From Heterodontus francisci (taxonomy: Eukaryota): a stretch of 64,000 nucleotides of DNA. The translations under genes were made by a program, and so were the position numbers. Under the pieces are notes generated by a model that ran no database searches, was not told the DNA's origin, and saw nothing but the letters and a program-made list of their open reading frames with translations. The stretch lies in NCBI RefSeq assembly GCF_036365525.1, contig NC_090412.1, positions 7,110,123-7,174,122 of the forward strand, read 5' to 3'. Each line of letters starts with the position of its first letter. Positions within the stretch are counted from its first letter, which is position 1. This document shows positions 1 to 64,000 of the stretch, one piece after another.

Positions 1-269
1 TGAAAATATAAGTTCTACAAAAGGGTTGATTTTTCGATTGTGAAGTGCAATTTAGATTAAACCTACCATTAGATAAAAGAACACAAGTTGGGAGCTTCCC
101 TACAGGGGAAGGTGAGGAAGAGAAACAGAGGTGAACAACCCTTATACAGTTCAACTCTTGTATGTTGGAGAAAATACAATTCAACCGTCAAGACCAAGGA
201 GCTTGTGCATCAATCATTCTACTAACAGTACAAGTGGATTTTTATTTTAGGATGACCATCCCTCATTGA

Positions 270-1715
270 GAAAGTTTCCTAATTATGAATGGGTTTGATA
301 TGGTAGACATTGATGTTTCCACTTATGGGGGAGTCCAAAACTAGGGTCAAATATAAGGTGGTCAGTAATAAATCCAAAAGGAAATTCAGGAGAAACTTCT
401 TTACCCAGAGAACGGTTAGCATATGGAACTCTCTGCCACATGGAGTGGCTATGGTAATTAGCAAAGATGCATTTAAGGGGAAGCTAGAAAAGGACATGAG
501 GGAGAAATGAATAACATAGAAACATAGAAAATAGGAGTAGGAGTAGGCCAATTGGCCCTTCGAGCCTGCTCTGCCATTCATTATGATCATGGCTGATCAT
601 CCAACTCAGTAGCCTGTTTCCGCTTTCGCCCCATATCCTTTGATCCCTTTAGACCCAAGAGTTATATCTAACTCCTTTTAGAAAACATTCAATGTTTTGG
701 CCTCAACTACTTTCTGTGGTAGCGAATTCCACAGGCTCACCACTCTCTGGGTGAAGAAATTTCTCCTCATCTCAGTCCTAAAAGGTTTAGCCCGTATCCT
801 TAAACTATGACCCCTGGTTCTGGACTCACCCACCATTGGGAACATCCTTCTTGCATCTACCCTGTCAAGTCCTGTTAGAATTTTATAGGTTTCTATGAGA
901 TTCCCCCCTCACTCTTCTGAACTCCAGCGAATATAATCCTAACTGACTCAATCTCTCTTCATATGTCAGTCCCGCCATCCCAGGAATCAGTCTGGCAAAC
1001 CTTCGCTGCACTCCCTCTATAGCAAGAACATCCTTCCTCAGATAAGGAGACCAAAACAGCACACAATATTCCAAGTATGGCCTCACCAAGGCCCTGCATA
1101 ATTGCAGCAAGACATCCCTGCTTCTGTACTCGAATCCTCTCGCTACGAAGGCCAACATACCATTTGCCTTTTTTACCGCCTGTGGCACTTGCATGCTTAC
1201 CTTCAGCGACTGGTGTACGAGAACACCCAGGTCTCGCTGCATATTCCCCTCTCTCAGTTTATAGCCCGATAATAATCTGCCTTCCTGTTTTTGCTACCAA
1301 AGTGGATAACCTCACATTTATCCACATTATGCTGCATCTGCCATGCATTAGCCCACTCACTCAACTTGTCCAAATCACCCTGAAGCCTCTCTGCATCCTC
1401 CTCACAACTCACCCTCCCACCCAGTTTTGTGTCATCTGCAAATTTGGAGATATTACATTTAGTTCCCTCATCTAAATCATTAATGTATATTATGAATAGC
1501 TGGGGTCCCTGTGGTACCCCACTAGTCACTGCCTGCCATTCGGAAAAAGACCCATTTATCCCTACTCTTTGTTTTCTGTCCGCCAACCAACTTTCTATCC
1601 ATCAATAGATGGACAAGGTGATAGGATTAGATAAAGTAGGGTGGGAGGAGGCTCATGTGGAACATAGGCAAGTTAGGCCAAATCACCTGTTTCTGTACTT
1701 TAAATTTTATGTAAC
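270..1715 (+). mobile_element. Older CR1 3' end (270-513 + 1604-1715), split by the nested CR1
   Basis: [17 protein letters not shown]; 3'UTR resumes at 1604. Confidence 0.8.
514..1603 (-). mobile_element. CR1 LINE 3' fragment nested in an older plus-strand CR1
   Basis: RT motifs SGVPQG, SKFADDTK, ALVRPYLEYC, ERLSQLGLYSLE; (tatgtttc)n tail; aata duplicated at 510-513 and 1604-1607. Confidence 0.93.
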
Positions 1716-2967
1716 TCTGCACAATAATGAAAAGGATGCAACATAACTTTGTAAGAGTACAAATGGAACAAAGGTGATTCCACATATCAAATTTAATTTA
1801 TGAGAAGGTGTCTTTGAAAAGAGAAATTATAATAATGATTAAATTGCTCACAGCACTGAGGAGATCAAATACCAAGGCAATTAAGTTAAAATTAAGAATT
1901 TAGGACTACCATTGGTCAGATGGAACTTGCTCACCTAAAGGGTAATAACAGCTGCAGCATAAACTACTAAGGAAGGGTATTGAAACACAAAATAATTGGA
2001 TCCGTTTCTGGACAATGAGGGATATAGTGGGAAGGGGGCAGGAATCTTTGGAAATCGGGACGGGCTCGTTGGATTAAACGACCTTTTACTATTCCAAAAT
2101 GTTCTGTACTTAAAATGTCTGTGAAACTTGTTTGATTCCAATGGCATTTATCTATATGAGTGCTATAAGCACCTCAATTTAATTCTTTACCCTTTTCCCC
2201 ACTGGTTTAATGGGACTGACAGAGGGTATGCTTTTTAAAAAAATATAAAATACAAGTTAATGTGATTCAACTACAGCAGAAGCAGAAAGAAGTGAACTCT
2301 TTGCCTCAGCTGCTATTGCAGCTCAGTATCATTTAAACTCAAAGGCGGCTTCTGCCGAAGTGCTGTGGTGCCTGAACAAATTCAAAGCTGATTGCTCCAG
2401 GTCTGATGTCGTCAGTGTTAGGCCACCTATAGTGGGATAGTAAATATAAAACCAGATGGAGCCTCATGGCCAGATCTTTCTCACAAGGCTCAAATATGTC
2501 CACCTGTTTTTCAATGACAGCAATTTCTTTGATAGAGTACATGCTTTTCTCATTTGATATAAAAGCATGACCTCTTCTGCTAGCCTAGTATCATGATGGT
2601 GAATGTATGTCATACAAAATAAAATCTGTTTCTCTATCTATATCTAAAGTCTGGTGTCTAGTGGGCATCTGTCACATTACAAAGTGTCACACTTTTGAGC
2701 TGCTGGCCTCAGATGTCAATCCTAAAGTCACAACCAAACAAGTATAGAGCTTACAATGGACAAGTAGCATCTTACATAAACATCAAGTAGAAGTAATTGT
2801 TTCCACATGTGCCATTTTGCAGGAATTAGACACCATGGTCTTCTCAACCAAGTCAAACACAGCTCCACATTATCACCAAAGTAATACATTGTACATTACA
2901 TGGTATAGCACTTTTGGTCTTTCTAAGACAATGCATCACCCGAATGAAGGTGTTTTTGTTTTTATTC

Positions 2968-3538
2968 TTTCATGGCAAGACCAGCATTTATTGCCCATCC
3001 CTTATTGCCTTTGAGAAGGTGGTGATGAGCCACCTTCTTGAACTGCTGCAGTCAGTGTGGTGTTGGTACACCCACAGTGCTGTCAGGGAGCAAGTTCCAG
3101 GATTTTGACCCAGCAACAGTGAAGGAATGGCAATATAGTTCCACGTCAGGATGGTGTGTGGTGTGGAAGGGCAACTTGCCAGCAGTGATGTTCCTATGCG
3201 TCTGATAAGCTTGTTCTTCTAGGTGGTAGAGCTCACAGGTTTGGAAAGTGCTGCTGATGAAGCTTTAATGAGTTGCTGCAGTGCCGTTTGTAGATGGTAC
3301 ACACCAGTCACAGTGCAAAGCTGGTGGAAGGAATGAATGCTTAAGGCAGTGGATGGGGTGCCAATCAAGCGGACTGCTTTGTCTTGGTTGGTGTTGAGCT
3401 TCTTGGGTGTTGTTGGAGCTGCATCCATCCAGGCAAGTGGAGAGTATTCCATCACACTCCTGATTTGTGCCTTGTAGATAACTGACAGACTTTGGGAAGT
3501 CAGGAAGTGAGTTACTCGCCGCACAATTCCCAGCCACC
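2968..3538 (-). mobile_element. LINE 3' fragment of a second CR1-group family; other copies at ~10330-11030, 15215-15480, 28440-28860, 51340-51600, 54070-54400, 55615-55785
   Basis: IYKAQIRSVMEYSPLAW...QDKAVRLIG, a typical post-RT LINE region; repeated across the window. Confidence 0.8.
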
Positions 3539-3739
3539 AGAGATTTGAAAATTAAACAATAATGTGCTCACTGGATGACAAGAAATTCAAGTGGAGTGAA
3601 CAGAAAAGTTCAGAATGACCAAATGTTGAGATTAACTTCAGTGCCCATGCCGTTGTTTCTAGAATTTACAGTGTGAAATGCTTTTTTGGTGATTAACAAA
3701 AATGCTGTGGCTGCATTAAGCAACAAGGAAAAGTATATT

Positions 3740-4480
3740 TAGCACAGGAACTGTGCAGTGTCATAGCTGGTCCACTGGATTCAGCGAGCAAACCAAAACA
3801 TCACATTATCTGATAGCAGCAAGCTCCAAAAATGTCACCTGCATTCTGAAGCATGGTAAATCGCTCTCAGATGATGAACTTATCAAGAGTGTTACACAGA
3901 GTAGTGCTGACATATTGTTCAGTGACTTTCCCTGACAAGGACAAACTGTGCAGTGCAGAGCAGAAATGCCTTTTGGTCAAAATACTGCCAAGGACAAGGT
4001 CCAGTGCATATCTAAAAATATCAGAGAACAACTCAAGATTGGTTTGCAAAAGGTTGCTATTTGCTTACTGTGTCTTGATGGAACTACCGATGTGACTAAG
4101 CGAGAGAGAGAGACAATTTGCAGCTGGCCCAAAGATGCATGTAGATTAACTGAAGCTGTTCAGTTTACCAGAGAAAATACAAGGAAAGATCACAAAGTAA
4201 GACATCTATGGAGAAAATATGTGTGACTGAAAGAATCAGCTTCCTGGTTTGTTGAGTCAGAAAGTGAGGCATTTAGTTGGCCCACTTCAGTGCTTGCAAT
4301 CATCAACCTGGCCTCAGAATGACACAACAGTGAAGAATCTGGAAGACATCCTGAAGACAGTAATGAAGATTACAAACCACACAGCAGCTTGAGCTCTGAA
4401 ACACCATCACAGTACAAAACTTTGCTGATGTATAAATCACTTCAGGTTGGTTAGTCAGGGGCAAGCGTTGGATTGATTTG
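3740..4480 (+). pseudogene. Decayed hAT (Charlie/Buster, GTF2IRD2/EPM2AIP1-like) transposase fragment
   Basis: Frameshifted pieces LKHGKSLSDDELIK..ILFSDFPDKDK, MPFGQNTAKDKVQCIS, CLDGTTDVT (xLDE[S/T]TDV-like), and a RWLSRG-like remnant near 4445-4470. Confidence 0.65.
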
Positions 4481-7400
4481 TGGTACCGCCTTGATTGGCA
4501 CAGCTGTCTCAGAGGGAGAAAGGTGAAGATTATCACAGTCGGCCTTCCATGGGTTACCAACTTAATGCTTTTTTTAAAAACTGATTTTATAAGGCATTGC
4601 AGTAAACTAAAAAAAACCCCTGCAAAACTGGGGAACATAAGCAACCGACAGAGAAAAGTCAACATGAAAAGTGTGTCAAAAATATAATAAGACGACAAGT
4701 TGTGCAGACAAGAAGTGCACAGAGGTAAAATGTTTAACATATTATAGACATAGGTATATAAACTAAAGGGGAAAATATCCAATTTAGAAAGCAACAGGAC
4801 ACCATAAACAAATATTGCACACTGTGTAATCAACAAGTGAAGCCTTAAATCCAATGACAACTCACTCTTGAAATCTCTTCTTCTACATAGAAAATGCTTC
4901 ATTTACTAAATAATAAGACAGGAGTGTAACAGCTTTCCTTCAAATTTAACAGCTATACACATGGGATTGATTACATGGATATTACCCGGGAGAGCTCGTC
5001 ATATTTATTTTCTCATTACCTGTGTTGCAGCTGCTTCCTGCCCAATTCCTCAGAGCAATTTCTAGGTCCCCTACACCCATCAGGACTCACAAACAGGAGT
5101 GCATATCCCAATGCACAGAATTGCCAATTACATATCTGTATGAAGGTCAAACTTTTAAGGTTACTTTTAGCATCACTGCAAAGCTAAGCAAGGAATCTAA
5201 TCATTTTCTTTTAAAACACTGCACTACTCAAATGTTAATCTTTAAAAATAAAACACATGATTGAAGTTTTTTGCAGATTATTATTTTCCATTATATCTCA
5301 AATCTAGTGTCAAAAGCCAACTTCTTAATCCCAGTGAAAAATAATGGGAGCTTTAACGTAATCTGTTATCAGAATGGCTGTGTTTTCTCTTGGTTTATTT
5401 GTTTGAAGAACATTCTTTAGATTATAAACGATGACATTTTAAAACTGCTCAGATGCTTTTGTGTTTCCCCCGATTGGGTGTCGAAGAACAGTTGCTCCCA
5501 ATATGTTTTGACTTCTAAAAAAATGCTGATGCTCCACTTTTACCATCTGGCCCAATTAACAATACAAAGGGTTTAGAAGACCTTAGTACGACTGTTTAGC
5601 AATTCCCTGTCAGATCTGAACAGCTTGATTTTAAACTTTCCAGTTTTTGAGCATTTAAAAAGGAACTGTAATTATTTTCGTTAGGAGCTCATAGTTAAGT
5701 ATGATGGCTTTTCACTGCAGTGAAACTACAATCTTTGTTCACTTCTCACAGACTGAGGAATTTCAATCATTATCATCTGTATAAAAACAATTTCCAATAC
5801 ACTTCTGTCGTCCGATATTTAGGGGTTAGTGAGCCTGTGGCTATGAGAGACCCTGTACCTGTACACTAAAATCCCCAACAACAAGGAGCTCTGTTGAGTA
5901 GGAGTTAAAGGGGGAAACTCTGTTTACAATTCCCACATGGCAAGTTCGGAATCTTGGCTCAGATGGAGAGTCACCACCCCTCCCCTCCCCTGGCCTGCGC
6001 TCATGCAGTTCCTTAAGGCCAACTGCACATCAGGGAATATCAGAATAGGCTGTCTGTTCACCCATTCGGCTGGTGAACAGTGGGGCGTGGGAGAGAAAAT
6101 AAGAAAATAAATTAAAACACATGAGACAATCAGAAATAAAACTCTTCAGTCATGCAGTTACATAGCGGCTTACATGTCAAAACAACATAGTCTCTATACT
6201 TGTGTAGAGTACTATTATGCAATCAAATATGCCAGTGATTCTTTATCAAAATCTACATGCATGCCACAAGATAAGTGACCAAATAATACGCTCTCTGGTG
6301 ATATGGGTGGGTTAAGAGGGGAATTTGACCAGGGCATTGGGAGAACGGCATTATTCCATTTGAATAGTGCCCTAGGTTCTTTAACAACCATCTCTACAGG
6401 CAATCGGAACAAGATCTAAAGTCTTATTTGAAGGAAGGCACCTCGAACAATGCAGCACTTTCTCAGCAACCTGTCAGCCTAGATTATCTGCTCAAAGCCT
6501 ACTGTGCAGCTCAAACTCTTAATTTTCTAATTTAGAAATGAGATTATCCAATGAGGGAAGCCGATGCCCCATAACATCAACAATGGATCTTCCTCCACTG
6601 TTCACTTTGTCAGATATGGTGTTCATTGATGGTTCTGCTACTAAAATGCAATTATTCTCTCTCTGTATATAGATAAAAAGAAATATTTGCACTTATGTAA
6701 TATCTTTCATTACCTCACAATACCATAAAGCACTTTACAGCCAATGAAGTGCTGTTGATGCAGTCACTGTTGTAATATCAGAAATATGGCACCCAATTTG
6801 TGCACAGCTCCCATAATAGACGATGTGATAATGACCAGATAATCTGTTTTTAGGTGTTGAATGAGGGATAAATATTGACCAGGTTACCGGGGTCAACTCC
6901 CCGTACTTCTTCAAAATAGTGGATGGGATATTTTATGTCCATTAGAGAGGGCAGATGGGCCCTTGGTTTAATGTCTCACCTAAGAGACAGAATGGAATTG
7001 AACCCACAACCTTCTGACTCAGAGGCAGCAATGCTACCCATCAAGCCACGATTGACATATTTCTCACTATACTGGGAAAATCAATTTTGAGTACTGAAGT
7101 TTGAGCTAAGTGTACCATAAGACTGCTCCACCTAGACACTTAACAGTAGTAGGGTAGTGAAAAAAAAGCAATGAGATCCCTCACCCTAATCATGGTCAAA
7201 GTCAGCAGAGACCAGGGGAAGGATTTTCCTTGCAAGCTTCCGAACCCTGCCCTGAGGCTGAAATGTGGGTCAGCAGCCCCACTGTGTGGGAGACAGCCAT
7301 TTCATAATGATTTTCCCTGAATTGGCCAATTAATGGCCAAAGAGTTGGCTTGCCGTCCAAGAAAGGGCAGTGGGCAGGCTCTCGAAGTTGGAGGGCCAAT

Positions 7401-8133
7401 CAGAGGTCTTCCAGCTTGAAAGGAGTATCAGATTGCAATGGAAGATGTAAGGGGAGGGTGCTTCAAAATGGAGGCACCCTCTCTCCAACATATTTTAAAT
7501 TTAAATTAAAAGTTGGCTTTTGCAGCCAAGCCACTACTGTTATGGGTGGTGGGGCGGGGAAGCCCCTCCACAGGGTGGTCTGCGGTTGCTGCTGCACACA
7601 GACAGGCAGGGAGGGCCTCTTGGCCTGCCTGGAGCGCTGGCCCCTTGTCTGCCGCCAGGAGGCTGCCTCCAAACAGTTAAATGCATCGGTGTAGACTCGA
7701 TGGGCCGAAGGGCCTCTTCTGCACTGTATTATTCTGTAATTCTGTGAAACTGGACCCCGCTGCCTGTGGGGACCTGGAGGCTAACTGGAAAATTCTAGCT
7801 TCCTTTAAATGGCCGTTAATTGGTTTAATCGGCTACCTGCCACTTGTCGCGCACCCATCCCACCTCCAGAAAAACAGCCCAGAGACGGGATGGAGCCCGG
7901 GAACTAGCACACTGGCCAGTGGCGCTATTTTTAGCGCCTGCCCACCTCTGATCTTACTTGGCACCTACCTGTTTTGTACAGCTCACCACTACACCAGTTG
8001 GAGCGCCTAGCCACTGACCCAACTAGGAGATGTTCGGAGTATTTTCAATTGCAGTTAACATTCTATAATTGTGCTAAGAAGCATGGAAACAGAATTTATT
8101 TTCCTAATTTGAGTTTGCTACAAGGTTACCAAC

Positions 8134-8213
8134 CTTTAATACATTTCGTGCATCAAACGACTCCCTTTCACGCAAATTCTGCTTCCCCAGAGTGCTGTTG
8201 GCTCGACCTTCCA
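8134..8213 (-). CDS. ASCC1: ASCC1 coding exon 8 (penultimate)
   Basis: VEGRANSTLGKQNLRERESFDARNVLK; 80 nt; cttttag| and AAG|gttggt. Confidence 0.92.
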
Positions 8214-11200
8214 CTAAAAGGTGACAAAGGTTTTTGTTATTCACATGCTATCTCAGCCACCAAAATGGAATTACAAAAAACAAAACTTATGACTGCAGCT
8301 CAGAAATATCCCTGGCTCTCACATTTGTTAGCTCCCCAGTGCTGAGCTCAGATGGTGTGAACTAGGTATTGATATCCCAGCTACCTTTAATTCTACGCCA
8401 ACTTCCCTCCTGCAGGTGTCCACTCCTTCTGGGGGACAGCTTCACAGGTGCTGCTCGCCCTCTGTCTGTTCACTCATATTGACCATTCATCACTTGTGAG
8501 TTACGTCAATGAGGGCTTATCACAACTCTGAAACAACTCTGAGCAATCTCAAAGAGAACAAGCTAATCTTATCAAAACCCCATCAGCAAACAAGCCTCCT
8601 ACCAGATAAAAAGGGACTAAAATTTCATCAGTTTCTTGGAGGCCTAAAACAAATAAGCAACTCAATACTGATATCAGTATTCTGCTCACCTTCACGATTC
8701 CACACACACACCCCCCCAACCACTACACCTCTTGCTCTCTCCAGCAAACTACAGAATAAGATTGTGTGCCTTATCTATGTGCGTACATCGTATTGACTCT
8801 ATGCCTGAAATCTTAACTTGCCTTTTCTATCTGCAGATGTTAATGCACCTGTTGTGCAAGTCCTGTGAAGCACCTTTATCGCAGTACCTTTAATTCTGAG
8901 GGTTAATATCATGGCCTTTACAGCATGCTGCGCATTGGCATGTTAAGGCTCTTTGTATTGATCACACTGTGTGACTGGCATAGAGTGATATTGCATTGGG
9001 TGTGGCAAATGGAATAAGTATTTCACACATACCTGTTGGGTCCCTTCTGAAAAGAGTGTTCATCAAAGTAGCATGGAGCTTCACCCTGTCCCATTCCTTC
9101 TCCGTCAGCCCCGAGGCAACAAATCGCTCCATCAGCCCATCTACAACCAGCTGTAATCTGTGCACAAAGGAATAAACAGGTCACAGAAACAACAGGAGCG
9201 TGCACCAAAACCGGATGATCACAGATTGATGGTTTACAGCAGCTTACCTCACCTGCTCTCACATCTGGCCAGCTTTTGTTCCAAGGTGGGGTTTTTTCCC
9301 CACTCTAATGAGGCATGGGAAGGAGAAGGGGAAAGTGAGGAACTAACCATTGCCCATCTCACGCCAAGCCTGTGCGACAATCTCAGTGCACCATTGTTAG
9401 CAAGCGCTGAAGAATCTCAACCACCATTTCTTGGGTCAGAGGATCTGGAATTGGCTGTTGAGCCCATCAAGGCTTCCTTGCTATTTCAATGACTGTGGCA
9501 CATCTAACTTTTGAATTCTCTGCCCTTTCTCCATAATCCCCGAATAGCTTCATTCTCCCAAGCACCTCCCTTTTAAACACTCAAATTTCTTCTGCATCTA
9601 CAGACTCCTCAATTTGCTTTTAGTCAGCTCAGTTTCCATTCTAAGATAATGGCCATCTCCCTCCAGTCTTCCCCATTTATTTCGATTTAAAAAGCATCAG
9701 TACTAGATAGCACTCATTGGTGGGCTTTTTTTTCATGAGTTTCATCATGGCTCAGTCTAATCTATCTCATCGAAAATTCATCTGCAGTAGAGGTCAGTAG
9801 AAGATTGCTTGATTTTGTCCCTTCAAACCCCGGGCACTGAGGCCCCCAAACACTAATTCAGCACAGCTCAGGCAATTGAACTTAAGAGCCTTGAAAGTCG
9901 GCGATTAGGGTCGTGCTATTTGGAAAGAAGGCTGCATGTGTCCTGGCTTTTATAACCCCTTCAGAATCAGCCTGTATTATTTGCTCAAGTCCTGGAGTGG
10001 GACTTGAACCTTCTGACTCAAGGGAGAACCTGTTTTAATGATGACAGGAATTGGAGGGTGGTGGGGGGAAATTTCTTTTTTTGAAAATTGAGAATTATTT
10101 CTCATTTTCTTCTGTCCAAAATGTACATCTTGAAAACTGAAAATGAAGTTTTGGAAAAGGGGACCAGTTGACACAAAAAGCCTTGAGAAATCTTGCTGTT
10201 TTGATGTAATTAGGAAATATGATGCTCAATGACAAAGGGTCTCTGATTTTAGGGCATTATTGAGGAACATTTCTCAAAGAGCCAATTAACACTCCCACAG
10301 AAGATAACTTTGCATAAGGATGCTGACAGTTAAAAACCCATCTGGTACACTCATTTTCTTCAGGGAAGGAAATCTGTCATCCTTACTTGGTCTGGCCTAC
10401 GTGTAACTCCAGATTCACAGCAACGTGGTTGACTCTTAACTGCCCTCTGAAATGGCCTTGCAAGCCATTCAGTTGCATCGAACCGCTGCAGAAAATTTGA
10501 ATTAAAAAAATGGACCAACCTAGGCAATAGAAATGAAAAAGGCATACTCTGCTCATTCCTCCTCACTAACAGCTGGGGATGTGCGCTAAAATTGGGAGAG
10601 CTGGCCCACAGATTTGTCAAGCAGCAGCCCCTGACACAGTCAAGCTCATTGAATCATACCTTACTAGCCAATGTAAGACAGTCACTCCCTCCACCACTGG
10701 CACACAAGTGGCAGCAGTGTGTACCATCTACAAGATGCATTGCAGCAACCCGCCAAGGCTCCTTCGACAGCACCTTCCAAACCTGAGACCTCTACCACCT
10801 AGAAGAAAAAGGGCACCAGGCGCATGGAAACATCACCACCTCCAAGTTCCCCTCCAAGTCACACACGCCATTCCTTCACAGTTGCTGGGTCAAAATTCTG
10901 GAATTTCCTCCCTTACACTACACGAACTGCAGTGGTTGAAGAAGCTGTCGCACTACCACCTTCTCAAGGGCAATTAGGGATGGGCAATAAATGCCGGCAC
11001 TGATAGTGATACTCTCATCCATGAACAGATTTAAAAAAAACAACACATACTGCACTTTATAAATATAAAATGGTTAAAAACAATTCCCATCTTGGGGGCA
11101 GTCAAAAGGGCATGACTAAAATAGTCTCAGCAACACAAGTAAAGTTACTTTCAGCAGACAAGGGCTTTGCGTTGTCCCACAGAAACTGGTCACAGTAGGA

Positions 11201-14200
11201 ATTCACCAAGTAGAACTGATGTCAGTAACTTGATCCTTTGGGCGAATGAAGCAAGGTAGAAAATGTTTTTACACTGTGGTGAGCTAGAGAGAGAAGACCA
11301 GTGCCCAATCATTTACGACTCCCAAATTGGAAACCCAGCGAGCCCTCCTGCCATCCGACTTGTGAGGATGGGCAAGTAAGAACACCAACCCCGTGGAACC
11401 CACAGGTAGGAGCCAACTCAACTTACACTGCCACAATGCAGAAGTCCCTGGAGCAGAGTGTGACGCTGGGCAGTAAGGCATGTACAGCAGCATAGCTGTC
11501 AGGTCCCCTGCATAGGTGAGAGTCACTTCCATTTTCCATGTCAATAAGCAACAATAAACTGGAAACGTTTAATAGTGCCTAATTCATTGCATTACAATGG
11601 GGGGATTGCTAAAACAGCTCTTCGGACTGTACAGTAAATGCAGTGCTGAAGCTTTAAATTACCATCAGGAGTGACTTCCAAGTGTCTTTCTTAACGGTTA
11701 TTCAGACTGTGTCCTGTATTTTACAAGAAGTACATGTCGTGTGAAGGGCACCTATAAATCAACAATATCTCTGTGCATTCCAACCCCTTGATTTGTGTGC
11801 ACTCAGGTGACATCCTGGCTTCAGTACATGTTTGCAATACTTTTCAGTGGATTTCAATTCTTTAAAGACCATCTTTTAGTCATTTTACTGTTTCACTGCC
11901 TTTCACTCACATCCACCAAGAAAACAACCAAGGCTCATGGCTTAGAGCAAGATAAAAAGGAAACTGCGCATGTAAAATCAAATCAGAAAATGCTAGAAAT
12001 GCACAGCTGTGCACACTTCATCAGTAGCATCAGAACGGTTTTTAAATCTCACAGCTACTGAATGACCTGCTGAGTACTTCCAGCATTTTACGGTTCTATT
12101 TTGTCTCTATAACATGGGATTCAGCGAATTTTACCAGTGTTCCAAAAATCACATTTCACTGCTTCATTTGTCAGTGCCCTTGCCACCCCAACCCATGAAA
12201 ACCAAAAACCAATGATCTTGAAAATGACCAAGGACCAATTAGAAAAAATACAAGGGAAAACTGCACAGCAAATAAAGACAACCTTGCACGTCATCATGGT
12301 CTCAGAAACATCCCAATGAATTATTTTGAAAGACAATGGGCATCACCTAGACAAATCCAGCCACCATTTCACAGAATCATAGACTGATTCAGTACAGGAA
12401 GAGGCCATTTGGTCCATCATGCCTACGGTGGCTCTTTCAAAGAGCTATCCAATTTGTCCCACTGACCTGCTCTCTCCTCAAAGTTCTGCAAATGTTTCCC
12501 CTTCCCTCTGGCAAATTATTATTCAATCTGCTTCTACCACCCTTTCAGGTAGTGAGTTCCAGATCATAACTCACTGCATTAAAAAAAAAAATTGTCACAG
12601 CAAGATTCCCAAAATAGCTACAATATGAATAGCTGGTTAACCTGTTTTTTTTGAGCCATTGGATGCTGCACAGATGCCCCTCTACATTGCTTTCATTGGT
12701 CTCACCAAAGCCTTTGACCTCGTCAGCAGACGTGGTCTCTTCAGACTACTAGAAAAGATTGGATGCCCACCAAAGCTACTAAGTATCATCACCTCATTCC
12801 ATGACAATATGAAAGGCACAATTCAACATGGTGGCTCCTCCTCAGAGCCCTTTCCTATCCTGAGTGGCGTGAAACAGGGCTGTGTTCTCGCACCCACACT
12901 TTTTGGGATTTTCTTCTCCCTGCTGCTTTCATATGTGTTCAAGTCCTCTGAAGAAGGAATTTTCCTCCACACAAGATCAGGGGGCAGGTTGTTTAACCTT
13001 GCCCGTCTAAGAGCGAAGTCCAAAGTACGGAAAGTCCTCATCAGGGAACTCCTCTTTGCTGACGATGCTGCTTTAACATCTCACACTCAAGAATGCCTGC
13101 AGAGTCTCATCGACAGGTTTGCGGCTGCCTGCAATGAATTTGGCCTAACCATCAGCCTCAAGAAAACAAACATCATGGGGCAGGATGTCAGAAATGCTCC
13201 ATCCATCAATATTGGCGACCACGCTCTGGAAGTGGTTCAAGAGTTCACCTACCTAGGCTCAACTATCACCAATAACCTGTCTCTAGATGCAGAAATCAAC
13301 AAGCGCATGGGAAAGGCTTCCACTGCTATGTCCAGACTGGCCAAGAGAGTGTGGGAAAATGGCGCACTGACACGGAACACAAAAGTCCGAGTGTATCAGG
13401 CCTGTGTCCTCAGTACCTTGCTCTATGGCAGCGAGGCCTGGACAACGTATGTCAGCCAAGAGCGACGTCTCAATTCATTCCATCTTCGCTGCCTCCGGAG
13501 AATACTTGGTATCAGGTGGCAGGACCATATCTCCAACACAGAAGTCCTCGAGGCGGCCAACATCCCCAGCTTGTACACACTACTGAGTCAGCGGCGCTTG
13601 AGATGGCTTGGCCATGTGAGCCGCATGGAAGATGGCAGGATCCCCAAAGACACATTGTACAGCGAGCTCGCCACTGGTATCAGACCCTCCGGCCGTCCAT
13701 GTCTCCGCTATAAAGACGTCTGCAAACGCGACATGAAATCCTGTGACATTGATCACAAGTCGTGGGAGTCAGTTGCCAGCGTTCGCCAGAGCTGGCGGGC
13801 AGCCATAAAGACGGGGCTAAAATGTGGCGAGTCGAAGAGACTTAGTAGTTGGCAGGAAAAAAGACAGAGGCGCAAGGGGAGAGCCAACTGTGCAACAGCC
13901 CCGACAAACAAAGTTCTCTGCAGCACTTGTGGAAGAGCCTGTCACTCTAGAATTGGCCTTTATAGCCACGCCAGACGCTGCTTCACAAACCACTGACCAC
14001 CTCCAGGCGCGTATCCATTGTCTCTCGAGATAAGGAGGCCCAAAAGAAGACAAAGAAGGATGCTGCACGAATGTCGGGCAAGAATTAGAAGTTTGATCAC
14101 TGGGCGGGAGAAAGGAGAGGGGAGGGGATATTTATTTTTTACATCCATGGTCTACAAAGGGAAATAATCTCCTCAGCTCTTAGTCATCCCCAGAAACCAC

Positions 14201-17200
14201 TTTGGGATAGAATGAACTGACATGTTCTTCATCACTTACTTATCTGTCCCATTCTTCATTTCAATTTTTCCATAAAGTATATCCACCATGCTTGGGTCGT
14301 CATTCATGTATTCGATCCCTTTCACCCTCACGAGGAGCGGCTTTCCACCAGTAAGCTTACTAGAACAGAAGGATAGTGCAAGGCAGTCAGAGGACAAGTA
14401 ATGCACTCAACACAGTTACAGCCACAGCAACTGCTCAAAAGCCTGGGATAGCAGAATTAAACAAAATGTTGCCCAATAAGGGCTTCAGAGATAATATATA
14501 AAATTACAAAAGCGAGCAGTGAATTGTACAAGGCATTAGTGAGACCGCATCTGGAGTATTGTGGACAGTTTTGGTCCACTTACTTGAGGAGGGATGTAGT
14601 TGCATTGGAGGCAGTTCAGAGGAGGTTCACTAGATTGATTCCAGAGATGAGGGGTTTGTCTTATGAAGAGAGATTGTGCAGTTTAGGCCTTTACTCGAGT
14701 TTAGAAGAATGAGAGGAGATCTAATTGACGTACATAAGATAATTAAGGGGATTGACAAAGTAGACGCAGAGAGAAGGTTTCCTCTTGTGGGGCAATCTAG
14801 AACGAGAGGTCATAGTTTTAGGATAAGGGGTAGCAGATTTAAAACAGAGATAAGGAGAAATTATTTCTCTCAAAGGGTTGCGGGTCTGTGGAATTCACTA
14901 CCCCAGAGTGCGGTGGATGCCGGGACATTGAGTAAATTTGAGGAGATAGACAGATTTTTAATTAGTAAATGGTTGAAAGGTTATGGAGAACGGGCAGGAA
15001 AGTGAAGTTGAGGCCGAGACGAGATCAGCCATGATTGTATTGAATAGCGGAGCAAGCTCCAGGGGCTGAATTGCCTGCTCCTGCTCCTAGTTCTTATGTT
15101 TAATGAGCTTCATCTGAACACCATGCCCAGGGACACAAGAAAACAAGAATAAGTCAAGGGCAGGAAAAGGCCATTTGGCTCTTTCAGCCTCATCCCTTCA
15201 GGTGTTAAAAAAAATTATTCTTTTATGGGACGTGGGCATCGCTGGCAAGGCCAGCACTTGTTGCCCATCCTCAATTACCCTGGAGAAAGTGGTGTTCAGC
15301 CACTTTCTTGAACTAGCTGCAGTCCATGTGGCATAGGTACACCCACAGTGCTGTTAGGGAATGCCTGGTTTTTGACCCAGCGACAGTGAAGGAACGACGA
15401 TATAGTTCCAAGTCAGAGTGGTGTGTGGCCTGGAGGGGAACTTGGCAGGTGGTGCTGTTCCCATGCGTCTGCTGCCCTTGTCCAGCTTAGCATCCGACTG
15501 CATGAATTTCTTTAATGTCTTTGATTCCATTATCTTACCTGATAGATCAACTTAAACATTTACCATTTAATAACCATTTTTATATTATCCATTTTAATTG
15601 ACTTTTCACTAATTTAAACTTGCATCTTCCTACATTACAACAATGATTACACCGCAAACAGTACGCCATTGGCTGTCAAGTGCTTTGAGACATCCGATGG
15701 TCATGAAAGGCACTATATAAATGCAAGTCTTTCTTCCCGACTAACATTAGAGTAGCACTGTGGGCTCCCCTTACCTATGCCATTTTACGTTTTATGTACG
15801 TCTGAGGTTTGCTCCTTCAACTTTCCTCTTAGGGTGTCAATCTTGGACAATAGGCCCACTTTCACCTCATGAGTCAGAAGGCTGTGGGTTCAAGTCCCAA
15901 TCTAGAGATCCAAGTACATAAACCAGGCTGACACTCCAGTGTCGTACCGAGGGAATGCTGCACTGTCAGAGGTGCCGTTTTTCAAATGAGATGTTAAACA
16001 GAGGCCCCATCTGCCCTCTCAAGTGGAAGTGAAAGATCCCACTGCACTATTGGAAGAAAAACAGGAGAGTTCTCCCTGGTGTCCTGGGCAATATTTATCC
16101 CTCAATCAACATCACTAAAAATCAGATTATCTGGTTATCATCACATTGCTGTTTGTGGGATCTTGCTGTGCACAAATCGGCTGCCTTGTTTCCTACATTG
16201 CAACAGAGACTACACTTCAAAAGTAATTCGTTGGCAGTAAAGCACTTTGGGATGCCCTGAGGTTGTGAAAGGTGCTATATGAATACAAGTTCTTTCTTTC
16301 TAATCTTTCTTCATAACTTCACCCCTTTACAATTGGAGCCAAGCTCATTGCTGCTCAGTTCACCCTCTTCAATGCATGTATAGCCCTTTAGAACAGTGGC
16401 AGTCAAAGCAGAATAAAAGTAACAAAGATACGTGAATCCTTTGGAACATACTCTTGAATGTGTTATTATATTCACAGAATTTACAACACAAAGGCAGCTA
16501 TCTGTCTTATGCTGGTGATAGCTCTTCAATGGCACCGTCTACACTAATCACACTTTCTTGTCCTTTCTATATTCTTGCTGTTCACATCCTTATCCAATTC
16601 CCCTTAAAGGGTGGGCTGATTAGCTCAGTTCTTTAACGCGTGGTGCAAATACAGCAAAGGTTGAGGGCAATTTCACCGTAAGGGCTAACAAGGTGTTTCC
16701 ACTGCTGCAATGGCCTAAAGGTTAAGCTGTTGTTGTTGAAATCCTGAGGGATTCCCCTGCACTAGCTCGATTTCAAAACAGTCCCATTTCCTCCCCATTA
16801 AATGCAGCTGCAATCTTTGCTTCCTGATCCAGAGTGAAATGCTGCATAAAAACACTACAGAAACCACAGCTGCTCAAACATTCATAGGGGAGAAGGACCC
16901 AAATCTACTTGCCAGCACATCAAAAAATTACTGCATGGAATTACAGTATTACTCCATGATGCAGCATGAAAACAGGAAGTTTACAAACTTTTTTTTCCAT
17001 AGTTTTAAATAGTTATTGTCTATACAGAATATAAACCACTTGGATGTGATGTGTCATTTAAACTCCTGGGGACTCACCTTTCTCACAGGTTAATTTGTTT
17101 AATTCATTTTTTACTGAATGTCAGAATCACACCAGGTCTATGAAACATCCACAGTGTACACTTACTGTATAATCATAACCCAGTAAACTACCGCAAAGAG

Positions 17201-20200
17201 CTTAAGACACATAACATGTGGACCAGGTGCTGGAACGTGGGATTAGATTGGGCGGCTAGTTTTTTTTTGGCTAACACAGACACGACTGGCTGAATGGCCT
17301 TCTTCTGTGCTGTAATTTTTCTCTGGTTCTATATTGTAAAACACAACACACTGAAAAGATATAACCCGATAACATCACACACCTCTCAACAGGGACCCAA
17401 CTTGCCTAATTTGCTATCATCACAGCGTGCGTTTCACAATGCGTCCTCTGCTGCAAACAGTTTACCTCGGGTGCACTGCAAGACCAAAATACAGGGAAGT
17501 TCCTATAAATAGTTTGGAATACTTACAATAAGCAAACTCTATTCAGCTCATTACAACAGTAACTACTCTTCAAAAAGTAGTTCATTGGCTGGAAAACGCT
17601 TTGGGACATCCTGAGGTCCTGAAAGCCGCTACACAAATGCAATTCTTTGTGTCAAGCCACTGCTTCCGCACTCCTTGCATAACGAACTCAATCAAGGATT
17701 ATTCTCCTTCCCCACCCGTGCCACCCCCCCCCCCCCCCACCCCCACCTCTGAATCTCTTTCCCATGTGAACCAAACAGCAGCTGACAAGAGCTGTGCGCT
17801 ACAGACACCAACAATCTCAGGGGCGTGATGACTTTATAAAGCAATCTCAGATTTAATATGCGATCGGGACAGCCTGGACGTGTTGGTGCATTATTCTATA
17901 ACCAGTCATCTGTTACTCTCAGTGTAATGCTCTCCAGTGTGGTAACACCTCATTCTGCTTCACCACCCTTTTCAAATGTATTTTTCTGTGTTTCTGACTG
18001 CAAATAATGTGACAGGTCAAGGTTCTGGGCAGAATTCGCTTATAAATGATCAGATTGAACTGGTGGTCAGTGGCAGCGCTCAAAAGTAACGGAGGTATCG
18101 TGCTTCACAGCACGTAGCACAGCCTGACACATGAAGAGGTGGGGGAATGGCAGTGAATTTCCTCAGAGCTTCTCTCACAATGCCACAATTTTGCTGGAAA
18201 CCACAACAGAACAGGAGACATTCCAAGGAAATTCAGTCCACCAACCCAGGATTCAGCTAGTGTAACTCCTCTTTTACAACAGTGACTACCCTCCAAAAGC
18301 AGTATATTGGCTGTAAAGAGCTTTGGAGCGTCCAGAGGTCGTGAAAGGTACCATATAAATGCTAGGCTTCCTTTTCTTTTAGTTATGGTTAAACCTGCAC
18401 CTGAACCTCTGCTTATAAGCGGCAGATGTTCAGTCAATGGCACCAACTGGGAGGGGGGCTGCACAGGCAGGAGAAACAGGATGTGAAGCTTTCTGCAGGA
18501 CTCCCCAACAGGCATTTTGGACTGATACAGAAATGTTGGCACAGGCCTATGATCACTGCATCCCCAAAAGAATGGGTTGCATTGCTCAACCACATTGTTG
18601 CATAAAATAAAATGCACTGCAAAGGAATTTAAAGGCTGTAACTCAATCTCTGAGATGTGCTGTCATTCATAAATGGCTGTACAATTTGGATTGCAAGTTG
18701 TACTGAATTTGGAAGAACTGTGTACAATTCCAAACTTGTAGCTTTCAGCCTTGCTGAGGATAAATGATCCTCTAGCCAGTAAGACCACATTTGAATCCTC
18801 CATATGCTATTAGACAGTTATTTCTAAAGTGCTGAGCCAGGTTGTTACCTTGCAATGTCACTTTGACCATTTCTGTGCAAAACCCTCCAATCATCAAGGA
18901 CATCCTATGCAACTGGAGTCACAGTGCATTATCGCTCCTTAACTCCTCTCCTATTTTCGCTAGTTCTGATCATTCCATTCTCCTTGTACATCTCTATTCC
19001 ACAGTCCATCTCCAAGGCACTGCTCTCTGCTGTGCGCTTCCTACCTGCTGGACACTACGTTGGTTCCAATGGCTTCTTTTCCTGAGGAGCATGTTTAACA
19101 TCGCGTCTGAAGTACAGCACCTTTGACAGTGCAGCACTCCCTTGGCACTGCACTCAAGTGTTAGTCTAGATGAGGTGTTCCAAGGCTGGAGTGGGGTTGA
19201 ACCTGCAACCTTCTGAGCTACTGGCGAGAGCGCTACCAACTGAGCCAAACTGACAATTGAAACTAAACAACAGAAGTGTGAAAAAAATCAGGAAATAGTC
19301 AATTAAATGATATGTACTTTATATGTAGACTTAAAATATGTGAAAGCAATAAAATGGATGACAAAGGAGGTTAGGTTTAATCTGATTTTAAAAAATGCCT
19401 TAAAATATTGAGAAGGATTTCCTTAACACTATGGTGATAAACACGAGAAACAGGTAGAACTGTGCTTAACCTAATGTACGATTAGTATTAATTACTTCAA
19501 TTCTCGTTAGTCCTCATCACGTAAACCACATGCTGCTTTCCGAACAAACATCAATCTAACAGTACGTCATGATCTCCTGAGGAATACTGTTCCAATCTTT
19601 CACTGGCCTTGGAAAGAAACTATTTAAAACTGTTTACTCAAGCAGGAGGCTGAATACATTGGCACTCATTTATATTCATGTCCTCTGGTGACTCTCAGCA
19701 GGCTTTGTTGTTTCATTACCGTTCGCACAACACTGAGTAGTGAATATGTAACAGAAACACAAGGATGGATGCAAGACATGTTCCTCCATAGGACTTACAC
19801 AACTAAACACGAGTGCTGGAAATATTTACACCCATTCATCTAGGTGTGCTGTAGAACCCGCTTCTCTTCCTGCCTCCTCCAAACAAGTGCAAACCACTGA
19901 ACCTTTGCTAGCCTGGATAACGGAAACGTTTATCCATCTCTTGCCAACATCTCAACTGGCTGTAGGGACCACACCTCACCCTCCTACTGTCCACCCCATC
20001 TCTCCCCAACACCCCCTTCCCATCATATAGCCGACAGCAGGACCAGTTCCTCTCACATCTCAAGGAGCTTTCTGCAAATTGACTGTTTCCCCTCCTCTCA
20101 AACAGCACAATAAGATGTACGATTCTTCACTATGCCTGCCTACTGGCTGTAAGACCAGATTCCAACCACTCCCGGCCCAGAAATCACATAACTTGCTGTC

Positions 20201-23200
20201 GGACTAATTCCTTCACCTCCTCCTGCCTTCAGGCATCAGGTCAGGCTGCAGGATCTGTTTCCCACATTCCCTCCACCTGCAATCTCAAAAACAACTTGCA
20301 TTGAAAAAGCACCTTTAATATAGTAAAACATTCCAGGGCGCTTCACAGAAGAATTAGACAAAATCTGAAACTGAGTCACAGAAGCAGTTATTCCAGCAGG
20401 CGACAAAAACCTTGGTCAATGAGGTAGGTTTTAAGAAGCATCTTAAAAGTAGAAAGAGGTAGAGGGGTGGAGAGGTTTAGCGAGGGAATTCCGGAGTTTA
20501 GGACCCAGACAACTGAAGTTACATCTGCTAACGGTGACATTGGAGATGTACAACAGGTTAGAATTGGAGGAATGCGGAGGCTTTGGAGAGTTGTAGGGCT
20601 GGCGAAGATTACAAGAGTGAGTGAGTGGATTGGTCAAAAAATAGGGTCTTAAAGGAGAAGGAGGTGGCGAGGCAGACGAGTTTAAAGGAGAGAATTCAAA
20701 TCATGCGGCCTAATGGGATGATGGGAGGAGGGAAAAGCACAAGAGGCCAGAGGCAGAGAAATAGAGATTTTGTAAAGAGGGTTGCGGGGCCAGTAGAGGT
20801 TACAGTGGAAGGAGCGAGGCCATGAAGAGATTTAAACATGAGGACAAGGATTTTAAGTGGAGGGTTTGGGGGCAGGGGTCCAGAACTAAATAATCGACCC
20901 AGATTTAAAACAACTTGCAAACGTTGGAAATCTAAAATAAAAATGTAAACTTGCAGTAGGCCCATTAGCATCTATGAAGAGAAAAGACAGGTTAAAGTAA
21001 CTACTTCCCCAAGTTACACTAATACTTTATTTTTGTGTAACCTTAGCAGCAGGAATCTTTTAAGCTCCCCAGTATGGAGGATTAATGGAAGCATGCAATC
21101 CAGGATTCCTGAAAGCGTTACTGTAAAACCTATCACGAGTGCGACTAACTAGCAGCTCATCGTACTGTATGCACAAACCTTTTTTGTTGAATAATAAGTC
21201 TTTCTTTCTAAAACAAAGCCCCGATTTGTTCCTGGCTTAAGTCAGCCCTGTTGTGATCATTCCAGCTATAAAGGGAGGGGATATCAATCTTTTAGCAGTG
21301 CTGTTACTGTAACATGTTGTACCAAAGAGTGTCCCAGTGCATTAACGTGCACAGGGTCCCTGTGTGTTGATACTTGAATAGGGTACCTGGGACAGTGTCA
21401 ATATTTTTAGGTGGTTCTTCAAACAGAAGAGTTTGGAAAAACATGGATACAAAGCCAACTATTGCATACCCACTGTGCTAACTTTATTATAGTCAGAACA
21501 CACCAATGGTATTATCTGTGGATTAGTATTGCTCTGAGTTTAACTTTATTCTGTCATTTTCATGGGAAATTGCACACATTGTGACCATACATCTTAGTCC
21601 CACCGGTCAGAATGTGACTGTAGCACGGCAGATCCAAACTGACCCACTCCAGATTGAAGAAAAAGGGGATCTCTTTGAAGTCACAGGGCATTTTCAAGCA
21701 TTTAATGACATCTAGTGGTGACTAAATCAGACCACTTGCTATGGGGCGGACAGACACACATTGAGAGCCCTGGTTCCAAATATTTGTGACTCCACACGTC
21801 CACTTGTGGAATGTAGCACTTCTGCATAAAGCTACTGTAGGGAATCTGAATGGGTGCACAAGATTAAAGCTTGGGCTGACAGCAGCAAGGATTCAGAGTT
21901 ACTTTGCTGAAAATGGGAGATGCAGATGAATCAAATTTCAGAAATCTGCAGCACAGCCAGCACCTGTGCTATGGGATACTTGTTTAAAGCTTTCTTGCCT
22001 TGGTGGTTGGAGCAGAACAGGGGAGGGGAGAAGAGAACTGTCAGAAGACTGCCTAAGAGTGCTTTGCTGACTGAAATATTGAATAATTTCTCCCCCTCCA
22101 GACACGCACACAAATTTAATTATTTTGAGGAGCAGAGTACACTTTGCTTTCAAACCATTCTTTTCACTGCAATACTTCCCTCATAAATAAACTCCAGTGA
22201 TAAATCTCTATTGGAACACTGCAGCAATCTGAGTAACATCTTTCAGATCAGAACAGCAGGAGCAGAATGGTGAAAACTGACTGGGGCATTACTCACTTGA
22301 TGAAGTCCTCCTTACATTTCTGCAGCAGTTCACAGGCTTTTGTAATCTCTTGCTCATTAAGCAGGATGAGTGTTCCAATCGTCAGGTGGAGCTTTGCTGG
22401 ATTCTGGAAAATACTGCTGTCAATCCCACGGTCCTAAAAGAGAAGAGGTATAAACAGCTGAATTTTCACATTGTTCCATCCCTCTGGGCAATGTTACAAA
22501 CTAGCAAGGAGGAGGGACTGAAGTCCATTACCTGGAGAATAGCAGGTATCTAGATATCACTCCAAAGCAGAAAGCTGCTCAAAGTTTCAGATGATGTTAC
22601 AAATGGCAGGAGTCAGGCTGATCTATAATTATCTGAAATAAAAACTAATTTCAGAGCATGACGGGCCCCCATTCTACTTTTAGTTACTTTTTTCTTTTTT
22701 GTGTTTATTTTATTTTAGTTTGTTCAGTTTGTCTCTACTGTGCCTACCCACTGTTTTTCACATTTGTGCTTGTGGCTGTTCAGTTTTCAGTCCATTAACA
22801 CCCTATCTGTACTAATGCTTTGTCTTTCAGCACACCATTAACATATTGTTTGCCTTTGCTCCATGACCTTCTGGTCGGTTATTCTGTGACCTTGTCCTAT
22901 CTACACCTTCTCTTTTGTTATCTCTTGCCCCACCCCTGCTTTACTTGCTTACAATCTTTTACATTTCTTATATCTGCCAGTTCTGAAGGGTCACTGACCT
23001 GAAACGATAACTCTGCTCCTCTCTCCACAGATGCTGCCAGATCTGCTGAGTATTTCCAGCGTTTCTCGTTTGTATTTCAGATTTCCAGTATCCGCAGTAT
23101 TTTGCTTTTACTATAATTATCTGTAATGTTTACTGCAATCACACCCCTGTCCCACATTACAACAGTGACTACACTGCAAAAGTACTTCATTGGCTGTAAA

Positions 23201-26200
23201 GTGCTCTGGGATGTTCTGACATGAAAGGCACTATATAGATGCAAGTCTTTCTTTCTAGAATGCTCCTAGGTATCAATTACTAATTACACTGTAGAACTCG
23301 CGGACTGACTTAATTCAGTTCCGAGTTCTTTACCTGCCTACAGCAGTGCCCAGTATTAATACTGATGGTTAATTGGCTTTATGGTAATTGTGAAGTAATC
23401 AATTGACTAAGAAAAATTAATTTGTCGTCAATTATCCAGAAATAATTGTGTCAGGAAGCATTAGAAACTTTCTATCATGCTAACAAGAAATGCTGGAAAT
23501 ACTTGGCAGGTCTGGCAGCATCTGTGGAGAAAAGCAGAGTTAACGATTCAGGTCCTGAAATATTAACTCTGCTTCTCTCTCCACAGATGCTCCCGGACCT
23601 GCTGAGTATTTCCAGCAATTCTTGTTTTTATTTCAGATTTCCAGCATCCGCAGTATTTTGCTTTTATTCTATCATACTAGTTGCCCACCCATAATGTTGC
23701 TCATGAGCAGTACAAGGCCTTGAGTATTGATTATAAAGCTTTTTGTGGCAGCAACAGCAACAGAGCAGAACATACTGAGGCAACCCTCCAGGAAGTTTGC
23801 CACTGTTGCACTCCCAATGACCAGGTCCTTAAGCAGATGGTTATTTGTTAGAGTCCAGGCCTGGCTGACTACGAGCACAATGTATGAATTAAAACCGGAA
23901 ATGTCACATCTGATTTCCTCATTTAATGTGACAAACCACAGACAAAAAAAAGACGGGCAAAAGAGAGGCTGGGGGAAGAAAATGAGGAGTTGCCAAGGGA
24001 GAACAGATGACACAGAAGGGAGAGGCAGAGGGAGAGGCAGTGAGAAAAAGAAAAGGCAAGCGAGAGCCTGTATGTCAATCTTTAGAGTGCAAATTAAAAC
24101 AGAGAATCCATTCCCAAAACAGCGATGTTTCCAAAGTTAGGTCTCCTTCCTCACTTAGTAAATACGTTGCAATTACTTTGCCACCTGATCCCAATAACCA
24201 CCTTAAATCAATGGTTCACAAATGTTTCTGTCTAAGGAACTCTGAAATATTGGCACACTACCAACTTAATTTCTGAAAGATGGTTTCAGCTACCTAGATT
24301 AAAACAGCGTTCACACTGCTTCTTCTTCTTCTTTGGCCTCCTTGTCTCGAAAGACTATGGGTAAGCGCCTGGAGGTGGTCAATGGTTTGTGAAGCAGCGC
24401 CTGGAGTGGCTATAAAGGCCAATTCTAGAGTGACAGGCTCTTCCACAGGTGCTGCAGATAAAATTGGCTGTCGGGGCTGTTACACAGTTGGCTCTCTCCT
24501 TGCGCCTCTGTCTTTTTTCCTGCCAACTGCTAAGTCTCTTCAACTCGCCACGCTTTAGCCCCGCCTTTATGGTTAAAACAGTGTTCACACTGCAGAAACA
24601 CATTTATTCAACAGAAATGTCAAAAAACTCAAAATCCTGATGAGATGGGTGAAAGTCCAACCCTCTCAACCCCTCTGGGATCCTCTTAGCAACCCACTGA
24701 GGATCCAGGAACTCCAGTTTGCCCTAGATGCTGCTCACACCTCCAAAGTGCCCTAGTTTCTCTACATATTTATTAATACAGGTTTACAGTTGTAATTAGA
24801 ATGCTTGCACAAGGAGCACCAGTATGAAATGGGACTTCAAGCTACGTAGCAGTGATCATTTTAGTCAGCACAACGTAAGCTCCAGACTTCTTGTAATTTT
24901 GAATTGCACATCATGTCAGTGGAATGGCCTCAGGGTAGGTCCAGATCAATTTTACATGCTGTAGCAGAGTTTGAAGTGCTTGCTTCATAAAGATTACATT
25001 CCTTCAAAGCAATCAAATTGGTTCATTGCCTGATTTAATTAGCAGCATTGTTCTTTTGATCAAAAAAAAACCTTTGATTGTTATAATGAGATGCATATTT
25101 GATGCAGACATGCAAAGTGCTCATATATTTCTGATATTCTTTAATATATTTACATCATTATCTATTGTTAATTGGATATACCAGCAAATTGCCCATGGTG
25201 TGGCTTACAAGTAGCCTGGAATATGGCTGTGACATTTAACTAGTAACCTGGCCCATCCTTTAAGGCCACTGCCCTAGTACGCCTCATGCCTAAATTTGCT
25301 AATGCAACAGTTTCCAAAATACTTGGGTCGGAGTGTAGTTGTTACCCGCGTCTAAGTGCCATGCGCCAGGTCAGTGAATGGCTTTCTTTCTAATCACAAG
25401 AGTTCTTTTGAACTGGATGCAAGTCTTCAGATAGGGACGTCACATCAGATGTGAAAGAACATTTGAGAGGATTAAAAAGGAACTGAAATTGTTGTACTGA
25501 ATGTTCCTTTGTATTTAACACAACATCTTGAAGGCAAAGGGTAACCAATGCATTGCAGATTTTCTTACTGTGTATGGAATTTTATTTACTGCGCTTTTGG
25601 TATTTGCCAATTATTTGCATTGTTTATGCTCAACAGGGTAGATGCTGAGAGGCTGTTGCCAGAACTAGGGGTGTGGGGGGGCGTGAGGTGCTGAGGGCAG
25701 TCTCAGGATAAGGGGTTGACCATTTTGGACTGAAATGAGGAGAAATTTCTTCACTCAGAGTTGTGAATCTTTGGAATTCTCTACCACATGGGGTTGTGGA
25801 TGCTCAGTCATTGGTTGAGGTTGATGAATTTTGGGACACTAAGGAGAATTAAGGGGTATGGGGATTGGGCGGGAAAGAAGAGTTGAGGTAGATGATTGGC
25901 CGTGATCATACTGACTGACACAGCAGGCTCGAGGAGCCAAAATGGCCTACTCCTGCTCCGATTGCTTACGTTTTTATGCGAAAATAAAAATAAGTTGCTT
26001 TAAGTCTGTAAACCTGATGATTATTCTGGTAATAATTGTCACTTCAAAGAGATTCAGGCAGCATAGTGCGACGCATGTTAAATCCAGTCAACATTTTGTT
26101 AACGATTAAGTTGCTCTTTAGCCTGTCAGGTATGCGCCTCTGCAAGAGCAGAATATAGTAAATATCTACCGGTAGCAGAAAATGGACTCTCATCAAATCA

Positions 26201-29200
26201 GAAGGCCATTTTACAAAGATCATACGCAGAGTAAAACGGGCAGCTGATCCTACTAGTGTACATCAATTCAACCTTTGGATTGTAGCAAAGACATAACGTA
26301 ACAATTGCAATCTCATCCTGGTTTTATGGAGCTACTTTCCCCCCACTCCATTCTCTGAAATAGTATCCATTCTGCAATGAAAGCAAAATACTGCAGATAC
26401 TGGAAATCTGAAATAAAAACAGAAAGTGCTGGAAATACACAAGAGGTCTGTCAGCATCTGTGGTGAGAGATACAGAGTTAACGTTTCAGGTCTGTGACCT
26501 TTCATTAGAAAGGTTTTTATTCCATTCTATAATAGTTTTGCACACAGTTATCATGGGAACATTTGAGAGTTATTAAATTCAAATTTTGAAGTGTAAATAT
26601 TCGAATAGGTTCACCTGCTCCATACTTGTTCAGCCCTGATCTTGTAGTTAGATTCAAGCACTCAGCTTGCAGCCAGAAACTGACACAATGGCAGCCCATT
26701 CAAATTCCAGTTCACCATAGTACTTTTGGTCAAAGTTATTTGAAAACAGGTTCTCACCAGCTGTACAAAAATACACTGGCCAATCAATACTTCATTCATT
26801 CGCCAGGTCTTCTAGTGACACCAGCATCCAAAACTGTGATACAGCAGTTCCAGCTTCTGCAGATGTTTCCTCTATGCAGGTTTGATTTCTAATTCACTCC
26901 TCAACTTCAGCAAGTGGAAAGTGTTCTCATTTGTATTGAGCCTAATTTTTCCCAGGTCTGAACGCTAACGTCAACAGCTACAGCCCTTAGACATCATCCA
27001 TTTCCCTGGCCATTTCTCCTGTCCCAACTTAAACATCAACCCACTTCATTTGAGTGGTTATCTTTCCTTTAGTTCCTGTAATGCCTTTACGCTGTCTAAA
27101 GAGCTTTTCACCTCCAACGTTTTAAGCAACAGGTTTGTAGGTTACTCAAATGTTTAACTCTCAGGCGTTAGCTGCAGCTCAGTTGGCAACACTCTCACGA
27201 GTTCAAAGGTCATGGGTTCAAACCCCATTCCCAAGACTGGAGCACAAAATCCAGGCTGGCATTTCAGTGCAGCACCGAGGGAGTAACTTCCGATGAGCTG
27301 TTCAGCCAAAGCCCCATCTTCCCTCTCTCAGGTGGATGTAAAAGATTTTGTGGCACCATTCTGAAGAGCAGGGGTGTTCTCCCCAGAGTTCTGGCCAAAT
27401 TTATCCCTCAACTAGCATTGCAACAGTGACTACACTTCAAAAGTACTTCATTGGCTGCGAAGCACCGTGAGATCGTGAAAAGTGCTATAACACTGCAAGT
27501 TCCTCTTAAAATACTTTCAGCAATCTGGTATTCAAAGGGGGTGCCAAGAAGAACACCTGCGTCTTGAAGACACTTGCCTGCTTCAAGCCCACACCCTTTC
27601 CTATCCCCAGGTTGTCAACTCGCCCATGTACCCCAGACCACAGGTACTGCAATGCCTTGTCCCCAGCCTTGGTAATGTACCTGGGAGCACTCTTCCAACA
27701 CCCGCTCTTTAAACTTCACAAACTGTTCCTGAATCGTGAGGTGATTAATGGCAAAGGACAGGAAATGAGTGAAGGGCTGCTTCCTGCGGAAACTCTCTAA
27801 CATCACCTCGATCCGGGTTTGTGCTGATGCCACACCCGCTCGCTGCTGCCCAGTGATGACTGAAAACAAGAAACACTGATGGTTAGAATGAGTTTCTCCT
27901 TTTTGCACCATGAAGCACTTTCTGCCACAGCACAGTGCTCTCTCTGCATGACATCAAGCATCCCAACTCTAACCTCAAGTGCAGTGACTGCAGTTGTATG
28001 GCCTGTGCATTTTCCAACGGATAGCCCAATTTGACCCCAACAGCACTCACTACAAAACTTGCATTGAAAATCTCACTACAGGCAATGAGATAAATGACCC
28101 TTTTGTTTTGGTATTAGCTGAGTGGGGAATGGTGATCAGCACCAAAGGAAGTCCCTGTTCTTCAAATAGTGCCACAGGATCATCAACATCTCTTCAAACC
28201 ACCAGACCAAGCAGGCAAGGCCTTGGTTTAACATCACATCTGAAGGGAAAGGCAATCTCCACCAAAGCAGCATTCCTTCAGTATTGCACTGGAGCAGAGA
28301 CTATGTGCTTAAGTCCTGGGGAATGAATTAACATTACAGGGATGAAGTAGTCTTGGACAATATGTTTTACCTTCACAGTGATATTCACACCCATAGCTCA
28401 CAATATAAGTGGACTGTGGATCAGAAATAGTATTTGTGAACCCCTACCATTGTTGGCAAGGTCAGTATGTATTGCCCATTCCCAATTGCCCTCGAGAAAG
28501 TGGTGGTGAGCTCTTTCTTGAACCACTGCAGTCCAAGTGGTGAAGGTACACCAACAGCACTGTTAGGTAGGAGGTACATCGTTCGCTGTAGAATACTCAA
28601 TCTCCAACTTACTCTTGCAGCCACAGTATTTGTGTAGCTGATCCAATTAGTTTCTGGTCAATGGTGACCCCCAAGGATGTTTATGGCGGAAGATTTGACA
28701 ATGGTAATGCCATTTAATGACAAGAGGAGGTGGTCAGACTTTCTCTTGTTGGAGTTGGCCATTTCCTGGGACTTGTGTGGCACAAATGTTACTTGCTACT
28801 TGTCAGCCAAAGCCCGAAAGTTGTCCAGGTCTTGCTGCATGCAGGTACAGACTGCTTGGTAATGAGTGTTTACAAATAGAAAATACACTTTTACAACTTA
28901 ACAAGCATTTCATGTACTAAGAAAACATTCCCACTGAACTCCTCCTGATGCTCACCAATCTCTCCCTCCATTCCAAGTTTCGGGATGGTTATGGACGTTC
29001 GTGTCTCAGTCTCCAGTCTCCGTTTGGTCTCCCCTTTTTTTCCGATTACGTATCTGTGGGGAAAAAAAAGTATGTTTTCATCACACAGAACGTATCTCAT
29101 GGTCAGATGATGGCACCCTTGCCCCTGGAAAGAATGAAAGTGCCAAAAATTTGAACCAGATCTAATTTTGAAGATGTTAATCCTCAGACAGGACGGATAC

Positions 29201-32200
29201 CTACAGTTTACCTTTCAGGAAGACACACATTAACCACTTATGATGGATTTTACTGGGTGAACAGACCTCACTTTAAAAATGTAAGCAATTATAGGCTCAG
29301 TCAAGGAAAAGCTTTTCCCCTTTACAAAGCTGCACCACTTCCATTGAAGAGAAGAATTAACTGACACCAACCTGTTACTTGTCTATAATTGAAAGGGGCT
29401 GATGTTTACCCACTGCTGAAATGCAAAGCGGTCGTGGTCATCTCTCCAATCCAATATTGAATTTATATCAATAAATCCCTAAACATTAACTATAAACTTG
29501 GGAAGGATCAGTTTCCAGTGTCTCGTGCAAGCCAATAGATCACTCAGCATTTCAGGTGGCGAGAGTAAGGACCTGTTGGACGAAATGGCTTTTTCAAAAA
29601 ATGTTTTTTGTCTTTGTTTGTTTATGGGCAGCATGGCCCCCTCTAGCTGGATGGTAACTGTTCTCCCTCTCATCTTGCCACATCCCCACCCCTGACATTG
29701 TTAGGATCACTGCAGGCCATCACACCATCGCACTCTGGAATTCTCTTCCTGAACACCTCTGCCTTGCTATGCCACTGTCTGCCTTCAAACATCTCCACAA
29801 AATCTTGTCACCTCGAGGAATCATAGAAACTTACAGCACAGAAGGAGGCCATTCAGCCTGTGCTGGCTCTTGGAAAGAGTGGTTGTGCTTCATCCCTCAT
29901 CCCCACCTGTGTCTGCAACCCTTCAAGTTCCTCATCCTCAAGCACCTGTCCACCTTCCTTTTACAATAATTTGTAGAATCACCTTTTTCATGTAGAGTGT
30001 TCCAGATCACAATAACTCTGAGGGAAAACAACTCGCCTCATCACCCCTCTAGATATTTTGCCAATGATTTTGAATCTACAACCGCTGATTAATAACCTGC
30101 TCTTCAGAGGGAACAGCTTTTCTCTATCTACTCGAGTAAAACCTTTCATCTTAAAAACCTCTATTTGGTCACCTCTCAACCTTCTCTGTTCCATGGAGAA
30201 CAGTCTTAACTTTTCAAATCTCTCATCACTGAAATCTATCAACCCAGGTTAACATCCTGGTAAATCTCCTCTGTACCCTTTCTAAGGCCTTTACATCTTT
30301 CGCAAAGTGTGCAGCCTGGAGCTGTCCACAATACTCCAGCTGAGGTCTAACCAGTGATTTATAAGGATCTGGTATGATATCTTGCTTTAAAATATTATTC
30401 CTTTAAGCTGTCAACTCCTACTCTGTTCCAGTTCCACACCCACCATGCCCAGCCATAAAACAGCTTGGGGCATTTGAACACATTAAAAGGGTTTTTAAAG
30501 TGAAAGCTATTCTTATTGTATCTGTACTTTGCATAGTGCACAGTCATCTAGTGGCAAAACAGTAAACAAAGACAGCCCTGAACTGATCTCGGCTGAAAGC
30601 AATCTTTTGCTGCCAAGAACAGTTTCATTGCTCACGTGCAGGGTTAGTGACAACACGTTTTAGACCAGTTAGAAATTAATTACTAACATCCTTAAATCTG
30701 AAATAAAATCCAGTAGTGCATAAGTTCATTAGCGTGTGAAAGAGAAAATTAAATTGGATTTACATTTTGGGCAGAGACTTATCAGAACTCTTCCATTTGT
30801 ATAGCACCTCATCACACCTCGTGCATCAAAGCATGCCACATATATAAATGAATTACTTGGAAGTTCAGTGACATATTATGAAGGTAAATGCATCAGCTAT
30901 TTTGCACGCAAGATCAACAACTAATTAACCTGCTTTTGGTAGTGTTGGTTGAGTGTGGAATGTTGGCCAGGACACTAGAGCAACTCCCTGCTCTAAGTCA
31001 AACAGTCCCTTGGGATCTTTAAAGTCCACCTGTATCACCAGGACAGGTAAGCAAGGGGCATGGTTTAGCCTCAGACAAACAGAAACATGCTCATAAAATC
31101 ACCAACAGTAATAACTCACTTGTAAAGAGCACTGGGCACAGGCATGGCACATCGATAGCCTCGGTCTGTCTGCTCTATTAGTACAGAGTCACAAGGCTCA
31201 TCCATACAATCTACAACTCCTGCAGAAAAAATGATGATAAATCAGCTACGGCAGTATTGAATCTCTGAGCTCCAATTCACAATTGGAGAACGTCGGCACC
31301 GGACCACATATGAATCCAAAGCAGGTCGGCTAAAAGTTAGGCAAGGAACTGTAAGTGGTGGTTGTTCAATCTTCTGTACAATGTGAAATATTAATCACAA
31401 AATGCAAAATAAAAAGAGTTGATTTTAACTCAGCATTTCGTCGTTCCATTGAACAATTTGATCGCAACATGTTGCCAATGAACGGAATCATTTTCCTGTC
31501 ATTGTTTAACCCATGTTTCTATTCTCCATGTAGGGAATTATAAAAAGAATATATTGGAAAATTCTTACACTACACTGCACCAATTTTCAGCCCGTTCAAG
31601 ACACTGGCAATATAGAAACTTTAATTACTTTGTCTCTAATGTTTTAATTTGGACAAAGTTAAGTTCCTCTGTTCATAAAATTGGGGCGGCACAGTGGCGC
31701 AGTGGTTAGCACCGCAGCCTCACAGCCCCAGGGACCCGGGTTCGATTCCGGGTACTGCCTGTGTGGAGTTTGCAAGTTCTCCCTGTGTCTGCGTGGGTTT
31801 TCTCCGGGTGCTCCGGTTTCCTCCCACAAGCCAAAAGACTTGCAGGTTGATAGGTAAATTGGCCATTATAAATTGTCACTAGTATAGGTAGGTGGTAGGG
31901 AAATATAGGGACAGGTGGGGATGTTTGGTAGGAATATGGAATTAGTGTTCTTCTTTTGGGCCTCCTTATCTCGAGAGACAATGGATACGCGCCTGGAGGT
32001 GGTCAGTGGTTTGTGAAGCAGCGCCTGGAGTGGCTATAAAGGCCAATTCTGGAGTGACAGGCTCTTCCACAGGTGCTGCAGAGAAATTTGTTTGTTGGGG
32101 CTGTTGCACAGTTGGCTCTCCCCTTGCGCCTCTGTCTTTTTTCCTGCCAACTACTAAGTCTCTTCGACTCGCCACAATTTAGCCCTGTCTTTATGGCTGC

Positions 32201-35200
32201 TCGCCAGCTCTGGCGAATGCTGGCAACTGACTCCCACGACTTGTGATCAATGTCACACGATTTCATGTCGCGTTTGCAGACGTCTTTATAACGGAGACAT
32301 GGACGGCCGGTGGGTCTGATACCAGTGGCGAGCTCGCTGTACAATGTGTCTTTGGGGATCCTGCCATCTTCCATGCGGCTCACATGGCCAAGCCATCTCA
32401 AGCGCCGCTGACTCAGTAGTGTGTATAAGCTGGGGGTGTTGGCCGCTTCAAGGACTTCTGTGTTGGAGATATAGTCCTGCCACCTGATGCCAAGTATTCT
32501 CCGAAGGCAGCGAAGATGGAATGAATTGAGACGTCGCTCTTGGCTGGCATACGTTGTCCAGGCCTCGCTGCCGTAGAGCAAGGTACTGAGGACACAGGCC
32601 TGATACACTCGGACTTTTGTGTTCCGTGTCAGTGCGCCATTTTCCCACACTCTCTTGGCCAGTCTGGACATAGCAGTGGAAGCCTTACCCATGCGCTTGT
32701 TGATTTCTGCATCTAGAGACAGGTTACTGGTGATAGTTGAGCCTAGGTAGGTGAACTCTTGAACCACTTCCAGAGCGTGGTCGCCAATATTGATGGATGG
32801 AGCATTTCTGACATCCTGCCCCATGATGTTCGTTTTCTTGAGGCTGATGGTTAGGCCAAATTCATTGCAGGCAGACGCAAACCTGTCGATGAGACTCTGC
32901 AGGCATTCTTCAGTGTGAGATGTTAAAGCAGCATCGTCAGCAAAGAGGAGTTCTCTGATGAGGACTTTCCGTACTTTGGACTTCGCTCTTAGACGGGCAA
33001 GGTTGAACAACCTGCCCCCTGATCTTGTGTGGAGGAAAATTCCTTCTTCAGAGGATTTGAACGCATGTGAAAGCAGCAGGGAGAAGAAAATCCCAAAAAG
33101 TGTGGGTGCGAGAACACAGCCCTGTTTCACACCACTCAGGATAGGAAAGGGCTCTGATGAGGAGCCACCATGTTGAATTGTGCCTTTCATATTGTCATGG
33201 AATGAGGTGATGATACTTAGTAGCTTTGGTGGACATCCGATCTTTTCTAGTAGTCTGAAGAGACCACGTCTGCTGACGAGGTCAAAGGCTTTGGTGAGAT
33301 CAATGAAAGCAATGTAGAGGGGCATCTGTTGTTCACGGCATTTCTCCTGTATCTGACGAAGGGAGAACAGCATGTCAATAGTCGATCTCTCTGCACGAAA
33401 GCCACACTGTGCCTCAGGGTAGACGCGCTCGGCCAGCTTCTGGAGCCTGTTCAGAGCGACTCGAGCAAAGACTTTCCCCACTATGCTGAGCAGGGAGATT
33501 CCACGGTAGTTGTTGCAGTCACCGCGGTCACCTTTGTTTTTATAGAGGGTGATGATGTTGGCATCGCGCATGTCCTGGGGTACTGCTCCCTCGTCCCAGC
33601 ACAGGCATAGCAGTTCATGTAGTGCTGAGAGTATAGCAGGCTTGGCACTCTTAATTATTTCAGGGGTAATGCTGTCCTTCCCAGGGGCTTTTCCGCTGGC
33701 TAGGGAATCAATGGCATCACTGAGTTCCGATTTGGTTGGCTGTATGTCCAGCTCATCCATGACTGGTAGAGGCTGGGCTGCATTGAGGGCAGTCTCAGTG
33801 ACAGCATTCTCCCTGGAGTACAGTTCTAGGTAGTGCTCAACCCAGCGGTCCATCTGTTTGCGTTGGTCAGTGATTATGTCCCCCGATTTAGATTTGAGGG
33901 GGGTGATCTTCTTGATGGTTGGCCCAAGAGCTCTCTTCATGCCATCATACATTCCTCTGATGTTTCCGGTGTCTGAGGCCAGCTGAATATGACTGCATAG
34001 GTGTTGCCAGTAGTCGTTTGCGCAACGCCTAGCTGTTCTTTGTGCAGTACTTCTGGCTGCTTTAAGTGCTGCGGATGTTAAATCGCTGGGGGCTTTCTTG
34101 TAGTTCAAAAGTGCAATGCGCTTAGCGGCTATGACAGGTTCCAGCTCTTCATTATGAGATTGAAACCAGTCTGCATTTCTCTTCGCACTTTTGCCGTAGG
34201 TGGTCAAAGCTGACTCATAGATGGCGTCTCTGATGTGGGCCCACTTGGTCTCAGCATCCCCTGTGGGAATGTTTTGAAGGGCTGTTACAAGTGAATTTAG
34301 AAATTTTTGTAACAGCTGTGGGTGAGAAATTCTGCTCGTGTTGATGCGCGGGTGGCCCTTCTGCTTGGAATGATGCAACTTCTTTGGTCTGAGTCTAACC
34401 TTGCTGCACACCAGGGAGTGGTCGGTGTCGCAGTCCGCACTGTGGAAGCTGCGTGTGATTTGAACACTGTTTAAGGCGGCTCGCCTTGTGACAATGAGGT
34501 CTAGCTGGTGCCAACGACGTGATCTTGGGTGCCTCCATGAAACCTGGTGACAGGGTTTAGTGTGAAAGAACGAGTTGGTGATGCAGAGGTTATGATAGGT
34601 ACACAACTCAAGCAGTCTCTGCCCGTTCTCATTCATCCTTCCAACGCCATAGCGCCCAAGGCAGGAGGGCCATGAGTCATGGTCGGCCCCAACCCTGGCA
34701 TTAAAGTCCCCCAGCAGGAATAGGTGTTCGGTGTTGGGGATGCTGCTAATGATGTTATGGAGTTGTTCATAGAACTGGTCTTTAGCTTCAGGTGCGGAGC
34801 AGAGTGTTGGAGCATAGATGCTGAGTAGGTGTACTGGACCAGAGGTGGTGAGCAGTCGGATGGACAGTATGCGTTCCGAGCCATTTGAGGGAGGCTCTAT
34901 CATGCTGAGCAAGGAGTTTCTGATGGCGAAGCCCACTCCATGCTGTCTTGGTTCTTCAGGATCCCTGCCCTGCCAGAAGAAGGTGTAGTCTTGCTCTGCT
35001 AGAGAGCCACTCGCGGGGAGGCGAGTCTCCTGAAGTGCTGCAATGTCCACATTGAATCTACTGAGCTCGTTGTTAATGATGGCGGTCTTCCGAGAATCGT
35101 TGATTTGTGTAAGGTCTTCCGACAGGCCAGGACACATAGTTCTGACGTTCCAGCTTGCAAAGCGAAGGGCTGGTACCTTCTTTCCTTTTTTCATGTTGTT

Positions 35201-38200
35201 TGGTGCGGTGTATCAGTCCACCTTTCGAGCAATGACCCTGAGTTCCAAGCACCCATTGAAGCAGGCAGACTGTGGCGGGACAGAATCTTATTGACCGGGG
35301 GCTGCCCGGTTTGAGGCGGGCGGTAGCTGTCCAGTGAGGTGCAATGACCTCTCCCACCGACAAAGGCAACCCGTGGCGCCCAGTTTCTACGCCAATTTAT
35401 CTGGACTTATAACCCGTAACTGCTGCCTTCCGTGTTGTTTTAGTCGCTGTGAGGCAACTATGGAGTGACCTCTCCATGGCGCATGCCTGGGCAAATTTAT
35501 GGAGGTTGAGAGTTGCCCAGTCGTCAAAACCCCCCTCTCGGCCTTTCTGGTGGGGTCCAAAGGAGTGCAGGACACGACGTTTGGCACCAGTATGGCTGCA
35601 GGAACTGCCGGAAACATGCCAAAGGTGACACATGACCGCCTACGGGGTTCCGCTCCGGATTTTCTGTTAGGGTTTACTCCCTTAGCCTTGGTCTCTCCCG
35701 AGACGCCCACAAGGCAGTGGGGTTGTTGGGGCCCCTACACAGGTGTAGGATGGTGCCAGTGGGAGGAGGGGATGCAAGGGGGAGGGGTAGAGGGAGGGGG
35801 TGGGGGGGGGGTGCAGGGGAAGGGGGTGCGGGGTGAAGATGGTGCGAGGGGGGGGCGGGCTGGGACGGGGTTGTGAGGGGGTGAGCTGAGAGGGTGGAGC
35901 AGGGAAGGGGACGGGGGTGGGGGGGGTGGAAGGGGGGTCAAGGGGGGGGGGAGGGGGGGTGGAATCTGGTGCAGGTAATAAGCCATTTCCTCAGTGCCCA
36001 CCATCGACGTCCGGAAAGCTCATCCACGTCCTTCGGGAGGTGAAGCATCATTTGGCAGACTTAGAGGTGATTACATTTGCTAAGGGTTTTTTTTTTTTGC
36101 AGTGGTTTAAATAAAGGCATGCAGCATTGCCGACAGTGCGCTGCAGATGCTCTCCGAGCCATCTCCCGCGGGCGCTTTGAAGTTGCGGCCGGGGGGGCCA
36201 TTCGTGGATGTTTTGGGTGTTCGGGGCACCTTTTCACAGGACTTCTCTCGGGTCCCGCAGCTCCTTCTTCACCTCAATGGACTTACCGCATGCCGTGGCT
36301 GCAGACACTCTGGACTGTGAAGACAGCAGGATCGGAGATTAAAGTATCGGCAGCTGTGCTCGTCAGTTTCATCCGGATCAATTTCATTGAGAAAACAAAG
36401 AGCAGGTGTGGCTGGGGGAGGGCAGTGGGCCCAGGTAACATACACTAAAACTAACTGTTAACTTTTAGATAGGGCTAAAATGAACTGATTTAAAGAGCCA
36501 GGGGAATTTAAACAGTTTAAGAGGGCAGATTGGGGGAGAAAACGTTAGGGATGGGAGCAGATGGCCATGGAGGGAGTTGAACAGCAAGGGAGCTTCCTAG
36601 GGAGCTTCCAGCCCAGGAGCCATCTTGGGGATGTTTGGTAGGAATATGGAATTAGTGTAGGATTAGTATAAATGGGTGGTTGATGTTCGGCACAGACTCG
36701 GTGGGCCGAAGGGCCTGTTTCAGTGCTGTATCTCTAATCAAATCTAATCAAAATCATGCAAGCTTTTCCACTGCAGAGCCTCAGGAAGCATATGCAATGG
36801 ACTGAATTTTACTGTCACTCTGGGGATCACTTAAAGCCTATGCAGGAGGCAGCACTTGTACAGCAGGATGAGAATCTGTGCTCAGCAGAAATCCCTAGCC
36901 TGCAGTGTCTAGTTAGCGAGATTGCTATATTATAGACAGGAGATGACAAAATGGTTCAAACAGATCTGCGGAAATGACAAACATCACACATGCAGCTCCC
37001 GACACTGTATAAATCAGGTTACAATCTGTGCTCTGCAACAGTGTCTCAGGTTCCAGGAAGTGATCAGATTTCTCTGTCTGTAGGCAGGCTCATTGCCACT
37101 GGAAATGTCTCAAGAATTTCGTATTGTTTTTGTATTTGTTGATTTGCTAGCTCATTATTTCTGTTGTATAGTACCTAAAAATCTTCTCTGCTATAGCAGA
37201 GATTGGTTTTCACTGGGTCCTCAGGAGTGTACCATTTGCAGGGGGATCCCCAGAAGTGTGCCAGTATTTGCAGGGGGTTCCCAAGAATGCCATATTTGCA
37301 GGGAGCACTTCAGACTGAAAATGTACAAACTACTTGTGTAAATAAAGAAATGAATGAAAGGAAGTGGTGACTTACACTAAATAATCCATTGCACTCAAAG
37401 TGTCAATATTGTGCAAATAGAGAATGATTAATTCCCCTTTCTATGGCTTGCTTTCCTTCCATCTTCCTCCTTTTATAGAGGTGGCAAGGAAAAACTAACA
37501 TATCACGAAATTTTATCTACACTGGTTGCTCAATGTAGCTAAATGTGAGGCACATCAAATTCCCAGATCAGGCTTCCTCTCAACTATTGCAACAGTTCTG
37601 GTTGCTGTGATTTAAGAGGGTCAATCAAACCCTAAAGGCAGTGCAGAGGCGAGCATCAGGGCACAGGGTGAAGCTTTGAGGAACAAATGCATAAGCTTAG
37701 GTTCTCGAACCTTGAAAATGTCTCAAAGGACCAGACAGACATTTTCAAGATACTGAGCAGGATTGGAAGCGACAACGCAAAACATTACTCTCGTACATTA
37801 GGAGTATGAGGTCACACAGGCTCAGAGCTGCAGAGTTTCAGAGAGACATTAGGAATTATTTCTTTACACAGAAGGGTGATAACAGCTGAAGCAGGTGGCC
37901 AGCAAAAATGGATTGAGGCCAGAATATTGGACTTATTTAAGAAACAGCTAGACATTGCAACGGGAAGACGAAAAATGAGCTTCTTCATCTGAAACTATAA
38001 TTAGACTTCCAGGCATTATTCGTCTCAATTATGAATATAAACAACAGGACTTCAATATGATAACATACTTTTTAAATTCACTGGAAAAAAAGCACCAGTA
38101 TTTTTACCTGGCAATGTTTACAGGTGGAATTACAGTGTGCTTGCAAGTACCTGAGTAAGTAAAGTCTTCCTCTTCCTCATTGAGATATACCTGCTCTTTG

Positions 38201-38262
38201 ACATGGTTTTTGCGGTAAATCCGTCCATCAATATTAACCAGTGCTGGCCGAAGAACTTCCAT
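8134..38262 (-). CDS. ASCC1: Activating signal cointegrator 1 complex subunit 1 (KH domain + 2H phosphoesterase domain); spliced, 8 coding exons in window (951 nt, 317 aa), last coding exon not found in window
   Basis: Exons 38151-38262, 31120-31219, 28956-29053, 27681-27859, 22297-22433, 14240-14359, 9033-9157, 8134-8213 all have GT/AG ends and join in frame: MEVLRPALVNIDGRIYRKN...YVIGKKGETK (KH GxxG)...QPFTHFLS...KLHLTIG...IEYMNDDP...KLHATLMNTLFR...ERESFDARNVLK, matching recalled vertebrate ASCC1 with both HxT motifs. Confidence 0.96.
9033..9157 (-). CDS. ASCC1: ASCC1 coding exon 7 (second HxT motif)
   Basis: LQLVVDGLMERFVASGLTEKEWDRVKLHATLMNTLFRRDPT; 125 nt. Confidence 0.95.
12672..14057 (+). 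mobile_element. 5'-truncated copy of the same RTE family
   Basis: Translation differs from the full-length ORF at about 14 of ~440 aa (hand count), including FID->FIG; 11-bp TSD ggatgctgcac at 12661-12671 and 14058-14068. Confidence 0.95.
14240..14359 (-). CDS. ASCC1: ASCC1 coding exon 6
   Basis: KLTGGKPLLVRVKGIEYMNDDPSMVDILYGKIEMKNGTD; 120 nt; ttctag| and |gtaagt. Confidence 0.95.
14522..15100 (+). mobile_element. CR1 LINE 3' fragment
   Basis: YKALVRPHLEYC...RRNYFSQRVAGLWNSLP; CR1 3'UTR. Confidence 0.92.
15855..16295 (+). mobile_element. DeuSINE (SacSINE1-like) with L2-type tail; other copies at ~6690-7050(-), 19080-19255(-), 27168-27500(+), 30790-31060(-), 49880-50420(+), 60765-61180(+)
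   Basis: tRNA-like head (gggttcaagtccc), conserved core agatgttaaacagaggcccc...atcccactgcactattggaagaa...gtcctgggcaatatttatccctcaa, tail gtgaaaggtgctatat..atacaagt. Confidence 0.8.
16614..16687 (+). pseudogene. tRNA-Ile(AAT)-derived pseudogene
   Basis: Gapless 74-nt match (about 73% by hand) to the recalled vertebrate tRNA-Ile(AAT); AAT anticodon kept; D-loop GG and T-loop TTCGA destroyed. Confidence 0.7.
20290..20870 (-). mobile_element. L2-like LINE 3' fragments; related copies at ~38835-39125(+) and 52640-53035(+)
   Basis: KILVLMFKSLHGLAP motif and L2-type tail shared with the DeuSINEs. Confidence 0.7.
21705..21723 (-). promoter_or_regulatory. CTCF-like motif
   Basis: Minus strand CACCACTAGATGTCAT resembles the CCACYAGRKGGCR core. 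Confidence 0.4.
22297..22433 (-). CDS. ASCC1: ASCC1 coding exon 5 (first HxT motif)
   Basis: DRGIDSSIFQNPAKLHLTIGTLILLNEQEITKACELLQKCKEDFI; 137 nt; not in the ORF track, read manually. Confidence 0.95.
22647..23110 (+). mobile_element. Penelope-like element 3' end / pseudo-LTR with a degenerate hammerhead ribozyme
   Basis: Starts aatttcagagcatga (NFRA*, resembles a PLE ORF end), then T-rich 3' region, hammerhead-like motif 22979-23012 and the shared ~100-bp tail. Confidence 0.7.
23482..23668. repeat. Head-to-head inverted pair of Penelope-derived tail copies (foldback)
   Basis: 23482-23551 is an approximate reverse complement of 23554-23626. Confidence 0.8.
24320..24572 (-). mobile_element. 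Short 3' fragment of a related RTE subfamily
   Basis: Encodes ...CSTCGRACHSRIGLYSHSRRCFTNH*, (GAA)n tail; 21-bp TSD ttaaaacag[c/t]gttcacactgc at 24299-24319 and 24573-24593. Confidence 0.92.
25633..25978 (+). mobile_element. CR1 3' fragment
   Basis: aggagaaatttcttcactcagag..tggaattctctacc; CR1 tail ggcctactcctgctcc. Confidence 0.8.
26379..26510 (-). mobile_element. Short Penelope-derived insert with mutated hammerhead (CUAAUGA)
   Basis: Same ~130-bp family; UU-CUAAUGA-A-AGGUC-ACA-GACCU-GAAA-CGUU-AACUCUG. Confidence 0.75.
27681..27859 (-). CDS. ASCC1: ASCC1 coding exon 4
   Basis: VITGQQRAGVASAQTRIEVMLESFRRKQPFTHFLSFAINHLTIQEQFVKFKERVLEECSQ; 179 nt. Confidence 0.95.
28956..29053 (-). CDS. 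ASCC1: ASCC1 coding exon 3 (KH GxxG loop)
   Basis: YVIGKKGETKRRLETETRTSITIPKLGMEGEI; 98 nt; AG/GT ends. Confidence 0.95.
29820..30385 (-). mobile_element. CR1 3' fragment
   Basis: ERFEKLRLFSMEQRRLRGDQIEVFK; CR1 tail. Confidence 0.8.
30539..30557 (-). promoter_or_regulatory. CTCF-like motif
   Basis: Minus strand TTGCCACTAGATGACTG resembles the CTCF core. Confidence 0.35.
31120..31219 (-). CDS. ASCC1: ASCC1 coding exon 2
   Basis: tttctgcag|GAGTT...TACAA|gtgagt; GVVDCMDEPCDSVLIEQTDRGYRCAMPVPSALYK; 100 nt. Confidence 0.93.
31683..31947 (+). mobile_element. tRNA-derived V-SINE (HE1-like), 5' part; interrupted by the RTE
   Basis: tRNA-like head with A/B boxes (tggcgcagtgg, ggttcgattcc) and V-domain tgtgtggagtttgc...tttcctccca; nearly identical to 58585-58930. 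Confidence 0.88.
31948..36625 (-). mobile_element. Full-length RTE-clade non-LTR retrotransposon, intact, with 32-bp TSD
   Basis: TSD tggggatgtttggtaggaatatggaattagtg at 31916-31947 and 36626-36657; (GAA)n-type 3' tail; single uninterrupted ORF; splits a V-SINE. Confidence 0.95.
32003..35194 (-). CDS. RTE ORF: APE endonuclease + reverse transcriptase + C-terminal Cys/His zinc-finger-like motif, 1063 aa
   Basis: APE motifs SWNVRT, ALQET, LGDFNA, DTDHSL; RT motifs NYRGISLLS, FIDLTKAFD, GVKQGCVLAP, LLFADD, YLGS; end CSTCGRACHSRIGLYSHSRRC. Confidence 0.95.
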   Translation of the reverse strand: MKKGKKVPALRFASWNVRTMCPGLSEDLTQINDSRKTAIINNELSRFNVDIAALQETRLPASGSLAEQDYTFFWQGRDPEEPRQHGVGFAIRNSLLSMIEPPSNGSERILSIRLLTTSGPVHLLSIYAPTLCSAPEAKDQFYEQLHNIISSIPNTEHLFLLGDFNARVGADHDSWPSCLGRYGVGRMNENGQRLLELCTYHNLCITNSFFHTKPCHQVSWRHPRSRRWHQLDLIVTRRAALNSVQITRSFHSADCDTDHSLVCSKVRLRPKKLHHSKQKGHPRINTSRISHPQLLQKFLNSLVTALQNIPTGDAETKWAHIRDAIYESALTTYGKSAKRNADWFQSHNEELEPVIAAKRIALLNYKKAPSDLTSAALKAARSTAQRTARRCANDYWQHLCSHIQLASDTGNIRGMYDGMKRALGPTIKKITPLKSKSGDIITDQRKQMDRWVEHYLELYSRENAVTETALNAAQPLPVMDELDIQPTKSELSDAIDSLASGKAPGKDSITPEIIKSAKPAILSALHELLCLCWDEGAVPQDMRDANIITLYKNKGDRGDCNNYRGISLLSIVGKVFARVALNRLQKLAERVYPEAQCGFRAERSTIDMLFSLRQIQEKCREQQMPLYIAFIDLTKAFDLVSRRGLFRLLEKIGCPPKLLSIITSFHDNMKGTIQHGGSSSEPFPILSGVKQGCVLAPTLFGIFFSLLLSHAFKSSEEGIFLHTRSGGRLFNLARLRAKSKVRKVLIRELLFADDAALTSHTEECLQSLIDRFASACNEFGLTISLKKTNIMGQDVRNAPSINIGDHALEVVQEFTYLGSTITSNLSLDAEINKRMGKASTAMSRLAKRVWENGALTRNTKVRVYQACVLSTLLYGSEAWTTYASQERRLNSFHLRCLRRILGIRWQDYISNTEVLEAANTPSLYTLLSQRRLRWLGHVSRMEDGRIPKDTLYSELATGIRPTGRPCLRYKDVCKRDMKSCDIDHKSWESVASIRQSWRAAIKTGLNCGESKRLSSWQEKRQRRKGRANCATAPTNKFLCSTCGRACHSRIGLYSHSRRCFTNH
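36626..36752 (+). mobile_element. V-SINE 3' part with CR1-type tail, resumed after the RTE
   Basis: Continues the SINE collinearly with the 58585-58930 copy; ends gggccgaagggcctgtttcagtgctgtatctctaa + short repeats. Confidence 0.88.
38151..38262 (-). CDS. ASCC1: ASCC1 first coding exon (ATG at 38262; about 58 nt of 5'UTR back to a candidate acceptor at 38321-38322)
   Basis: MEVLRPALVNIDGRIYRKNHVKEQVYLNEEEEDFTYS, donor G|GTACTT; 112 coding nt. Confidence 0.95.
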
Positions 38263-39190
38263 TGTATCTTGTCCTCAGCACGAGGGCGCAGCCGGCAGTG
38301 GGTAGAAGACAATACAAGCTCTGTTGGCCATTAAAACAAAGCAAACAAGATTTGCACCACACAAAAAAACTTCAATGAAACTTTACATTAACTAAAAGCT
38401 ATAGAACCCTCCGAAACGTGCTCTGTGATACTGTCACTCACAGATCATATCAGTAACAGAACCACCTGATGAATAAGAATTTTACAGAACAGAACAAAGC
38501 CATTCAGCCCATTATTCCGGAAGTAGCTCTTTGAAAGAGCTAACCAATTAAATCACATTCCTTTGTCCTTTCTCCACACACTTAAAAATGTTTCATTTTT
38601 GTAACATTTATGTATTTCCCTTTTAAAAACTGGTATGGGTTCTGATTCCATCACGGTTGCTGGTCGAAAACTCCCAAGTCCTAACCTCCTCATTTGATAT
38701 TAAATTGAAGTTCTCTCTCCTTTCCGACTCACCAACCAGAGGAAACCTTATGTGGCTGTGAGAAATTCTGCCTGATGATACACCTTGGTACATGTGACTA
38801 TGTTCATCTACACCTTTGTTACCTGTAGACGTGACTATTCCAAGACACTCCTGGCTGGTCCCCCACATTCCACCCTCCACAAACTTGAGGTCATCCAAAA
38901 CTCTGCCGTCCGTGTCCTTACTCGCACTAAGTCCTGATCACCCATCATCCCAGTCTCCGTTGGTTCCTTGTCAAGCAACGCCTTGACGTTAACAGTCCCA
39001 TCCTGGTTTTCAAATCCCTCCATGGCTTCCTATCTCTAATCTCCTCCAGTCCTACAATTCTCAGATATTTGCGTTCATCTAATTCAGGCCTCTTCAGCAT
39101 CCCTTATTTTAATCATTCCACCCCACCCAACAACCCAGCCCTCCAACCACACCCACCTCCCCCCTTCACAACCCCTAAAACCTCACCTCC

Positions 39191-39203
39191 NNNNNNNNNN
39201 NNN
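39191..39203. other. Assembly gap (13 N)
   Basis: Run of n characters. Confidence 0.99.
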
Positions 39204-42200
39204 TTCTTCTTCCCCCCCCCCCCCGTCTTCTTCCCCCCCCGTCTTCTTCCCCCCCCGTCTTCTTCCCCCCCCCGTCTTCTTCCCCCCCCCCGTCTTCTTC
39301 CCCCCCCCCGTCTTCTTCCCCCCCCCCCCCCGTCTTCTTCCCCCCCCGTCTTCTTCCCCCCCCGTCTTCTTCCCCCCCCGTCTTCTTCCCCCCCCGTCGT
39401 CTTCCCCCCCGTCGTCTTCCCCCCCGTCTTTCCCCCCCCGTCTTTCCCCCCCCCGTCTTTCCCCCCCCCCGTCTTTCCCCCCCCCCGTCTTTCCCCCCCC
39501 CCGTCTTTCCCCCCCCCCGTCTTTCCCCCCCCCCCGTCTTTCCCCCCCCCCGTCTTTCCCCCCCCCCGTCTTTCCCCCCCCCCGTCTTTCCCCCCCCCCC
39601 GTCTTTCCCCCCCCCCCCGTCTTTCTCCCCCCCCCCCCCCCCCCGTCTTTCTCCCCCCCCCCCCCCCCGGTCTTTCTCCCCCCCCCCCGGTCTTTCTCCC
39701 CCCCCCCCCCGTCTTCCCCCCCCCCCCCTGTCTTCCCCCCCCCCCCTGTCTTTTCCCCCCCCCCCCCCCCGGCTTCCCCCCCCCCCTCCCCCCCCCCCGG
39801 CTTTCCCCCCCCCCCCCCGTCTTCCCCCCCCCCCCCCCCCCCCCGGCTTTCCCCCCCCCCCCCCGGCTTTCCCCCCCCCCCCCCCCCCGGCTTCCCCCCC
39901 CCCCCACCCCCGGCTTTCTCCCCCCCCCCCCCCGGCTTTCCCCCCCCCCCCCCGGCTTTCCCCCCCCCCCCCCGGCTTTCCCCCCCCCCCCCGGCTTTCC
40001 CCCCCCCCCCGGCTTTCCCCCCCCCCCCCCGGCTTTCCCCCCCCCCCCCCCGGCTTTCCCCCCCCCCGGCTTTCCCCCCCCCCCGGCTTTCCCCCCCCCC
40101 CGGCTTTCCCCCCCCCCCCGGCTTTCCCCCCCCCCCCGGCTTTCCCCCCCCCCCGGCTTTCCCCCCCCCCCCGGCTTTCCCCCCCCCCCCGGCTTTCCCC
40201 CCCCCCCCCGGCTTTCCCCCCCCCCCCCGGCTTTCCCCCCCCCCCCCGGCTTTCCCCCCCCCCCCGGCTTTCCCCCCCCCCCGGCTTTCCCCCCCCCCGT
40301 CTTTCCCCCCCCCCGTCTTTCCCCCCCCCCGTCTTTCCCCCCCCCGTCTTTCCCCCCCCCCGTCTTTCCCCCCCCCCGTCTTTCCCCCCCCCCGTCTTTC
40401 CCCCCCCCGTCTTTCCCCCCCCCGTCTTTCCCCCCCCCCGTCTTTCCCCCCCCCGTCTTCCCCCCCCCGTCTTCCCCCCCCCCGTCTTCCCCCCCCCCGT
40501 CTTCCCCCCCCCCCGTCTTCCCCCCCCCCGTCTTTTCCCCCCCCGTCTTTTCCCCCCCCGTCTTTTCCCCCCCTTCTTTTCCCCCCCTTCTTTTTCCCCC
40601 CCTTCTTTTTCCCCCCCGTCTTTTTCCCCCCCTTCTTTTTCCCCCCCCGTCTCCCCCCCCCCCGTCTCCCCCCCCCCGTCTCCCCCCCCCCGTCTCTCCC
40701 CCCCCCGTCTCTCCCCCCCCCCGTCTCTCCCCCCCCCCCGTCTCTCCCCCCCCCCCGTCTCTCCCCCCCCCCCGTCTCCCCCCCCCCGTCTCCCCCCCCC
40801 CCGTCTCCCCCCCCCCCGTCTCCCCCCCCCCCGTCTCCCCCCCCCCCCGTCTTCTTCCCCCCCCCCCCGTCTTCTTCCCCCCCCCCCCGTCTTCTTCCCC
40901 CCCCCCCCCGTCTTCTCCCCCCCGTCTTCTTCCCCCCCCGTCTTCTTCCCCCCCCGTCTTCTTCCCCCCCCCCGTCTTCTTCCCCCCCCCCCCGTCTTCT
41001 TCCCCCCCCCCCGTCTTCTTCCCCCCCCGTCTTCTTCCCCCCCCGTCTTCTTCCCCCCCCGTCTTCTTCCCCCCCCCGTCTTCCCCCCCGTCTTTCCCCC
41101 CGTCTTTCCCCCCGTCTTTCCCCCCCGTCTTTCCCCCCGTCTTTCCCCCCCGTCTTTCCCCCCCGTCTTTCCCCCCCGTCTTTCCCCCCCGTCTTTCCCC
41201 CCCCCGTCTTTCCCCCCCCCGTCTTTCCCCCCCCCCGTCTTTCCCCCCCCCGTCTTTCCCCCCCCCCCCCCGTCTTTCCCCCCCCCCCCGTCTTTCCCCC
41301 CCCCCCCCGTCTTTCCCCCCCCCCCCCGTCTTTCCCCCCCCCCCCGTCTTTCCCCCCCCCCGTCTTTCCCCCCCCCCTTCTTTCCCCCCCCCGTCTTTCC
41401 CCCCCCCCGTCTTTCTCCCCCCCCCCGTCTTTCTCCCCCCCCCCCGTCTTTCTCCCCCCCCCGTCTTTCCCCCCCCCCCGTCTTTCCCCCCCCCCGTCTT
41501 TCCCCCCCCCCCGTCTTTCCCCCCCCCCGTCTTTCCCCCCCCCCCGTCTTCCCCCCCCCCCCGTCTTTCCCCCCCCCCCCGTCTTTTCCCCCCCCCCCCC
41601 CGTCTTTTCCCCCCCCCCCCGTCTTTTCCCCCCCCCCGTCTTTTCCCCCCCCCCCCGTCTTTCCCCCCCCCCCCCCGGTCTTTCTCCCCCCCCCCCCCCC
41701 CCGGTCTTTCTCCCCCCCCCCCCCCCCCGGTCTTTCTCCCCCCCCCCCCCCCCCCGGTCTTTCTCCCCCCCCCCCCCCCCCCCCCGGTCTTTCTCCCCCC
41801 CCCCCCGTCTTCCCCCCCCCCCCCGTCTTCCCCCCCCCCCCCGTCTTCCCCCCCCCCCCGTCTTCCCCCCCCCCCCGTCTTTCCCCCCCCCCCCCCCCCC
41901 GGCTTTCCCCCCCCCGGCTTCCCCCCCCCCCCCCCCCCGGCTTTCCCCCCCCCCCCGGCTTTCCCCCCCCCCCCCGCCCCCGGCTTTCCCCCCCCCCCCG
42001 GCTTTCCCCCCCCCCGGCTTTCCCCCCCCCCGGCTTTCCCCCCCCCCGGCTTTCCCCCCCCCGGCTTTCCCCCCCCGGCTTTCCCCCCCCCCGGCTTTCC
42101 CCCCCCCCGGCTTTCCCCCCCCCGGCTTTCCCCCCCCCGGCTTTCCCCCCCCCGGCTTTCCCCCCCCCCGGCTTTCCCCCCCCCCGGCTTTCCCCCCCCC

Positions 42201-45200
42201 CGGCTTTCCCCCCCCCCGGCTTTCCCCCCCCCGGCTTTCCCCCCCCCCGGCTTTCCCCCCCCCCGGCTTTCCCCCCCCCCGGCTTTCCCCCCCCCGGCTT
42301 TCCCCCCCCCCGGCTTTCCCCCCCCCCGGCTTTCCCCCCCCCCGTCTTTCCCCCCCCGTCTTTTCCCCCCCCCGTCTTTTCCCCCCCCCGTCTTTTCCCC
42401 CCCCCGTCTTTTCCCCCCCCCGTCTTTTCCCCCCCTTCTTTTTCCCCCCCTTCTTTTTCCCCCCCTTCTTTTTCCCCCCCTTCTTTTTCCCCCCCGTCTT
42501 TTTCCCCCCCCTTCTTTTTCCCCCCCCGTCTTTTTCCCCCCCCGTCTTTTTCCCCCCCCGTCTTTTCCCCCCCCCGTCTTTTCCCCCCCCCGTCTTTTTT
42601 CCCCCCCCGTCTTTTTTCCCCCCCCCGTCTTTTTTCCCCCCCCGTCTTTTTTCCCCCCCCCGTCTTTTTTCCCCCCCCCGTCTTTTTTCCCCCCCCCGTC
42701 TTTTTTCCCCCCCCGTCTTTTTTCCCCCCCCCGTCTTTTTTCCCCCCCCCGTCTTTTTCCCCCCCCCGTCTTTTTTCCCCCCCCCCGTCTTTTTCCCCCC
42801 CCCCGTCTTTTTCCCCCCCCCCGTCTTTTCCCCCCCCCGTCTTTTTCCCCCCCCCCGTCTTTTTCCCCCCCCCCGTCTTTTTCCCCCCCCCGTCTTTTTC
42901 CCCCCCCCCGTCTTTTTCCCCCCCCCCGTCTTTTTCCCCCCCCCGTCTTTTTCCCCCCCCCCGTCTTTTTCCCCCCCCCGTCTTTTTCCCCCCCCCCCGT
43001 CTTTTCCCCCCCCCCCGTCTTTTCCCCCCCCCCCGTCTTTTTCCCCCCCCCCGTCTTTTTCCCCCCCCGTCTTTTTCCCCCCCCGTCTTTTTCCCCCCCG
43101 TCTTTTTCCCCCCCCGTCTTTTTCCCCCCCGTCTTTTTCCCCCCCCGTCTTTTTCCCCCCCCGTCTTTTTCCCCCCCCGTCTTTTTCCCCCCCCGTCTTT
43201 TTCCCCCCCCCCGTCTTTTTCCCCCCCCCGTCTTTCCCCCCCCCCCGTCTTTTCCCCCCCCCGTCTTTTCCCCCCCCCGTCTTTTCCCCCCCCCGTCTTT
43301 TCCCCCCCCCCGTCTTTCCCCCCCCCCCGTCTTCCCCCCCCCCCCGTCTTCCCCCCCCCCCCGTCTTCCCCCCCCCCCCCGTCTTTCCCCCCCCCCGTCT
43401 TTCCCCCCCCCCCGTCTCTTCCCCCCCCCGTCTCTTCCCCCCCCCGTCTCTTCCCCCCCCCGTCTCTTCCCCCCCCGTCTCTTCCCCCCCCCGTCTCTTC
43501 CCCCCCCCGTCTCTTCCCCCCCCGTCTCTTCCCCCCCCCGTCTCTTCCCCCCCCCCGTCTCTTCCCCCCCCCGTCTCTTCCCCCCCCCCGTCTTTTCCCC
43601 CCCCCCGTCTTTTCCCCCCCCCCGTCTTTTCCCCCCCCCCCGTCTTTTCCCCCCCCCCCGTCTTTTCCCCCCCCCCGTCTTTCCCCCCCCCCGTCTTTTC
43701 CCCCCCCCCGTCTTTTCCCCCCCCCCGTCTTTTCCCCCCCCCCGTCTTTTCCCCCCCCCCGTCTTTCCCCCCCCCCGTCTTTTCCCCCCCCCGTCTTTTC
43801 CCCCCCCCCGTCTTTTCCCCCCCCCCCGTCTTTTCCCCCCCCCCCCGTCTTTTCCCCCCCCCCGTCTTTTCCCCCCCCGTCTTTTCCCCCCCGTCTTTTC
43901 CCCCCCCGTCTTTTCCCCCCCCCCGTCTTTTCCCCCCCCCGTCTTTTCCCCCCCCCGTCTTTTCCCCCCCCCGTCTTTTCCCCCCCCCCGTCTTTTCTCC
44001 CCCCCCGTCTTTCCCCCCCCCGTCTTTCCCCCCCCCCGTCTTTCCCCCCCCCGTCTTTCCCCCCCGTCTTTCCCTCCCCCCCCCGTCTTTCCCTCCCCCC
44101 CCGTCTTTCCCTCCCCCCCCGTCTTTCCCTCCCCCCCCCCCGTCTTTCCCTCCCCCCCCCCGTCTTTCCCCCCCCCCGTCTTTTCCCCCCCCCGTCTTTT
44201 CTCCCCCCCCCGTCTTTCCCCCCCGTCTTTCCCTCCCCCCCCCGTCTTTCCCTCCCCCCCCCCGTCTTTCCCTCCCCCCCCCGTCTTTCCCTCCCCCCCC
44301 CGTCTTTCCCTCCCCCCCCCGTCTTTCCCTCCCCCCCCGTCTTTCCCTCCCCCCCCGTCTTTCCCTCCCCCCCCGTCTTTCCCTCCCCCCCCCGTCTTTC
44401 CCTCCCCCCCCCGTCTTTCCCTCCCCCCCCGTCTTTCCCTCCCCCCCCGTCTTTCCCTCCCCCCCCGTCTTTCCCTCCCCCCCCGTCTTTCCCTCCCCCC
44501 CCGTCTTTCCCTCCCCCCCCGTCTTTCCCTCCCCCCCCGTCTTTCCCTCCCCCCCCGTCTTTCCCTCCCCCCCCGTCTTTCCCTCCCCCCCCGTCTTTCC
44601 CTCCCCCCCCGTCTTTCCCTCCCCCCCGTCTTTCCCTCCCCCCCCGTCTTTCCCTCCCCCCCCGTCTTTCCCTCCCCCCCCGTCTTTCCCTCCCCCCCCG
44701 TCTTTCCCTCCCCCCCCGTCTTTCCCTCCCCCCCCGTCTTTCCCTCCCCCCCCGTCTTTCCCTCCCCCCCCGTCTTTCCCTCCCCCCCCGTCTTTCCCTC
44801 CCCCCCCGTCTTTCCCTCCCCCCCCGTCTTTCCCTCCCCCCCCGTCTTTCCCTCCCCCCCCGTCTTTCCCTCCCCCCCCGTCTTTCCCTCCCCCCCCGTC
44901 TTTCCCTCCCCCCCCGTCTTTCCCTCCCCCCCCGTCTTTCCCTCCCCCCCGTCTTTCCCTCCCCCCCGTCTTTCCCTCCCCCCCGTCTTTCCCTCCCCCC
45001 CCGTCTTTCCCTCCCCCCCGTCTTTCCCTCCCCCCCCGTCTTTCCCTCCCCCCCCGTCTTTCCCTCCCCCCCCGTCTTTCCCTCCCCCCCCGTCTTTCCC
45101 TCCCCCCCCGTCTTTCCCTCCCCCCCCGTCTTTCCCTCCCCCCCCGTCTTTCCCTCCCCCCCCGTCTTTCCCTCCCCCCCCGTCTTTCCCTCCCCCCCCG

Positions 45201-46710
45201 TCTTTCCCTCCCCCCCCGTCTTTCCCTCCCCCCCCGTCTTTCCCTCCCCCCCCGTCTTTCCCTCCCCCCCCGTCTTTCCCTCCCCCCCCGTCTTTCCCTC
45301 CCCCCCCGTCTTTCCCTCCCCCCCCGTCTTTCCCTCCCCCCCCCGTCTTTCCCTCCCCCCCCCGTCTTTCCCTCCCCCCCCGTCTTTCCCTCCCCCCCCC
45401 GTCTTTCCCTCCCCCCCCGTCTTTCCCTCCCCCCCCCGTCTTTCCCTGCCCCCCCCGTCTTTCCCTGCCCCCCCCGTCTTTCCCTGCCCCCCCCGTCTTT
45501 CCCTGCCCCCCCCGTCTTTCCCTGCCCCCCCCCGTCTTTCCCTGCCCCCCCCGTCTTTCCCTGCCCCCCCCCGTCTTTCCCTGCCCCCCCCCGTCTTTCC
45601 CTGCCCCCCCCCGTCTTTCCCTGCCCCCCCCCGTCTTTCCCTGCCCCCCCCCGTCTTTCCCTGCCCCCCCCCGTCTTTCCCTGCCCCCCCCCGTCTTTCC
45701 CTGCCCCCCCCCGTCTTTCCCTGCCCCCCCCCGTCTTTCCCTGCCCCCCCCCGTCTTTCCCTGCCCCCCCCCGTCTTTCCCTGCCCCCCCCCGTCTTTCC
45801 CTGCCCCCCCCCGTCTTTCCCTGCCCCCCCCCGTCTTTCCCTGCCCCCCCCCGTCTTTCCCTGCCCCCCCCCGTCTTTCCCTGCCCCCCCCCGTCTTTCC
45901 CTGCCCCCCCCCGTCTTTCCCTGCCCCCCCCCCGTCTTTCCCTGCCCCCCCCCGTCTTTCCCTGCCCCCCCCCGTCTTTCCCTGCCCCCCCCCGTCTTTC
46001 CCTGCCCCCCCCCGTCTTTCCCTGCCCCCCCCCGTCTTTCCCTGCCCCCCCCCGTCTTTCCCTGCCCCCCCCCGTCTTTCCCTGCCCCCCCCCGTCTTTC
46101 CCTGCCCCCCCCCGTCTTTCCCTGCCCCCCCCGTCTTTCCCTGCCCCCCCCCGTCTTTCCCTGCCCCCCCCCGTCTTTCCCTGCCCCCCCCCGTCTTTCC
46201 CTGCCCCCCCCCGTCTTTCCCTGCCCCCCCCCGTCTTTCCCTGCCCCCCCCCGTCTTTCCCTGCCCCCCCCGTCTTTCCCTGCCCCCCCCCGTCTTTCCC
46301 TGCCCCCCCCCGTCTTTCCCTGCCCCCCCCCGTCTTTCCCTGCCCCCCCCCGTCTTTCCCTGCCCCCCCCCGTCTTTCCCTGCCCCCCCCCGTCTTTCCC
46401 CCCCCCGTCTTTCCCCCCCCCCGTCTTTCCCCCCCCCCGTCTTTCCCCCCCCCCGTCTTTCCCCCCCCCCGTCTTTCCCCCCCCCCCCCGTCTTTCCCCC
46501 CCCCGTCTTTCCCCCCCCGTCTTTCCCCCCCCCGTCTTTCCCCCCCCCGTCTTTCCCCCCCCCGTCTTTCCCCCCCCCGTCTTTCCCCCCCCCGTCTTTC
46601 CCCCCCCCGTCTTTCCCCCCCCCGTCTTTCCCCCCCCCGTCTTTCCCCCCCCGTCTTTCCCCCCCCGTCTTTCCCCCCCCCGTCTTTCCCCCCCCCCCGT
46701 CTTTTTCCCC
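39204..46710. repeat. 7.5 kb C-rich polypyrimidine tandem repeat (units ~14-21 bp, core C(n)G[T/G]CTTT)
   Basis: Plus strand essentially lacks A; near-perfect 19-mer (~44400-45430) and 20-mer ccgtctttccctgccccccc (~45440-46390) blocks; more irregular toward the gap. Confidence 0.97.
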
Positions 46711-46866
46711 ATATAACGTCACTTCTGTAAAATAAACTTTGTTGAGGAATGAAGAGAAAAATGAATACGCGTACAGATGAAATGTGCTGTTTGGGAGAAT
46801 TTGCTCGCGGGCACTTGTGAAATGAAGTGGACTGTATTTTCCAAAGTTTTGTTCCTGTTTTGGCAG

Positions 46867-47796
46867 ATGCCACCGAGAGGTTCCTGTGCGAAGCAGTTTT
46901 CAGCTATCAGGTGGCTCACACGTTGAGGCAGGTCAAGCGAGGTAAAGTCACAGGTGGAAGGAGTATATTTCATCCAACACATTTTACACTCCAAAAACAA
47001 TCTTGTGTGGCCTCTACTTCTCTTTCAGAAATACCTCTATATCTTTTCGTGACAGAAATGCAAGATTTAAATTTATATAGCGTTTCACCCATTCTCTCAA
47101 AATATCAGTGATTCATGCAATGAATTAATTTGTAAATTATGTACTTTGGGCAAATGCAGCATGCACTTTGCTTTGAGCAGTATTGAGATAAATGAGCAAT
47201 TAATATGTTTCTTGTATTTGTTGAGGGAAGAATATTGGCCATGGATGGCAAACATTTTAAAGAGTTTTGACAGCTGTCAGATTTCAAATTCTATGTTCTG
47301 GAAGGAGCCCAGTTGTGTGTGAATAGGTTTTTCAGCAGATAATCATTTTTGCAAATCTGTACCTATCTGAATATTCATAAAATCTCCACAAACACCAAAT
47401 TCCATCATTTTTGACAAACATGCCAGAGGAGAACATCTTTCTGCTTAAATGGCTGGCAGGCTATCAGTGTGAAATCAGCAAATGTGAGATTAGCTTGGAA
47501 GGGGAAACTAAAGCTTCCACTTTTTTTATTTATTGAGAAACTAAGTTGGATTTGTCCCAAAATACAACCATTTTACATTAGGAAACAAGCTATGACACTT
47601 TACATACCAAAACAAATGTGAACTTGCAATAGAAACATTTCTCCCAATTATAATTTCATTTATTCCTTCTTCCCCCTTAGAGCAACAGTGCTCACGGATG
47701 GAGAAACTGGCCAGTTTGGTCGAGGAGTTGGAGGCAGATGAATGGCGCTACAAACCAATCGAACAGCTGCTGGGATTCACTCCTTCCTCTGGATGA
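46867..47796 (+). CDS. ANAPC16: Anaphase-promoting complex subunit 16, last two coding exons (46867-46941, 47681-47796); first coding exon not visible
   Basis: [26 protein letters not shown] + [37 protein letters not shown], near-identical to the recalled human APC16 C-terminus; canonical splice sites; TGA at 47794-47796. Confidence 0.96.
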
Positions 47797-48028
47797 GATG
47801 AAATGGACTGGGTTTTGTTCACCAATTTGAAAGCATTATGCTTCTTGGCAGATTGAAACAGAGAAAAATGCAAAATTATTTTTCTCTAAAAATGTGCACT
47901 AGTGAGTGTTTCAAAAACTGTTTTTAAATGTACATGTTTAACGTGGGTTCCTGTGTTCAGGGGATTTATTTGGGACATTCAAGACTTTTTAAAAATGGTG
48001 TATGGATCTATGAGCTGGACTGTTAATT

Positions 48029-48034
48029 AATAAA
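48029..48034 (+). terminator. Probable ANAPC16 polyadenylation signal
   Basis: AATAAA about 230 nt after the stop codon. Confidence 0.6.
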
Positions 48035-49009
48035 TGTTGACATTATTTGACAAACTAATTTCTTGGGCTGAATGCTAAATTCAGACAGAAAAGCTGAGGA
48101 TCTGGAAAACTGGTATTCCAGTTAAAATGTTTCACAACTTTTATTTGGAAGCCTAATCATTCTTGAAGGTAAATCCTCAGAACCTACTGGTGGTCCAACT
48201 GATCAAATACAGATCATAGTTGAAATATTGGGCCAGAATTTGCTGGAACAGGGCATCTTGCAATGAATCCTGAGTTTTTTTTCCCTCATCCTTCAGCTCA
48301 AAGATTGGATTGCAAGAGACAAGGGAAAAATGATGAAAAAAAGCTCTAGACACAATTTAGTACTTGCTGGAGTGAGGCTCCACAGTTTCAGTTGTTCCCT
48401 TTCTGGATATCCAAGGTTGAGTGGCATTGCAGAAACATGTCTTATCACTAAAACGATCTTTGTGTCATTGCATACCAGCCCCCCCTTCTGCAACGAGTTT
48501 AATTTGTTTTAACATGGCAAATGCAGCAACTTGTTGAAACTCGCTGGGAAGGTGATGGCGAGCTCTGGTTTGAGAGGTTAATGGCAAAGCATCACTAATC
48601 GTCCAGCACAACTTGTGGCAATTCACAACTCAGTCCATCACTTCTTTGCCATGACTCGCTGGGTCTTTTTACACAAAAATCTAATATATTGACCAGCTGC
48701 AAGTCGTTTTGTACCATCGGGTTAAATAGTTTAGCAACTGAACCATCAAGGTGGCTGTTATGTCCAGGTTTAACAGTTCGGTAAGAAGGAACCTCACTTC
48801 AATATGTGTTCTGGGCTTCATGTGATATGACTGACATTAAAGAGTTAGGTACCCGTTAAGGATGACCAGGTAGTCTTTTGGACACAAGACAGATGGGGAC
48901 AGAGGAATACATAAGGAATGGATAGCAGCCATCGTAGGTTGAGAGCTAACGACAGTCCGAAGTCACAACGCCCAGAGAAGCTAAGCTTTATCACCTTGGG
49001 TCTGCGTGA

Positions 49010-49712
49010 AAACAGGTTTTGGAGTTTATTGTATAACTGTAATAGTTATACTGTTAGCAATAAACTTGCAATTGACAATATGCTCAGGCCCGAACCACAA
49101 GGAATCATTTAATTTGAGTTTAAAGAAATTTCCTTACAGGTTCAAGAGGCTGAATGGTCTACTCCTGTTCCTCTGTAATGCACTCTGAGCCAGAGAACAT
49201 GGTGCTCTAAGACATTTCCCAAGTGGATTCCAAATCTTCAATTAGGTGACAGATGTGGGCAACTAAATGCAAAGACATGGGTATTTGTCATAGTACCGAT
49301 TTATTTCTATTGAAGAGCAAAATAAGTTACAACTGATTTCAGCCCCTGCATTAAGTACAATGTATATACAACTATAAATAATTTCCAAATCATTAATTCA
49401 ACACATCTGTTGATTTGCTCCATTAGAAGTGACTAGTGCACATGTACAAACTTGGTTCATGCGTAGTCATGTCTCTCCTGCTTTGCACTGTGCCGGTCTC
49501 CTACCCAATCGAGTGTTTCGCAGTCTGCACGGCAAGGTGCTGTCCAGGAGACCTTAGGCCTCTTTAATCCAGTTAATCAAAAAAGTCCAGTGGTGGGGTT
49601 GTTCATAGGTTGTGAGTATTTTCAGCAGTGTTGCTGGCTAATCAAAATCCAGTCTTAAGACAAATTTTAAGGGTCTTTTTTTAAGTCATCGTCGTCTCCA
49701 TTGCTATACCAT
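49010..49712 (-). other. DNAJB12: Probable non-coding terminal exon (3'UTR) of DNAJB12
   Basis: Strong acceptor ttccctctttatcttcag| ending at 49713; minus-strand AATAAA at 49300-49305 and 49025-49030; the 3' end is approximate. Confidence 0.65.
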
Positions 49713-50098
49713 CTGAAGATAAAGAGGGAAACAGTAGGAATAATCAAGTAATTTGAAAGAGTAATAGAAATTGTTTGACAAAAGCAAGTTAAATATATTG
49801 TTTATATGAATTAAAAGAAGTTTCAGTTCCTCCCACAAAATGTCTTTGTTGAAGGTGGCTCTCTCTCATTCTACCAATTCTTCACGTAATCCTGTAGTCC
49901 AACTCCAGGATTTGAGCACACAAAACAAAATCAAGGCTGACACTCTAGTGCAGTACTGAGAGAGTACTGCACTCTCTTGGATGAGATGTTCAACCGAGGC
50001 CCCGTCTGCCATGATCCCATGACACTATTCAGGCGGGGAGTTATCCCTGATGTCCTGGCCAATATTTATTCCTCAATCAACATCACAGAAACAGATGA

Positions 50099-50232
50099 AT
50101 AAAAGCAAAATACTGTAGATGCTGGAAATCTGAAATACAAACAAGAAATGCTGGAAATACTCAGCAGGTCTGGCAGCATCTGTGGAGAGAGAAGCAGAGT
50201 TAACGTTTCAGGTCAGTGACCCTTCATCAGAA
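50099..50232 (-). mobile_element. Short Penelope-derived insert inside a DeuSINE
   Basis: 10-bp duplication aaacagatga at 50089-50098 and 50245-50254; same family as 26379-26510, 52048-52172, 63336-63437. Confidence 0.8.
50198..50232 (-). ncRNA. Minimal type I hammerhead ribozyme (PLE-type), catalytic core intact
   Basis: Minus strand UU-CUGAUGA-A-GGGUC-ACU-GACCU-GAAA-CGUU-AACU: conserved core, 5-bp stem II, palindromic ACGU stem III; only 2 bp of stem I remain. Confidence 0.75.
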
Positions 50233-50872
50233 TATTATAGACCAAAACAGATGATCTGGTTATTATCACAGTGCTGTTTGTGGGAGCTTGCTGTGCACAA
50301 ACTGGCGTCACGTTTCCTACATTACAACAGTGACTACACTTCAAGAGTACTTCACTGGCTGTAAAGCACTTTGAGATGTCCACTGGTCGTGCAAAGCGCT
50401 ATATAAATACAAGTCTTTTAATCAGGGACAGAAGTGGTGCTAAGTCTAACAACAGTTACAACATCCAGCGTTGTGATACAAAAATAAGCTGGCAAAGGGA
50501 ATATGATTAAAACCAAGGTGCTTTATGCATTCTGGGATCAGAATGCTGCCAAACTGTAGCTGGTTTATTACCCGTCGTACTCCTGTTAACAACTGGAGAT
50601 CCATGCAGCCTCAATCCTTGCCAAACTATGCCTAAATTCTCTGGATTTAGCTGTATGGTGTATATTTCTAGAGGGAGAGAGTGCACGCTCCATAGTGGGT
50701 GAACAGAAGCTACTTGTGCAATCTTAGCAGCTTTATTTGGAGGCTCTTCAACGTGCTAATGAGTTTCTGTTTCTGCCGGACACTCAACTGACCAAAAAAA
50801 AATGACAGTAAATGAATGTTGGTATCCACAGGACATACCTGGTCTTTGATTATTGATGTGGCAGACTCCGCT

Positions 50873-50994
50873 CTAACCATGCAGGGAAGCCTGAACTTCC
50901 GATAGCCTGGTACAGCTCGGTGTGCTCATTTTCTGGGCTCTCTGGTAGAGATCTACATCTCCAAAATAGCGGGCACGATACAACAACCCCTCTT
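50873..50994 (-). CDS. DNAJB12: DNAJB12 exon 8 (stop TAG at 50875-50873; exon continues as UTR to a donor after 50839)
   Basis: [40 protein letters not shown]; CAG|gtatgt donor 34 nt after the stop. Confidence 0.95.
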
Positions 50995-53900
50995 CTGTAA
51001 AGAGAAAATAAAAATGTTAGTGAGAATGTGCAATTTTGTACCACAAAACCCCCTGTGATTTTGCATCTCTGCCAACACAGACTTTATCAGCAGCAACTTG
51101 GTAGAACAGAATAAATATTTGTATTTGTACATCATGCTTTACAACATCTTAAAGTGCTACAATTAAATATTTTGACATACAGTGACTTATGTGGGCTAAC
51201 ATCAAAGCCATTTTAGATGCAGTAATCTCCCACAAATATGAAACAGATGACTGACCGATTAGTCTGTTTTTGGTGATGTTTACCATCCACCAAAAATCAC
51301 CAGAATGGTTAGATATAACCTTAATTTAACATCTCAACGATTCTGCAGTCCCTGGCATCGGCTGGAATACCATCACCATCAAGTTCCCAACCAAGTTACA
51401 AGCCATCCCAACTTATTCATGTATTGCTGTTCCTCATCATTGCTGGGTCAAATCCTGGAACTCTCAGCACTGTGGCGGTACCCTCACCACACGGAAAGCA
51501 GCAGTTCAAAAGGCAGGCTCACCACCACCACCCTTTCAAGGGCAACAAGGGATGGGAAATAAATGCTGTTCTCGTTATGCCCATATCCCAAGAAAGAATT
51601 TAAAAAACTAAGATTAAATTAACATTTTTCAAAATGATTACTGAGAATTGCCGGGTGAGTTACTGGGGTACACGGGATGCTTTTGTTTGTTACATGCAGC
51701 CACAGTTAGCCTGCATCTTCTGGACCTCACACTGCTTTCAGTTCGGCCGGGCCAGTTCATCACTCTATGTATCAAACAGTTCTATACACCCTCTCCCCAG
51801 CCCCTGCCATTACTCACTCTGTTGTTTCTCCTTCCAGCAGTTATTCCGCAAGTTTGCAATGAAATCCTCTTCAACATTCCGTTCCACCAGCTTCAAGTTC
51901 TGCCCCGTATATTCCGCCGCAAATTTATCCGCCACAAAATAATGCACCTTCAGTACATCCGTCGTCCGTCTGTGAATGTGACCAGTGGACCTGGGAACAA
52001 ACGACGGCTTAAGGTTAGAAAACTCTCACTACTGGTGCTGTTTATACAAAAGCAAAATACTGCAGGTGCTGGAAATCTAAGATAAAAACAAAATGCTGGA
52101 AATACTCAGGTCTGGCAGCATCTGTGGAGAGAGGAACAGAGTTAATGTTTCAAGTCGATGACCTTTCATCAGTGCTATGTAAAGTTCACACCACCCAAGT
52201 ATTCTACTTTACACTGCAAATTAAAACAAATTTTTTTTTTGTCATGTCCCACATGACACTTTGGGTACTTGAAGTGATGTATACACTGAGATAAAGGTGG
52301 TGGTACGCAGGTTATCCCTCCTTCTTAATCGTCGCTGCTTAGTACCTCACTGGTGACTATAACATCGGTGTGGGCATGAGCTCCCATCCTACTGCTATTT
52401 GATGGAATACCCCACTAGTACGTTGCACACTTATGTATAAAACTAGAAATTAAGGTCACTCTTTGGGGTTGAAGGGAGTTGGGAGAGGGAAGGTGTCTTA
52501 TACCTGAGTCATTGTACTGAATGTTACTATAGCTTACACTGGAGAGCACACTTACTCCTGATTTAGTCTTACCCTCCTGTCTATTCTGGACTGGCCAACA
52601 CTACTCACCCTCCACTCCTTTCTCTCCCTTCTTGGTCTCCTGCTTGTGCTACTTTTTTTGCATATTCCAACACTCTTCTCATTGGCCTCCCAACCTCCTT
52701 AAATGCCAACCTGTCCAAAATTCGGATGCCTGTATCCTGTTCTGCACTGCCCCCTGCTGGTGTACTGTCGCTGATGTCCCGTCTCCCACACTTAACAACT
52801 TCAGCCATGTCCGCAAATCTCTCCAGATTCTCAATCTAACCTGACTTGGCAGAGCCTTCACCAGCCTCAGCCATCTCCCTGGAAGTCCCTCCCCAATTCC
52901 CTCAACCCTCTCTCTTACTCCACCTTTCAAATCCTCCTAAAAACATATCTTTCAACCAAGCTTCATGGATTGGCCCTTACCTGTGAAGTGCCTTGGGACT
53001 TTGTTTTATATTAATGGTGCCTTATAAATGCAACTTGTCGGATAGACTCAGTGACACACTTAGCAGGGGGAGGAGGAAGGGAAAAGACCCTTTCTTACAT
53101 AATTTCAGGGTATGCGATGACCCTAAAAATCCCTAATTCCATGTAACTGCTTGAAATCAATGCTTGTACAAAACACACACTACCTGCCTGGAGCCAAAGA
53201 ATACAGTGCCTGCGAAGACACTGCCACCTGCCTACTCTTCAACTCTAGTGGACAAATCAGCCTGGAAAGGTCTCTGCGACCTGCCAGATCAAATTACTTT
53301 AACTCTATTTTCAGTTTAACTGATACTTTTAAGATAAACCTGCTCACTTTATTAGATTGTTCAAGCTAAGGAAGCAACCCGATGTTCTCCATGACAGTGG
53401 ATGATCAATGAGATTTTAACCAATAACGAATGCATGGTATGAACTCAGGGTTTTACTTACGGCCTGTAGCTCAGACTGTAGGGAGGGCTTGACACCATCA
53501 TTTGACTGATCACAGAGACAAGAACCAGGATCAAAATTGGCATCAACTGTACAAAGAGTGCCAACCCACCCTGCCAAAAAAAGGAATCCAATAAATCACA
53601 CACACAGACCAGTAATGCTTGAATGGTATAAATGTTACACACATATAAACAACTAGTTAAACGTAGCAATAGTTTTAGTGAGTTTGTCTAGCCAACCTAT
53701 CCACATTATTCCCCTGGCGCATTTCTAATAATCCTGAATCCATTTGTTGACAAGAACCTGTCTAATTCCTTCTTGAAACCCATTATTTTTTTTAATTAAT
53801 TCTCATAAATGCTCTCAGAGTTGAGGAGAAATTTTTTCACCCAGAAAATGGTGAGGACCAGGAACTTAATACCTAGAACAGTAGTAGAGACAGAAACCCT

Positions 53901-56900
53901 CATTGCATTTAAAAAGGGCTTGGGTGTGTACTGGAAGTGCTGTAATCTACAAGGCTGCGACCAAGAGCTGGAAACCGAGATTAGCCCGAGCAGCTCCTTC
54001 TCGGCTGGCACAAACCCGATGCGCTGAATGGCTTTCTCCTGTGCTGTAAATTAGCTGATTCTATGAAATCCTGTGATATGGGCGTCACTGGCAAGACGGG
54101 CAATTACTGCTCATTCCTAGTCGTCGTGGACAAGCTTGACGGAACTGAGTGGCTTGCCCAGCCACTTCAGAGGGTGGTTAAAAGTTACCCATGTTGGTGT
54201 GGGACTGGAGTCATCTATAGGTCAGGCCAGGTAAGGACAGCAGATTTCCTTCCCTAAAGGACATAGTGAACCAGTTGGATTTTGATGACAATCTGACAGC
54301 TTCACGGTCACTTTAACTGATACCAGCTTTTTAAAAATACATTCAAATTCTCAAATTGATCGGGTGGCATATGAACTCAAGTTCTCTGGATTATTAGTCT
54401 GATAATGTTTGTTGCAGATTCTTGGCCATTGCACCTCAGGAAGGATATATTGGCCATTGTGGGGGTTCAGCACAGATGCACCAGAATGATAGCAGAGCTT
54501 CAGTGTTATATTCCTCATAATTTAGGAAATCTATTTATGAATATATAGGAAAGTAGTCAGGACTGATGTTCAGGAGTCTACAGATATATATACACAGATT
54601 GCAGTTAAAACTGGAAATAAAGTAATACCTGGGCATCAATTTTGAAACCAGTTTTTAAGCAAATAAACATTGAAAAAAAAGATAAATGAATGACTGCTCC
54701 TTTAAAAGATGTTCAGCTTCCTGTATGCCTCAGTGCTAATTCCGTAGGTTGCACAGCCTACATAATGACACCAGAGCCTCGCAATAAGCGCAAGTGAATG
54801 TCATTATTTCAGACAGAAGCAACTAAAGCACCTTTATATAATTTCAAACCCTGTTATTAGCCTTCACTTTTGGTTCAGCAAAGAGAGCACAGCAAAGGAT
54901 TTAAAACAAATACAATTTCTATAAATGGCCCAATACTTACCAAAAATGAAAGGATGTTAGCATTTCCTTGCATTTATATAAAATCCATCTGGAAACTCCC
55001 TACATTTCCCCACTGCAACATCCAGTTGTTTCTTAAGTGATTCTGCTACTATTAGGGCTTAAAAGGTTACATTAAAACAGCTGGAATAAACTTGGCTTGT
55101 ATTTTCTTGGGTGTTGAAGGTTAAGAGGGTGACCTAATTGCGATGTTTGAAATGATAAAAGGAATTGATAAGACAGATAGATAGATAGAAAGAAGCTATT
55201 TCCATTGATCAGGGAGTTCAGAACAAGGGCCACAATCTTCAATTTAGAGCTAGTCTGTTCAACAGTGAAATCAGGAAGCACTTTTTCACACAAGTGGTAG
55301 AGGAAATTTGGAATCATCTTCCCCAGAAGGCTGTGGATGTTGGGTCAACCTACATTTTCAAGATTCAACTCAGGTTTTAACGCATATGGATCAAAGGTGG
55401 GTAAATGGAGTTTAGGTACAGATCAACCATGGAAGAAGGAGCTCGAGGGGCTGAATGGGCTACTCCTGTTCCTATGTAACCATCACACTACTATATTCAG
55501 GTATACTACCACCTGGTTCCGCCATTTTTTAGGACTAGGCCTCTCCTAAAATATTTTATACGGATACTGCCCAATATAAGAGGTCCTGTACTGAAACAGA
55601 TTGCTTTTTGTTTAAATGTGTTCTTAGGATGTGGGCAACACTGGCAAGGCTGGATTTACTGTCCACCCTTAACTGCATTGAGAAGGTGCTGGTGGGTCTT
55701 CTTCTTGAACCGCTGCAGTCCTTGTGGTGATGGTGCTCCCATAATGGCACCAGGTAGGGAACTGCAGAATCTTTACCCAGCGACTATTGTGACAGGTCCC
55801 ACATTGTCCCTGCACACAAGCCAGTGTGATGGGCATGCGGGGCTCCTGCAAGTACAAGATATAAAAGATTAATGGGGATACTGGCACACTGTGGTGTACT
55901 GGAGTTTGTTTGATCGTTTACTGGGCTCGAAGAGGAAATTATCAGCATTTTCTGATCTGTAATAAAGCACTTGAGGAACGGGAATAAATTCTGTGGATAA
56001 TAGACTGGCCCAAAATTATGAGGAGGTTTATAAAGGATAATATGGAGGAGAAAAAGCTGTTTCCACTGGTCACAGAGCTGGTAACTAACGGGCATAAATT
56101 TAAAACCATTATCAAAAGTACAACGGGAGAAGTAAGGAGTATTTTTTAAATTTTACACAGAGGGTCGTTAGGACCGGGAATACCCAAACTGAAACAGCAG
56201 TGAAGTCAGAATCCGTGATAGCTTTTAGAAGGGAAGGGGATAGAAATGTGACTAAAAATCAATTTTGAATGGTATGGGAAAGGTTAGAGGAATGGCTCTT
56301 TCAAATAGCTGGCACAGGCACGAGGGGTTGACTATCTTTCTTCAGTGCTGCATGATTCTACGATTCTGTATACTCACATCACCCTGCTGGTCCCGTCGCT
56401 CAGGTCTATGGTACGTGTAACGCATTCGCCCATTACTATATACATGAACATTGCCTAAGAAGTGTGGAAGAGAAGAAATAGCAGTGTGAAGAGGACATTC
56501 AACCTCCTGGGGTGTGCAATGAAATTAGAATGGTTACTTCACTATCTTTATAAAATCAATTTAAAAATCAACGTTACATAGAATTCACAGCATCGAAACA
56601 GGCCATTCAGCCCAACAGGTCCATGCCAGTGTTTATGCTCCACATGAGCCTCCTCCCACCCTTCTCCACCTAACCCCATCAATATAACCTTCTATTCCTT
56701 TCTACCTCATGTGTTTACCTGGCTTTCCCTTAAATACATCTACGCTAGTCACCCCAACTATTCCTTGTGGTAGTGAGTTCGACATTCTAACCACTCTCTG
56801 GGTAAAGAAGTTTCTCCTGAAATCCCAATCGGATTTATTAGTGACTATCCTATATTGATTGCCCCTGGTTCTAGTGAGAGAAGCATGTAGGTGCCTTATT

Positions 56901-59900
56901 TACACATTCCAAAATGTAGCTGTTTTACATCTTTAATATATAAATCTGGATATTGAATGAGGAAACCTTGGTGCATCGGGTGCTGTTTTACTAGAGTTTG
57001 GCATTTCCCTCTCACAGGATTATGGCTTGATCTTCAATCATGCAGTTATCGAATCTTCATTTGTCCATTATAGTGGCTCCACAATAGAACATGATCCCAT
57101 AGGTGCAATGTTCAGTCTGTATATTCCACCCTTTGAAGCAAACTGTTCTAAACCTGTTCCCCTCCTTTAAAATGGCCATATTGCTACCATCAAGTAGAAT
57201 TCAACTCAGAAATTTCTACCAACTGTGACAATATACAGCTGGACATAGATACTGAGACCAGATCAAACAGAACATTTAAGGAGGAACTTGGAAGGGCTAA
57301 ATTAAAAAAGGGTATTGGGGAGGAGCAGGATAACAGGACTATTTATCGGTGACTCATTCGATACCGTACACTCGGATAGATGTTAGCCACGTGACATTAT
57401 AATAACTAAAACAAATATTACGAATAATAATGTCAGCAATAGCTTTTAGGTGCAGATTATGTGAAGCCCTTGTAATTAGGTAAATGGTTTACAAGTTAAC
57501 CGATTACATGTTAACTGCTTCTATCCTGCAGTTATTGGAAATACATCCTCAATCGTAACCAAAACATACCAGAGGGAAATCCGCCACCAAAGAACATATT
57601 AAAAAGGTCCTCGGGTGAGATGTCTGCCTCAAAGCCTCTGTGGTAGTCGGAGGCCCCATGACTGTGACGGTTAACAGCCTGTTTTTCATCTCCGTACAAG
57701 TCGTACTGTTTCCGCTTCTCTGGATTGCTGAGCACTGCATACGCATTCCCAATAGCTGGAGGAAAGGGGCAAAAATCAGAACAAGAGACGTAAAGAGCAA
57801 GAAGAAACACAGGACCTTCGGACCAAAGCCTGCCCCTCCAGTTCCTGGCATCAGCATTCAGCCACTCAAACTCCAACCAAAACTATCCCACTAATTTATC
57901 ATTTAGCCTGAATTTCTAAACACGCAGCGAGTGGTTAAGGTCTGGAATGCACTGCCTGAGAGTGTGGTGCAGGCAGGTTCAATCGAGGCATTCAAAAGGG
58001 AGTTAGACTGTTACCTGAAAAGGAAGACTGTGCAGGGTTACGGGAAGGAGGTGCGGGAATGGCACTAGGTGCATTGCTCATTCAGAGAGCTGGTGCACAT
58101 ACAATGGGCCAAATGGCCTCTTCTGTGCTGTAATAATTCTGTGATTCTGTGTCACAACCCTTAAAAAGAAAACATTTTTTGGAGAATTTAATATAGACTG
58201 AGTTTTCAAATTTATTTTCTTACAGCTTTACCCAAGAGGGCTGTGGATGCTCAGCGTTGGGTATATTCAAGACTGACAGCAATAGATTCTCAGGTCCTGA
58301 GGGAATCAAGGGACAGGGCAGGAAAATGCAGTGATGTAGAAGTTCAGCCATGATCTTATTAAATGGTGGAGCACTACAGGAAAGATGTGATTAAACTAGA
58401 GAGGGTGCAGAAAAGATTCACTAGGATGTTGCCTGGTTTGGAGGGCTTGAGTTATAAAGAGAGATTGGATAGGCTGGGTCTGTTTTCCCTGGAGCGAAGG
58501 AGGCTGAGAGGGGACATGATAGAGGTATATAAAATTATGAGAGGCATAGATAGGGTAGATAGCCAGAGTCTGTTTCCCATGGTAGGCGGCACAGTGGCGC
58601 AGTGGTTAGCACCGCAGCCTCACAGCTCCAGCGACCCGGGTTCAATTCTGGGTACTGCCTGTGTGGAGTTTGCAAGTTCTCCCTGCGTCTGCGTGGGTTT
58701 TCTCCGGGTGCTCCAGTTTCCTCCCACATGCCAAAGGTTGGTAGGTAAATTGGCCACTATAAATTGCCACTAGTATAGGTAGGTGGTAGGGAAATATAGG
58801 GGCAGGTGGGGATGTTTGGTAGGAATATGGGATTACTGTAGGATTAGTATAAATGGGTGGTTGATGGTCGGCACAGACTCGGTGGGCTGAAGGGCCTGTT
58901 TCAGTGCTGTATCTCTAAACTAAACTAAACTAAAACTAGAGGGCATAGATTTAAGGTGAGAGAAAGGAGGTTTAAAGGGGATCAAAGGGGTAAATTTTTC
59001 ACACAAAGAATAGTGGGTATCTGGAATGAGCTGCCAGAGGTGGTGGTGGAGGCAGGAACTGTAGCGACATTTAAGAGGCATCTGGACAGGTACTTGAATG
59101 AGAAAGGCATGGAGGGATATGGAATTAATGCAGGCAGGTGGGATTAGAATAGACAGGCATTATGGTCAGCATGGACGCGGTGGGCCGAAGGGCCTGTTTC
59201 TATGCTGTACGACTCTATGACTCAGGCTTGAAGGGCTGTATGACCTACTCCTGCTGCTATTTAATATGTTCTTATGAGGTCAAAAATATCTACTTTTGAG
59301 TGATGGAAGAAATATGGAGCAATGCTGCTCAAGTCCCTCTCTTCTTGTAACCTCCTTCCCAACCCTGTTACTTAACCTGAGAATTTCAAAACTTTGTTCC
59401 ACAGGATGTACGAAACATTACAAAACAGATATGAACGAGAAAGGGTTTTCAGCCCATCTTGGCTCACTCAGCCAGAAAGAACCTGCAAACTCCTGTCCTC
59501 ACATCCAACGGTTTTATTAGGTATCGTAAATAAAACAAAACACTGGGAGCCGATTAATACCTTGCCTCTGCTCCAAAGCATTAAGCCATAGATTGAGAGG
59601 ATGGCAGTCTGCATATGTGATTTCCTATGCAGCCACTTTCTGATTACTGCCACTGCTGTTGCACCACAGTAGGTGCTGTCCACAGGGAAGGAAATACATA
59701 AGGATTCCTCATGACTGGGTTCTGCTTGGAAAATGCCACTGGTTTATTAATTACCAATGGTAAAGGTTGGGAACTGGACATGTGTTTGTCCCATGGAATG
59801 GTGCTCAGTTGGAAAATATCTATTCGCCAGGGAGTGAAGAAAATGGCCATATATCAGCAATTAGAGTATTGCAAATAGGTTATTTCCAAATTAATGTTGC

Positions 59901-62900
59901 TTTTGAACAAATCCTAAACATGGGGTGACAGATTAACAGTACTTGCTTGCTTTCAAAATGTTGTAACTGAAGCAAGTGAACTTCCTCAGAGGAAATCATT
60001 CAATTGCCTCACCTTGAGTTTTAATGAAATTGAGCAGCTGTCAATAACAATAACATTGCATCACATTCAAAAATAAATTGATAATTATGGAGGAAGATTT
60101 TGCAGATCCTGGGCCCCACCCTCACCTGCGTTGAGTAATTTGAGATGTGATGTATGATGAATGTCGTGTGTTTGGGAGGAACAGGTGACTTTGGTCCTAT
60201 GGTTCCCTAAGCTTTTCACCACTGGGGGTTTTCCTCACCTCATGTCTGGGTCTGTCATAAACTAACTGATGGAGATTGATTGCTATGATTAGTCAAGAAC
60301 TCCATTAATGTTATATCAAGTGACTACCAGGATGGTAGAAGGCGAACCAGATGGATTGTGGTCTCTTTTCATCCAGAAATTCCTATGTTCCTAACAGTCA
60401 CAACAAGAATTTGTTTTAGGGATGAGCAAGAATCTGCCAAAGTAAAATACTCATGCAAGATTAGAAACGCAGACTCCTGCCCTCCTTTCTCAGGCTGTCT
60501 TATGCTCTCAATTCTCAGGTTCTGTGTCTCCAGGACTCTTTTCTGGCTTTGTGTCCTGTTCTGTAACAAGTGACAGTATCAGGAATGGTCAGCAGCCAGT
60601 CAAAACAAGTTTCCCACTCTCTGGGAAACCACCAAAATTGACATTCTAAAACCCAAGTCCTAGATTTTCTTTTTAAGGGTCTTTAATGAAAACGAGAGGT
60701 TCATTCTACATCATCTTACAGCTGCATATTTATGGACCTGCAAAATCAGTAGGGTGGATCAGTGCCAGCTTAGTTTACCTGGTAGCACACCCATCTCTGA
60801 ATCAGGAAGTTGTTGATTCAAGCCCCAACTCCAGGACTTGAGCGCAGAGTCTTCACATGATTGTGCAGTGTTGAAGAAATGCTGCAAAGTCAGAGGTGCT
60901 GTCCTTTAGATGAGACATTAAACAAAAGCCCTGCCTATCATTTCTGGTGGATGTCTGAATCCTCTGGCACTATTTGAAGAAGAGCGGGGAGTTCTCCCAG
61001 TGTCCCGATCAGTAGTCTTCCCTCCAGTAAAATCAAGAAAAATAGAATAAGTGGCCATTCATCTACTCGGTGTTTGCAGGGTCTTGGAAATTACTGCCAC
61101 ATTTCCTTCCATTTCATCAGTAACTGCACTCCAAAGTAATTCATTATGTGAGGTGTCTGTGAGACATGATAAATAAATAGAGTATCCCTTTCAGCAATTA
61201 TGCCCAGTGGATGTACAAGCTTTCCTTCCCTGTAGCAACCTACACTGGAATTCTCCTGCCACCAGCTTGATGCCAAGTGCCAGGCCACTTACCTTTGAAT
61301 GCCTCTGTGGCTCCTGGCGCCTGGTTCTTATCGGGGTGAAACTTTAGAGCCAGTTTTCTGTAGGCTTTCTTCAGGTCCTCCTCTGTGGCATCTTTACTTA
61401 GCCCTAGGATTTCGTAATAATCTTTACACTTCTTTATTCTGCACAGCAGACAGAAAGCACAGCAAAATGTCAGTATTCAGCGAGTACACATTTGCATGGT
61501 CACCGCGAAGAACTAGATAACTTTGAGGGACATGACACATTTTGGTAAGAAGAATGAGGAGATGCAGTATAAACGAAATGACCCAATTTTAAAGGGGGTG
61601 CAGAAATAGGGACACCAGGGGGTGTATGTACACAAGTCTTTGAAGGTGACAGTATAAGTTGAGAAGGTTATTAAAAAAGCATAAGAGACCCTTAGCTTTA
61701 TAAACGGAGGCATAGAAGCAAGGAAGTTATACTTAATTGTGCCCAATTTTTGGCCCCACACTTTAGGAAGGATGTCAAGGCCTTGGGGAGGGTGCAGAGG
61801 AGATTTACTAGAAAGGTACCTGGGATGAGGAATTTCAGTTACACTGAGAGACTAGAGAAGATGGGATTGTTCTCCTTACAGCAGAGAAGGTTAAGGGAAG
61901 AGTTAATAGAGGTGTACAAAATCATTAAGGGTTTGGTAAGGTACTTAAAGAGAAACCATTTCCACTGGTAGATTTAAGGTAATTGGCAAAAGAACTAAAG
62001 GCAAGATGAGTTTTTTTTTTTAAAACAGTGAGTTGTTGTAACCAGGAATGAACTGTCTGGCAGCAGTTTCAATAGTAACTTTCAAAAGAAAATAGGATTT
62101 ATACTTGAAGGAGAAATATTTGCAGGGCTATGAGGAAAGGGAAGGGCAATGGGATTGACTGGACAGCTCTTTCAAAAGTCGGCACAGAAAAGATGGGCCA
62201 AATGGCCTCCTGTGTTATATCATTTTATGATTTCACACTACAGCTTTTGTATGAGTATTCTGAACAGTTTAGATCAATCAGCTGAATGCTGAATTAACTG
62301 CACTGCCTTGAAATGACTTGCATGTATCATCCTCCAATTTTCCTTCCGTCCTTAAGGGAATCCTGCCTGCCTATGTTTGGCACCAGCATCACCCCTGGTG
62401 ATGGTAACAGGGGCTACAAAGTTCTGAGATGCCTCAAAATTGAGACAAACCATTGTGTTTCGGATTGCAAAACTGGACCTAATGGTATCGCTGATGACTT
62501 CAGGCGTCAGAACTCCACAAATATACTGTTTAGGTACAAGCATTACTTTCTCCCGCATAGGCGGAACATTTGAGAATAGCAGCACAATAGTTATAATTAA
62601 GGAGGGGTCACAACAATCCTAACCAAAGCCTTGGGTGTATAGTACCAATTCCAGAGTCAGCCACTGCCTTTTGATGGAACGCCCCACCCCTGCTGAAAAA
62701 ACACATGGCCCAGTGATCTTTTCCTTCTCCCCGGTTACTCCTCCATCCTCTACCTCTTCACAGCCTCAAGCTGGTCCAGCGTGTAGCTTTTTGTCGTCTC
62801 CCCTGCTGCCTCTCCAGAGCCAGAGCCAGAAAACGTGCTTCTTTTCCTTTGGTGACATTCTGATGAATCTGTGGTCTCTGACGGGGTGAAGTTACCAGAC

Positions 62901-62934
62901 GGATGGCCATTCTGCGTCATGGATTCTATCAAAT
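50873..62934 (-). CDS. DNAJB12: DnaJ homolog subfamily B member 12 (ER membrane J-protein), coding exons 2-8; exon 1 lies beyond the window end
   Basis: Exons 62754-62934, 61293-61438, 57570-57755, 56378-56454, 53461-53570, 51818-51990, 50873-50994 join in frame: J-domain with [26 protein letters not shown] segment [15 protein letters not shown]-terminus ...[11 protein letters not shown] (DNAJB12-type end); synteny with ASCC1/ANAPC16. Confidence 0.96.
51818..51990 (-). CDS. DNAJB12: DNAJB12 exon 7 (DUF1977 region)
   Basis: [57 protein letters not shown]; 173 nt. Confidence 0.95.
52048..52172 (-). mobile_element. Short Penelope-derived insert with hammerhead core
   Basis: CUGAUGA-A-AGGUC-AUC-GACUU-GAAA-CAUU-AACUCUG plus the shared tail. 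Confidence 0.75.
53461..53570 (-). CDS. DNAJB12: DNAJB12 exon 6 (transmembrane segment)
   Basis: [37 protein letters not shown]; 110 nt. Confidence 0.95.
53805..54065 (+). mobile_element. CR1 3' fragment
   Basis: [18 protein letters not shown]; CR1 tail. Confidence 0.75.
55065..55480 (+). mobile_element. CR1 3' fragment
   Basis: gaaggttaagagggtgacctaattg...aggaagcactttttcacacaa; tail ctactcctgttcctatgt. Confidence 0.75.
56020..56369 (+). mobile_element. CR1 3' fragment abutting the DNAJB12 exon 5 donor
   Basis: Degenerate CR1 3' region with (atgattct)n-type tail ending about 8 bp from the exon. Confidence 0.7.
56378..56454 (-). CDS. DNAJB12: DNAJB12 exon 5
   Basis: [26 protein letters not shown]; 77 nt. 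Confidence 0.94.
56575..56875 (-). mobile_element. CR1 3' fragment (same family as 270-1715)
   Basis: Reverse complement of ggagaaacttctttacccagagagtggttagaatg...gggtgggaggaggctcatgtggagc. Confidence 0.8.
57570..57755 (-). CDS. DNAJB12: DNAJB12 exon 4
   Basis: [22 protein letters not shown]...[18 protein letters not shown]; 186 nt. Confidence 0.96.
57915..58150 (+). mobile_element. CR1 3' fragment
   Basis: cacgcagcgagtggttaaggtctggaatgcactgcctgag; tail (attctgtg)n. Confidence 0.8.
58374..59222 (+). mobile_element. CR1 LINE 3' fragment (contains the V-SINE; itself inside an older CR1 tail)
   Basis: [48 protein letters not shown] ... [14 protein letters not shown]; CR1 3'UTR. Confidence 0.9.
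58585..58930 (+). mobile_element. Complete V-SINE (HE1-like) inserted in a CR1 fragment
   Basis: tRNA head, V-domain, CR1-like tail, (ctaaa)n end. Confidence 0.9.
61293..61438 (-). CDS. DNAJB12: DNAJB12 exon 3 (J-domain, HPD)
   Basis: [48 protein letters not shown]; 146 nt. Confidence 0.96.
61520..62235 (+). mobile_element. CR1 3' fragment with internal deletions
   Basis: [48 protein letters not shown]. Confidence 0.88.
62754..62934 (-). CDS. DNAJB12: DNAJB12 exon 2
   Basis: LIESMTQNG...[21 protein letters not shown]; 181 nt. Confidence 0.92.
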
Positions 62935-63335
62935 CTGGGAAGAGGAAAACAAAAATGGCGCTAGGCAGAAGACACAGTCCAAAAGCACGGTAGAGAGGCT
63001 GACGACAGATTATTTCATGGGCACCGAATAATAATTTATTTATGTTAGCTCAAAACAGAAGGAGGAAGAATTTTCTCCTATTATTCTCCTACTATTTTCT
63101 CCCGTTATTTGCCCAACCCCCCACCTGAATTACCATTCCTAAACACAAATTCTGGAATCTGTTCCCACACCTCTGGTAAGAAACACATGACAATCAACTT
63201 CAAGATACTCAGATCATTATTCCCATGTAATCTTGTGAGACTATCTCTTGTGTGTGGGCGGACAGACCCTGAGAAGTTTCCCTTGAGATTGAACCATTAG
63301 GTACAATCTATGTTGAGGTAAAGACCTCAACACAA

Positions 63336-63437
63336 TCTGGTGAAAGGTCATCAACCAGAAACGTTATCTCTGGTTTTCTCTCCATAGATGCTGCCTGACC
63401 TCCTGAGTATTTCCAGTATTTTCTGTTTTTATTTCAT
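63336..63437 (+). mobile_element. Short Penelope-derived insert with degenerate hammerhead
   Basis: U-CUGGUGA-A-AGGUC-AUC-AACCA-GAAA-CGUUA plus the shared tail. Confidence 0.7.
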
Positions 63438-64000
63438 AATTCAAAAAGGGGATAATGATTTGAAAAGGAAAAAATATAAAAGGATGCATGAAAAGGCAGA
63501 GAAATGAGATGAAAGTAAATAGCTACAATTGAACATCAAGTACTGGCACAAAGGACTAAATTGAACTATTCTGTGATGTAAATTCTGTAATTTTACAAAT
63601 TAAAAAAAAAAATTCCTTACAGAGTTTGTTATTTAACAAGGTTTTAGGTGAAACAGTTTATCAGTTTGCAACAATATAAAGCTGTACATAGATGATGTGG
63701 CTTTTATGTGACACCCAGAGTCAATTAAAACCTGAACTAAAAATATTGAGTACACAGTATTTCTTATAAAGCAAAGATCCCCTGGGAACAGAACTTTCAA
63801 CCAATTAAGATAAATGTCACAATGGTCATGTGTTTACCCAACCCAGGTACAAGTCACTTCGGATCTTTTGCCTCATTTACAGATCAAACAACCAGGCCTG
63901 TATCTCACAGACAACTGGGCTTCAGACTCCATTTTGAAATTTTGTAAGGAAAGAGACCTTCAATATTAACTCTATTTTAAAAGACAACGTGTATATCTTA

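Follow-up and report, generated by a model that had tools for sequence, protein, structure and literature searches.

A shared 5′ edge of Penelope-like element stubs in Heterodontus francisci probably marks a capped transcription start

The stretch of Heterodontus francisci DNA analysed here (hereafter the window: 64,000 nucleotides, contig NC_090412.1, positions 7,110,123 to 7,174,122) carries dispersed short repeats that begin at a hammerhead ribozyme motif, which raises the question of why independent insertions should share this 5′ edge. A sequence-only reading listed five copies, and all are present where it placed them, with 83–94% identity to the copy at 50099–50232 (E 7e-28 or better). 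A similarity search of the window added two pieces overlooked by that reading, a head-to-head pair and a remnant. The features are as follows, with element positions numbered such that −1 is the last base of the tail.

12050–12101, plus strand: decayed remnant of the same terminal repeat, with no hammerhead remaining
22623–22639, plus strand: target-site duplication on the left side of the 465-bp copy (17 bp with 1 mismatch; partner at 23111–23127)
22646–23110, plus strand: 5′-truncated Penelope-like copy of 465 bp (3′ UTR, terminal repeat with hammerhead, tail)
22949–22954, plus strand: TATA-like position in the 465-bp copy, degenerate (TTACAA), 30–25 nt upstream of the putative start; function putative
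22977–22982, plus strand: initiator-like YCAGTT sequence in the 465-bp copy
22979–23012, plus strand: minimal hammerhead, damaged (core deletion of 3 nt, stem III changed)
23478–23668, no single strand: head-to-head stub pair, tail on one arm only, arms joined in stem II
26377–26510, minus strand: stub, older subfamily, begins 2 nt before C3, G5 changed
50099–50232, minus strand: stub, begins 2 nt before C3, the sole named copy with core and stem III intact
52048–52172, minus strand: stub, older subfamily, begins at C3, stem III changed
63336–63442, plus strand: tail-less stub, older subfamily, begins 1 nt before C3, A6 changed

These repeats are stubs of an autonomous Penelope-like retrotransposon, inserted singly with target duplications. 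The suspected Penelope origin was thus confirmed: the repeats correspond to the terminal 100–136 nt of an element encoding a reverse transcriptase (RT) and a GIY-YIG endonuclease, and the autonomous partner sought by the sequence-only reading was found as ORF-bearing copies. The insert at 22646–23110 is 84% identical to the final 497 nt of one of these (L123). The stub pair is bounded by a 13-bp target duplication (23470–23482 and 23667–23679) and the stub at 50099–50232, in which half of the stem I 5′ strand is missing, by a 10-bp duplication (50089–50098 and 50245–50254), with 12 extra bases at its 5′ junction. An 8-bp duplication at 26377–26510 is possible only, no target duplication was found at the ends of the 52048–52172 stub, and the 3′ end of the 63336–63442 stub lies near the inner site at which reverse transcription would start. 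Most of the copies in the window itself are decayed.

The element has a single ORF of 916 aa, with an RT and, at its C terminus, a GIY-YIG domain, and the frame is intact in 4 of 10 long copies fetched; its ATG lies 37 nt after the tail. The Pfam matches (RVT_1, E 6e-6; GIY-YIG, E 0.004) each fell just short of the Pfam cut-off, and none of the solved structures compared with the ORF matched it. A cysteine pair lies between GIY and YIG (VVYCIRCSQCGLLYIG in L122), and an additional zinc-finger-like linker between the RT and the endonuclease, CNRRRCNTC, matches the description available in PMC8557442. Pseudo-LTRs in partial tandem, inverted arms and an optional tail were all found in element copies; 31 of 84 copies had an inverted arm (23 of these being tail-less), and 28 of 61 non-inverted edge copies had target-site duplications of 8–14 bp. 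In the sections available, Craig et al. (2021, PMC8557442) describe for endonuclease-bearing elements of the Neptune/Nematis type the same single ORF with RT then GIY-YIG, the GIY/YIG cysteine pair, the C-x4-C-x2-C linker, partial tandems, inverted 5′-truncated arms, an optional tail of 30–40 bp and a hammerhead in the terminal repeat. The element class, the minimal hammerhead, the tail and the inverted arms are already known. However, 5′ truncation is presented there as general, with no pile-up of 5′ ends in the parts available, whereas about half of the hammerhead-reaching copies studied here stop at its first bases.

The motif is a minimal type I hammerhead, as claimed from the letters alone, with a CUGANGA and GAAA core, a 5-bp stem II, a palindromic AACGUU and stem I AGUU/AACU (in the CUGA subfamilies). 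However, the CUGANGA core said to be shared by five copies was recovered by regular expression in only two (those ending at 50232 and 52172); the others have CUAAUGA (the copy ending at 26510), CUGGUGA (starting at 63336) or the 3-nt core deletion (starting at 22979), and core and stem III are both intact in one of the five. In a set of 133 copies, CUGA was present in 55 and CCGA in 74, and the youngest subfamily has a C at the conserved U4 (position 4), unlike the metazoan Penelope-like hammerheads described in the text available from Cervera and De la Peña (2014, PMC4209133). It resembles these in the short helix I, the extra base between 9 and 10.1, the G10.1 pair, the palindromic 15.2–16.2 and the predominance of single motifs, ascribed there to truncated elements. 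Stem II, reported as variable yet paired, is indeed paired (88% of cells in 19 copies, far above slid controls), but its covariation was matched by 251 of 500 shuffles. The proposed Rfam check gave no hammerhead match in the window at E values up to 1, as expected for a motif without a stem III loop.

As reported, four short copies begin 0–2 nt upstream of C3. The distance of about 25 nt given to the predicted cut needs correction, since C3 lies 29 nt and the first base of stem I 33 nt upstream. Genome-wide, the 5′ boundaries are peaked rather than uniform and are distinct from the self-cleaved end, at which starts are rare. Among tail-anchored copies reaching the core, 30 of the 54 at risk end in the 11-nt window from −130 to −140 (0.071 per nt, versus 0.001–0.011 in other bins), and in about 45% of the 70,055 copies with an exact core, homology stops between −149 and −134, where the background rate predicts 4%. 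The stub ends pile up at −138 to −131 with a sharp upstream edge: 55 unique-flank copies begin at −134 to −138, and none at −139 to −148. Exact starts numbered 6,240 at −136 (with a non-C base in front) and 7,358 at −135, against 696 at the control position −118 and 839 at the predicted cut, two counts to which mutated long copies add. Position −135 rather than −136 is the most frequent single start, and some copies begin at −137 or −138. The same edge was found in 46 of 100 rows for older subfamilies and in a second organism, in which 24 contigs had unrelated flanks ending before A−136, with G as the consensus last base. A 3.4-kb copy with an intact ORF (L361) begins at −134.

The base in front of A−136 was G in 3,383 copies and A or T in 2,857. 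After correction, the G share was 0.54 (0.43–0.65) to 0.58 (0.53–0.64), against 0.30 expected, whereas position −135, used as an internal control after removal of element-derived flanks, showed no excess (0.35, 0.29–0.42, against 0.34). These flanks were filtered with 8-mers, because 7-mers flagged too many chance matches, and the correction rests on by-eye counts of 100 rows per search and 28–30 loci. Ten duplication-resolved starts at −136, sampled with enrichment for G, included one lone extra G, three longer extras ending in G and three with the G inside the duplication. For LINE-1 and SVA, an untemplated G is the accepted mark of a capped template, according to the part of PMC4859970 available.

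The sequence around A−136 is also promoter-like. GYCAGTT is kept in 41 of 46 long copies, TTATAA is present in 27 of these 46 and TTAAAA in 7, and A−136 lies within the initiator-like motif, about 29 nt behind the TATA-like box. This is the canonical spacing of the initiator and TATA consensus. In the window, A−136 corresponds to the A at 22979, the first base of hammerhead stem I, which we infer to be the transcription start of the element. RNA-type contigs (four presumed RNA runs from one sample, assembled) gave no usable sign of a start or of splicing, and their depth only mirrors copy number; contigs of run X13 matched mainly downstream of the edge, and runs X9 and X14 gave 7 and 6 contigs. 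The bases at the edge also resemble a splice acceptor, with a branch-like CTAAY followed by YAG.

Given the G excess, the motif spacing, the sharp upstream edge, the start of L361, the older subfamilies and the second organism, the shared 5′ edge of the stubs is probably the capped transcription start of the Penelope-like element, with RT starting internally on uncut RNA and running off its end. The sequence-only reading did not weigh a transcription start, which fits best among the readings considered. RNA polymerase II would start at the A of YCAGTT (−136), and the element protein would nick the target DNA and prime cDNA synthesis internally on the RNA, either at the tail end or some 34 nt short of it. 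With the RNA uncut, no more than about 136 nt would separate this start from the 5′ cap, which the RT would reach and often copy as an extra G. Run-off cDNA joined to the target would give a single stub, and joining to a second cDNA from the other target strand would give a head-to-head pair. About half of the cDNAs would continue into the 3′ UTR, by a jump to the other RNA end or on longer or circular templates, and the hammerhead would be a passenger during stub formation. As internal priming predicts, 13 of 81 copies extend 5–8 bases into ORF-side sequence beyond the tail; of 31 inverted arms, 23 stop 30–44 nt before reaching the end of the tail and 18 have their end at −128 to −140. The edge is where 3 of 15 long copies stop on a second pass, compared with 30 of 54 on a first (p 0.02), which indicates that not all templates begin there.

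In vitro, the anole Poseidon element PAc primes internally on uncut RNA at two sites that bound its tail, and extends both target strands with no ends at the ribozyme cut, as described in the available text of Frangieh et al. (2024, PMC11167929), and the element studied here would be alike in these respects. Unlike PAc, in which the ORF starts in stem II and includes the tail, our element has its ATG beyond the tail. The same parts of that study do not treat RNA 5′ end mapping or short run-off inserts. The stubs bear on the copying route of Penelope-like elements and the role of their hammerheads; in vitro priming near the RNA 5′ end leaves copying of the ORF unexplained. The genome provides more than 30,000 inserts that stop at one spot and bear a sign like that of a cap, alongside intact young elements, and these stubs give a means of testing copying. 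The pile-up fixes a testable start site, points to uncut linear RNA as one of the main templates and speaks against a pure cut-and-circle model as the full account: in the model of cut, ligation and circle set out in the text available from PMC4209133, ends lie at the cut or are absent, whereas here they lie 33 nt upstream.

The continuation into the 3′ UTR could tentatively be likened to LTR retroelements, in which two terminal repeats are copied from one template and a short run-off cDNA, the minus-strand strong-stop DNA, is primed close to the RNA 5′ end and must jump to continue. Possibly, though this is the less probable case, RT at the target site copies 136 nt from tail to cap and then jumps to the RNA 3′ end; cleavage by the hammerhead of the downstream repeat would then leave exactly the 33-nt hammerhead as terminal redundancy, repeated jumps would give partial tandems and failed jumps stubs. 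The jump is itself conjectured. Unlike LTR strong-stop synthesis, which uses a tRNA primer, the proposed primer would be nicked target DNA, so failed jumps would remain in the genome, and the stubs would then preserve tens of thousands of intermediates as fossils. Private variants common to both repeats of one element (L364–L367) would be expected equally from a jump, from a circle or from a tandem source and therefore do not decide.

Alternatively, the RNA might extend further upstream, with RT stalling, or the cDNA folding back or being cleaved, where the hammerhead has its 5′ foot, through structure, a bound protein or the element's nuclease. The edge coincides exactly with stem I, and many junctions show fold-backs, short element-derived snippets and microhomology in stem II. 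However, a fold blocks RT on entry, at the 3′ foot near −100, and ends at −85 to −109 are rare (4 of 71); the fold is also weak (z +0.28 for the intact copy), and a stall explains neither why the G excess is confined to −136 nor why ends are almost absent from the following 10 nt. We therefore consider this unlikely, and with it the suggestion that RT stops on meeting the fold of the ribozyme, since the boundary lies at the far 5′ foot with a G excess in front. Of the suggested template switch, switching at the boundary stands, but as a consequence of the template ending there.

It is more doubtful still that the edge is a 3′ splice site and that RNA which was spliced, or processed by the spliceosome, gave rise to the stubs. 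All subfamilies retain CTAAY...YCAG immediately upstream, and the D. virilis Penelope intron ends at the helix I 5′ end, with the start site elsewhere, according to the available text of PMC4209133. The D. virilis start site lies about 120 nt upstream of the hammerhead. However, the stubs have no first exon in common in front of them, 16 of 28 resolved cases have a target duplication that adjoins or overlaps the stub, G is retained in 46 and AG in 28 of 55 copies although splicing would remove both, and there was no joint at the edge among the joints listed for the RNA-type contigs (15 of 25).

The very high copy number, near-constant length and target duplications would also suit an independent, non-autonomous element of SINE-like or retrozyme-like type, with the ribozyme at its head and master copies of its own, which we regard as very improbable. 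When 87 short copies are set against 46 long ones, eight of nine variable sites show equal frequencies (p above 0.3; p 0.019, uncorrected, at the ninth), and the short–long distance is like those within groups (0.057, 0.052 and 0.054). The stubs have no upstream TATA-like box, nor the sequence from the ORF side on which the anole protein depends downstream of the priming site (PMC11167929, in the parts available), and they are not tandem arrays. The discrete element first proposed is thus not supported: the shared variants, the 8–14 bp duplications and the same start in the intact 3.4-kb copy argue against any separate mini-element. A SINE-like element with its own lineage is largely refuted, as no variants private to the short copies were found in this comparison. 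Non-LTR retrozymes, in the text available from Li et al. (2026, bioRxiv 10.64898/2026.07.22.740005), are likewise non-coding, with a type I hammerhead, and derive from Penelope-like terminal repeats, but they form tandem units with a ribozyme in each, whereas we found dispersed stubs, single or head-to-head, that form no separate lineage; in the window, the copies are dispersed and no tandem array of this unit was found.

Finally, cleavage of the 5′ end by the ribozyme in an alternative register, after the GUC preceding −136 in the youngest subfamily, is the least credible reading: this canonical cleavage triplet precedes AGUU in 31 of 46 long copies and AGUU could self-pair through two G-U pairs, but a 5′-hydroxyl end would yield no G excess, the youngest subfamily is the one with the altered U4, and the older subfamilies read GCC or CCC there yet show the same edge.

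All five hammerhead-headed stubs that a sequence-only reading had placed in the window (22979-23110, 26379-26510, 50099-50232, 52048-52172 and 63336-63437) were recovered in our searches of the window (G000:C42:7110123-7174122) and the genome (6.0 Gb, 2,306 contigs), with a mutual likeness of 83-94%; two further pieces had escaped it, namely the head-to-head pair at 23478-23668 and the remnant at 12050-12101. The copy at 22979 is the end of a 465-bp insert bearing a 17-bp target duplication, and duplications of 10 and 13 bp flank the copy at 50232 and the head-to-head pair, respectively. Element positions run backwards, with -1 assigned to the final base of the common tail, giving these landmarks:

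-136: first base of stem I, the A of AGUU
-132: C3 of the hammerhead core
between -104 and -103: predicted hammerhead cut

The CUGANGA core said to be shared by these copies was found only in those at 50232 and 52172, the cores at 26510, 63336 and 22979 being damaged, and only the copy at 50232 has both an intact core and stem III. Stem II had been described as varying while staying paired; across 19 copies, 88% of the 94 cells scored were paired (slid controls, 7-48%), but the covariation equalled that of shuffles. An Rfam scan of the window reported no hammerhead. In the youngest subfamily (74/133 copies), hammerhead position 4 (element position -131, e.g. L203:815) is C (CCGAAGA in 69/133, CCGAUGA in 5/133), and stem II is closed by a G-C pair. 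Although it has lost the conserved U4, this subfamily contains the intact elements, suggesting that strong cleavage may be dispensable.

The family is large, with 43,811 exact genomic copies of a 34-base tail piece and 54 matches in a profile search of 600 kb sampled at fixed positions. Upstream of the long copies lies an ORF matching RT and GIY-YIG, with an intact 916-aa frame in 4 of the 10 long loci fetched (L360, L361, L366 and L368), and its product carries the C-x4-C-x2-C linker described as a hallmark of Neptune/Nematis elements (PMC8557442). Where units stand in tandem, the tail passes directly into ORF-side sequence; the ATG lies at +37, and the stop codon falls at -505 relative to the following repeat. 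This identifies the stubs as fragments of the terminal repeat of a Penelope-like element that is autonomous and was recently active. A discrete non-autonomous, ribozyme-headed element, one of two options that had been proposed, is ruled against by the variants and distances common to short and long copies: 8 of 9 variable sites were equal in frequency in 87 short and 46 long copies, and mean distances were 0.057 (short-short), 0.052 (long-long) and 0.054 (short-long).

The 5' ends of the copies pile up at the hammerhead. In a tail-anchored set (the first 90 of 100 matches listed, minus four slots given to wider fetches; 85 orientable, one duplicate removed, three boundaries corrected by hand), 30 of the 54 copies reaching -130 ended at -130 to -140, a density of 0.071 per nt versus 0.001-0.011 in other bins up to -600, and 22 of 42 did so when inverted copies were excluded, among the matches listed. 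Genome-wide, 20 bases starting at -134 matched 70,055 copies. Position -149 was non-template in 24,505, with unrelated upstream sequence in 97 of 100 rows listed (by eye), and carried the template base in 45,550, with unrelated upstream sequence in 16-19 of 100 rows listed. From these shares, the 15-nt stretch holds the ends of about 45% of copies, where the background rate would give 4%, so the suggestion that boundaries peak near the core was borne out. A fine map was drawn from the first 30 of the 100 rows listed with non-template -149, plus 40 from the remainder; rows that seemed inverted or long were passed over, and 68 distinct loci resulted. Among these matches, the 55 loci with unique flanks started at -134 (9), -135 (18), -136 (17), -137 (5) or -138 (6), and none at -139 to -148. 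Exact starts numbered 7,358 at -135 and 6,240 at -136 without a preceding C; the control site had 696, roughly half being point mutants, and the predicted cut had 839, where rows were mostly mutated long copies. The same edge appeared in 46 of 100 rows listed for older AGGUC-stem subfamilies (22,989 copies), and the intact-ORF copies L361 (3,425 bp) and L360 start at -134 and -135, respectively. In one run on a second organism, 24 contigs had unrelated flanks stopping just before A-136. Target duplications of 8-14 bp were found in 28 of 61 non-inverted edge copies; the search found none in the other 33.

Five further 5' ends (L031, L037, L058, L060 and L129) form a minor group at -79 to -84, behind a strong acceptor-like pyrimidine run plus CAG; of these, L031, L058 and L060 are inversion junctions.

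Several features point to A-136 as a putative transcription start of the element. It sits within the initiator-like motif YCAGTT, which 41/46 long copies retain; TTATAA (27/46) or TTAAAA (7/46) lies about 29-30 nt upstream. A G stands before A-136 in 3,383 copies, whereas 2,857 have A or T there. After removal of element-derived flanks (unique loci 17/30 and 16/28 by script; 64/100 and 54/100 rows unique by eye, among matches listed), the G share was 0.54-0.58 versus 0.30 expected from flanks, and that before G-135 was 0.35 versus 0.34. An untemplated G has been described as a mark of capped templates in LINE-1 and SVA (PMC4859970). However, of 10 starts at -136 that could be resolved by their target duplications, just one had a lone extra G, and the commonest single start is -135 rather than -136, both counting against a capped start at -136. 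Splicing would instead make the edge a 3' splice site: its sequence looks like an acceptor, and in D. virilis an intron is described as terminating at helix I (PMC4209133), about 120 nt downstream of the start site (PMC2377424). However, splicing should strip the AG, which half of the copies retain, and should leave a first exon before the stubs, where none is present. A structural block at the hammerhead fold would be expected near -100, away from the observed edge, and shuffled sequences fold just as strongly.

In an intact-ORF copy (L360:2446-2550, oriented 3861-3862), the 3' UTR jumps from -375 to -136, the deletion ending precisely at the inferred start base; in L145, ORF sequence passes straight to -135.

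With a start at -136, the following route may be envisaged. The anole element is described as priming reverse transcription inside its own RNA at two sites flanking the tail, extending both target strands, requiring downstream ORF-side sequence and working on uncut RNA (PMC11167929). Similarly, among the matches listed, 13 of 81 copies here extend 5-8 bases into the ORF side, with three further true tandems, and an inverted arm occurs in 31 of 84, with 23 of these 31 arms stopping 30-44 nt before the tail end and 18 extending to -128 to -140. If primed at the tail of a transcript starting at -136, the RT would copy the cap and run off after no more than about 136 nt, leaving the short cDNA that becomes the stub; twin priming would give the inverted arms, and stubs would be dead ends of replication. 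On a second pass through the repeat, only 3 of 15 long copies stop at the edge (p 0.02). The two repeats within a single element have private variants in common, a pattern that would fit a jump, circle or tandem template alike.

Published work already describes the element class, the minimal hammerhead, the tail and the inverted arms. Our literature search, which covered few subscription papers or supplements, returned no report of a 5'-end pile-up at the first hammerhead base or of run-off stubs. The phenomenon is real and its parts are ordinary, with one fresh signature open to testing.

At the 3' junctions of five loci (L127, L136, L178, L262 and L329), 1-7 extra bases of short TAT repeat separate the tail from the target duplication, which suggests slippage during priming. 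At G000:C1:287132063-287132147, a 25-nt piece from the hammerhead 3' half occurs three times in a row, head to tail, resembling telomerase-style repeat addition through template slippage.

Elsewhere in the window, a 7.5-kb tandem array (39215-46710; about 438 copies of a 15-18 bp unit, a C-run plus GTCTTT) can be read on either strand for about 2,500 codons without a stop and is most likely a G/C-skewed minisatellite. A non-LTR retrotransposon (32006-35212, minus strand) has an open frame of 1,069 codons (endonuclease plus RT), and a truncated second copy (12641-13993, plus strand) is 97% identical to it over 1.4 kb; the pair is a young LINE family, presumably RTE-like.
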